From Octopus sinensis (lineage: Eukaryota), in contig NW_021832604.1 in NCBI RefSeq assembly GCF_006345805.1, positions 55,465 through 119,464 on the forward strand: a DNA stretch of 64,000 bases, given 5' to 3'. Shown in pieces: positions 1-64,000 of the stretch (within the stretch, counting starts at the first letter, position 1; each line of letters begins with the position of its first letter). A program made the translations under genes and the position numbers. The notes below the pieces were generated by a model. That model was not told the DNA's origin, made no database searches, and was given only the letters and a program-made list of their open reading frames with translations.

Positions 1-1910
1 TTGCCTTTTGCCTGGATTGATGTAAAGAAGGCTTTTGACTTTGTCGATCACGAGTTTCTGTATCAAGTCTTCGATAACTCAGGCCTCCCCCATTGGATTG
101 TGGATTTTATCAAGGCAATTGTCACGAAATGGAAGATCAAGCTGAGATTTAATCAAAAAGAGATTGGTGAAGTGAAAATGGAGAGAGGGATCTTGCAGGG
201 TGATTCTTTATCGCCGCAAATCTTTGTTCTTGTCCTGGACCCCCTGAGTAGAATATTGAATGCGAAATTCCCAAATGTGCTAGTGGAAAAGTCTGGCAAT
301 AGTCCTCGGGTATAATCAACGAACCACTTGTTGTTTATGGACGACCTAAAATTGTTTGCTCGGAAGGAAGACACTGTAATGAGAATGATGGCCGAACTGC
401 CGGATTGGAGCAAAACGTTGAAAAGTCTGCAACTAATCTTGAAGGGTTGAATAGCAAAGGTAAGCTGCTTGACGGGATTGATGGCTATCGCTACCTTGAA
501 GTATTGGAAGACAAAGATAGCAGAGTTTTGAAGAATGACACGATGAACTCAATATCGGATGCAATCGAGGAGAGAATTAATAGCCTGGCAAAATCGAAGC
601 TAAATTCTGCAAATTTTTTCAAGGCTGTCAATGAGCATGCATTATCGTTGTATAATTACTACATCGGGCTCATTGATATCGAACCATAGGAATTTGAGAA
701 TATCGACAAGAATGTGCGCAAGATTTTGATACGCCACCAAATACACATGAAACCTGGAAACAAACATAGACTTTATCTTTCAAGAGACCGACTAGGAAGA
801 GGATTGGTTTCTGTGGTGCATAAAAGCGAGCGAATGCTTCTTGAATTCCTCAAGGACATTGAGATGAAGGCTTCCTATTGTTTGAGGAGAGAAGGAATCC
901 TGAAAGCCGTCAGATTCAAGAAAACTCATATGGCCACTATCAAGTGAATGTTCTGAAGTATTTGCAAGGAAAGCACTTACTTGAACAAATACAAAAAAAG
1001 CCACTTCACTCGATTTTGTTTAATTGCTATGATGATTTGGACGTGGATCTGAAAGAATCGTCCTGGTGGTTATCTCATGGGAACAACTCTCCAAGGTCGG
1101 AGCGAATGCTGTGCATGGTTCAGGACCGCAACTTATTCTTTGACAACGGTGGTAGTTGTTGCAACCATTGCAACGCCGCCAAAAAGACTGTGGATCATCT
1201 TGCCACAAGATGTGGCAGAATGTTGAACAGTGATTACCTACGTCGCCACAATGAGGTTGTAAGGTGCATGCACCTGCACATCTGCCGAAAATATGGAATA
1301 AAATAGTCTCGGAAGTTAAAGACCCACTCAGTTCAGTCGACTGTCTCTAATTAGGTGATCGAAATACGTGTGGACACGACCATCAAGACGGATACTGCAA
1401 TCAGTAATAATAAACCGGACATTTTTGTCTACGACAAAGTTTGGAATATTATTACGCTCATCGAAATTGGGATTACTTCTCAGCAATCCTTGAAGCATGT
1501 AGAAGTAGAGAAATTACATAAATATGACCTTTTGACGAACGAATTGAAGGTAATCCATAATGCAAGGGTGAATGTCATACCGTTGGTTATTACGTGGGAT
1601 GGAATAACATCCAGATTCTATAAACACTACCAGAACTCCTTACAAGTCCAGGAATCTACGCGAGCTTATATCCAGTCAATCGTGATCAAGAGAACATTGG
1701 AAAGCATGCGCCCGGAGTATAAACTTCTACAGCGGCGAATCATGCAATTAAATAGGACTCGAAAACAACCAAAAAGTGGCCTGCCTTGTAAAATGGATAA
1801 GTGTACCCGTCGAAGACACTTGCTCGGGCTCGAAGAGGAGGAGAATCGACTGAAAGCAGACGCAATAATTAAAAATCAATTTTATCTGGACTTTTCAAAT
1901 ATATAATATT
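1..1910 (+). mobile_element. R4/Dong-like RLE non-LTR retrotransposon, 3' part, degenerate (RT + CCHC + restriction-like endonuclease)
   Basis: RT motifs WIDVKKAFD, GILQGDSLSP, LFMDDLKL; CxxC..H..C knuckle (CNHCNAAKKTVDHLATRC); KPDI..IEIG REL motif. Broken by stops and frameshifts. Same family as the element at 50503-54071. Confidence 0.9.
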
Positions 1911-1923
1911 TATCGATTTAAAA

Positions 1924-2382
1924 TTTTTTTTGTCAATGTATAAAACGCAAATAATTAGATTAGAAGTTAACAAAGCCATCTATGCGAAGTGGACCCCGCC
2001 AACATAATTGACGTTGCCTCTCACGATAGCAACGGAGATCAACTGGAGAAGCCACCGGGTCTCACGTGTGTCGTGGCTTTTTAATGTGGCTAAGCGTCCA
2101 AGCTTCTTTAGGAAGCGATTTCCCACTTATTCCTCCAGTTGTCTCGACCACAATCGGACAGAACACGAATCGATCTCGCAGCGCTTCATATTTTCTCTCC
2201 TTTGCCCTCATCGTTTTTTCGCGGCATACAGTCTGTCCTCCCGGCAATGTTGGACGGGCAGAGAGTGTCCACACAGGTTGCGTCCCAGGGGTTTCCCCTC
2301 TTCAAATGGGAAAATTGTGATCCCATCAGGACGTTTTCCATCTCCAAGCCCGACCGGTTCAAGTACGGCTGGGTATCCTGCA
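1924..2382 (-). mobile_element. CRE-clade non-LTR retrotransposon 3' fragment with A-tail
   Basis: Minus strand reads [30 protein letters not shown], then WDATCVDT after a frameshift. A8 tail (T8 on plus) near 1924-1931. 5' side ends at the 35-bp TIR. Confidence 0.85.
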
Positions 2383-2469
2383 GATTTTAAATTTAAAGCA
2401 AAAAAGGGCGTTTGAATAATAAATATGGATAATCCGAAATCTAAGTATTATGTTTATGATAGATTGTAG

Positions 2470-3504
2470 CCTGGCGGATTGCCAAACTGTTTCCCCGGAT
2501 AATGGCGATCGAGAACCGTTGCATTAGCCAGTCCGCCTCCCCAGGGTGCGCATTGAGATTTTGGCTCCGAGCTTGCGAAGGAACTTTTCAGTTTTTGGAC
2601 CGAGAGCACCCTACGTCTCCGCCGCGATCGGCACCACGGAAAACTCTTTCGAGAGGGCAGAATATTTTGATAGCTTTAAATCTTCAGCCTTCTTAGCTGC
2701 AGATTTAGCCTCCAGAGCACACGAAGTTAAGTGAGAAGCAGAAAAGGTGTCCCAGCAGGTTGCATCCCATACGAGGCCCTTTCCGCCTTCAAAGGGGAAA
2801 AGGGTCATCCCGTCAGGACGTTTCCCGTCGCCGCGGTCAAGACCCGGTGGTTCGAGGACCGAAGGAAATCCCGCCGAGTCGAGGGCCCTCCGTATGATGT
2901 CATTCATAGCAGAGTGCCTCGGGAAACGTCCGGCACTCCTCTTGCACGATAACTGCTGCAGACCGAAAGGGTCAACAGTGCAGCCACAGCGGCACGTGTG
3001 CGGGACACATTGCCTTAGTCCGAGTCGCAGAGAGACTCCGATCCTTACCGGTTCATCGTCAAGGAGAGTGCCAGATGGGGCGTTCGGGAATGCACAAAGC
3101 CAAGCTCCGCTAGCCGGGGATGCTGCCGACAGAAGGCAAGCGCGGCGGTGCTGGTTGGACGACTCGAGCAGCAGATTGAAAGTTTGCTTGCATCTAATTC
3201 GATCCCAGGCTCGTTGAGACATCTGATTTTCCGGAAAGTCAAGACCTTGTTCCCTCCAGACTTCGCTGAAATGAGCCACATTTGTGTCCAAGGAAAATTC
3301 AGAAAAGGAGCGTAGAATTTCCATAACAAGTGTGTGGCTCGCGGAGACGGAAGAAAGGAAAGCAGGTAACGATAGGTCGGAACATGAGCGGATGCCGAGC
3401 CCTCCAAAAGACAACGGGAGGGTTGCCTGTCTCCAACCCATGTCGTCGAAGGGGGAATTGCATATGTTCTGAGTGCAAGTGCGGATAAGGAGGTCGTAAA
3501 TCAT
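2470..3504 (-). mobile_element. CRE-clade retrotransposon, 5'-truncated (end of RT, zinc knuckle, REL)
   Basis: ORF 2611-3504: LPLSFGGLGIRS, HTCRCGCTVDPFGL, RHSAMNDII, DGKRPDGMTLFPF, VWDATC. Confidence 0.9.
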
Positions 3505-3534
3505 TCTTGAAGTGGAATGTTGATATCTATAAAT

Positions 3535-3810
3535 GTCTCACATCTAACTTCGTGTGTCTCGGAGGCTAAATCTGCTGCTAAGAAGGCTGAAGATTTAAAG
3601 CTAACTAAATATTCTGCCCTTTTGGATGAGTTTTTCGTGATGCCGATAGCGGTGGAGATGTCGGTTCTCTTGGTGCAAAGACAGAAAAGTTCCTCCGGAA
3701 GCTCGGGGCGAAAATCTTCATGCGCACTCACGATCCTCGGAAGGTTGACTGGCTTTTTCCGGGGAAACAGTTTGGGGATCCGCCAGGCTGCTGGCCCTCC
3801 CTTCGATTAA
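3535..3810 (+). mobile_element. CRE-clade 3' fragment, inverted relative to 2470-3504
   Basis: SHLTSCVSEAKSAAKKAEDLKLTKYSAL closely matches the minus-strand copy (SHLTSCALEAKSAAKKAEDLKLSKYSAL). Confidence 0.85.
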
Positions 3811-4319
3811 TCTTTTAACACTTTTGCAAAATATCTATAAATTTATTCAGATATTGGATTTTAATGATAATTTTTTGTATAATTAATGAATGAATTAATG
3901 AATGCAGAATTTTAGAATGCGCATAATTGCATAATTTAATGATTTACGACAAAAATTCAATTTAATTCAAACGCCCTTTTTTGCTTTAAATTTAAAATCG
4001 ATGAATAACATGTTCCATCAATATTTACATTTCTTGATTCTATATATTTTCGATTCAACCTCAGTCTTAATTTTGGATATAATCTTTATTACCGATCAAA
4101 ATAAATTTAAAGAATCAAAGAATATAACGCGATTTTCAGACTCCAATTGTGATTTCGTTCATTATCACAAAACATTACAAATCGGGCTTTCCTGTGATTC
4201 TACTGCAGCTAAGACTGGTCTCAAATAAGCTAATGGTCTAAATGTGTATAAAATTTATTCAATTATTCAATTAAAATAACCGCCTATGACTGCTATAAAA
4301 CCGTATCAAACGCTAGTAC

Positions 4320-4769
4320 ATGATGCAACAATGCGGAAAGAAATTATGCGGAGATTTGTATAATGGCGACTCGGGTATATCAAACTTGAAATTTTTTATA
4401 CCACCATCAAAGGTTATTCGGAAGGAAGGTTCAAAATCCGAGCTGCAAAAAAAATGTAATTTTTGCGAAGAACTTATCGAAACAAACCAAGATATGATGG
4501 TTCATAAACAAATTTTACACGAAACAAAAAATCCTTTTTTGTGTTTGAAATGCGGAAAACGCTTCACTACTTTCAGCGCCAGATACAAGCACAAATATGT
4601 TCACATTACAGTCAAGCCATTTAAATGCTATTTATGTCTAGCAACTTTTTCTCAGAGTGGTAATTTGCACAGGCATATCAGACAAATACACTACAATGTT
4701 TCTGTGAAGGAATACCACGAAATGATTGAACAAGACAAAATTAAAAATATCAGAGATTTGATTTTCTAA
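4320..4769 (+). CDS. C2H2 zinc-finger protein (3 fingers); true start uncertain
   Basis: CNFC..HKQILH, CLKC..HKYVH, CYLC..HIRQIH with KPFKC-type linker. Confidence 0.8.
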   Translation: MMQQCGKKLCGDLYNGDSGISNLKFFIPPSKVIRKEGSKSELQKKCNFCEELIETNQDMMVHKQILHETKNPFLCLKCGKRFTTFSARYKHKYVHITVKPFKCYLCLATFSQSGNLHRHIRQIHYNVSVKEYHEMIEQDKIKNIRDLIF

Positions 4770-5842
4770 TATATTTTTTATTAAAACAAAGAATGTTCTA
4801 GCAAACACAACAAACGGATTTTAGAAATTTGATACACAAACGAAATCGAGTTCGAATAAGTGTGTGGAAAATATAATTGTGAAAATTAATTCACACTTAA
4901 AAATAATATCAACTTTTTATGCTATTGGGACAAATTTGCCTGTCACACTTCACATGTTTCCTCCTCACTAAAGTGTTCTAGGGATTCAGATTGACAAGTC
5001 TTCTCCTAAGAAGAACTGTACATGTTTAATAGGTGTGAATATAGCAAAGATCCACTCAAAGTTAGGAACTGGCTAACCATGCTAGAAACAAGTAAAATGT
5101 AGCAATATATACAGAGGCAACTCAGGTTATATTGCGAATATTGTTGTACAGATAAAAAGTATCAGAGTACATAAAAACATCCGATGTCATTTGATATTAA
5201 TAAATCATCCCCAAATGACATGAAAAGGGAGGAAAACAAGAAGGGTTAGGGTTACGACCACAAGGATCGAAGGATGTTATTTAGAATTTATTTAGAATTA
5301 AAGTATTTAGTAGGCTTACCAGTAAAAATAATTATAAAATAAATTCAGATATTCCATAGTTATTCTTTAATATTAAATCAAGTAAAATCTCCGCAACCCA
5401 GAAAAGAGCTTTCACACTTACCGAAAGGTGGTATACAGGTGAAGCTATCAAACCACCAATCCCTTTCGAAACTCTCATTGAGAAGAATACAAAAGGGCAT
5501 CAATGGTATAAAGGAACGATCCGCCCTCAACGATCTTGTGTGGGCTCAAGAGAGCAGCACAGAGCGAAGCTGAGAGCAATGATCAAATTCGTCGGGATCA
5601 CCTAGTTAGTTTTTTTGGTTAACGGTGGTCTTTGGAATAAATTTTGATTTGATTTGAAGTCATTCTTAATGAAAAACACGAGACTTTTATTGCCTGTAGT
5701 ATCTAAGGATTGTCTTCTGTGACGAAAATTTATCTATCAAGAAAATTATGCCAGAATTATACTATATAGAAACACAAATAAATAAATGAAAATAAATATT
5801 ATACAATTGAACTTATACGGCCAATAGAGCCTAAAATTTCAT

Positions 5843-7833
5843 TTAGCAGTGACTGTCTTTTCTTTTACTAACTCCCAACATGAGACCAATATTTGGGTCG
5901 ATTCCATCAATTAAATATCCAATGGTGACGTGCATATTAATTATCTTCATTTCTGATAATATTTTGGAAAACAAATAACCTTGATTATCAATTTCATTTA
6001 ACAAAAATAGAGATAGTTTACTATGTTTTGGTTCGTTTTTAGTCAATTTTGTAATCAAATATTTTAAAAATGATTCCAAAGTGACGTTTCCATTAACCTA
6101 TCAAAAATGTATTGCAAGACTGAACGTTTTCCAAAATGCTCTTTTTGTCTTTGTACTGTTTCAGCATATAATGCTCCACACTGTGACCAATAATGACTGA
6201 TAATTGATATTTGCTGTCGACTCGCTCACATGCACTTATGCATGAAATATTAGATGATTTCTTTTTCTAATTTAACAATACTTAACAGTACCAAGTTTTT
6301 GAATTCAGTAAGACTCAAACCAGTACGACGACTAAATAATTTATATTTAAAAAATACTCAAAAGTTCCGGGTTTGGGCTGGATCATGATCGAGTTTTCAA
6401 AACTAAGTTTAAATTACTTTTTCAAACCTCTGAATTGAGGAGAGAATATTTAATCTCATCAATTTTACTGAAAATTCATTTCTAAACTCGACATGGTAGT
6501 TTTTTGAAACAGTTTGCATCAGTTTAATTTCAATTATGACCTGAAAATTTTTCTTACATTTCTCAAAATTTATTTTTCCGTCAATTTTATCTTCAAACGC
6601 AGAGTTAATCATCTCCAAGTCTTTGAGAAAAATCCCAATATAAGGAATCGTGCCATAATTTATTTTCTAAAAGTTACTTAATTGTAAAAATATTAACATT
6701 TGAAACCTATAAATATCACAACTAAAGAATACTTTCAAGTTTTTATGTTTTGATCTTTCCACTCCAATTTTAGCAGTTGCTTCCTATGAATTATGAAAAT
6801 AATTATTGCCGAGTATATAATTTCCCTCATCTTCGTGTAGTTATTCTCGAAGGATGTAATTTCAAGAAGATAATAGTACACCAGCATGGTTTCTCTGATG
6901 AATTATAAAACGCGTGATACTTGCTAACAAATTTCCACGTGTGCGTCAAACGAGAAATTGACGTATTTTGAAGAGATGTAATTATGGCACACAGGGAAGA
7001 AAAATTTTTCATTTCTCTTAAATGGTGACATATTTTTATCCATTTTTCGATGAGTTTGCTTCTTTCCTGGACTTCGAGGGAAATGTTTGATAAAATTGTG
7101 CTCTGGACAATATTTCCGATCAGATTATATTGCTGAGCTAGTTGGTATATCGAAGACTTTTTATTAGTAGAACAAGATTTATCCAAAAAATCATGTGGAA
7201 GAATATTCGAGAAAAGGTACTAAAGCATTATTGTATTGCTAAACAACAGCATCTCGTATGGTGAGTTGTTCAGCAAAATACTTTTCACTTCCAAATCTGA
7301 AAAATTCTATTTCCCATTGATTGCATAGATGACAGTATGAAGTTAGGTCGGAGATATTGTCTAATCATATCTCTGTTAAAAAACCAGTTTTTTTAGTGGC
7401 CGAAATTTTTTTGAATATTTTCAAAATAGTAAATCTTGTATTCTCGTTAAGTTTTTTGGATAGTTTATTGATAAACAAATTAAAACAATTTTTTTCCATT
7501 TCATAAAAGTCATTCGGGTACATTTTGATCCAAGAGTGTATAAAAGTTGACATTTTTCTAAGAAATTCTATAAAAACTTAACACTTATCAATTTCCGCAG
7601 AAAGGGATGGCATTTCTTGTTGTAGAAACTCAGATCTTAAAGACATTACAGATATTTTAAAACCTACTGAATAGTGACTCTGCCAATTCTTCGGGGCTTA
7701 TGAAAGTCCGGAAAGTAGCCAAAAACGTATTCATGTACATAGAATCTACATACTCTTTTTCTGGAATAAATAAGGCTGATATGAGGTCGTTTAGATAGGC
7801 TTCTTTTATAACTGATTTAGATGACTGCTCCAT
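5843..7833 (-). CDS. RALGDS: RalGDS/RGL-like Ras-family GEF (REM + CDC25 domains), multi-exon; ends approximate
   Basis: REM-like TFLATFRTF; CDC25 helices ERSKLIEKWIKICHHLREMKNFSSLCAIITSLQNTSISRLTHTW and GTIPYIGIFLKDLEMINSAFEDKIDGKINFEK. Confidence 0.75.
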
Positions 7834-8768
7834 GCTTGTCTAAAATAATTATGCGCCATTTTTATGAAAAGTAATTCAAATTTGACGTCAATTTCAGGAA
7901 ATTGCAGAATCAATTGTGTCACATATTTAAGAAGATTAATTAGTTGTCTCGAACTTTTGACTAAAAATAATGTTCACTGACTTGATATTTTAATAAACTT
8001 TCTTTTACTTAATCCTTCAGCCATAGAAGGTTAACTCAAGACTTAAGGGATCTTTGTTTTCAATGAACAGCTTGGAGATCTCTTTTCTCTTTCTATAGAT
8101 TGAAGGGAACTCTTAAATAAGACTCCTGTTTAAGCACTCGATACCGAAACGTCTTTTTAAAAAGACGTTGATAGAAAACTAAATTTTTATACCACTTAAG
8201 ATGGTCGAAATAATTTTGGAAACCGAGCAAAAATCGCGAGGTTCAAGAAAAATAAATTTTATATGACATGGTGCAGGATAGAGTTGCAGGAATATTTCTA
8301 TCTAAAATAATGAGTCAGATTATTTAAAAGAAGTCATTTATTCTGACGAAAGTAATATTAGGTATTAAAAGGCAGATACTGTAAAAAAGTTAATTGCTAA
8401 TGCACTTCTTAAAGTGGCTTGAAATTTAATTTGTATTTTTAAAAATATATAGTTTCAATAAAACGAAATAAAAAAATTTACACTTTTCAGAAAACTAGTT
8501 AAGGCTGCTTTAAAAATGTTTATTGGAATTTTGTAACCTCGATCTCTAAAAAAATATTTATCAAATTAGTATGAATTAATAGCAAGCATTCGTTTAAGAT
8601 TTTCTAAACAAAAGGTTTGAGAGTTATTCTATAGCAGAATTTCATTATAATATATCCATTATTTTTTAGATATATGAATAGATATCAATAATAATAATTA
8701 ACCCATTGTAATAAAAAATATTAAATCCAATACAGGAATAAATAGTAAAAATTATTTTAATGAACGCA

Positions 8769-11700
8769 ATGGCAGAAAATTCCAACGAATTTTCTAATTT
8801 TGAGCCATCCATTTTTTATTTGATTAAACAAAAAAACTGGAGTCTGATAGAACACATTTTGCGAACGACAAATAAATTTGACCACAGTGAAATAAATTGC
8901 AGAGAAACTGTATTTAGAAAGATATTATAAACACTAGTATACTGGTCTAACTCCTCTGATGTATGCAATCAAAGAAAACAAGCATTTGATTGCGGAAAAA
9001 CTTGTGGAAAAAAACGCAGATCTAAACCTCAGATGCAAAGTATTGTTTTTAAATTTGTAGGAAAGTCGTACTGCTCTACATTACGCTGCCATTTCTGCCA
9101 CAGATGAATTTACAAAATTAATTTTATCCAAGAAAGTTGATGTATCGATGACTGACGATGTAAATATTAACGTTCTTACATAGAATGGACAACTTGCACT
9201 GCATTTAGCTTGTCAATTTACTACTAATGCAAACAATTCTTATAAATTGTTGGCAAAAGTTTCTAAGAAAATTGATTTCATCACACAGGATAAGGTTTCT
9301 AATCTCTAAACTATTTTTAGAAAGGATATATTCCATTATTTTATGCCATTAAAGTTTTATCGACAAAAGTTTGTAAAGAATTGTTACCGCTTAATTATGA
9401 GCAACTAAAAATACATTCCATAGTAGTACATAAAATATAATTTACAAGAAAAACGGCGACACGGCGGTACATATAGCTTCAAGAGTTGGATTCGTTGAAA
9501 TAGTTCCAATTTTCCACGAATTTGATTGCAATTTGGATTCTCAAAATGTTAGCTAGAAAATAAATAATTAAAGGACGATTTGGAAACACCGTTACATATA
9601 GCATCAGGCAATGGCGATTTGAATTTTTTGAAATGCCTTATTCATTTAAGAGCGAATCCAGATATATGCGACAAAGTCAAAATATATTAATTAATATTTT
9701 AATTAGATGGATAGATCGTCGCTTCACATTGCTACAGAAAAAGGACATTTTGAGATCATTAAAATTCTAATTGATAAATTTAAATCAAGCGTTTTTAAAA
9801 GAACTCTGAATGGGGATAATCTCCTTCATATTGCTGGAAAACAAGGACATTTAGAAATTGTGACTTTTCTTCTAAAATATGAAGAATTACTAAAAATGCC
9901 AAATAAAGTTAATCGTCATGCCAATTATTTTAATGGTCGGGGAAATTTGTCTTCACGAATCTGCTAGGCAAGGACATTCAGATATAGTAAAACTAATGTT
10001 GAGGAAATCAATTGATGTTAATTCCACAACAAAGGTTAATCATGTGACTTTTATATAAGGACAACTATACAGCCTTGCACTTAGCCGTAGAAAATGGTAT
10101 GGTAGATGTAGTTCAAATTTTACTTGGATTTGGAGCCTCAATTAAAATTTTAGGAGGCGTATATATTATTTATTGACTTATAGATAAAAGAAACGGCGTT
10201 ACACATTTCTGCGAAAACAGTGGACAACGTAGAATGCACAGAAATGTTAATAAAATCAGGATGCGACGTAAACGGAGTCAATCTGGTTTAATATAATGAG
10301 ATTTAAAATTTAGAACGGAGACACTTCTCTTCATATTGCTTCCGTTTACAATAATTTAAAAATTGTCCAAATATTATTAAAAGAAAATGCAGATTACAAA
10401 ATCCAAAACAATGTTTAGATTTATATTTAATTTATTCACAGAAAGGAGAAACCCCATTACATGTTGCTGTTCGATATTGCCGCTATGAAATTTTATCTGA
10501 ATTTATTTCAAAAATCAAAGCTTCAATTCAACCTTTAGAGTTCAATGAAATAATTAATATTAAAAATATTGTATCACAATTTTCAAAATTTTAGGACGGG
10601 GAGACACTACTACATTTGGCATGCGAGCTAAATAAAAGTTCTGACCCCGAAGTTCAATCTCAAATTAATATGGCCATTCTTCTTTTAGAAAATGGAGCTG
10701 ATTATTCTATTCGTACAAATCTGGTATTTTTTATATTGATAAATTCTATTTAGACTTTGGAGACACCAATACATTATTGTGCAAAGATTGGAAATCCTGA
10801 CATTATGAGCAAGATTTTGAATTACATTGACTGCCATCATATTCATGCCATTATCAATTTGCAAGCAAATGTTTTTTATCTGTGATATTTTAGAATGGAT
10901 GGACACCTATTTTTTATGCGTGTGAACAAGGGCACCATAAAATTGTACAAATATTGTTAAAATTCTTTGCGCGTGTGGATGTTATAGACATTGTACTAAA
11001 TTCCAAATTTACTTTTTAGTATGGAAAAGCAGTTATACATTTAGCGTGTGAAAAAGGTCATGAAAAAATTGTCCGTGAATTGCTCAATAGTAAAGCATAC
11101 GTAAATTTCCGTTCAAAATCCGGTCATACTCCCTTGCATTTCGCAGCACAATACGGGAACCGGAATCTTATCAAGTGGATGGTTACAGAATATGAGGCGT
11201 CTCTGGAGACAGTTTCAGTAGTAATGAATTGCTTAAATTAAATTTATAGAATAAAAAGACTCCATTGCATTTAGCGGCACAGTCTGGCCAAATCAATTCA
11301 TGTAAAATACTAATCGAACTGGGATCGCACTTAAATGCAAAAGACCAGGTTAAATTGGTTTCTTTTTGAATTAGAATGGTTCAAATCCGTTGCACTTGGC
11401 CGCCGAAAATGATCACGAGGAAGTTGTACGATTTTTTCTAAAAATAAAGCACGAATTGATATCGGAATCTGACAATGTTTATAAATTATATTAAATAAAA
11501 ACTGATAGAACCACAACACATGTGCTCATATCGCTGCATTGCGGGGTAGTGTTAATGTCATGAAAGAATTGCTTTGTTTCAATAAAATGACCATCATTTC
11601 AACTCGGAGCAAAGTTATAGGATTATATATTTTGTAGAAAAAAGAATGGACACCACTTCACATGGCATCCAGTAAAGGACATTTATTTATTGTCAAGTTA

Positions 11701-14305
11701 TTAATCGATGCCGAATCTATAATAGACCAAGAAGATACTGTATAGTGAATTGAATACTAAAATAGGATGGGATGACAGCCATTCATTTAGCAGCTAAAAA
11801 TGGCCACTCCAATTTAATAAATGTACTCAAAGACCACATTGACTTGAATATTCTAAGTAAAAAGGTTTTTGAGTATGTAATATTCTACTATGCAGACTGG
11901 TCTTACTCCTTTGCATGTTGCCTCCCTGAACGGGAATAGTCAGTTTACAAGTGAAATTTTACACTATGTATCCCCGACAACTCCAAGCGAATTTACAAAA
12001 TCTGGTTGTCACGTAAAAAACTTTGAAAACGAATTTGGACTTGCACCTTTACATTTGGCTGCCTATTCAGGCAATGAAAGTGTAGTTAGAATTCTTTTAA
12101 ACAGCAAACAAATAAACGTAACAGAAGCAACCAAAATTCAAGTAATAAAAACAAATCAAAAGTAGAATCATATCCCTCTTCATTATGCAGTCCAAAGCGG
12201 AAACACATCAGTAGTAAGTCTTATACTGAACGAACGAATATCTCAACTACATTACGTTGATCACCGAGAAAGAAGTTGTCTCCACCTTGCATCCATGAAT
12301 GGAAACTATGACACGGTTGCTTTTCTACTCGGTCAGGGGTCTCAAATAAACTTACATTCAAAGGTTTTGACATTTGAACTAATTATATAATTTAAAGGAT
12401 GGGATGACTGCTCTTCACTATGCAGCAAAATATGGACATATAGAAGTGGTTAAAGTTCTTGTAGAAAGTGGAGCCTCGACTACCGAGAAAACAAATAATA
12501 AAAAAACTGCTATTGCGTTTGCAGCAGCTTCGGGGTTTGTCGATGTTGTGATTTATCTACTCGATAAAGTTGACATTGATGAACTATGTGAAGATAAGAA
12601 GGTTAAGTAACTTGATAATAATATTAAAAGTTTCTCGTTGATTTGATGATTTGTAACAAAAACTCAAATAAATTCCCATTGCGCCAGCTAGTTTTTTCTC
12701 ATCCAGTTCCTATTGAATTTGCACTCAAATTGGCTCAAAAATATCAAATTTTGGCTGATAAAGAAAAAGAAGTCACAAATGATCTACTGAATATCGAATT
12801 AGAATGCCAAAATTTAGCAATAGATTTGTTTTCAATAATTTCTGGAATGGGACTGGAAGACAAACTAATGAAAGCTTCAAATAGTCATGGAGTTACGTTT
12901 TTCGAATTTCTTATAGAAACTGGTCAAAAAAACGTATTTTTAAAAAAGATGATCTTTAGGTTATTTCCCATCCTCATGTCCAAAAATATTTTACTGATTT
13001 GTGGCTTGGTAATCTGAAATGGAGTAGAATGAAATTTTTCTTTCTTCTTATATCACTTATTATTTTCCCGCCTTTTTGGATCGTTTTTACTCTACCTTTA
13101 GAAAATAAATTGAATATAATTCCAGTAATCAAGTTCATAAATTACTTTGTCACTCATATCTATTGCATGTTTCTATTTTTTATTGTCGCCGTCACTCCGA
13201 TTTCTCCCATCTACGAATCAAAAAGGTATTCTTCAAATTTTGTTATCTATTTTAATTTTGTAATAGTTGCTTTCCAAATATCCAAGAATGGCTGCTTTTA
13301 ATTTGGATTTTTGGATGGTTTATATCGGAAATTAAGAACAAAAAAGAAGATTCAGGATTTGGTCAGATTAAACTTGCTGTCTTGATGCTATCATTCGTCG
13401 CATTTATTTTCCACATTATATCATGTACTGCACAGGTTTATATATTAATTATACTTGTTCAGAAGGAATCTAATAGATTTGAATATATTTACATAAGAAA
13501 TCAATTTCTGGCAACGTCTCTTTTCCTATGTTTCATGCTTCTTTTGGATTTTTTGAGCTTCCATTATATGTTTGGGCCGTGGACTGTTATTATTCAAAAC
13601 TTGTTGCACGATGTTGTCCGTTTCACTGTAATAATGTTTATCTTTATGGCTGGATTTACGTTCTCACTAAAAGCTGTTTCTTGTCCGATATATAATTCAA
13701 CCAAATTTATTCACAGCTCAAGTAGTGAAATTGGATCAAATTTAATAAATCCAGAAATACTTGATATTTTTGAAATTCTTTATTTTGGGTTATTTGGATT
13801 AGTGAATCCTATTACATTTTCACTCCAATTCCAAAACCCATGGTGGAGTTTATTTTTAGTAAAAGCAATTTTTGGGATATACATGAGTCTTTCAATCATT
13901 ATCCTTGTCAATTTACTGATTGCTATGATGTCAAACACCTATCAACACATTCAAGAAAAATCCGATATTGAATGGAAGTTTACAAGGACAAAGCTGATTA
14001 GAAATATCAACAAAATACCGGTCAGTCCTTATCCCTTCAATATTTTGATAATATTATTCGGAAAAATTAAATTCCTATATAATAAAAGACGTATAGATTT
14101 GTTGTTAAATATTCAAATAGGAAGTATAATTGGATACCAAGCACGTGACACTGAAGAAAAAATTAGCATTGAAAATCAATTTAACAAGCTAAAAGTAAAA
14201 AATAAGTGGATTAATGCAGCAAGAAGAAGTACGGGAAGATTTGGAAGTTTCGGGAATGGTTGGCGTATAATTTTGAGTGTTAGGTATCTACGAAAGAAAA
14301 TTTAG
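8769..14305 (+). CDS. nompC: TRPN/NompC mechanosensitive channel: 29 ankyrin repeats plus TRP transmembrane domain, many 21-32 nt introns
   Basis: Manual splicing gives 29 consecutive ankyrin motifs (YTGLTPLMYA to NKKTAIAFAA), then TM helices with VNLLIAMMSNTYQHIQEKSDIEWKF. 3' end approximate. Confidence 0.92.
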
Positions 14306-14639
14306 CCACAATAAAACTATGAAGGATATTGTTAATTGGAGTCACGTTATAAGCAAATATAATACCCTTAAATGTTAATTTGCACCATTGGACATTACGA
14401 CTAATAAAATTTAACAAAATTTTTGTAAATTAATGTTAAACTTGCACAAACACAAAAAAGTACTGCGCTCAATTGTTTAATTTTTTACTATGAAACTCGT
14501 CGAATGATGAATTATAAGATATAGTCATCTCGGTTTCTGTATTTTTCAAAATCAGAAAATTACTTAACCGGTTTTGTAGGCCACAACACATGAATGCAAT
14601 AACAGAATAATTAGTTCTTATCTACTAAGACTTTAAAAA

Positions 14640-16365
14640 TAAATGTCATTGCAGACTCATTATGTGAGAAGTCCTCCAAACACAAACTCAAGAATAAAAA
14701 TGTAATATCAACTTACGGTCTTACAAAAATTCACGCAGGTTTTTTGTTTTTTTTAAATTTAGTAATAAAAGAAACATATGTTAATAAATTATAGGTTTCC
14801 ATAGAGAACTGGTTAACTTTCCTAATGGATTTGAAAGAAATAAATTTGCAGAAAGTCAGGTTGATGAAATCAAAAAGTTAAATTTGTAGTGCAAATCAAC
14901 TAGAAAAAGAGTGCAAAAAAATATTTCAAAAACACAAAAACCACGAAATTTACAAAGTAATTCTTGATGATTATAAACGTTTAAATGAGAAGAGAAGTGC
15001 TTTTGGTAGAAAATAAAAGTAGAAATATCTAGAAATCAACTTGTCAACTTCGGTCAATGAAATTAATCGAATTGTCCACGTGTTTGGAGAAATATCCAAA
15101 AATGAGTCACAAAATAATGAAAATATCGAAAATATTATTTCCCTAGCGGAATCGAAGATTCAAGAAACCCGAAATAATTACAAAGAATTGTTAATATTCT
15201 ATTGTTTATAAATGATAGACTATCAGATTTGATAAAAGAAGAAAAGTCACTGGTTCATTCCTTGAGTATTTTTGAAGTCAAACAAAAAAGTTGGAGAGTA
15301 AACGCCAGTACAAAATGGACAGCAAAAGTCAAAATTGACTGTAAACAATATGGAAACAATTTACCAATTCAAGTTAAGCAATTTGATGTAAAAATTAAAC
15401 AATTAGTTATAGGATTTTTTAATAAAGCATCACGGAGAATACGGAGGTTGGGAAGCGACTGATCATTTAGTCTTTAGTAATGTTTACAACAAGATATCTG
15501 ACAAAAGTTGTAAAGAAAAGATTTTACAATATTTCATGCCATATTTTGGATCAATTAAAGACGAGACCGATGTCTTGACTCATATAAAATGGTTTGAGGA
15601 TTATCTGAGACTGTTGGAAGCTAAAAAAGTAGCAATCAATAAATGGAAGAACGAAAAAATGGAACAAACAAGACTAAAAATATCAAAATGTTCTGAAATT
15701 GAAGAAAATGGTTTTTCGGAAATTAATAAAGTGGAACACAATTCAATCCAAGAAAGAATCACAATAAAAAAAGCTATAGAAAAATGGAGAAATAAAATAC
15801 ATGTTGAAAATCAAAACAAAGCAAAGGAGAAATACCTAGAACAAAACAAAATTGCAGAAATTCAAGAGGCAAAGAATGCAATTTATCGTGAACAACAAAA
15901 AATCAAAGTTGAGAAATATAAAAAAGAAAAAAAGGAATCATTAAAATCCAACGTTGAACCAAGCAAGGAACAAATCAAACAAACAATGAAAATAAAAAAT
16001 CAGGAATTCAAACAAGAAACTCAACGTTTTCTCGAAAGAGTAAAAATATATGAATGGTTATTTTAGGACAAATTAAAACTTGAAATGTCACTAAATAAAT
16101 TCCGCAATATGAAAAAAGAAAAAGAAGAACAAAAAATAAAATTAGAACAGCTAAAAAAGAAAGTTCATGTATAAATTATAATCTTAAGGTTGAAATCAAC
16201 GTTAAACGCGACCCTAGCAGGCTGTGTAATCCAACGAAGGTATGGCTATCTAGGATAGCCGAAGATAAAATCAGCAAAGACCCACGGATATATGACACTC
16301 AAAAACTGTTTAGTTATATTTACCAAAAATATAGAGCTATTCCAACGTGGCGTCAGAATATTTGA
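14640..16365 (+). CDS. CCDC112: CCDC112-like coiled-coil protein; 5' end approximate
   Basis: GGWEATDHLVF..HIKWFEDYLRLLEAKKVAINKWK, and C-terminal RDPSRLCNPTKVW..AIPTWRQNI* after a 27-nt intron (16308-16334). These match the CCDC112 motifs RDPSRL.PTK.W and AIPTWRQ. Confidence 0.8.
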
Positions 16366-18657
16366 TAATTCTTCCTGATTTATGTACATTCGTGATTTTA
16401 ATATCATTTGGTTCTGATTTGTTCGTTTTTTATTTTGGTTCAGATTTTTTTTTTTAGTTCGAGTGTTGATTAAGTGAATTTATGATGTTAATTCGTTGAT
16501 TGAGAGGACGCGCGAATAGATAGGCAGTTTCCGCGCAATATCGCGAGCGAAATGCGCTGAAAAAGCCAGCTAGACTCACGTCTCTCGTGACTTTTCCTCG
16601 AGATCATCAAACCGATTTCTGAAAGGAACTCCAGGGCCTTCGGGCCGATTATCCCGCTCGTCTCGAAAGCCAGGGGGACGAAAAGGCAGGTGTTCTCCAA
16701 TGAGGCGTACTTTGCAATTTTTTTCGCTTCGGCATGTGCGGAAGCTGAGCCAGGGCGGGACGCGGAGTTGATGAGGGATGACGAGGAAAAAGAGTCGACA
16801 CAGGTCACGTCCCAAACGAGAGCGAGTCCCCGCTTGAACGGGAATAGCGTAGACCCATCGGGACGTTTTCCGTCACCACGGTCTAACCCAACCGGCTCCA
16901 GGACCGAAGGGAATCCGGCGGCGTTGAGCGCGCGCTTAACAATATCGTTCAAGGTGGCATGTACGGCCGGCACTGAGGCGACAAGAGAGGGGGTGTAGCC
17001 CTCTCCTGTCAATGGCTTTTCCGCATTTGCACTAATGTGACTGGCACATCTAGATCCCAAGGCGTAGGCACAAACCAATGCGGACGGATTCGTTGTCCAG
17101 GAACATTCCAGCAGAGGAAATCGGCAAAGCGTCAAGCCAATCGGCCGAGTGGGGTTGACAGGCACAATTGATGCTTGCCAACTGAAACTGGTCAGCACGT
17201 AGGCGGATATCTTCGAGTGTATGCGAACAATGTATCTCATCCCAGTTCTTTTGAACTGAGGGGACGTCCGGGATTTTAAGCCCAAAAGAAATCCACATGT
17301 TGACACCTGCCGCATATTCCGACAACTCGGGCTGTTCAGAGAAGGGGAAGAGAACAGAGTTGACGAAACTAGCGGAAGCAGACAACGAGGAAAGGTAACA
17401 TGGGAGGGATAAATCAACACAAGAACGAATGCCGATGCCCCCGTAACGAATAGGTAAATTAACCCGTCGCATGTCTGAAGGTTTGAATTTGATATTTACG
17501 AGGAGTTCAAGAGCTTCGGAGACCATGTTGTCGAAACGAGACAAGTGGTTTTGTTCGAGAAAGCAGGGCGATGAGCGCATGAGATAAGTTAGCTTCGGTA
17601 TAAAGAGATAGTTCTTGAGCAAGAAAAGGCCTAAATGGGATTCGAGTTTGGAAATGCGGGAGATTAAAGTTTCCAATTCGAGTTTGGAAATGCGGGAGAT
17701 TAAAGTTTTCGATTCACTTCAACAAAGATACAACGAGTCGCGTTATAAGTCAAACTGATCACGTGTCGTGGGTTTCTTTCGAAGGTGACCCCCTCACAAA
17801 TGTAACTTCTACTTGATGACTGAAAAGTGTAAAACTTTGAATGCTCGGAACATTTGTTACTCTGAGTAGTTATGATTGCTCCCACGGAATATTCATGTTT
17901 ACTCCCCAAGACACGATTTCCGGTGACTGTGAACTGATTTATCGAAGGACAGGCAGTGAAAGCGCCTCCTTTCGACACTCCGAACTCCCAGTACTGGACG
18001 GAGCACCAATGATAATAATCTCTATTAAATATCGATTGCATACAAATGTGGAGATATCGCTCAAATATTTCATCCAGTCCTCGCACTAGTCATGAATCAC
18101 TCCAAAAATACTCAGTTCCGAGTTGGTGGAACAAGTCGACTCGTGTAACTTGTTTTCTAAAATGAGGGATTAATTCAACCAATGAGCAGCCTCTCGCTTC
18201 TCTCGCATCGGTAGTGGTATGGGTTTATGCACATGTGAAGTTGCCCTTTCCGAAATCCGTTTTCGCACAAAGAAACCAACTCACAGATTTCCACATCCTC
18301 CACCCGGAAGAGACGAAAGATAATCACGTGCGGGTAGTGTTTTCTCCCGGCAATCTGAATCAGTCGTGGAAAGTCAACCTGAATTCGTCCATCAACAGTG
18401 GACTCGATGCTCACACATCCTGTCGCTTGACGCCCTCCGTTGACAATTGCTTTAACAAAGTCTTGGATAACCTCGGAACTTTTGAATCTTCGGAGAAAGC
18501 CTTTGATCAAAGTTCTTGAATTCTCCTGTTTTGTCCCGTCTCTGGGAACTGTGCAGAAAATTAGATCGTCTGTGATTTCGTTGTACTCCCCGTCTTTCCC
18601 AAACATTTCTGAGACAGACGCGTTTTGTCCATTTAAATATCGTGTTGGTCCGGACAT
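16246..18657 (-). pseudogene. SMAD: SMAD family gene (MH1 + MH2) interrupted in MH2 by a CRE retrotransposon
   Basis: MH1: DGRIQ[24-nt intron]IAGRKHYPHV..CINPYHY. MH2: HWCSVQYWEF..CIFVEVN. The frame resumes after the insertion (NLNQ..MYINQEELSNIL, resembling MH2 IFNNQEFAALL) to a TAG at 16246. C-terminal part less certain. Confidence 0.75.
16447..17710 (-). mobile_element. CRE-clade retrotransposon, 5'-truncated, A11 tail, 4-bp TSD (GATT on plus)
   Basis: [63 protein letters not shown]11 at 16445-16455; GATT at 16443-16446 and 17711-17714. Confidence 0.9.
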
Positions 18658-20379
18658 TGAATACGCCGTTCCAGTTTGTCGAAATACTCATTGTTTGAGT
18701 TTCTCAGGGGCATCGGGAAACCCCATTTGCTCCCTCTTTCATTCAAAAAGTTTACGAATCATGAAAATTTTGCCAAATATAGACTATGATAATTATAATT
18801 TCCATTTAAATTATAATAAGTGGGATTAATCTCCCTAAAATAGTACCATTTTATTGTTTCCTAGACTAATAAGCAAATCAATTATCAAATTGCATGCATC
18901 CTAATCTTCTCAATAAACTGGCTTCTCGATTCATTTTGCTTTTCCCTGCACATTCACAATTGTCTATGCCTGTAAAATGAAATTAAACAGGCAATGTTTC
19001 TATCTCTTCTGTCTTCTTCAATCCTCAGGGAGTTGGATATTCAATTATAAAAGCTTAAGTAAATACAGTATGAATAGCATCTCCACCCAAATATGGCTTG
19101 AGTATAAATTATAACAACAGTCTGAAATGAAGAGCACAATATAATGAAGTGAAGTAACTGTAACCAACTTCGGTGGCCGATGATTTTAAGCAATACTCAA
19201 ATAATATGTATAATAATGAGTTAAATAGGCGTAACATCTCGAATGTGCATGTCATGATAATTGTTAGTTATTTGATATTATATCAGCCTCAATTAAATCA
19301 GATTTGACGACCTTGAATGCAAGCAAACCTACAAACTGTAAAAGACTAAGCAGATTTCCCTTTTCGAAGTTAGATTTCTTATAATCTCTTGACTTGTAAT
19401 AAATAAGGGATTAATCAAAGTTGTTTAGCCTGAAAGTACGACAAATGAGTCGATCAAAGAGAGTAAAATTCATAATTGGAAAGGGAAAGACTCGTTAATA
19501 ACATGTATTGCGAATGACCTAATTCACTCTGGCTTTACTAAAACGACTATAATTCTATTAAACTCTTATGAGCAATGGTTTATGCTGAGACAAAAATTTT
19601 ACTCGAGACTAAATTGACCCCATCGAGGTTAAATTATGGATTCTGATAATAAAGAAGCCCTAAATTACTTATTTGCAGTCATGTGATCAATTAGTCTATC
19701 AAATTAAAATCCAAACAAACTAAAGTCTAAAATTAAGAAATTTAATTTGAAGAGTGGGTGCCAAAAAATAAAAATCTCACTTCTGTAAATTAAAGCTGAA
19801 AAGTAAAGTCCGGATTATATTCATTGCTTGAATTGTATCAAAACATGGAATTTGGAGAAACATAGAGAATGTAAATGCGAGGAGTCCCACTCTACTGAAA
19901 ACAGAATCCCGAGGGGCCAAGCAAATTAATGGACTCAACGACAATGTGTATTTCATAAGGAAATTATTAACTTCTTGTTTACCTATTATTAGCAGGAAGC
20001 CAAAAATAATATAAAAATATTTTTTCTAGGAACTATATCTGATAATTCCGACTTGATCAAAACGCATCGTCAAACATCGGACACAAGGACTAACAAAACA
20101 AGACTCAACTAACGAGTTTATTCATTTGTGGGAATATAACTTATGTGTCAATTTTTCATTTCACATCGACGAACGTAACAACCAAAGTTATAAAAATTCG
20201 TTTCAGTCACAAACAAAGCACAAAGGAATGACCGGATTGCGACGGAGACATTGCAACATCAAAATGATAAACACAGAAATTTACTTTGGTGAGTTTTCTA
20301 GGGAAATTAATTTAGCTTAGAAAATTTTTATTTGGAATGGAATGTGAAATTCATTAGAAATTTTGATCATTCTGAAAAA

Positions 20380-22640
20380 TGAATACTCTAGAAGATTTTC
20401 CATCTCACCCTCTGATTCGTGCTCTCTATGATGTCTGGTTGAGAATCTGTGAAGTGTCGCGTAATTTGATTCGTATAATATTTTTAATGTTAATTAGCCA
20501 ACCTGAGTCAAAAGTTCGGCAGATTAATTGAAAAATCTATAAATTAGCATAATCCTAAAAATATATTGGAAATCGCCGTCGACGCCTCGATGTGCTGTTC
20601 AATTTGCAGGCTGAAGGAAATGTTCAGGGAATTTCCAAACAGTGGCAACCCAGGTGAATATACTAACGATTACTCCAGTAGTTTGGCATGCGGGAATCCT
20701 CACGGGCTGGTTAGTTGAGGTCCAAATGGATTGGATCATGACCAGCTTACGATTTGAGGACAATCTATTTTTTTCTGACTTTGATTTCCCCGACTCGCAG
20801 TACTTTCCGATTTTGATCTGTAGGGAAGTGTTGGATTTGGAGACACTCCAGAGACTGCTTAATCAGATTCTTGACAACTATGAGGGTGTGGGGACTAATC
20901 TGAACATCCAAACTCTATTCCGACATATTGAAAAATTTGTAGTTGAGGGAAAATGTTTAAATGAGTTAGTAATTGTCGTATCATTACAGTCTCGATATGC
21001 CTGTTCCCCCAGCCAAGTCCATCAAATGTAGACTCTTTGACGTTCGAACGATTAAATAACACGTAGAATGGGATCGCGTTCGGGGAATGTAGCCAGGATC
21101 TCCAAGTTTATAGAAGAATTTCTGGCTTTGTGTACGAGGACGAAATCGAGCTGATAAAATGGATGCATGTCCGCAGCTTCGAAAATGTTCTTCCGGTTGG
21201 TTCGTTGTTTAACAGCCAGAGTTCTCGATTACTGCAAATGTCCGACACAAACTCGAATCTAGAAATGTCCTTCAACCAACAAGGAATCAACGTCTTTTTC
21301 GCGCTGCTCAAATTCCTGGAGGTCAGTCCATAATAAAATTTGCAGAACGAATACGACGTCGCAAATTATTTCCGAGTCATATCCCCGGCGTCGTCAAATT
21401 GGGATTTGTGGGATAGAATGGGCTATGGAAATGAGTTTGTGGGGACCTACGAAGTATAATTGTAAAATTCTACTCTAGAACATGTTTCTCATCTGTCCTG
21501 CACGAGACAGAAAAACCTATCTAATAAATAAGAAAATTCCTTTTCATTGGTCCGCCAGTCCACTCATTTTGTAGTATCTACTTCAAACAGATGAGTCCCC
21601 ACTCTTGGGACTTGCCTGTTAAATTGGTAGACTACGATCCCATCTTCTCAAACGCCGGTCAGCACTCTGACATGACATTCTTGAACAGTGTCTCCAATTA
21701 CGACGATTCGTGCGTGTTCTGTTCCAGGGAAAAGGTCACTCCCGACTTGTCAATTCTAGTTGCAAGACGAACTCGTCGGCGTCCTTAATTTGTGCAAGTC
21801 GATTTATTCCGCGTTTGACCTCGACTTGTCGGCAAAATTCATTTCAAAGCCTTTGATGAATTCAACAAGACACGAGGAGTGTGATTTGATTACCCAAGTT
21901 GACGGTGATTAATTTACCAGATAATTCGGAGTGCTCTCTCGGCGACGGGGATCACCTTCGAAGAGAGCGCTGGATATTCCCAACTGCCCTTTGTACTATT
22001 CCTAGCTAATGTACTAGGTAACTTTTAACGTCCGGACGTATGACGACTCCACTTACACGTGCGGGATCGTGGAGGTGGACCTCACTTCGGGGGAGAGATT
22101 TGATTTATTCTACGAATAGTCTCACCCTTGTGTCCAATGCCTAGTGATGGTTGCAGAAAGACTCCCGCAATCATTCATCATCAAATCATTGGGTCCATTC
22201 AAGAATTCACCAAGATCTTACTTCACCACTACAAGGGATATTGGTTTGTTCACATTCCTGACCTCAGGCCATTCTGGCTTTCCCCGATACAATGCACCGT
22301 CGTTTCTTTGCGAGAGGAGTTTTTGGAATATTCAAAGACGGTACTCTTGGTGGTTATAACCCAGGTCTATCAAACTATCCGAAGACGGCACATTCGGGCA
22401 GTCATGTCTTGGAATTTCGACTGTTGCATCTCCGATCGACTCAATAACGCAAAAAAGAATTCAAGCTTTACTCTGGGTAATATGTCACTCCAACTACGCC
22501 CAGTCATTGGACGGGAAGAGCTTATGCAAAATCAAGTTCACGTGATTGGGACCAACTTGGATTTGGGACGTGTTTCCGTGGAGGTGGCAATCGACTTGAT
22601 GAGTGAATTACTCAATACGAAAAGCCGACAAGTTTTTTAA
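20380..22640 (+). CDS. Multi-exon protein-coding gene, function not recognised
   Basis: Successive ORFs (20642-21031, 21130-21333, 21591-21788, 22128-22640) separated by short GT-AG segments such as gtcagtccataataaaatttgcag. No family motif recognised. Confidence 0.5.
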
Positions 22641-23619
22641 CATCTTTTTGAGAATAAATATGGCTTCAATCAATTGATAATTACAAATTAAGAAAAAAAT
22701 AAACAAAAGTGCTTATATGCCTTCAACCTAAAAATATGAATATGTCGAGGGTGAAATCGTGACAGATGTCATAACACTGACAGTCGTCTTAAGTCACCAT
22801 AAAATAATAATCCACGACAAAATAATTACTTTATCCTAACAGGCTATGATGTTTGTCTATGATGACGCAGAATACAACTGACTGAAATTATTCCTTGGAG
22901 AGCATTACGTGGATATTTCGAAAGTTAAAAAATTCCGACTGAAAAAGCCGAAAATTTCATTCTTATTGACAGAAAGCTATATCTGGAAAATACTAATCAA
23001 CTCCACAAGCTTCAACACTTACAGAAGGTGCATAATATTCTGAATCAACAAAACAGACGGTAAAGACAGCCTCAAAACATATATTAATTACAAATTTGGT
23101 TTTTCTCGGGTAAATTTCCTAATTATAAATAAAACTATGGGGGTAAATCGATCGAAACATAAATTTAGCATCAAAAAGTATTCAATTATAATTACTTAAG
23201 CAGTTCGTATTCGGAAGGACTAATTCTTCACTAAAATCAATAACCTTTGTTTCTTTCGTTTTTTACTTTGTACTTTTGTATTTTGAGAAGTTTGAAAAAC
23301 TCATATTCTTTCTCAACATTGATTAGAAGTTCATTAAAGTAAGCTACATATAGCGTACACAAACAAAAATTGGAAAACATCTGTTAATTAAATTTTTATT
23401 TTTAAGAAAATGTTGTGAAAAGGTGGCCGATTTAGAATTTGGCCACTTTTCGAAATTTTATTTTACTTTTGATTATTTCTTACAAAATTAACATTTTAAG
23501 TATATAAAAATAAATTAAATATTGTGTTGTTGATGGCAGAGCAGCTCGCTTCGATTTATGGGTCAGAAAAAGACAAGTATAGAGGGTATAGTCACAAGCA
23601 GAGTAAATTGTTCATTTTT

Positions 23620-23995
23620 CTTCAAAATGCTTTACTGGGCGAGAGACTGATACGATCGAGAAAGAGTTCGAGCCTACTATCGCGAGGGATATCCGCTCAA
23701 AGAGCCATCTCGATTCGCGGACGTCGCCTGTGAGTGTCGCATCCGAGACTCAATCTTCTGAACGAAGCTGATTGCCTTTCCGCCCAAAAAACCAGACGTC
23801 TCAACTGCAAATGGAAGGAATTGGTATTTTTCCACATTAAGGAGTAATTTCGCATCTTTTTAATTCAGCAGTAGTGGCGATTGATCGAGGGGCGGTTGCC
23901 GACATCAGCAGGTTCTCAAGCGAGAACGAGTCCACATACATGGCGTCTCAGGCAAGTTGCTTCCCTCTGTTAAAGGGAAATGAAAAACAGCAATG
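23620..23995 (-). mobile_element. Degenerate CRE-clade 3' fragment (missed by the ORF track)
   Basis: Minus strand reads FPFNRGKQLA*DA and RESRWLFERISLAIVGSN, matching the C-terminus of the other CRE copies. Confidence 0.75.
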
Positions 23996-24053
23996 CCCTA
24001 TTTCTATTAGAAATCAAATAATTAAATCTTTAAAGTATGATTAAAGTCCATGT

Positions 24054-25976
24054 TTACATTCCATCATAGGCGGGACCACCTCCCTCGGGCGTCACCCAAT
24101 TTATACTCTGACTTGGATCCTTAATATCACACGTCTTGCAGTGAATGCAATTTTGAAAATTAATTTTCAAATTCTTTCCATTTTCTCCATCAATGTATTC
24201 ATAAACCCCTAAAAGTGGCCTCCAATCGTATAACCCGCCGGACAAAACCTCTGTTCGGGACCGTCGAATTTGGGTAAATTAATTGACAAGGTGGCCTTCT
24301 CGTCAACCAAGGTCAAATGTGGTGGCTGATCGGACTCGTGATTCGTGTTTGTCAGCGACACTGAACTCATCAGATCGAATAATAATTTCCGATCAGGTTT
24401 TGGGTATTCAATTTTATGACTATTTTGCTTTAAGCAGGCGTGATCTGGCTTTTTCTTGTGCTTCAAAGTCCAGGGCTCCCGCCCCTTAAATAAATAATAG
24501 ATCGTCCCCGTGTGGAGAATCCCAAACGACCGTCCGTAGTTGAAGGATGGTCTGTAGTTCCTGGCAGAATAAAGATCCCTCATAACATCGCTATTACGAA
24601 TCGCATCTTGATATCCCGACACTACATTGTCTGCACAGTCAACGTCATTCCCTACTTGAGGTCTGGAGGTGCTCGAAAATGGATTCTGCTGCAATAATTC
24701 CACTCTTCATTGCATTGTGAATCCCTTTCGCCTTGGCAGCATCCAGGAATCCCGCTCCACATCCAACCAGCACTCCTCCAGGGAAAACGACACGTGGAAG
24801 ACTCTAAACATCGAGATCTTGGAGGGACCTGAAGTCCTCCCTCATTTAATGCACGTGCTCCATAAGAAATACGTTTCCCGCCTTCCAGGAGAGTTGAGAA
24901 ATATGGGTGAAGTTTGAGCTTCTGCAGTTCATTGAAGGGGGACAAATAAGTGTTTGCATAGTCGAGGGCCACGACGAGTCCAATCCCCACCAAGTTGGAG
25001 TCCTGTCCCTCATTCCCATAGTGATAGATGAAACTGCCCCCATATGTCTGGGAATCCTCACACATCAATCCTGGGGGCATACCAGAGGGAACCCGACAAA
25101 GTGCTCAACTCGGCCGGGTGAATGTTTGCCAGGACTGACTTGCCAGATTTCTTTGAGACCAATTCCGTGAGTTTGATGGAGTGCCTCATCTCTTAGTTTA
25201 TATAGTTGAATGAGTTGTTTGGTGAGGTGACCGTGGCAACCCTCAGCAAACACAGTGATGGGTGCACGCAGTTCCATTCCTCTCTCGAAGTTGTTCTTGG
25301 GACTGCCATCAGAACGAATCCCCAAATCATTAGTGGCCACGCCTGCCACCGCATGTTTGTCGAACAGCAATTCGGCTGCCGCGTAACCAGGATATATCTC
25401 GACACCCAGTTCGTCCGCCCGGTCACCCAACCACGCGTTCAAATGGCCGTATCGAATAACGTAATTCCCCCGATTGGACAAATTCGACGTTTGTTTGTGA
25501 GGAATGACACTTTCTCCACCCCCACTGGAGTTTGGAGAGGCGGAGGCTGCCATTTATGCCAACACAAACGTCAAAGGCCTGCTTCCAGTCGGGGAATAGA
25601 GCATTCAGACCAGAAGGATCCAGACAAGCACCACTCAGAGAATGAGCTCCTTCAAACGTCCTGAAAGAGGCAAACCGAGGTAGGGGCCTTTCTCCAGCAG
25701 GCAAACACGACATTCTCGGTCAGCCCCCACAGCCAGCTGGCGCAGTCGAATTGCCGTTGACAGGCCGGCCGCACCGCCCCCCACAATGACCACATCAAAG
25801 TGATCTACTTCTCGTGTCATGTCAATTCCTGGACATTTTAGTGAGGAATATACACCCTTCCATCGAGGGTCAGTGCTACGCGGAATAACAGTGTAGTGAG
25901 TCGAGGGGAGACCACGCGATTGACTCACAAACAGGCTTTCTATTTTCCTGAGAATAAGTCTGTTGGGTGAATGCAT
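24054..25976 (-). CDS. ETFDH: Electron transfer flavoprotein-ubiquinone oxidoreductase
   Basis: FAD motif [36 protein letters not shown], 4Fe-4S motif [15 protein letters not shown]-terminal GGGPAYDGM*. Confidence 0.95.
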
Positions 25977-26019
25977 AATCGGACTGACAATATAAATTGA
26001 AATAATTATTTTTAATAAA

Positions 26020-26845
26020 TTAAATGATATTTCCCGAATAAATAGAATATGCAATAACTCCCCCCTGAAGTGGGAGAAAGACCAAGTAAACGAAGCACAC
26101 GGCAAAGAGGGAAGTGCCCCAATACCCCCGAGAAACCCAGGTCTGACCAAATTAGTAAACAGGCGTACACAGACAGAACAAAGTAAGTGAAGAATTGCAG
26201 TGACGCCTGAGAAATAGACCATTTTGCACAAATCATTCTTGACGTGTCCAAGCCACACGAAATAGCCCCACATGACGTGCATAACGTAGAAGGCCAGGGA
26301 CAAGAGGGCTGAGGTGTAGCACACAACTACCCGAGTACAACGGAAAGTGCACGTGCAGTCCATTTATTCCGAAACTGGCAGGCCCGGGGAGGACGGAGAG
26401 AATGTCAGTCATGGACACAATCGAGTTCATAGTCCCGAATGCACATCCCACGACTAAACTAACCACTCATCCACCACCCATATATAAGTTCTTCAGACCA
26501 CGGTCAAATATGTCAATTTCCAGCCTTCTCAACATTTTCCTACGAAATAACCAGAATAGTGACAGCATTAGCTTGATAAAGACCAGACGTGCGGCTTCTT
26601 GGAGAAGGACGGAACAAAGTGCACTGAAATGTAAGTGATACTTTCCACTTCTTCCAATAAACCAAATGATGGCAGACAAGTTCACTGCAAATATCCAGAA
26701 AAGTGCACTAGACATCACACAGGGGACGTTGCCTGCAGAGGAAGACAATCACGCGGATTGGGTTGCGTAATATGCAGGCGAAGAACACGACGACTGGAAT
26801 ACCGAAGGATATCAAAATACACCCCACAAACTCAACCAAGGCCAT
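26020..26845 (-). CDS. APH1: Gamma-secretase subunit APH-1
   Basis: MALVEFVGCILISFG..NPIRVI, ALFWIFAVNLSAIIWFI, SVLLQEAAR, GPASFGING, HVMWG, HLLCS follow the APH-1 motifs in order. Confidence 0.88.
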
Positions 26846-26910
26846 CAATTAATCAGTATTTCAAATTAATTCCCGACATATTTCATCATTAAACAAATAT
26901 TAAATAATTG

Positions 26911-29230
26911 TCAATAACTCTGATATGAGCGTAATTCTCTCGACCGTGCGAGAATATCGTGGCAGTACATGCTCACCATCTCGCCTTCCTCGGCCTGCTT
27001 GCAGTACAGTGCCACCTCAATTGCATGCTTTATCCCCACATACACCGAATGTCCGCCCAAATTACTCCCAATCTCCCTCAACTGGTTTTCCGTGAACACC
27101 CCCAGAGTCCCGACCACGGCAACAAGAGAGTGGACATCCTCGATGGGGGGGACTGTCTCGACCTTGGTGGCCTTGATTGCGAAATGGAGAGAGTGAAGTG
27201 CCTCAATACAGCTGGTGGTCATCAACAGGAGTAATCGGTTATTCTACAACTCCCCAACCACACTCACCTTCTCGGGGATTTCGGTGGCCTTGGACATGAT
27301 CATTTGGAGAATGGGGTTGGAAAAGCGGAGACCATTGGAAATGTATTCGATGATACTCTCCACTTGGTCGATGATTATGCAGCTGAGAGCACATCGACGG
27401 GCATCCTCGAACGTCTTGTTTATGTAATTGCACTTCCACCCCTCACTATTCCCAGCCATTCGAGACGATGTGATTACACGCGTGAATTTAAAACCCGCCG
27501 AAAGTGCTATTTGGGATGCCAGTGCTGTTGTCCCCGCCCCCGGAATGCCAGCCAGAATAAGCCAATGAGTATATCCTCGGGTATCCTGTGCCACACACGC
27601 ACTGGCAGCCATCACCCCACTCTTAATAATCTCGTCGACTTGGGGATTCCAGTGAATGATGGAGTGCTGAATGAGTCGAGAACATAATGACTCGGCCGAC
27701 CCAAAGGCGGGTTGGAGGTGGAGGAAGGCACCCCGCAGGTCATCCATGGTCACCACCAACTGGTCGAGGGCAGCCCGACTGTCAGTCTTGGTGAGGTGGA
27801 CATTCCTCGACATGGCCTGAGTGATAGCACTCTGCACGACCCCCTCGATCTCTGCCCCCGTAAAGTTCTCGGACTTGGCCACCAGCTCGCCCATGAGGAC
27901 ATCGGGGGACAGTTTGGACTTGGCCCGTAATCCCTTCAAATAAATGTCGAATATTTCTTTTCTTCCTTCCTCGTCAGGCAGACCAATTTCGATGTGGACA
28001 CCCAGACGGGATGGACGGAGGAGAGCAGGGTCAATCAAATCTTTTCGATTAGTCATCCCCACGATGAGGATGTTGTTGAGTTGATGGACTCCGTCGAGGA
28101 CTGTGAGGAGTTGATTGACCAGGGAATCCATCACCCCGGCCGACCCACTCACACTCCCACGTTCTTTACATATTGCATCCATTTCGTCGAAGATGACCAC
28201 ATGCAGGGCACTCTCCGCCCCCAACTTGTCCTGTTCTGCCACTGCCTCCGCGAATATCTTCCTCATATTTGATTCACTCTCCCCCACGTATTTACTCAAC
28301 AGTTCTGGTCCGTTTATGACCTTCACTGCACGGGCGTTCAGCATTTCGGCGATCTGTCGGGCCAGGGCTGTCTTCCCTGTCCCGGGGGGCCATACAACAA
28401 TATTCCGCGGGTGTGCTTCATTGCTGTCGAGTCAGACCATTGGAATACAGAGGACTTGACACACATCCGTCGGGTACAGTCGGGACACGAACGCCCGCTT
28501 GAAGATTGTCTCGAATTGAGTGGACAGTCCCCCAATCCCCAGCTTGTTCAAGTCCCAGTCCGCGTCGATCACCGCCTTCACTGGCACTTTCGAACTGGGG
28601 TGGGGAAATACACAGACTTTTGATATTTCCCACACAACTTTATGTTGGGGGTGTCCGGACAGGCCTCGAAGAGGATTATTGAACTGGGCGTCAATTGGCC
28701 ATGCTCCACTTTACTCTCCCCCACTGACATGACCAGAGGACATACCCTGAAGGGATGTCACTGTGAGGAGGACGGGCTTGCCACAATACGTGACGAGCAC
28801 AGGCAGTCCACCACACACCACCACATTCTGTTCCACCACCGACAACAACAACTCGTCCGTGGACATCCGAAATTCTTCCCGTCTGGAAGTATAACCCGAC
28901 ATATCACAATTTATTGACAAGCTTGACTTGCATGACAACATTCGACAATCTGACCTCGTTCACCACTTCCTCGATTATGACCTCGTCCCCGATTTTGGTG
29001 TTTAAATATTTCCTCTACCCTGCCACTCCTCAAATACCATGGGGGATGAAATGCAGACAACTCCTGTCTTGACCAGAGCGGACTGTCTGAGGGAAAGAGT
29101 CAAGACTTTCCCGTTGGCTGGTAACTTTGCACAACAACACCGCACTGTTCTATAAGTGAGACTATTTTGCATACTCTGACACACCGGATATTGTCAGTGA
29201 ATTGAAATAACTCATTTGGTCGTCAATGCA
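26911..29230 (-). CDS. NSF: Vesicle-fusing AAA ATPase NSF; 5' end approximate
   Basis: LGIGGLSTQFETIFKRAFVSR, GILLYGPPG, NGPELLSKYVGESESNMRK, VIFDEMDAICK, NNILIVGMTNRKDLID and a second AAA domain. Confidence 0.95.
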
Positions 29231-30788
29231 TGGCTCTACTTTGAACTTGCCAATCAGCCCCATTGAACACAACCACACTAATATTTTATTCTTTTATATT
29301 TAAACAAAAGGAGGCCACTAATTATTTCATTAATTAGTAATTAGAGTTGATCAATTAGAAAGATTGAATAATTTGATTTATTAATAAATATTTCCCCAAA
29401 CGTTGCCTTCTCATTACTATTTATTGATTGTCATGTGATTGAATGTGCTTATATTCATTTATAAAAGAATTGACTGGCCTTCCGTGAATGTTTGTGGAGC
29501 GTATAGACGAATGGGGTTAATGTGATCATTCAGACGGGAATCGACTCACAAATCATACGACACTCTGCCAGAACTCCACCCAAATATGTGCAAATAGAAT
29601 CATTCAGTTCATTGTTGATAATATCGAGGTCGGTGAGCCTGCCTGAGTGATTGTTTATTCAGGAAATTATTCCCACTTGAGGAATCCAACAAACGTGAAA
29701 AGATTGATCATTCTCCAATCCCTCTACTAAGTATCTTACGTGTTAGACTCCCAATTTTAGACTACTCACAGAATGAAGGTCTGTGGGTGTAAAGCAGAGT
29801 TGCGGGTGGAATATATAGGCTTGTCATGCTGTCCTTATTTGCTTAATTTATTTACTTTTGTGAATTTAGGTGATGATTGGCATTTACTAATTTTAATGCA
29901 ATGACGCACTTTGATTACTCCTGTCCTCATGCAATTACTCCGAGTTGACATTCTTATAGTGGCGAGAAAAACAGGCATGTCTGATTTAGTTTCTGACAAT
30001 ATCATACTCACGGGGATTGAGGGAGATGCACAAAAATATTACAAGTCAAATAATGAAGGAACCCCTTCTATTTTACTAGCGTCCGGCTGCAAAAAAAGGC
30101 CAATTAAATTAATCAAAAATTCCAAAATAAGCATCAATCATTTTCATGTGGGATTCCGGCAGCCTTTTTGATCTGTCAAAATCCAAATATAGTTTGATAC
30201 TCCCGAAAGGCGACAGTCTGAGGAGAGCCATCCCGTGCCCAAGTTTTGCTGTCTCTTTTCAACTTTCCTTTATTTGTAATCTCATTCCACAGAGGAGATG
30301 TCAAATTGGTCTTATTGTGCATCATCAATTTATTTTGAAATACTGAGGATGCCTTATAAAGTTGGTAAACGGCCTGTATATATTTGAAGCTAATTCGTAC
30401 AGCTTTCTAATCTGTACAGTTGCTGAGTTGGGAATTAACAGTTTTATTATATTAATCGAACAAGTCAATTGATTATTTTTGTTGCAGTAGTGAAAAAAAT
30501 ATGTTCTCGTAAATGAGACGGTTTTGATGTGTATTGTACAGGCAAACTTTTAAATTTTGTATATTTCATTGAACAGTCGACAGCGTAAGCATTTACTGAC
30601 CTTCCAGCAGAGAGAAACTGACACCAAGATACTGCTTCACGAAAAGCCTTCATTTAAAAAACCAATTAATATTCTATTATTTTGTTTTTAAATTGAAATA
30701 TCTATTAAGTTTAACTGAATTGTTGCCTAAAATGCAAATAAAATTTGAATTTAGGCGGGAAATATTAGTAATATTTTAGTGGTGGTAA

Positions 30789-33550
30789 ATGATGACGGAA
30801 AGCAACTTATCTTGCCTGGAAGTAATAAATAAATGAGAGAATAGATTGTGTTATCAATATGCTACGATCAACACAAAATTGGAGGCTGCTTTTATGATTT
30901 GAATTCATCATCCTTGAATTGGATTGCCGACATGCCCGAGGAAGCAGATTTCATGAATACAATCCAAAGTATAAAAGAAGGGGATTATTAAAGTACTACA
31001 ACAAACAGGCCCAACTCAAATTGTCCTCAGTTCGAGAACTCCTCAAAAATTGGCAGACGAGATGAGCAGATTTGGTTTGTTTACAAATTGATTGTCTGAT
31101 GGTCAAAGTGAGTCGTGTCGCATCACCACAGTCAGTCCACACGAGTTTGGTGAGTCCCCTCATAACCCCCAGACTACAACACAGCAATATCCCGCCTGTG
31201 CAACATCACATTGGAGGATGGGTTGGTTGGGAATGAACGGAAACTGTCCTCCCTCATCAACCTGGACTGCACTAATATGGTCACACATTCCACTCACCAC
31301 AGATCAGGGCCATCGGGGCACTCCTTGGCTTCCTTCAGTCTAATTTAAAAAACAGTCTGGCCACCCACCCTCCCAAATATACTCTCAAAATGTATTCCTT
31401 GTATGTCTCCCTTCCCCACGAATAGAGCAAACTCCACTTTCCTCGACCAGGAGGCCTACGAGTAATCCCTTCTTTGAGGTGTAGACTTTTGGGCATTTTT
31501 TCAAAGAAAACTCATCCATCCGCCTTCAAGGCCGGGAATGCCTTCAAGGAGTCTTTCGGCCTATTTGGTTATTTTATATAGTCTACCACAGGACTCCTCA
31601 ATCGGTGCCAGTCAGCTGTGGGCACTAGAAGACTCCGATTTCTGATGAGACAGCCTTCCAGTGACTGCCAACTTCTCTCTCAACGATATGATATTGTCGA
31701 ATTCTTTGCCTCCCATCACAGTCAAGCAGTCTTCTCCCAAATAAGAGCACAATTGAGACGCATTTCATCACCCATTGTATTACCATTCCATTCATTCCAG
31801 AATGTTCTCGAACGAATGAAATCAGGTCATTGTTCCCGCGCAGATTGGACTAACTTATACAGGGTTAGCCACTCCCGATCACGTAGACCTTAAAAGCTTC
31901 AGCAACAATAAAAAACATTTGTCAGCAACTGCCTTCTAAACTGTCAGTGTGTGATGACATTGTGGAGTGCTGGAACATGTCCTCAGGCCTGAATAAACTG
32001 TGGGAAATCTTTGAACGTGTGCTGGACATTGATCAGGCAGAATCGAACAACCAGTTCCTCATCCGTCCGAACTATTCGAGTGGACTGGACGAATGTACTC
32101 CTCTGCTTAATGGCAGTGAAGAATGACCATTCACAACTGTCCTTCGTCATGGACCAAGTGGCCATGAAAGAGCTATCGGAGCTTCCTTCCTGCATTGGCG
32201 AGTGCAAAGTGGTGTATCTCCCCCACGTGAGTCAGTCCTCCTCACGACAGGTGGGATTCCTTCTCAACCTCCCCTTCACGGACGAGAACGAGGAAATACT
32301 GGCACATTTGGATGGGTTCGAACTGAAGTTTGCGACAGAGAAGGGGGCACACTACAAGTCCCCCCAGACTCGGAGTAAGGGTGGTTGTCATTGGAGTGCT
32401 GGACGATGTCTACGGGGATATTTACTTCACGATATGTGACAGTGAGTATGACATTCTCCTCTCTCTCCAGGACAACTCTCTCCTCAATGCTCACTCCCTC
32501 ATTCGACTGGTGGCACTCCTCGCTGAACTTGACTGCCTCCTCTCCTTTGCTGATGTTGCCCGCCAATTCAAATACTGCCGACCCATCTTGGCAAGTTTGG
32601 GGGACGGGTCTCGTCTAATAATAAAAGGAGGGAGGTTGGGAGGATATCCACACGTAGACACCCACTCCTTCACTCCACGGACGTCATCACCAACGACACC
32701 CTCACTACTGATTCACAGCCTATCCACGTCATTAGTGGGGCTAATGGGAGTGGCAAAACTGTCTTTCTCAAACAGACGGCTCTCATTCTCTACATGGCGG
32801 CGATCGGGTGTCATGTGCCTGCTGAGAGTATGGAGTATCGCCCATTCGACGGCATCTACATTCACATGTCCACTTTCCAAAGCAATTCCGTCCCCTTTTC
32901 TCAGTTTATGGTCGCCCTCAATCGAGTTGTGTGGCCAGCTGATTCGTAGTTGGCCAGAATACTCAGACATGCCAGTCGCCTGTCCTTCCTCATTATTGAC
33001 GAATTCGGGAGTGAGACCAACTGTCTGAGCACTATTTCTCTCCTGGCTGGACTCCTAACATATTTGACTGGGCTCGTCCCGGACTGTCCTCTCATATTTA
33101 TGACCACACACCATTCCAAGACCATATTCCACCATTTCGGGAACTGTCCTTCCATCGTCTTCAGAGTATTGATTTGGGTTGATTTGGACAGCAACTGTCC
33201 AGTCTGGAGGGGGACGGGGAGATTGTGCATCTCCACCAACTCATAAATGGAGTGGCAGCAGATTCCCACGCGTTCAGTGTCATTTGTCGTTCCAACTTTG
33301 ATGAGTCGTTAATTAAGAGAGCCAAACAAGTAGTATGCCTAGTATATTTATAGATATACGAAATGCTATATGAACATAACTATATACTTCCCCTCCGAGA
33401 AGGGTCTAAGGATCAGGAATATTCATTGTACTCTATTTGTCACATCTTAGACACGAGATAGTTGTAGAACGCTTTTTGCAATGCGATATCACAAACTGTG
33501 ATTTGGAGTCTCTGCTTGACGAGCTGGAGGCATTAAAAAATAGTTCATAA
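30789..33550 (+). CDS. MSH5: MutS homolog 5 (meiotic crossover factor)
   Basis: KIGGCFYD, LLNRCQSAVGTRRLRFLMRQP, ISGANGSGKTVFLKQ, LIIDEFGSETN, CPLIFMTTH. Spliced C-terminus VERFLQCDI..NSS* aligns with the MSH5 tail. Confidence 0.88.
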
Positions 33551-33679
33551 TCATCGTTTTGAAATATTTCATTTCTTTCGTGTATAAATTTAAACGAACA
33601 AAGAGGAGTTCTCGATTGGTGACGAGCTGGCGACATTCATACGAGTGGTAACAGAAATAATCAACAAATCAATAACAAA

Positions 33680-36265
33680 TTAGTGCCCCCTGAATAGTGG
33701 GGCAATATTCCGGCAATTCGTACAGACAATCCATTCTTCTGGCACTTTTTTCTGTGTCAGTTCAAGGTAGTAAAAAAATAAATTTTCTCGGATTATGGCT
33801 GCAATGTCGGACTTGTCAGTCAATAAACTATCCCTTCCAAGTGGATTGGAATTATTCCGAAAATCAAACAAAATCATTTCTGTGAAACATCCAAATGTTC
33901 TATCAACCACACGCTCACTGAATTTAGTTATATACTCCTCCTCTATGCCATTCCACACGGCTATGACAACATTTGACATTATGGTGATCAGACTCTCACT
34001 GAGCCCACAAATCTAACAATACTATAACCAAGACAGTCACAGGACAACAAGGCCAAGTCGAACCCAAGTCCAAGGATTCCCCAGTGACCAGTTGATATTG
34101 GTGATTCAATGATGTCAAATCCTCGGTAAAGGGAATATCGAATACCATTTGAGTTGGCTAATAACAATCAACTTTAAGTAAAATACAAGACATCGGTCCG
34201 TAAAGCACACATCCCGTCCCCCAAGCCTCAATAGCCTTCCGAGGGGAGATAAATCTTTGGGAACCAATATTTTGGCATCCTTCCGAATAGGAGGCCGCCT
34301 CGAGTACTAAACTTTTACCAAAAAGTAAACAAACAGAGCACATGGAGGCTGGAACCGACTTTAGAGCAAATACAGGTCCTTTTGTATTCTTCAAATCTCC
34401 AAAAATTTGTGAAATTAAGCCGAGAGCACAGTCCAATTCCAAACAAACGTGTGCATCAATGGCTAGGCAAACTAAGGACGAGTAATAAACCTGCATAAAT
34501 CAGTTGGGAATCACGGAGAGGTCGTCTAGTCCAATCTGAAAGACATTCCGACTTGTCAATTTGACGTCCAAGAACTCGGTAACACAGCCCATTTAATCCA
34601 GAAACTTTTCCCGTGTCTGCACTCCACTTGATATTTAGGATGGTCGGCAGATGACGGTCAGGGTAGACCTTAACTGTATTAATATAATTTGACATGCCTC
34701 TTTGAAACAAGAAAGCATGTCTTTGAGTGATTCTGGGAAGGATGCAGAGTTGGCTCGAACAATGTGGGCGACATCTTCTTTGATAGAGTAACCTGTCAAT
34801 ATAAGAATCTGATGCCACCTATTTTTGTGATTTCCTCGTTGTAGATTATGCGCGACATGAAAAGTTCCCAAGAAGCATGTTGGCGGGATAGGGAGCATAG
34901 ATCCAAGACAAAGACTCTTTTTCCAGTAGCTAACTGCATCACAGCAGAGCAAACGTCGCCGCATCCCATGAAATCAAGGGCGAATTCACTGTCGAAACCA
35001 ATTTTTCTACAATTCTGAAAATAACAAAACACGACAACATTCGAAATAAAATAAGTGATATTCTCCAATTGTTCAGAGGTATTGACAAATTCAATGCTAA
35101 CATCGGCCGGGAGAACATAAAAATCTGCAGGCGGACGGACTTTCCTCTAAAAATAAGCATCAGGTCGACAACCAAATGTTCATATTTTGTTGAATCCGCT
35201 CTATCAAAATGTTCTAAGAACAATCCCCACATTCTTCTGAGTTCAGGAACCGCATCTTCAACCAAATAATTGAAGTCTCGCATTAATTTTTTACGCGGAA
35301 ACACATTCTCCCCATTCATAAAAAAGTACTGCATTTAACAAAATCGAAATACTGCGATATTGTCCAAAAGTGCTTCCAGACTGACTGATTTCTAGAGCGT
35401 GTAAATAAAGGAAATACTTCTGGGGAATCCATGTAGTGGTTCTTCAGTAGGAACCGAATACGGCCGTTGAAACACTGCAGAACCATGTTTGGATGACTTT
35501 CTTAATAATATTTATTTAGGGACTAACCAGGAGGAAATCGATATTTGCGAATAATATTTCTTAACAAATTGGTAAAGATAATTTTCCGTATTTTCTCGAG
35601 TTTCCGATGGGTTTGATTTCTGTCAAATTATTTAAAAGGAAACTTGATCAACTGACAGTCCAAAAACGTCACCACTGATCTCTGCAAATGGGGACTATCT
35701 GCAATCATAGTGATTATCAAATCAGTCTGGTTTGAAAGAAGCAGATTCACTACCACCTAACTAACTCAAAAACCGTTCACCTCCTCTAAAAGCAGGTTGT
35801 CTCTGTTCCTGCTAAGTTTTATTGCCCTGCTCGCCTGAAATAAAATCTAATTATATTTACAGCGATGAAATCATTTTCTTTAATTAGTTTGGAAATAACG
35901 GAGAAGGAATCTTGATTTCTCAAGGATGAAAAATCGAGGAATTGTGACGAAAACTCTGCCAGGTTTTTCGACTTGGAAAGAAGACCAAGTCCCCTAGATA
36001 AGTCTGAGGGACTGATCTTGGCGGTTATAATTGGGCGTTGTTTAAAATAATTAAGTAATGTAAACATTTGTTGAGTGTTAAGCTGGTTTTTCTCTACTAA
36101 AGTAACTTGAGAGAGTATACGAGGCTGACTGTTTGAGGATTCGAGTAAATCAAATATCAATTTGAATGGTTCGCTGGTTTTCCCGAATAAAATTTCCAAG
36201 TATTCTGAACTGAAACAGGTGTTTCTTAAATCAGACAACACGTACAAATAGTTAAATCTATCCAT
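33680..36265 (-). CDS. EXD3: EXD3/mut-7 DEDD 3'-5' exoribonuclease with MUT7-C domain (intact copy)
   Basis: ExoI KIGFDSEF; MQLATGKRVFVLDL; ExoIII DWTRRPLRDSQLIYAAIDA (28-nt intron 34463-34490); MUT7-C LGRLLRLGGRDV, CPICG and terminal CTNC..GH*. Confidence 0.85.
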
Positions 36266-36357
36266 GTGTTTCACGCTCACAAAAAATTATATTTAAATAT
36301 GTATTAATTACATCAATATTGTTGAATAATTTGATGAGCTTTCAGACGTCATGTTTT

Positions 36358-36749
36358 ATGACAAAACTCAGACGGCGGGAAAACACGTGGTTGGGATGTA
36401 AGAAGAAATTTCTTTGTATTCTCTCGAATCATCGAATGCAGTAATTATTCACGAATATGCGAATGAACTATTTTCGCATCCGATTGGCCCATCCAACTAT
36501 GTGAACATTGAACAGGTAAATTCTGGCAGTTTATACTACTGTTTTCACAAATATATACTCTATTATATAGAAATGAAACTCCGGAGCCACTTTTTGGACG
36601 ACGGTTTTTCCAATCAACACCCTGAAATAGATTTGCGCATGTCAAGTTTGGAGGAAAAAGGCTGGGAGGAATACATGGAATACTATTTTCGATACCCAGA
36701 GGGTGTTGCCATGGACGGAAAACTCAAGAAATTTTCCAAGTCAGTATAA
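36358..36749 (+). CDS. Hypothetical protein, head-to-head with EXD3; 3' end unresolved
   Basis: ATG 36358 plus intron gtaag..tgcag joins ORF 36414-36749. No family recognised. Confidence 0.4.
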
Positions 36750-37186
36750 AAAAGAATTTATTTGAGCAATAAACTAAAGAAATATAAACTGGTTGAGTAA
36801 TTGACATTTCATGTGTTCTAATACAGGAGGATTTTTAGGCTTGTAAATGAGTGGGAGTAGCAGGAATATCAAGTTTTTAAGGAACAACCAAACAGACGCT
36901 TAGGAAATTTATTTGGAATCAACTCTGTCGTGGAAAATATATTCCAAAACAATTCCTTTTCCTAGAAAATCAAAAAATCTTGGTTTATATTCCTTTACAG
37001 TACTAAATTGGAATTTTACTAGGTCATTACAATGTATTACATAACCTGGGATAAATAGAAATGATAATCATTACATAAATTGTGACTAATATTATTCCGA
37101 TTTGTCATCTTATTTTAAGTATTTGTTTGAAATAAAATTACAAATTGAGCGAAATCTTGATAAAGATTTATATTAAGTGTTGGCAT

Positions 37187-38015
37187 CGATGTCTCGATAC
37201 TTTCCAAACGGGGTCCCTCAAGGCTCCCCCCTTTCACCAGCCCTGTTCAACTTATTCTTATCGGATCTACCGCTACCAAACGACAAAGACTCAATCATTT
37301 TATCATACGCTGACGATATCGTAATTGTTACCCGGAGCCGTGAGGTGAACACGGCGAGCACAAAACTGCAGAACCACCTTAACAATCTCGAAAGTTGGCT
37401 CTCGCTAAACCGACTATCAACGAGTCCGGAAAAATCGGTCACCACGCTTATGACCTCAGCAAGGAAGCTTGGGAAAACGGTGGTGAACCTGTACCTAAAT
37501 AATATGGAAATCCCGTTTCAAAAATCTCAGAAAATCCTCGGGGTGACTTACGACAGTCATATGTGTTTCTCTCAACAAGTCGATAATATTACTACAAGGT
37601 GCATGAAGAAACTGAACATCTTGAAAGTGTTTCTTCGTAAATGCAGACAGTGTATCAGCTTCCCCGCACGACAAGCCTTATACCGGCAATTCATCGAACC
37701 CTCCCTTAGCTATGCTTTTGAGGCGTGGGAGGGTCTATCAGTGGAACGAACCGCGCTAAAATCGAGAAAACTCAAGATCGCTTCCGAAAAGCACTGCAGG
37801 GACCGAACGAACATCTACTCATCCCCCATTTAAAGAAATCTTGAGAAGAAACCTCGGGGATACAGGGCCTAAAACACCACCACCGCGCCCTCGCAGAAAT
37901 TGTGCCGAGACAAGGGAGGAGCACCGGTCAAAGTTGAGGACCCTCCTCAGAGAAGCCGGGATCACCTGATTAATTAGTTTTATGTTTTGGACGGTGATCT
38001 TGGTTCTAATAATAA
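37187..38015 (+). mobile_element. 5'-truncated LINE (Jockey/I/L2-like RT fragment) with (TAA)n tail and 13-bp TSD
   Basis: GVPQGSPLSPALFN, SYADDI, KILGVTYD. TSD TAAGTGTTGGCAT at 37174-37186 and 38016-38028. Confidence 0.9.
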
Positions 38016-38277
38016 TAAGTGTTGGCATGATTAATTGAGTCACGAAGCACTCACTCGAGCTTATATTCAGCCTGTGGGTATCGGGAAAACATCCGAGCGT
38101 ATGCGTTCAAATCATAAGTTTGGAGTGATCCCATCGGAATAATGCCCAAAGTCTCGGTCGAAAAATGTAGCAACGGAGGAATGTTTGCCGAGTGTGACCA
38201 CTGAGCCAAACTTGAAACAGAAGAGGTCGAAAACATGTAACAGAACAAATAATTTAGTGGTTAAATGTAAGTACATG

Positions 38278-39560
38278 TTAGTGCCAGTCAAGATTGATCT
38301 TGAAGAAAGCGAAAGGATAATAATCTGCTTGCCCGGCCAACTTTATCTGCGTCTCGTCAACCTTTTCATTAGAAATGAAATTCTCGTCGAGCCCCGAATA
38401 CAAATCAAAGAGCACAGTCTTTAACTTTTTGGCAGTTTTTGTAGTCGGATGAAGGACAGTCAGCAGCAACTGGTTGGGAATGCCATACCCGTCATTAATC
38501 AGGAAACACTACCTAAGCACGGATTCAGTGAAAATGCGGAGGATTTTTATGTGGACAAGCGCGGAAAAAGCTTCACTAAAATTGATCCTGAGCCAATTAG
38601 TCAACGGTCTCTGAACAGATGGAGAGGTGGAATGTTACAATAAGAGCGGCCTGTCTCTCCTCCAAAGTAGCCAAGCTATTTCGGTGATTCGCGGCATCCT
38701 CACGTCGATACTCAAACTCGCGGACTATGAATTTTCTTGCTCTGCACTTTGACTTGAAATCGTCGACGACAGTTCTGAAGAGAGTGACAGAATACAGCAT
38801 ATTGTCGTCCTCCTGGAGAATCAACCTGAAGGATGTGAACACTACACATACACCGCGAGGAATCGGGGACCACCATGTCTGTCAGACTGGCATATGAGTT
38901 GAGCCATGCAGCCGAATTGTTTTTGTTGATCACGACGATGAGAGTCACCAAATACTCAGAGTCCAATACCAAATCCTCTTCGGAAAGGACATCGTAGAGA
39001 CTCCGGGACATGAGACCGGCAGTAGCCTTCCTTCGATGTTCTTCCAGACTCGTCTTGACCTTATTGTATTCCCCTCCCCGGTTTTTGAGTTCTCCTTCGA
39101 TATAGTATATCTCCTGTTGTTCGTACTACTATACTTACTTTCTCCAGTAACTCTTTCATTTGACTTGTATTCACTTTTAAGGGATATTTGGCATGGTTCC
39201 ATGAGAATTGTCCGACAAATGCACCCAAACGCACTACAACGTGAGTCCTAGTCCAACCCCCCTCCACCATCAGTCCATCCTCCTCTCCTAGAGTGTTCAA
39301 CAAGTCTCCCAACCGACGGACGACACTAAACTAAACACACAGGATACTTCTCGCACTGAGTGTCCACTCGAGCCAAATCGTCCAAAAGTAGCAATAATTC
39401 GTCAAGACTCCCGAACTAAGATTAGCCTTGCTTTTAGCACTTTGAAATTCGGAATATCCAGCTTGTGCACTGACGACAATTTCTTATTTTCAATTTTCTC
39501 CTTTTGGTCGGAAAGAGTTTGATCATACATGGGCACGGAGACTAACCAATATTCGGACAT
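38278..39560 (-). CDS. ATP6V1C: V-type H+-ATPase subunit C
   Basis: [78 protein letters not shown]. Confidence 0.93.
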
Positions 39561-39744
39561 TCCACCAATAGAGACCACAGAAAAATATTTTTAAATTTTA
39601 TCAAAGCACAATTATAAATTGAGGATTTAATTAATGATTTAATTCTCATTTATTAGTAAAAAATAAAATTCGTTCTCATAGATGCATTGGTGGGTTCCAT
39701 CCCGACGGACAGCTGTTAAATAAGTGTTGGGCAATCAAAGACTC

Positions 39745-41720
39745 TTATCTTTTTAGATTAACACATTTTATCCACGAGGTAAAACTCACCGCTGAACTGT
39801 CGTTGTTTAAGTGATATCTCGGATATTGAATATTCGACAATATTCTAATTTTTAAAATAAATATAATTTTTCCACAAATAAGAGAAATGGAAATTAGAAT
39901 TTGATCATTTGAGAGTATTAACATTGCGAATAGGCTTATCCGTAATCCTGATACTTCGCACATATCGGGAGGATGTTTTGAACTCCGAAGTTACGTTGTT
40001 TCTGTTTCCGTGTTGCCGAAGTCGATAAATACTCCTGCTCTGCCGATAACTCTTTTTGAACGAATCGCATATATTTTTACAAGTCACATTCATGCATTCA
40101 ATATTTTCTACAATGTGGAGAATCATGCGAACCTATTTCCAATTCGTCCGAAATTTCATCGTCTTGAGTTTCATCAAAATCTATTTTGCAAGAAAATAAA
40201 AAAACAATCGAGGAATATATCATCGGATTGTATTTCGCTTGCGAATGCTCGTTTTCTGTAGTCCACGGTGAATCCTCGCAGAAGAAAGTCCTTCAACTTG
40301 TGAGAAATGTTTTCGGGGATATCAGCCAACGGAGGAGAGTGATTGGCGATCTATCATCACACAAGAGGGAATACAATATATTGTAGGGTCTCGATGTGTT
40401 TGCATCGTCTCTCCCATGGATGTGAGCCCGACAGTAAATTGAGCAGAAAACAGGTCGCGGCCCAAACGTCACTTCTGTAGTCAAACGGCTCATTCCGGGC
40501 AACCTGAATAACCGCGAGTAAATACCTCGGGACTCCAATGAGTGGGAGTCCCCGTGATTATCCCAACGTTTTCAATGACGGTCTCGCCATTTGGGATCCT
40601 CCTAGCAAGTCCAAGGTCGATGATTACAAGACGAAGTCCGTCTGCTGAAACCATCACGTTCGAGGCTGATGTTTATGATGGTTACAGACCTTTGATGTCG
40701 CAGTGGACTATGGATAAACTTTGAAGATATTCCAATGCGGAAAATATTTCCAATGCATAGTAGAGAGCCTGATATTCTTCCAGGTGGGAAATTGATTTTA
40801 TTAACTGACTCATGGGGATTCCGTCTATGTACTCCATCAGGATGTAGAGATGACACTCTGCCCGAATAATTCCATATATTTTTATTATATTTTCGTGCCA
40901 CAATTGATAGGAAATTTCCAATTCTTCCGCGTTGAAACGACTCATCTCAGTCTATCACAATCAAACAAATTCTCAACTTTCTTGACTGCGAATATTTTGT
41001 TATTCAAAATATCCTGCGCGAGATACACCGTTCCTTGAGAACCCACTCCCAGTTTGCGGATATACTTAAAATCCACGTTCGGATAATATTTATTATTTTG
41101 TGGCTTGATGTCCGTCACAAAGATTACTCCCTCGTGGCCTTGGAGACATCCTTCGCATTCATCCGAGATTTGGACATGCTGCAGTTCACTCCACATGTTA
41201 ATGTAGTCCTTCAAAACTAAAGTGCTCTAACAATCCGGGTTTACCAGAAGGTTGCTTGGAAATGACTCCGCTGTTAAATATGTCATAAAAGCCACAAAAC
41301 ACATCATTTTTGTAATTCTATCAAATCCTCAATATCAGATTTCACGTATAAAATTTACCAGCGTTTCTGAGTGGGTTTTCACCGATTTTTGACAATTCAA
41401 TTCCTAGAATTAAGAATTCATCGAATTCCATTAAGAACCTGTTTCCTGTCTGTCTTTTTTCTGAAAGATCTTTCGAATGAATTCCATTTTTCTAATATGA
41501 AATTCAATTTGGAATCTTACTTATCTTGAGTCCAACATCAAATTTAGAAACATGTCTTCGAATAATTTTGTTCAATAAATTTCGTAGCATTTGTAGTACA
41601 AATTTTAATCCAAAGCGGTGATGATGTGAAGTTCCTACATTTGAGTAGGAAATATTCAATACCTTTGTTCTTTGAATGTTTAATGCTTTTAGTAATGTTT
41701 AGTTTACGTGAATAATTCAT
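39745..41720 (-). CDS. MAP3K14: Ser/Thr kinase, MAP3K14(NIK)/MAP3K8-like; ends approximate
   Basis: LGVGSQGTVY, FAVKK, FNAEELE, HCDIK, DLG, spliced GTPTHWSPE, DVW..GSHPW. The FxAEEL, GTxTH and HPW motifs resemble NIK. Confidence 0.6.
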
Positions 41721-42087
41721 GGCTTATAAATATGAAATGAGATTAATTTATATTTATTTTAAAATACATAAAATATATTAAAATAAAAATATCTAAAATA
41801 AAAATAGTTTTTAAATTATCTTAACGTTTTTTATATATTTTTGAGTTAAATTCAGTCATGTTTTGAGAACTCAGACAGTTTCTTCTTATCGAGGTAGCGT
41901 TTCTTTGAAGAATGTGAGAGAGACTTTTTGTGGCAAAGTATAATCATCTAAATTTAATATACAATGTAACTTTAAAGAATATGTTAAATTGAAAAAGAAT
42001 TTTCAAAGGAATAAATTAGTTAATGAGGAAATTAATAAATGATAAATAGTTTGCATGTTCTTTTTTCACTTTCTTTGCAACACTTGT

Positions 42088-43170
42088 TAATTGGTGTGCC
42101 ATAAAAGTGGGTGTCGAACATATAGTTCTATTAGAAACAATATAAGAGAGTACTTTATTTTTAGGTACGTGGCTCGAAGGCACGACAGTGATCTTACAGT
42201 CATGTATTCGCTTTATGTACATGTGGAGTTTCGACAGACACAGTATTTTATGGTGTCGGCGTCAACTGGAATGGAGCGGCCATACAATTCGTAATTGGTC
42301 TCACTCCCAGGTTTGCGCATATTATTTAGCAAATCGTCCGAACACACTGATTGGTATTAGTGTTAGATTTATTTATTTACCCCCGGCCCCTTCAATTGAA
42401 GGAAGCCGGTGGCTAACAAGAACGTTAGGGCCAATGTCGGACGCTCCCAAAGATCCCCGATCGTGATCCGGTGTTCCGAGGAAGTAGAAGGCGGGCCTGG
42501 ACAGGAGAAAAGGTCGTTGAGGGAATAGGAAGGGGTTATTTCACCAAGACCGATTTTTATGCGATAATCGTGTAGGCCAGTATGGTGGCCACAGCGGAGA
42601 CGAGCCAAGTTCACTCGGGCTTCTCTTGAGAGGGAGGATTCGATCTTATTATTGGCGGCGGAAGGCGTCCCAGAAGCTTGTTTATTCAAGACATCTGATT
42701 GCCCTCGTAGCCACCAGGTCGTGAATCCCCTTCTGGTTAATGTCCGGAGGGGATCGTATAAGCTTGCGGACTTTGTCCGCGAGGGTCGGAACTATTCTCC
42801 TGTTGTTAGTGGAGTGCCAGAGGAAGTAGCCAGGGTGATTTAGGGTTCGGCATTTAGTGTTAGATTGTTAGGTGGTATTGGCAAAGTTGTCCAAGTTGAC
42901 GAATGCATGTTTTCTAAACGGACAAACAATGCAGGACGGATTCTCCCTCAACAATGGGTGGTTGGGGGAATCTGTCGTGGAAGTAAAGACTGTCTCATCA
43001 AGATGGTTCCAGATCGCTCCAAAAGAACTCTAACCGCCGCAATACAGGAAAATATCGCACAGGGATCAGTGATACACACTGACAAATGGAAGGGTAACTC
43101 CTTCGATGAGCTAATAGATGCCATCGTCAAATTTTGTCCGCCGAATATCACGCTTCGTACTACCAGCTGA
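42088..43170 (+). mobile_element. Merlin (IS1595-like) transposase, intron-containing, internally deleted, interrupted by a LINE
   Basis: CHKSGCRTYSSIRN/STWLEG, LIGGIGKVVQVDECMFSKR, WVVGGICR, VPDRSKRTL, IHTDKWKG, then a jump to C-terminal FDELIDAI. Confidence 0.88.
42370..42853 (-). mobile_element. 5'-truncated LINE 3' end with (TAAA)n tail and 13-bp TSD
   Basis: SREARVNLARLRCGHH C-terminal motif. TSD TTAGTGTTAGATT at 42357-42369 and 42854-42866. Confidence 0.88.
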
Positions 43171-43682
43171 CCTTTTTTATTGTAATAAAGATTTTTTCAC
43201 TGAGGGAATGATGATAAGCATCTTTATTAACCAACAACTGTGTCTTTTTAGACAGGTGGTCGTTAATAGCTCAGATTTAATTTTGTCGGTATTGTTTTGA
43301 CACCACTAAGCCGGTAAAAAATTCAATTTTTTTAAAAAAAAATTAGAATAAAATTTACAAATTCGGCATAGTTTAATTTTTTAAATTTTCGATTTAATAT
43401 TAATAAAAATTTTCATTAATTCATTTAGAGGAAATTGTCCATAGAACACTGGAGTCTCTCGTAGAGGCAAATGGGGGGATCGTGGAAATGGACCACAAAC
43501 CATTCACCGTACCTACAGAAAGTGTGTGGGGTCACAGTCGGAACATCGTGAAAAGATGGCTCGACTGTTGAGAAGTGTCGGAATCACCTGAACGTGTTAG
43601 TTAATGGTTAAGACGGTGATTTTGTTTGGCTTAAATAATAATAATAAGAGGCTTCGTGCAGGATGAAATGCAACAGTACCAA

Positions 43683-44190
43683 TTTTTTTAGTAAATCTGA
43701 ATTTATTAAAAGAAGATTAGAAAAGGGAGAAGGATTGTTTAAGACTACGCAGGTTAGGGCGCCCTCTCAGCCTTACGGATTGCGAAGCAGTTGCCGCGGA
43801 TTACGGCAATGGAGAGGCGTTGAAAAAGCCAAAAGGACTCTCTCGAGTCGTCCCTCCTTTTGGCGATTCTTCTCCCCAAATTGCGTAGGAAACAAAGCGA
43901 CTTGCGGCCTAAGACTCCAGAGGTCTCAACGGCGATGCGCGTGAAAACGAAGCTGGAGAGGTGACCGTATTTCAGGATTTTGAGATCTTCAGCGCGATTG
44001 GAATCAAAGCCTGGGTCGACGTCAGACCTGGCTAGGTTCCCGTTGGAGAATGTGTCACAGCAAGTGGAATCCCATATAAGAGATTTTCCCTGCTTAAAGG
44101 GGAATGTAGTTAAGCCGTCAGGGCGTTTGCCGTCATTTCTGTCCAAACCGACCGGTTCGAGGACGGACGGCACCCCGGGGCTTCGAGGGA
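43683..44190 (-). mobile_element. CRE-clade 3' fragment with short A-tail
   Basis: GVPSVLEPVGLDRNDGKRPDGLTTFPF..WLFQRLSIAVIRGN. Confidence 0.88.
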
Positions 44191-44309
44191 ACAAAGGTAA
44201 TAATTATTATGAGTTTTTACTTTTATTTAAGATTTACACCAATTTTTGCTGGCATACCATAATTTTTGACGATAAACTCAATAAACTATTTCACTAATCA
44301 CTTTTTCTG

Positions 44310-45680
44310 ATGCCTAACCAAGTTTTCATAAAAAATAATGAAGAGTACAACATTATAAAATCTATCATCGAAGAACAAGACTTGAACACCTCAGCTTCTC
44401 GGAAGTACAAACTAAAAAGAAGGCTGAAAAATTCGTTTTAATAGACGGAAAGCTCTACCTTCAAGATTATTTATCTAATCACAAACTTGTTATTGCCACA
44501 ACAAACACACATGAGATGCGGACAAATTGCAAAAGAGATCGACGACGCTAACCATTGTGGACACAATGCACTCGAAAAATTGTGTGGAAAACAATTTTGT
44601 TTTGTTATAAGAGATGCTATTCGTCAGGTGGTAAGAGACTGCGATATATGCCAGTCTGCTGTCCCGCTGAAATAATAGGACGACGTAAGTCATATTTTTG
44701 CGGATGTACCGAATGAGAGATTTCAGATTGATCTGATTGACCTAAAAGGGTATAAAATTGGGTTATTCCCAAGGTTTCTAAATGACAATGATCAATTTTC
44801 TTGGTTGTTGAATGCGATTGACGTCTATTCGAGATATGCATTCACCAGGAACCTACTGAACAAAAGTAGAAGAGAAGTTGCCAATAAATTAGAAGAAATT
44901 TTTATGGATCACGGGCCTTATAAATACTTCCAATCAGACAATGGTACGGAGTTCAAGAATCACCATATGAGAAAACTCGGTCAAGAGTACAAAGTTGTTC
45001 AAATTCATGGACGACCCAACAATCCCCAAAGTCAGGGGATAGTTGAAAGATTTAATCAGACAATCACAAGGAGTTTATCCAAATTGATAGCTTCGGATAA
45101 TAAAAATAGTGGATAGAACACATTCGAAAAGCTGTGTTTTTGTACAATCAGAGTGCTCATTCATCCACATGTAAATTGCATTTTTTATTTTCTAGGAATT
45201 AGTCCATTCCAAAAATATCGTGGTATTCCTGGATTCAACACTGTTGTTGAATCAGGTGTTGAGGAAAATCCAAAAAGTTTTGATATGGAAGAATTGGAAG
45301 TTTTAGAAAATCCCGAAATTTATAATAAAAGTTTTTATTGTTATTTATTAGTAAAGATGATGAGTACCAGTTTAATTTTGAAAGGATGAATTTGCAGTCT
45401 TCATATTATAGAAGAATGAATAGGAAGAAGGGAGTCCATTGATCAAAATATGAGTTAGATGTTGGAGATATTATATTCTATTTTTAATTACTTAAAAGTT
45501 TATGTACAAAAAGATTATGGGACGAATCCTTTTCTTCGATTAAAAAAAAATGAACATTCATATGGGGATCCACTAATTATTGTCGAGAAATTGTCTAACA
45601 ATTTTGTCAAAGTCACAGATAGTGCTGGGTCTATTAAGAAAGTTCATTCAAAGCGACTAAAAAAATTCAAGAGGACATAA
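44310..45680 (+). mobile_element. Degenerate retroviral-type integrase (Ginger/Gypsy-like) without RT
   Basis: HCGHN..CDICQ zinc motif, FQIDLIDL, IDVYSRY, FQSDNGTEF, PQSQGIVERFNQT. Several frameshifts. Confidence 0.8.
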
Positions 45681-45974
45681 ATAATGGTTAATTATCATTT
45701 ATTTATTGTCAACAATTGACCTTAGTTAACTTTGATGTAATAGATTATTTTTATTTTTGACAATCATTGACATTGATAGATCGCTCTCAACGCTCGCGAC
45801 ATATCATTATTTTGGGATTAATTTTTACAATAAGAGAACCAATAAATTTCAATAAGCGACAAAAAACTTTCCTACAGAACCACAAATAATCAAAATTATC
45901 GATAAAAAAGCACGTTGGATTTACCAGCGAGACTTCTTTTGACTTTAAAGAATTTTGATTTTAAAAATTATATA

Positions 45975-47443
45975 CAGTAAAACCTCTCGAATCCGCCGAT
46001 TTTGGGACCGACCAAAAAATCGGCGGATTCGAGAGGCAATTTAAATAATATTTTATAGTTGAAACATGAACTTACAATATAGATTAAGTATTTCTTTTTA
46101 TATACAAATGACTGAATACATAAAATTATTTATATTCAAAAAAATCAGAAATTTTATTTTTTTAATTAATTTTCTTAACATTTCCACAATTCGCATAATA
46201 TTTTCATGATCATCTATATCTGCATTTACCTGAGAAGCATAAGTTTTAATAATCTCTAGAGCTCTGAAGGCTTCTGAGAGATAAACTTTTTTCTCATTTG
46301 ATTCCTCTTCAATAATTGTTTCCTAAGTATAATTATTAAATAAAATCACTAACTGATTGAACTTTTTTTGACTGTAATGTACCAGCTTGTTCAGATTTGT
46401 CTAAAAATTCGATTAGCTCTTCATTTTCAGTATATCCGTAATCAACAAATTCACTATAAGATATTGGATCGTCAATTTGAAATTTCTTAATTATTTCTTC
46501 ATAATTATTTTCGTAGTTCTTAGATTCACTGTTGATTGTGATTGTTTCACATTTTATCCATTGTGCATGACGGAAACAATTTTTGATGGTCGTAGGAGTA
46601 ACTTTATTCCAAGCGAAGAATGTTAATGTCGCAGCAACTTTATTCCAGGCCGTGATTTGGTGCACACACTTTTGGAAGGAATCGCCTTGTAAAAAACACC
46701 AGTTTCATCTGCATTATAAACATTGTCCAATCCATATTGTTCAATTTTTAAACTCATTGTTTCATTAAAATCAGTAATAGATTTTTCATCATGATTTACT
46801 GATCCACTGTCTCCGTGAAATTTTCTTAACTTGATACCATTTCGTAATTTAAACTTTTCTAGCCACTCACGACTTGCTTTAAATTCTGGAAAATTTTTTC
46901 CAAACTTAAGAGCTTTTGCAATTAACATCGAATCTGATAGAATTGCTCCACTAGATTCCATTAAGTTAATCCATGTTATCATCGCTACATCAATTTCATT
47001 AAATTTGAGTTTTGGAATTCTCGTTATGTTTAATTTTTTGATGTCAGTCCTATTCAAAAGGTCCGATTTTGATTTAAGGTCGTTTATAGTTCTCGGAGAA
47101 ATTTTCTTTTTTAACCGTGAAGAAAAAATCCTGGAAATTTGAGGTGCAGAAACGAATGGGTTGTAAGAAATATAACGTAGTATAGAAATTTTTTCGTTGA
47201 TAGAAAGTCTAACACAGCGACGCATCACAAAAATACAATTTAACGTGTAATGAGAATTTTAAAATGTTAAGTAATTTAACTTACAATTAGATAAAAAAAT
47301 TATTTTTCATAATACTTGAGGAGCGGATTCGAGAAACAAGCGGATTCAAGAATCATTCATAGGAAATTTCAAATTTTTGATTAAAACAAGCGGATTCGAG
47401 AAGCGGCGGATTCGAGAAGCAGCGGATTCGAGAGGTTTCACTG
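45975..47443 (-). mobile_element. Tigger/pogo DNA transposon with complete TIRs, TA TSD and internally deleted transposase
   Basis: TIR CAGT(A/G)AAACCTCTCGAATCCGC at both ends, flanked by TA (45973-74, 47444-45). CENP-B HTH (FKASREWLEKFKLR), YNADETG, AWNKVTPTTIKNCFRHA. DDE core missing. Confidence 0.93.
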
Positions 47444-47819
47444 TAATTAGGCTTTTCAGTCACCTGATTTCAATTCAATTTATTATGTTTGAGCAATGAT
47501 AAAAAGTAAATTATTGCAAAATCCGTCGAAAAATTTTAAAGATTTATAAATAAAATTTTTTGAAATATGAGAATCAATACCGAAAAAATACTTGAAAATT
47601 TAGTTATGTCTATTTTGGAAGAAATTTATGAAGACAATAAAAGTTTGGAAGTTTATGAAGACATGGAGGAATATCAACTTTTTAAATTTTAATTTGTTTT
47701 ATAAAAATAAAAAAACTGATAGGCTGACGATAAGGCCTGGTTTTGCTAATTTATGAAATAATCAAATCATTAATTTTCCAGATTAAAAGGAAAAAAATTA
47801 TTATTTAAACATATTATTA

Positions 47820-49573
47820 CTAAACTAAATTCATATGACTAGTCACCGATCCATTTTGTAAAATAAAGTTTCCGAGAATATCATATTTCAGTGAAATTAT
47901 TTGTTTTTTGAACAACAGCGATGCAATTTTTGAGATTAGCAGGATCATGAATATCGTCAAAAGCATCACAATACTTCTAAATGGGTACGATGGCAGCACA
48001 TATGTGTCATTAAGAATATTCCCGAAATCTCTGTCCAAGGATAACCGTAGAATTATAGACGTCACATAAGCAGTAACACAACCATACCCGTTGATCTCGA
48101 ACGGGGAGTAAAGCATCAGTGTGAGCACTGGGAACAGCAAAATATAACAAATCTCTGACGAAACATTCCACAGAATTAAGCTGGATTCAGATAAATGAGC
48201 AATGATAATGGGAAATATTATAATTACGGGCTGGCAACTGATAAATGCAAGTTTTAATTGTTTGTCTGTAGCCTGATTTCCACTTTTTAACTGCCATAAG
48301 AGTGGAAATATGTTTTTAGTGAAAATCGATGCAATTGAAATTGTGATCGAATCGAGTGAAGAAACCGAAGCAGCAATAATGAAGCCAATCCCCAAAAATT
48401 TAACCGGAGTCGAAGTTAATTTAACTGAGACTGATAGAACGTCCTCATATTTCAAGATGGGAAATGATCCGTCATGTTTATGAGGGAGCTGAAGTCGAAA
48501 ATAATCCCAATCTATTTTAGCTAAATAATAAGACTTGTTTGGAGGGCAGAAATTCCAATGAGGATGACTGGGATCAGCAATACAAGACACAAAATTCCAG
48601 AAATTATGCTCATGAATTTGGCGTTCTTAGCTGAAGAACAAGAAAAAATTCGTTGAAATCCAGACTATCTGGATTATAATCACTCTAAACCTGCCATACT
48701 ATTCCTCCAAATGTATATATTAAAAAATTTTCTACGTACTGAGTGATTTCACTTACTTCGACCTTGCCATAAATCGACTCACTCGCCTCAGAAATTCGAT
48801 TGACATATATGTAAATTGATGCGATAATCTTATAATTATATAGAGGGGATACCAGCCCTGACATCATGATTATCAACTGAATGACGTCCGAATACGCGGC
48901 AGAATAAATTCCTCCTACCATTGTGTAACAAATAGTTATGATGCACAGTATAATGTTAGCAACAAGCTTGTTGATATTTGTAAATATCTGCAAAGACGAA
49001 GCTAAAAGATTAGGAATTGAATGTCCACCAGTAACTGAGAGAATTGCAGAGAACCAAATAAGTTCTGAAAAAAGTAGAGGAAGTGCCAACAAGAGACTAA
49101 TAAATTTTCCAAAAAATTCTTCAAATGCATCCACGAGAGTCACATATCGGGAAGAGTACATTTTTTCTGAATAAAAGAAACCAACTGTATAGATGAGAAG
49201 CAGAAATATACTTATAATCATACTAATTGCATAGCAAATGGGTGATTGACACCAAATCAGGCCATAGCGAACGATAGTCTCTACAGTCCCATTTAGATAG
49301 CTGGTGCCCATCCAGGTAGCTATAATTAGAGATAATCTCTTGTGAATACATAATTAGTTAATTAATAAAATAATGAGCAATACCCGTCATTGTGAAACAG
49401 CTGGCAATAAGACCAACGTTCCTATTTCCGACCATCAGATACTCCGAGGTTATGTTTTCGTTTAATGGGTTTTGATGACTTAGAAACATCCCCAAAAAAA
49501 GCATTGTGAAACTGTAGACTGTCACACCGCATATACCTATCGGATCAAAAACGTAGTTTTCAATCCAAGACAT
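47820..49573 (-). CDS. SLC5A7: High-affinity choline transporter (SLC5 family)
   Basis: MVGNRNVGL..FTMT, TWMGTSYLNGTVE, YVTLVDAF, YTMVGGIYSAAYSDVIQL, FGGIVWQVYFQR follow the CHT1 motifs. Confidence 0.88.
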
Positions 49574-49792
49574 TTTATTCAATTCACGCAAATCATAAAA
49601 TAAATGTAAATATCGATCACACATATTAGCGACAAATTATTATAAAATGAAGCCGATACCAATACGACCGAATCGTATATGTAGCAAGAAAGACAACACA
49701 TTTTAGAGGAATATACCCACAAAACATTTTCCTTACCTTTAAAAATAGCGATAATTAGAGATCCTGACAGTTTAATCCCATCATCATTTCTC

Positions 49793-52700
49793 TCATGAAA
49801 CCAAAATGAGGGATTTTGAGTGACACACTACAGTGACAGACATATAACCGATAAAGAGATCATTTTTCCATATACAGTAAAATCTTTCGAACCTGAAGGT
49901 TTTTGTGACCAGCCAAAAAATAAATGCATCATGAAAGAAACACACGACCACAAAATTCCGGCTGTGAATAACACGTAGGTGTTCAGAGTAACCGTACAAT
50001 TCAAGTCCATTGTACGCAGACCATTGGTCAGTGCATACAATTGAACGTGGACGAACATAACTCTGAATAAGGGGAATTAGAGTTTCTTGAGTTCGGTTGG
50101 GTACTTGGCAGAAAATTTTTTTTGGATGTCCCCTTTCATTTACCGACCACCTAATGACGCTCGTGCAACGGTCCCCGTGCATCATTTCGATGAAAATACT
50201 ATGTTTATACTTCAAAATAGATTGGCAACAAAGTAGCTGGGTCTATTCCTCAAAGAGAAACAGATTGGTCATACACACATTTATTTATCCAGCTCCAATC
50301 CACAGAAATGTGGGGGGAAGTGCAATTTGACATCAATGCGCACATTGGCAGATCATATCCCCAATAGAATGTTAAGTCCAGAAATTGGATTAGCGTAAGA
50401 TGGCTTTTAGGAAAAAAACTACGATCGGGTATTGATTTATACACTTTGCAAACTTTGCACCTCCATCTAGGCTTGTAGATTCCATTATTGTATAAAATGG
50501 TGACAATATTTTGTTTAGTGGTGTAAGGATGGTTGGTTTTTCTCAGTCTGGAAAAGTCATTTCCATGGACGCATCCACAGAATACCAAGTAAATGACGCT
50601 CAAGAAAATGTGGATTTGTCTGTCATGCTGTCTTATGGCTGTGCCCCTGTCAAATACAATGAAACTCAGCAGCTCTCGTCAACTTTGTTATCCTTAAAAG
50701 CTATTTGTGAGTCTATTGATTCGTCCAACCCAGGAGAGTGGATGTCATCTCTTTTGAACTATGTCAAAGATCGTCTCAAGCGAGTACCTAGGGGAGGGTG
50801 GCCACTTATGGCCAGCTATTTTAATTCTAAATTTGGTAAGAAAAAATCGATATTCGAATTGAAAAAACTTGCTACTACTTTCCGCGGAAATAATGAAATC
50901 ACCAAAACTGGACATAATATGAATAGAAAATTACCTGATTTGACACTGTACAACAAAATTTTGAAGAATTATTAATTCAAATTGATCAAAATAAATCAAT
51001 ACCAATCGAAGAAAGGAAGCAAACAAGAAAGATTCAATCTCAGCATGTAAATCATGAAGTGATTGAAATGATTAATAAAGCCCTAATTGAATACACGTCG
51101 AATAACATTCCTGCAAGTATTGAGGATATTTCGTCTTTGATATACTCAGCACAATGTGTATATCAAGATATCAAGTAAATTGACATTCAAGTCGAATTGG
51201 AAACAAAAAATCCAAAATAAAATTGAATCTTTGATGGAGAATGATCGGTTAATATCAAAGCATTTTATGTCCACCACTAAAGATGAGGAACGGAAGAAAG
51301 CAGTAGACATTCTCTGCTCCTACAATTATAAGAAGTCTAAAAGGGGGGTTTGAGAGAATATCGTCTACAATAAATGATCAAATCAAAATTCTAAACAAAA
51401 AGTTATCAGTTTCAGATTCAAGAAGGCAATATGGAATAGATAATAGAAACTTCGAGTTGAACAGAAGATCGTTCTACAGAAAGCTGAATCCCAATTCTGA
51501 TAACAAACAAATTGCTGGTTTTGACTCGTCTGAGTGTCTCAAGTTTTGGGGTGATGTTTGGAAGAAAAGGGATAAAACTGATTTGGGCCTTGGAGTGAAC
51601 AAAAGAGTAACTGGAGTGGAAGATAATGCACCTGACGTTAGCGACGAGTTTATATCAAACTTAATTGAGTACCTTCCTAATTGGAAGGCTCCGGGATGTG
51701 ATGCTGTGTACAATTTCTTTATCAAAAAGCTGGACTCTCTTCACAAATTTCTTTTCCAAGAGATCAGAAATATTATTAATGGTGTCAGTCAACCACAAGG
51801 ATGGTTTTACACTGGAATTACATTTTTAATCCCAAAGAAAGCAAACTCTGTTGATCCGAAGGACCTTAGACCAATTACATGCATGCCGTGCTTATATAAA
51901 TTGGTCACAAAATGTGTGAACGAAAAAATCGCTGTATATGCTGATACTTACGATCTGATAACGGAGTTCCAGTTGGGATCTAAACGCCATTGCCAAGGAG
52001 CAAAGGAATTAGCGCTTCTAAATAGACGCGTTAATGAAGTTTATGGAAACAAATTATTATGTGCATGGATCGACGTAAAGAAAGCTTTTGACTCAGTGAG
52101 TCACGAATTTCTTTTTGAAGTTTTGGAAAACTCAGGACTACCTAAATGGATAACGAAATTTATGATGTCAATAATTCCTAACTGGAGAGTGTCGTTAAGA
52201 TTAGGAAAAGAGCTGCTTGGAACAGTTAATATTGATCGTGGTATACTCCAAGGTGACTCACTGTCACCACAGTTATTTGTATTGGTCTTGGATCCATTAA
52301 GCAGGATTTTATCTTTAAAATATCCGAGTATGTCAATCAATACTGGTGAAGACAAGTCCTTAACCTTTTCTACCAATCATTTTCTATTCATCGATGATTT
52401 GAAGCTTTTTGCTCAGAAGGAAGAGACACTGGCACGCATGATGGAGGATGTGAACATTTACTTTAAACTGGCTGGTTTGGAGAAGAATTTTGAGAAATCA
52501 GCGACAAATTGTTATTTGTTGAGGAATGAAGCTACATTAATGGATGGACTAGATAGCTATCGCTATCTGGGGGTGCTAGAAGACAGATGCAGTAATGTTC
52601 TTAAAGAGGATGTACTCAAAAATATTAAAGAAGAAATGCAAAAGCGTATTGGAAGACTATCGGAAACTAAACTAAATGCAGTCAATCTATTTAGAGCAAT

Positions 52701-54133
52701 TAATGAGCATGCTCTATCGCTGATTAACTATTATATCGGTCTACTCGATCTGGAACCATCTTGTTTCGAAGAAATGGACAAGTTTGTCAGAAAGCTGTTG
52801 GCTGATTTGAAAATTCACATGAAGCCAGCCTGTAAAGAAAGACTGTATCTGCCAAGAGATACACTTGGAAGGGGACTTGTATCAGTTGCCTTTAAGGCGG
52901 AAAAAATGCTGTTGGACTTCAAAACCAATTTGGAAAGGCGAAAGTTAATCTCCTTGAGAAAAGCAGCAATTTTGTGGGCCGAACAGAAAAGGAAAACCCA
53001 TATGGCCACAATCACAGAATTCCTGCATTGTAAATATGGAACAACCACACTCGATGAGATTGCTAAATCACTACGTGACTTGCAGATAGAGTCACTGTTG
53101 CTTAGTATTAAAAAGAAAAGGTTGCATTCGAAGCTATTTGAGTCGCTTGAGAATAATACTTTTGATATCCCAACATCTTCAACATGGCTAAAGAAAGGGA
53201 ATATATCTCCTAAATCTGAGGCAATGTTCTCTTTTCTTCAAGACAAAAACGTCTTTTTCAGAAACTCTGATGAAAAATGCCCACATTGTAAATCCTCGCC
53301 TAAAACCGTGGACCATCTTGCGACGCAATGCAGTAGAATGCTAAATTCAGATTATACCAGAAGGCATAACGAGATTGTGAGGTGTGTTCACATGCACTTG
53401 TGTCGGAGATTTGGAATGAAGAAGTCCAAGAGACTGAAAAACCACTCCGTGCAGTGTATAATGTCGAATAGCTCTGCGGAAATTCGGGTCGATACTACAA
53501 TTCCAACTGAACTAAAAATACAATATAACAAGCCTGATATATTCCTGTATGACAAGAAGGAAAATTTGATATGGATCATTGAAGTGGGTGTTACCTCGAT
53601 AGATAATTTGAAATCGGTGGAAGTGGAAAAAATGCATAAATACGACATTCTAGCCAGTGAATTACAATTAATTCACAAGGCTAAGGTAAAGATTGTACCG
53701 ATTGTCCTCACGTGGGATGGGATAGTCTCTACATTCTTCAGAAAATATATGGACCTTCTTAAAATCAAAGAAAGTGTGCAAGCATACATCCAGACTGTTG
53801 GTTTGAAAAAAACAATGGAAAGCATGATAGTAGAACACAAATTTGGCTTCGAAAATATGTCTACCTCAGGTAACTCATTTGACGAAGACGGAAATCGGTG
53901 AAGAGACGGCGAGATTCTGTAGTTTCCGCCGATGAAGGAAACAACTCCGAAGTGGGAACAGATAGCGGGAAGAGGATTCCGAGAGTAAACTTGGCGGAGC
54001 AAACTAATATGGAAAAGGAAAGTTAATTAATTAAATTTCAAAATTGTGGACAATTTGATGGTGCTAATAAAGTATAAAATGGTGCAATTTATCGACAAGA
54101 ACTGCAAGCCATCGAGTTTGCTATCAGCCGGGG
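49793..54133 (-). mobile_element. Merlin transposase remnant: 49793-50502 plus a 5' piece at 54072-54133, split by an R4-like insertion and cut off by the telomeric tract
   Basis: After removing the insertion and a 54-nt GT-AG intron it reads PADSKLDGLQWRCKVCKVYKSIPDRSFFPKSHLTLIQFLDLTFYW; later VPNRTQETLIPLI..IVCTDQWSAYNGL..HSRNFV. Confidence 0.85.
50503..54071 (+). mobile_element. Near full-length R4/Dong-like RLE non-LTR retrotransposon (3569 bp) with 13-bp TSD
   Basis: 814-aa RT-CCHC-REL ORF (51457-53901). Upstream coding region broken by frameshifts. TSD GTATAAAATGGTG at 50490-50502 and 54072-54084; element ends in AATAAA. Confidence 0.93.
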
Positions 54134-54725
54134 TAGGGTTAGGGTTAGAATTAGGGTAGGGTAAGGGTTAATGTTAGGGATAGGGTTAAATTTAGGGTTT
54201 CGGTTAGGGATAGGGTTAGAGTTAGGGTTAAGGGTTAGGGTTTCGGTTAGGGATAGGGTTAGAGTTAGGGATAGGGTTAAGGTTAGGGTTTCGGTTAGGG
54301 ATAGGGTTAGAGTTAGGGATAGGGTTAAGGGTTAGGGTTTCGGTTAGGGATAGGGTTAGAGTTAGGGATAGGGTTAAGGGTTAGGGTTAGGGTTTCGGTT
54401 AGGGATAGGGTTAGAGTTAGGGATAGGGTTAGGGTTAGGGTTAGGGTTTCGGTTAGGGATAGGGTTAGAGTTAGGGATAGGGTTAAGGGTTAGGGTTTCG
54501 GTTAGGGATAGGGTTAGAGTTAGGGATAGGGTTAAGGGTTAGGGTTAGGGTTTCGGTTAGGGATAGGGTTAGAGTTAGGGATAGGGTTAAAAGTTAGGGT
54601 TAGGGTTAGGGTTAGGGTTAGGGTTAGAGTTAGGGTTAGGGTTAGGGTTAGGGTTAGAGTTAGGGTTAGGGTTAGGGTTAGGGTTAGGGTTAGGGTTAGG
54701 GTTAGGGTTAGGGTTAGGGTTAGGG
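54131..54725 (+). repeat. Telomeric (TTAGGG)n tract: degenerate start, 8 higher-order variant units, ~130 bp of almost pure repeat
   Basis: Read directly; variants TTTCGG, ATAGGG, TTAGAG, TTAAGGG. Confidence 0.98.
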
Positions 54726-56696
54726 AGGCCGCCTCGAGTACTAAACTTTTACCAAAAAGTAAACAAACAGAGCACATGGAGGCTGGAACCGACTTTAGAG
54801 CAAATACAGGTCCTTTTGTATTCTTCAAATCTCCAAAAATTTGTGAAATTAAGCCGAGAGCACAGTCCAATTCCAAACAAACGTGTGCATCAATGGCTAG
54901 GCAAACTAAGGACGAGTAATAAACCTGCATAAATCAGTTGGGAATCACGGAGAGGTCGTCTAGTCCAATCTGAAAGACATTCCGACTTGTCAATTTGACG
55001 TCCAAGAACTCGGTAACACAGCCCATTTAATCCAGAAACTTTTCCCGTGTCTGCACTCCACTTGATATTTAGGATGGTCGGCAGATGACGGTCAGGGTAG
55101 ACCTTCACTGTATTAATAAATTTGACATGCCTCTTTGAAACAAGAAAGCATGTCTTTGAGTGATTCTGGGAAGGATGCAGAGTTGGCTCGAACAATGTGG
55201 GCGACATCTTCTTTGATAGAGTAACCTGTCAATATAAGAATCTGATGCCACCTATTTTTGTGATTCCTCGTTGTAGATTATGTGCGACATGAAAAGTTCC
55301 CAAGAAGCATGTTGGCGGGATAGGGAGCATAGATCCAAGACAAAGACTCTTTTCCCAGTAGCTAACTGCATCACAGCAGAGCAAACGTCGCCGCATCCCA
55401 TGAATCAAGGGCGAATTCACTGTCGAAACCAATTTTTCTACAATTCTGAAAATAACAAAACACGACAACATTCGAAATAAAATAAGTGATATTCTCCAAT
55501 TGTTCAGAGGTATTGACAAATTCAATGCTAACATCGGCCGGGAGAACATAAAAATCTGCAGGCGGACGGACTTTCCTCTAAAAATAAGCATCAGGTCGAC
55601 AACCAAATGTTCATATTTTGTTGAATCCGCTCTATCAAAATGTTCTAAAAACAATCCCCACATTCTTCTGAGTTCAGGAACCGCATCTTCAACCAAAAAT
55701 ATTGAAGTCTCGCATTAATTTTTTACGCGGAAACACATTCTCCCCATTCATAAAAAGTACTGCATTTAACAAAATCAAAATACTGCGATATTGTCCAAAA
55801 GTGCTTCCAGACTGACTGATTTCTAGAGCGTGTAAATAAAGGAAATACTTCTGGGGAATCCATGTAGTGGTTCTTCAGTAGGAACCGAATACGGCCGTTG
55901 AAACACTGCAGAACCATGTTTGGATGACTTTCTTAATAATATTTATTTAGGGACTAACCAGGGGGAAATCGATATTTGCGAATAATATTTCTTAACAAAT
56001 TGGTAAAGATAATTTTCCGTATTTTCTCGAGTTTCCGATGGGTTTGATTTCTGTCAAATTATTTAAAAGGAAACTTGATCAACTGACAGTCCAAAAACGT
56101 CACCACTGATCTCTGCAAATGGGGAATATCTGCAATCATAGTGATTATCAAATCAGTTTGGTTTGAAAGAAGCAGATTCACTACCACCTAACTAACTCAA
56201 AAACCGTTCACCTCCTCTAAAAGCAGGTTGTCTCTGTTCCTGCTAAGTTTTATTGCCCTGCTCGCCTGAAATAAAATCTAATTATATTTACAGCGATGAA
56301 ATCATTTTCTTTAATTAGTTTGGAAATAACGGAGGAGGAATCTTGATTTCTCAAGGATGAAAAATCGAGGAATTGTGACGAAAACTCTGCCAGGTTTTTC
56401 GACTTGGAAAGAAGACCAAGTCCCCTAGATAAGTCTGAGGGACTGATCTTGGCGGTTATAATTGGGCGTTGTTTAAAATAATTAAGTAATGTAAACATTT
56501 GTTGAGTGTTAAGCTGGTTTTTCTCTACTAAAGTAACTTGAGAAAGTATACGAGGCTGACTGTTTGAGGATTCGAGTAAATCAAATATCAATTTGAATGG
56601 TTCGCTGGTTTTCCCGAATAAAATTTCCAAGTATTCTGAACTGAAACAGGTGTTTCTTAAATCAGACAACACGTACAAATAGTTAAATCTATCCAT
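54726..56696 (-). pseudogene. EXD3: EXD3 second copy, 3'-truncated by the telomeric tract, with apparent frameshifts
   Basis: Same exons as copy 1 down to YSRRP, then CCC TAA. One-nt deletions relative to copy 1 near 55265 and 55403 shift the exonuclease frame. Confidence 0.8.
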
Positions 56697-57617
56697 GTGT
56701 TTCACGCTCACAAAAAATTATATTTAAATATGTATTAATTACATCAATATTGTTGAATAATTTGATGAGCTTTCAGACGTCATGTTTTATGACAAAACTC
56801 AGACGGCGGGAAAACACGTGGTTGGGATGTAAGAAGAAATTTCTTTGTATTCTCTCGAATCATCGAATGCAGTAATTATTCACGAATATGCGAATGAACT
56901 ATTTTCGCATCCGATTGGCCCATCCAACTATGTGAACATTGAACAGGTAAATTCTGGCAGTTTATACTACTGTTTTCACAAATATATACTCTATTATATA
57001 GAAATGAAACTCCGGAGCCACTTTTTGGACGACGGTTTTTCCAATCAACACCCTGAAATAGATTTGCGCATGTCAAGTTTGGAGGAAAAAGGCTGGGAGG
57101 AATACATGGAATACTATTTTCGATACCCAGAGGGTGTTGCCATGGACGGAAAACTCAAGAAATTTTCCAAGTCAGTATAAAAAAGAATTTATTTGAGCAA
57201 TAAACTAAAGAAATATAAACTGGTTGAGTAATTGACATTTCATGTGTTCTAATACAGGAGGATTTTTAGGCTTGTAAATGAGTGGGAGTAGCAGGAATAT
57301 CAAGTTTTTAAGGAACAACCAAACAGACGCTTAGGAAATTTATTTGGAATCAACTCTGTCGTGGAAAATATATTCCAAAACAATTCCTTTTCCTAGAAAA
57401 TCAAAAAATCTTGGTTTATATTCCTTTACAGTACTAAATTGGAATTTTACTAGGTCATTACAATGTATTACATAACCTGGGATAAATAGAAATGATAATC
57501 ATTACATAAATTGTGACTAATATTATTCCGATTTGTCATCTTATTTTAAGTATTTGTTTGAAATAAAATTACAAATTGAGCGAAATCTTGATAAAGATTT
57601 ATATTAAGTGTTGGCAT

Positions 57618-58447
57618 CGATGTCTCGATACTTTCCAAACGGGGTCCCTCAAGGCTCCCCCCTTTCACCAGCCCTGTTCAACTTATTCTTATCGGATCTA
57701 CCGCTACCAAACGACAAAGACTCAATCATTTTATCATACGCTGACGATATCGTAATTGTTACCCGGAGCCGTGAGGTGAACACGGCGAGCACAAAACTGC
57801 AGAACCACCTTAACAATCTCGAAAGTTGGCTCTCGCTAAACCGACTATCAACGAGTCCGGAAAAATCGGTCACCACGCTTATGACCTCAGCAAGGAAGCT
57901 TGGGAAAACGGTGGTGAACCTGTACCTAAATAATATGGAAATCCCGTTTCAAAAATCTCAGAAAATCCTCGGGGTGACTTACGACAGTCATATGTGTTTC
58001 TCTCAACAAGTCGATAATATTACTACAAGGTGCATGAAGAAACTGAACATCTTGAAAGTGTTTCTTCGTAAATGCAGACAGTGTATCAGCTTCCCCGCAC
58101 GACAAGCCTTATACCGGCAATTCATCGAACCCTCCCTTAGCTATGCTTTTGAGGCGTGGGGAGGGTCTATCAGTGGAACGAACCGCGCTAAAATCGAGAA
58201 AACTCAAGATCGCTTCCGAAAAGCACTGCAGGGACCGAACGAACATCTACTCATCCCCCATTTAAAGAAATCTTGAGAAGAAACCTCGGGGATACAGGGC
58301 CTAAAACACCACCACCGCGCCCTCGCAGAAATTGTGCCGAGACAAGGGAGGAGCACCGGTCAAAGTTGAGGACCCTCCTCAGAGAAGCCGGGATCACCTG
58401 ATTAATTAGTTTTATGTTTTGGACGGTGATCTTGGTTCTAATAATAA
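57618..58447 (+). mobile_element. Duplicate of LINE fragment 37187-38015
   Basis: Identical apart from one extra G near 58160. Confidence 0.9.
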
Positions 58448-58709
58448 TAAGTGTTGGCATGATTAATTGAGTCACGAAGCACTCACTCGAGCTTATATTC
58501 AGCCTGTGGGTATCGGGAAAACATCCGAGCGTATGCGTTCAAATCATAAGTTTGGAGTGATCCCATCGGAATAATGCCCAAAGTCTCGGTCGAAAAATGT
58601 AGCAACGGAGGAATGTTTGCCGAGTGTGACCACTGAGCCAAACTTGAAACAGAAGAGGTCGAAAACATGTAACAGAACAAATAATTTAGTGGTTAAATGT
58701 AAGTACATG

Positions 58710-59992
58710 TTAGTGCCAGTCAAGATTGATCTTGAAGAAAGCGAAAGGATAATAATCTGCTTGCCCGGCCAACTTTATCTGCGTCTCGTCAACCTTTTCA
58801 TTAGAAATGAAATTCTCGTCGAGCCCCGAATACAAATCAAAGAGCACAGTCTTTAACTTTTTGGCAGTTTTTGTAGTCGGATGAAGGACAGTCAGCAGCA
58901 ACTGGTTGGGAATGCCATACCCGTCATTAATCAGGAAACACTACCTAAGCACGGATTCAGTGAAAATGCGGAGGATTTTTATGTGGACAAGCGCGGAAAA
59001 AGCTTCACTAAAATTGATCCTGAGCCAATTAGTCAACGGTCTCTGAACAGATGGAGAGGTGGAATGTTACAATAAGAGCGGCCTGTCTCTCCTCCAAAGT
59101 AGCCAAGCTATTTCGGTGATTCGCGGCATCCTCACGTCGATACTCAAACTCGCGGACTATGAATTTTCTTGCTCTGCACTTTGACTTGAAATCGTCGACG
59201 ACAGTTCTGAAGAGAGTGACAGAATACAGCATATTGTCGTCCTCCTGGAGAATCAACCTGAAGGATGTGAACACTACACATACACCGCGAGGAATCGGGG
59301 ACCACCATGTCTGTCAGACTGGCATATGAGTTGAGCCATGCAGCCGAATTGTTTTTGTTGATCACGACGATGAGAGTCACCAAATACTCAGAGTCCAATA
59401 CCAAATCCTCTTCGGAAAGGACATCGTAGAGACTCCGGGACATGAGACCGGCAGTAGCCTTCCTTCGATGTTCTTCCAGACTCGTCTTGACCTTATTGTA
59501 TTCCCCTCCCCGGTTTTTGAGTTCTCCTTCGATATAGTATATCTCCTGTTGTTCGTACTACTATACTTACTTTCTCCAGTAACTCTTTCATTTGACTTGT
59601 ATTCACTTTTAAGGGATATTTGGCATGGTTCCATGAGAATTGTCCGACAAATGCACCCAAACGCACTACAACGTGAGTCCTAGTCCAACCCCCCTCCACC
59701 ATCAGTCCATCCTCCTCTCCTAGAGTGTTCAACAAGTCTCCCAACCGACGGACGACACTAAACTAAACACACAGGATACTTCTCGCACTGAGTGTCCACT
59801 CGAGCCAAATCGTCCAAAAGTAGCAATAATTCGTCAAGACTCCCGAACTAAGATTAGCCTTGCTTTTAGCACTTTGAAATTCGGAATATCCAGCTTGTGC
59901 ACTGACGACAATTTCTTATTTTCAATTTTCTCCTTTTGGTCGGAAAGAGTTTGATCATACATGGGCACGGAGACTAACCAATATTCGGACAT
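58710..59992 (-). CDS. ATP6V1C: V-ATPase subunit C, second copy
   Basis: ORF translations identical to 38278-39560. Confidence 0.9.
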
Positions 59993-60176
59993 TCCACCAA
60001 TAGAGACCACAGAAAAATATTTTTAAATTTTATCAAAGCACAATTATAAATTGAGGATTTAATTAATGATTTAATTCTCATTTATTAGTAAAAAATAAAA
60101 TTCGTTCTCATAGATGCATTGGTGGGTTCCATCCCGACGGACAGCTGTTAAATAAGTGTTGGGCAATCAAAGACTC

Positions 60177-62152
60177 TTATCTTTTTAGATTAACACATTT
60201 TATCCACGAGGTAAAACTCACCGCTGAACTGTCGTTGTTTAAGTGATATCTCGGATATTGAATATTCGACAATATTCTAATTTTTAAAATAAATATAATT
60301 TTTCCACAAATAAGAGAAATGGAAATTAGAATTTGATCATTTGAGAGTATTAACATTGCGAATAGGCTTATCCGTAATCCTGATACTTCGCACATATCGG
60401 GAGGATGTTTTGAACTCCGAAGTTACGTTGTTTCTGTTTCCGTGTTGCCGAAGTCGATAAATACTCCTGCTCTGCCGATAACTCTTTTTGAACGAATCGC
60501 ATATATTTTTACAAGTCACATTCATGCATTCAATATTTTCTACAATGTGGAGAATCATGCGAACCTATTTCCAATTCGTCCGAAATTTCATCGTCTTGAG
60601 TTTCATCAAAATCTATTTTGCAAGAAAATAAAAAAACAATCGAGGAATATATCATCGGATTGTATTTCGCTTGCGAATGCTCGTTTTCTGTAGTCCACGG
60701 TGAATCCTCGCAGAAGAAAGTCCTTCAACTTGTGAGAAATGTTTTCGGGGATATCAGCCAACGGAGGAGAGTGATTGGCGATCTATCATCACACAAGAGG
60801 GAATACAATATATTGTAGGGTCTCGATGTGTTTGCATCGTCTCTCCCATGGATGTGAGCCCGACAGTAAATTGAGCAGAAAACAGGTCGCGGCCCAAACG
60901 TCACTTCTGTAGTCAAACGGCTCATTCCGGGCAACCTGAATAACCGCGAGTAAATACCTCGGGACTCCAATGAGTGGGAGTCCCCGTGATTATCCCAACG
61001 TTTTCAATGACGGTCTCGCCATTTGGGATCCTCCTAGCAAGTCCAAGGTCGATGATTACAAGACGAAGTCCGTCTGCTGAAACCATCACGTTCGAGGCTG
61101 ATGTTTATGATGGTTACAGACCTTTGATGTCGCAGTGGACTATGGATAAACTTTGAAGATATTCCAATGCGGAAAATATTTCCAATGCATAGTAGAGAGC
61201 CTGATATTCTTCCAGGTGGGAAATTGATTTTATTAACTGACTCATGGGGATTCCGTCTATGTACTCCATCAGGATGTAGAGATGACACTCTGCCCGAATA
61301 ATTCCATATATTTTTATTATATTTTCGTGCCACAATTGATAGGAAATTTCCAATTCTTCCGCGTTGAAACGACTCATCTCAGTCTATCACAATCAAACAA
61401 ATTCTCAACTTTCTTGACTGCGAATATTTTGTTATTCAAAATATCCTGCGCGAGATACACCGTTCCTTGAGAACCCACTCCCAGTTTGCGGATATACTTA
61501 AAATCCACGTTCGGATAATATTTATTATTTTGTGGCTTGATGTCCGTCACAAAGATTACTCCCTCGTGGCCTTGGAGACATCCTTCGCATTCATCCGAGA
61601 TTTGGACATGCTGCAGTTCACTCCACATGTTAATGTAGTCCTTCAAAACTAAAGTGCTCTAACAATCCGGGTTTACCAGAAGGTTGCTTGGAAATGACTC
61701 CGCTGTTAAATATGTCATAAAAGCCACAAAACACATCATTTTTGTAATTCTATCAAATCCTCAATATCAGATTTCACGTATAAAATTTACCAGCGTTTCT
61801 GAGTGGGTTTTCACCGATTTTTGACAATTCAATTCCTAGAATTAAGAATTCATCGAATTCCATTAAGAACCTGTTTCCTGTCTGTCTTTTTTCTGAAAGA
61901 TCTTTCGAATGAATTCCATTTTTCTAATATGAAATTCAATTTGGAATCTTACTTATCTTGAGTCCAACATCAAATTTAGAAACATGTCTTCGAATAATTT
62001 TGTTCAATAAATTTCGTAGCATTTGTAGTACAAATTTTAATCCAAAGCGGTGATGATGTGAAGTTCCTACATTTGAGTAGGAAATATTCAATACCTTTGT
62101 TCTTTGAATGTTTAATGCTTTTAGTAATGTTTAGTTTACGTGAATAATTCAT
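60177..62152 (-). CDS. MAP3K14: MAP3K14/MAP3K8-like kinase, second copy
   Basis: ORF translations identical to 39745-41720. Confidence 0.6.
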
Positions 62153-62519
62153 GGCTTATAAATATGAAATGAGATTAATTTATATTTATTTTAAAATACA
62201 TAAAATATATTAAAATAAAAATATCTAAAATAAAAATAGTTTTTAAATTATCTTAACGTTTTTTATATATTTTTGAGTTAAATTCAGTCATGTTTTGAGA
62301 ACTCAGACAGTTTCTTCTTATCGAGGTAGCGTTTCTTTGAAGAATGTGAGAGAGACTTTTTGTGGCAAAGTATAATCATCTAAATTTAATATACAATGTA
62401 ACTTTAAAGAATATGTTAAATTGAAAAAGAATTTTCAAAGGAATAAATTAGTTAATGAGGAAATTAATAAATGATAAATAGTTTGCATGTTCTTTTTTCA
62501 CTTTCTTTGCAACACTTGT

Positions 62520-63602
62520 TAATTGGTGTGCCATAAAAGTGGGTGTCGAACATATAGTTCTATTAGAAACAATATAAGAGAGTACTTTATTTTTAGGTAC
62601 GTGGCTCGAAGGCACGACAGTGATCTTACAGTCATGTATTCGCTTTATGTACATGTGGAGTTTCGACAGACACAGTATTTTATGGTGTCGGCGTCAACTG
62701 GAATGGAGCGGCCATACAATTCGTAATTGGTCTCACTCCCAGGTTTGCGCATATTATTTAGCAAATCGTCCGAACACACTGATTGGTATTAGTGTTAGAT
62801 TTATTTATTTACCCCCGGCCCCTTCAATTGAAGGAAGCCGGTGGCTAACAAGAACGTTAGGGCCAATGTCGGACGCTCCCAAAGATCCCCGATCGTGATC
62901 CGGTGTTCCGAGGAAGTAGAAGGCGGGCCTGGACAGGAGAAAAGGTCGTTGAGGGAATAGGAAGGGGTTATTTCACCAAGACCGATTTTTATGCGATAAT
63001 CGTGTAGGCCAGTATGGTGGCCACAGCGGAGACGAGCCAAGTTCACTCGGGCTTCTCTTGAGAGGGAGGATTCGATCTTATTATTGGCGGCGGAAGGCGT
63101 CCCAGAAGCTTGTTTATTCAAGACATCTGATTGCCCTCGTAGCCACCAGGTCGTGAATCCCCTTCTGGTTAATGTCCGGAGGGGATCGTATAAGCTTGCG
63201 GACTTTGTCCGCGAGGGTCGGAACTATTCTCCTGTTGTTAGTGGAGTGCCAGAGGAAGTAGCCAGGGTGATTTAGGGTTCGGCATTTAGTGTTAGATTGT
63301 TAGGTGGTATTGGCAAAGTTGTCCAAGTTGACGAATGCATGTTTTCTAAACGGACAAACAATGCAGGACGGATTCTCCCTCAACAATGGGTGGTTGGGGG
63401 AATCTGTCGTGGAAGTAAAGACTGTCTCATCAAGATGGTTCCAGATCGCTCCAAAAGAACTCTAACCGCCGCAATACAGGAAAATATCGCACAGGGATCA
63501 GTGATACACACTGACAAATGGAAGGGTAACTCCTTCGATGAGCTAATAGATGCCATCGTCAAATTTTGTCCGCCGAATATCACGCTTCGTACTACCAGCT
63601 GA
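62520..63602 (+). mobile_element. Second copy of the Merlin transposase with nested LINE (62802-63285)
   Basis: Matches 42088-43170. Confidence 0.88.
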
Positions 63603-64000
63603 CCTTTTTTATTGTAATAAAGATTTTTTCACTGAGGGAATGATGATAAGCATCTTTATTAACCAACAACTGTGTCTTTTTAGACAGGTGGTCGTTAATA
63701 GCTCAGATTTAATTTTGTCGGTATTGTTTTGACACCACTAAGCCGGTAAAAAATTCAATTTTTTTAAAAAAAAATTAGAATAAAATTTACAAATTCGGCA
63801 TAGTTTAATTTTTTAAATTTTCGATTTAATATTAATAAAAATTTTCATTAATTCATTTAGAGGAAATTGTCCATAGAACACTGGAGTCTCTCGTAGAGGC
63901 AAATGGGGGGATCGTGGAAATGGACCACAAACCATTCACCGTACCTACAGAAAGTGTGTGGGGTCACAGTCGGAACATCGTGAAAAGATGGCTCGACTGT

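What the first reader, a model, noticed from the sequence alone, without database searches (positions are those of the whole stretch)
34288..64000. A chromosome end looped back on itself: 20.4-kb tandem unit joined through a telomere at a TAGG microhomology
Seen: the layout is A - B(34292-54130) - (TTAGGG)n - B'(54726 onward). The G-strand polarity and the variant-to-pure gradient make the tract the right-hand end of B, not a cap on B'. Copy 1 reads GAATAGG|AGGCC and the junction reads TTAGGG|AGGCC. Established: telomeric 3' G-overhangs can invade homologous DNA and prime break-induced or rolling-circle synthesis. Inference: the overhang invaded a 4-nt seed 20 kb inward and re-copied the whole subtelomere, or B plus telomere exists as a 20.43-kb circle. 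That would amplify several genes (ATP6V1C, the kinase and, if the copy is complete, SLC5A7). Extrachromosomal circles and DNA elimination are, from recall, reported for dicyemids; verify this and the taxon. An assembly misjoin is the main alternative.
Basis: partly seen in the sequence, partly recalled or inferred. Interest (0 to 1): 0.9.

Follow-up and report, generated by a model that had tools for sequence, protein, structure and literature searches.

The report
Subtelomere re-copied after internal telomere tract
At the end of an unplaced contig from a dicyemid-like parasite inside a cephalopod-sized assembly, a short telomere tract is followed by a second copy of the sequence 20.4 kb upstream; this resembles known subtelomeric duplications, but without reads an assembly error cannot be ruled out.

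Summary
The layout is real in the sequence. Window 34290-43568 recurs at 54724-64000 (99.82% over 9281 nt), just after a 596-nt TTAGGG tract with chromosome-end polarity and a variant-to-pure gradient.

Three corrections:
- The window end is the contig end, so only 9.3 kb of a second copy exists. No full 20.4-kb unit or second telomere is shown.
- The junction overlap is GG (2 nt), not TAGG.
- The transporter gene lies outside the re-copied part.

The two copies differ at 17 sites, 16 of them in one 1.44-kb island. Both copies carry private states, so B' is not a verbatim re-use of B.

The contig comes from a very divergent animal with 27-nt introns, which fits a dicyemid. It is an unplaced contig in a 2.72-Gb assembly.

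The re-copied sequence occurs nowhere else in the assembly, and I found no second example of this layout.

My best reading (about 0.45) is a genuine direct terminal duplication with an interstitial telomere tract. It would arise by end joining of a short telomere to an internal break, or by microhomology-primed copying. This kind is known from yeast Y' arrays, human subtelomeres and ALT templates.

An assembly artefact (about 0.3) and a circular form (about 0.12) remain open. Raw reads would decide.

The parts
1..34289 (.). A: single-copy flank. It includes an NSF (vesicle-fusing ATPase) gene on the minus strand at about 26941-28590, with tiny in-frame introns.
   Evidence: Self-BLAST finds no other long repeat. 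NSF identification.
33695..34439 (.). Old non-coding dispersed repeat that runs across the breakpoint at 34289/34290. It shows that A|B is the ancestral join.
   Evidence: It is 74% identical to C12597:158567-159253 without a break at 34291, and has stops in all frames.
34290..43568 (+). B1: the first copy of the re-copied 9.28 kb. It holds a 3'-5' exonuclease gene, a reverse-transcriptase fragment, the V-ATPase subunit C gene and a protein kinase.
   Evidence: It occurs nowhere else in the assembly except as B'.
34672..36113 (.). Island holding 16 of the 17 B/B' differences: 11 substitutions (8 of them transitions) and 5 indels. The first 380 nt after the junction and the last 5.8 kb are identical between copies.
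   Evidence: The clustering has P of about 1e-12.
34456..36286 (-). 3'-5' exonuclease (DEDD-type) gene region. One exon (34796-35146) is open in B and frameshifted in B' by a one-base deletion at the B' position matching 34971.
38278..39330 (-). V-ATPase subunit C gene, in several exons that cover profile positions 64-370.
39745..41226 (-). Protein kinase gene. The start of the kinase domain lies at 40942-41226; the lower bound of the gene is approximate.
   Evidence: This is a weak hit that falls below the Pfam cut-off.
43569..54129 (+). B2: the rest of the terminal segment, present once in the assembly. It holds transposon fragments, a sodium:solute symporter gene (47820-49353, minus strand) and a young LINE.
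51307..54059 (+). Young non-LTR retroelement with an open 864-aa reverse-transcriptase frame (51307-53901). Its 3' end lies at 54034-54059, which is 71-95 nt before the telomere tract. At least 17 copies at 96-100% identity sit on other unplaced contigs. None of the seven copies whose flanks were read is followed by telomere repeats.
54130..54589 (+). Telomere-derived variant array: nine copies of a ~49-55-nt higher-order unit (TTTCGG TTAGGG ATAGGG TTAGAG TTAGGG ATAGGG TTAAGGG TTAGGG). It is unique to this contig.
54590..54725 (+). Near-pure G-strand telomere repeats. The last 11 units are perfect.
54724..54725 (.). Derived junction. GG is the only sequence shared between the telomere side and the A side.
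54724..64000 (+). B': the second copy of B1, cut off by the end of contig C9075. The contig end falls in a patchwork of interspersed repeats.

Best explanation
The telomere|B' junction is a real DNA join present in at least part of the sampled parasite population. A chromosome end carrying only a short telomere became linked in direct orientation to a point 20.4 kb inward on a sister or homologous copy. That telomere had about 460 nt of fossil variant repeats plus about 22 canonical units.

The result is a direct subtelomeric duplication with an interstitial telomere tract: A-B-tel-B...

The 2-nt GG overlap points to one of two routes. One is end joining of an eroded telomere to the broken end of a terminal fragment. 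The other is microhomology-primed copying (MMBIR/BIR) from the telomeric 3' end.

Shown: the layout, the polarity, the derived status of the junction, the 2-nt overlap, and the non-identity of the copies. Inferred: that reads span the junction, that the second copy is complete and capped, and which joining mechanism acted.
For: - B1 is single-copy in the 2.72-Gb assembly apart from B'. So the contig can only have been built from at least one read that physically joins the telomere tract to B1. No telomere-like sequence precedes B1 in A that could cause a false overlap.
- My rough estimate for a random library chimera landing in the same 20 kb of a minor-component genome, on the same strand, is about 1 in a million per chimeric read. 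This is an inference, not a measurement.
- The copies are not verbatim. There are 17 differences with private states on both sides. B' carries a frameshift in an exon that is open in B. At 37727 B carries a deletion where B' keeps the GGGG state found in 7 of 8 other copies of that transposon.
- The differences sit in a 1.44-kb island at 1.1%. That is close to the 1.24% heterozygosity reported for Dicyema japonicum (PMC6736024), as expected if B' comes from another haplotype or an older copy.
- Only 11 perfect units precede the junction. Fusions of eroded telomeres look like this.
- Precedents exist. Yeast Y' tandem copies are separated by ITS of 20 to about 500 bp (PMC13177704). In Chlamydomonas telomerase mutants, a foreign fragment was joined to a telomere through 4-bp microhomology in a subpopulation of reads (bioRxiv 10.1101/2023.01.23.525193).
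Against: - No reads, read depth or second assembly were available.
- The contig stops 9.3 kb into B', which is what the overhang of one or a few junction reads would also give.
- The last 5.8 kb of B' is identical to B, so most of B' may be consensus borrowed from B.
- Five one-base indels cluster just after the junction, which suggests thin read support there.
- No second example of the layout was found among the other telomere runs on unplaced contigs.
- B is not found at any other chromosome end.
Confidence: 0.45

Rival explanations
1. Assembly artefact. The true structure is A-B-telomere(end). B' is the overhang of one chimeric or mis-corrected long read that was appended at the contig end and later polished against reads from B.
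For: - The window end is the contig end.
- C9075 is an unplaced contig of a minor-component organism, so coverage may be low and chimera filters weak.
- The last 5.8 kb of B' is identical to B.
- Indels, including a frameshift in a conserved exon, cluster in B' soon after the junction.
- The contig stops in a repeat patchwork.
- No other contig continues from B'.
Against: - A random chimera would have to pick the same 20-kb locus and the same strand out of 2.7 Gb.
- The known PacBio and ONT self-chimeras are inverted, not direct.
- The junction and the first 380 nt of B' are clean. The differences form an island rather than decaying away from the junction.
- B also carries a private error or derived state.
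- 8 of the 11 substitutions are transitions, at a density close to heterozygosity. That looks like real variation more than long-read noise.
Confidence: 0.3
2. B plus its telomere tract also exists as a 20.43-kb extrachromosomal circle, or as a rolling-circle product. The terminal fragment would have been released by a break at 34289/34290 and closed on its own short telomere. The assembler then merged reads from the circle with reads from the chromosome.
For: - The graph A->B->tel->B is exactly what a mixture of chromosome and circle would give.
- Dicyemid somatic cells are reported to eliminate chromatin and to form circular DNAs (PMC6543705, citing Noto et al. 2003 and Awata et al. 2006).
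- The 2-nt overlap fits end joining.
Against: - The reported dicyemid circles are about 0.5-1.6 kb, non-coding or mitochondrial (PMC6543705).
- A circle cut from the same chromosome should be identical to B, unless it derives from the other haplotype.
- B carries essential-looking genes (V-ATPase C, a kinase), which are unlikely material for elimination.
- There is no topological evidence of any kind.
Confidence: 0.12
3. The tract is an old interstitial telomeric sequence at the edge of a segmental duplication. In this reading B' is a 9.3-kb or longer paralogous copy that continues into other, unassembled sequence, so 54725 is not a present-day chromosome end.
For: - Only B1 is seen twice.
- Most of the tract is a fossil higher-order variant array that telomerase would not make.
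- This organism has another degenerate ITS, at C9495:348080-348330.
- The copies differ by 1.1% locally.
Against: - The distal 11 units are perfect and the gradient runs the right way for a live or recently live end.
- 7.4 kb of the copy shows only one difference.
- No contig carries a continuation.
Confidence: 0.1

Closest known systems
Saccharomyces cerevisiae subtelomeric Y' tandem arrays with interstitial telomeric sequences, and Y' circles
   Same: A multi-kb, gene-bearing subtelomeric unit is repeated head to tail at a chromosome end. A short telomere tract with terminal polarity sits between the copies; the yeast ITS run from 20 to about 500 bp (PMC13177704). BIR and circular intermediates are invoked for the amplification, as the same paper reviews.
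   Different: Y' is a family present at many chromosome ends, with its own ARS and helicase ORF, and it recombines through long homology. Here the unit is single-locus and is made of ordinary cellular genes plus transposon debris. The junction has only 2 nt of overlap.
Telomere-to-break joins and subtelomeric duplicon boundaries (human subtelomeric ITS; Chlamydomonas telomerase-mutant rearrangements)
   Same: A non-telomeric fragment is joined distal to a shortened telomere through a few bases of microhomology, leaving a short ITS. In Chlamydomonas this was seen in a subpopulation of reads (bioRxiv 10.1101/2023.01.23.525193). From my own knowledge, human subtelomeric blocks are bounded by (TTAGGG)n with terminal polarity and are attributed to end joining (Linardopoulou et al. 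2005).
   Different: In those cases the distal block usually comes from another chromosome. Here it comes from the same chromosome end, 20.4 kb inward, which gives a direct tandem layout.
ALT template amplification (C. elegans TALT, mouse mTALT) and roll-and-spread from telomeric circles in Kluyveromyces lactis (recalled from my own knowledge, not re-read here)
   Same: Arrays of unit plus telomere repeats are built at chromosome ends by recombination-dependent copying.
   Different: Those templates are flanked by telomere repeats at their source locus and spread to many or all ends in many copies. Here A|B has no telomere repeat, only one end is involved and there are at most 1.45 copies.
False duplications at contig ends in long-read assemblies
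   Same: The duplicated block abuts a contig end, and most of it is identical to the first copy.
   Different: Typical false duplications are adjacent haplotype or overlap copies. This one is separated from the first copy by 11 kb of unique sequence and a telomere tract, and it needs a physical telomere-to-B1 read.

Membership tests
Y'-type subtelomeric tandem array with ITS | A telomere tract with terminal polarity lies between head-to-tail copies of the unit | tested here: met
   A 596-nt G-strand tract lies between B and B'.
Y'-type subtelomeric tandem array with ITS | At least two complete units, the last one capped by a terminal telomere | not testable with these tools
   The contig ends 9.28 kb into the second copy.
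Y'-type subtelomeric tandem array with ITS | The same unit is present at several chromosome ends | tested here: not met
   B1 occurs only on C9075. The variant telomere array is unique to it as well.
ALT template (TALT/mTALT-like) | The source unit is flanked by telomere-like repeats on both sides | tested here: not met
   There is no telomere-like sequence at the A|B boundary.
Telomere-to-break end joining / MMBIR junction | 0-4 nt of microhomology at the junction, with a shortened telomere on the proximal side | tested here: met
   The overlap is GG. Only 11 perfect units, about 22 near-canonical, precede the junction.
Telomere-to-break end joining / MMBIR junction | The junction is present on native DNA molecules | not testable with these tools
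   No reads were available. The argument rests on the single-copy status of B1.
Dicyemid extrachromosomal circular DNA | Circular topology | not testable with these tools
   This needs exonuclease treatment, 2D gels or reads longer than one unit.
Dicyemid extrachromosomal circular DNA | Size and content of the described circles: about 0.5-1.6 kb, non-coding or mitochondrial | tested here: not met
   The unit would be 20.43 kb and carries nuclear genes. The reference description is in PMC6543705.
Programmed chromosome breakage with de novo telomere addition | The new telomere caps the retained fragment, so a C-strand tract would lie on the left of B' | tested here: not met
   The tract reads TTAGGG towards B', which is the wrong polarity for a cap on B'.
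Terminal retrotransposon arrays (HeT-A/TART; Athena/Terminon-type) | The repeated unit is a retroelement whose 3' end faces the centromere and abuts telomere repeats | tested here: not met
   The LINE next to the tract reads towards the telomere, and the copies whose flanks were read are dispersed without telomere repeats. B' starts inside an old repeat, not at an element end, and keeps genomic introns.
Assembly false duplication | The second copy is a verbatim or purely error-laden re-use of the same reads | tested here: inconclusive
   There are 17 differences with private states in both copies. However, 7.4 kb of the copy carries only one difference.
Assembly false duplication | No spanning reads, and halved depth on both copies | not testable with these tools
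   No read data were available.
Dicyemida (taxon of the contig) | Spliceosomal introns of about 27 nt; fast-evolving proteins; GC about 37%; LINE-rich genome | tested here: met
   NSF has a 27-nt and an approximately 30-nt in-frame intron bearing stops. Identity to any other NSF is 47-48%. GC profile is and the LINE families. References: PMC6543705, PMC6736024. There was no direct match to a named dicyemid sequence, so the assignment stays circumstantial.

The most novel reading that the evidence does not exclude
The terminal 20.4 kb plus its telomere tract is excised or copied as a telomere-bearing circle, or as a rolling-circle array, during the somatic genome rearrangements reported for dicyemids. 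That would make it the first large, gene-carrying, telomere-containing extrachromosomal element in this phylum, and it would link chromosome-end processing to dicyemid chromatin elimination.
Probability: 0.1. Interest if true: 0.7.

Novelty: new member of a known kind. Interest (0 to 1): 0.35.

Why it matters
If the junction is real, it is a sequence-resolved case of a chromosome end re-copying or recapturing its own subtelomere in a dicyemid. It would come with a precise 2-nt junction and an eroded telomere. Dicyemid genome rearrangements are reported but poorly resolved at sequence level, so this locus would offer a concrete PCR-testable marker to compare germline and somatic cells.

If it is an artefact, two practical lessons remain. 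This 2.72-Gb assembly carries contigs of a parasite among its unplaced sequences. And gene copy numbers at this contig end (V-ATPase C, the kinase, the exonuclease) should not be trusted.

Tried and rejected
- **Polarising the 17 differences with the C12597 paralogue.** It covers only 32845-34439, so it stops short of the island of differences. It did show that A|B is ancestral.
- **Looking for a haplotig or a continuation of B'.** There is none.
- **Looking for the variant telomere array at other ends.** It is unique to this contig.
- **Checking contig ends for telomeres.** I read both ends of eight parasite-type contigs and the left end of C9075. There were no terminal arrays. The only find was a degenerate ITS on C9495 with no re-copy.
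- **Listing every run of five or more TTAGGG units that ends in a non-T base.**
  - There are 126.
  - The 13 other unplaced contigs that carry such runs share no repeats with the parasite loci, so they look host-derived.
As a result the distal flanks of the + strand hits and C9075:1-55464 were never read.
- **De novo telomere addition on B'.** Rejected because the polarity is wrong.
- **Reverse transcription of an mRNA primed by the telomere.** Rejected because there is no T-run at the junction and B' spans 9.3 kb of genomic sequence across several genes and transposon fragments.
- **A giant terminal retroelement.** Rejected on the LINE's orientation, the single-copy status of B, and the fact that the start of B' lies inside an old repeat.
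- **Inverted repeats at the breakpoint.** None of note.
- **A second protein search aimed at finding the junction in independent datasets.** Not run, because the NSF search had shown no other source of this organism in that database.
Full report
**What is in the sequence**

The tract at window 54130-54725 is 596 nt of TTAGGG-type repeats on the + strand. Directly after it, from 54724/54726, the sequence repeats what lies at 34290 onward. The match covers 9281 aligned positions at 99.82% identity, with 11 substitutions and 6 one-base indels, and it is the only long self-match in the window.

The G-strand reads towards B'. The tract therefore has the polarity of the right-hand end of the sequence on its left, not that of a cap on B'.

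The tract has two parts:
- The proximal ~460 nt are nine copies of a ~49-55-nt higher-order unit built from variant hexamers.
- The distal part reads (TTAGGG)5 TTAGAG (TTAGGG)4 TTAGAG (TTAGGG)11.

The share of bases in perfect units rises from 0.36 to 0.94 along the tract. This variant array occurs nowhere else in the assembly.

**Corrections to the finding**

- *Extent.* The window is G000:C9075:55465-119464 and the contig is 119,464 nt long, so the window end is the contig end. Only 9.28 kb of a second copy exists. A complete 20.4-kb unit, a second telomere and further rounds are not observed.
- *Microhomology.* Going leftward from the junction, the A side (..AATAGG) and the telomere side (..TTAGGG) share only GG. 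A telomere end paired at TAGG would have given TTAGG|AGGCC, which has one G fewer than is observed.
- *Genes.* The re-copied part holds the 3'-5' exonuclease gene, a reverse-transcriptase fragment, the V-ATPase C gene and a kinase. The sodium:solute symporter at 47820-49353 lies outside it.

**Which junction is derived**

A 74%-identical stretch on C12597 aligns without a break to window 33695-34439, which spans the point 34291. It has stops in every frame, so it is an old dispersed repeat rather than a gene. A|B is therefore the ancestral arrangement and telomere|B' the new one. The breakpoint lies inside this old repeat, about 165 nt from the exonuclease gene. It has no notable inverted repeat.

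**Whose DNA this is**

G000 is 2.72 Gb in 13,516 sequences, with chromosome-scale scaffolds longer than 130 Mb. C9075 is an unplaced contig.

Several features point to a dicyemid:
- Its NSF gene is only 47-48% identical to any eukaryotic NSF.
- That gene is interrupted by a 27-nt and an approximately 30-nt in-frame insert carrying stop codons. This is the dicyemid intron signature, with a median of 27 bp (PMC6543705).
- GC content and the load of young LINEs match Dicyema japonicum: 67.5 Mb, 36.7% GC, 49% repeats and 1.24% heterozygosity (PMC6736024).
- Every repeat-family match I saw was on another unplaced contig.

It remains circumstantial, because no named dicyemid sequence was matched. 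From memory only, the assembly size and sequence count resemble a published octopus assembly. I did not verify this.

**The end of B**

The last 1.9 kb or more before the tract is a young non-LTR retroelement with an open 864-aa reverse-transcriptase frame (51307-53901). It ends at 54034-54059. At least 17 other copies at 96-100% identity are dispersed, and none of the seven whose flanks were read is followed by telomere repeats. The element reads towards the telomere, which is opposite to telomere-primed retroelements. It is therefore a bystander. The 71-95 nt between it and the tract are unique.

**The differences between the copies**

Sixteen of the 17 differences lie in 34672-36113, a span of 1442 nt (P about 1e-12). 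The first 380 nt after the junction and the last 5.8 kb are identical. The differences therefore form an island rather than decaying away from the junction.

Eight of the 11 substitutions are transitions. The local density of 1.1% is close to the species-level heterozygosity reported for D. japonicum (PMC6736024).

Both copies carry private states:
- B' has a one-base deletion that breaks an exonuclease exon which is open in B.
- At 37727, B has a one-base deletion where B' keeps the GGGG state found in 7 of 8 other copies of that transposon.

So B' is not simply B re-used, nor simply a noisier B. The pattern fits junction-bearing molecules from another haplotype or an older copy, with the rest of B' homogenised by shared reads. 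It does not prove that.

**Is the junction physically real?**

B1 is single-copy in the whole assembly apart from B', and nothing telomere-like precedes it in A. No overlap-based assembler could therefore write TTAGGG|AGGCC without at least one read that carries it.

A random ligation chimera would have to pick the same 20-kb locus of a minor-component genome on the same strand. I estimate that at about 1e-6 per chimeric read. This is an inference. The self-chimeras typical of PacBio and ONT are inverted, not direct. This makes an in vivo molecule the more likely source.

Against that:
- The contig stops 9.3 kb after the junction, inside a repeat patchwork, as the overhang of one or a few reads would.
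- No contig continues from B'.
- Five indels cluster soon after the junction.
- I found no second example. The 126 telomere runs that end in a non-T base are mostly on host-like scaffolds. The 13 other unplaced contigs with such runs share no repeats with parasite loci.

Some distal flanks and the first 55 kb of the contig were therefore not read.

**Mechanism**

A direct A-B-tel-B layout arises most simply in one of two ways:
- A short, uncapped telomere is joined to the broken end of a terminal fragment (B-tel) released from the sister chromatid or the homologue.
- The telomeric 3' end primes copying at a microhomology 20.4 kb inward (MMBIR/BIR).

The 2-nt overlap and the mere 11 perfect units before the junction fit both. 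They do not favour homology-driven invasion. Closing the released fragment on itself would give a 20.43-kb circle with the same junction.

De novo telomere addition is excluded by polarity. Telomere-primed reverse transcription of an mRNA is excluded because there is no T-run and B' spans 9.3 kb of genomic sequence across several genes and transposon fragments.

**Comparison with what is known**

- Yeast Y' elements form tandem subtelomeric copies separated by ITS of 20 to about 500 bp, with BIR and circles implicated (PMC13177704).
- In Chlamydomonas telomerase mutants, a subpopulation of reads shows a foreign fragment joined to a telomere through 4-bp microhomology, leaving a short ITS (bioRxiv 10.1101/2023.01.23.525193).
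- From my own knowledge, human subtelomeric duplicon boundaries and ALT templates (TALT, mTALT) are of the same kind.

This case differs in three ways: it is single-locus, it is built of ordinary genes, and it re-copies its own chromosome end.

Dicyemid chromatin elimination and circular DNAs are reported. The circles described so far are about 0.5-1.6 kb and are non-coding or mitochondrial (PMC6543705), so membership in that class is not supported.

**Verdict**

My estimates are:
- genuine direct terminal duplication with an interstitial telomere tract: about 0.45;
- assembly artefact: about 0.3;
- circular form: about 0.12;
- old ITS at the edge of a segmental duplication: about 0.1.

If it is real, it is a new member of a known kind in an unusual phylum. 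Reads would settle the question in an afternoon.

Noticed in passing
whole window; G000 contig C9075: The contig appears to come from a dicyemid-like parasite, with 27-nt introns and an NSF only 47-48% identical to any eukaryote. It sits as an unplaced contig in a 2.72-Gb cephalopod-sized assembly. Many other unplaced contigs share its repeat families, so a sizeable parasite genome may be embedded in that assembly.
   Followed up: partly
window 42367-42855: This ~490-nt element has at least 10 copies at 100% identity on other unplaced contigs, which suggests very recent mobility. Its type was not determined.
   Followed up: no
window 51307-54059: A young non-LTR retroelement family with an open 864-aa reverse-transcriptase frame. 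At least 17 copies at 96-100% identity exist, so the family may still be active.
   Followed up: partly
window 26941-28590 (minus strand): The NSF gene reads in one frame through two short inserts of 27 and about 30 nt that contain stop codons. These are in-frame mini-introns.
   Followed up: partly
L032:8430-8690 (G000:C9495:348080-348330): A degenerate CCCTAA-like interstitial tract of about 260 nt lies 1.4 kb from a contig end in a parasite-type contig. No re-copied flank was seen.
   Followed up: partly
G000:C9495:323222-325645 (L034): A ~2.4-kb satellite-like array whose self-matches are offset by multiples of about 85 nt.
   Followed up: no
G000 scaffolds C1:75.755-75.774 Mb, C2:206.267 Mb, C6:66.53 Mb, C7:101.41 Mb, C10:56.74 Mb, C17:16.65 Mb: Multi-kb TTAGGG arrays lie deep inside the chromosome-scale scaffolds. 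They could be large interstitial telomeric blocks of the host or telomeric contigs misplaced during scaffolding.
   Followed up: no
window 17640-17715: A 36-nt tandem repeat, 2.1 copies at 95% identity, in the A region.
   Followed up: no
window 55264 and 55403 (B' copy of the exonuclease gene): One-base deletions break the exonuclease reading frame in B', while B is open at the matching sites. These are either consensus errors or a decaying duplicate.
   Followed up: partly
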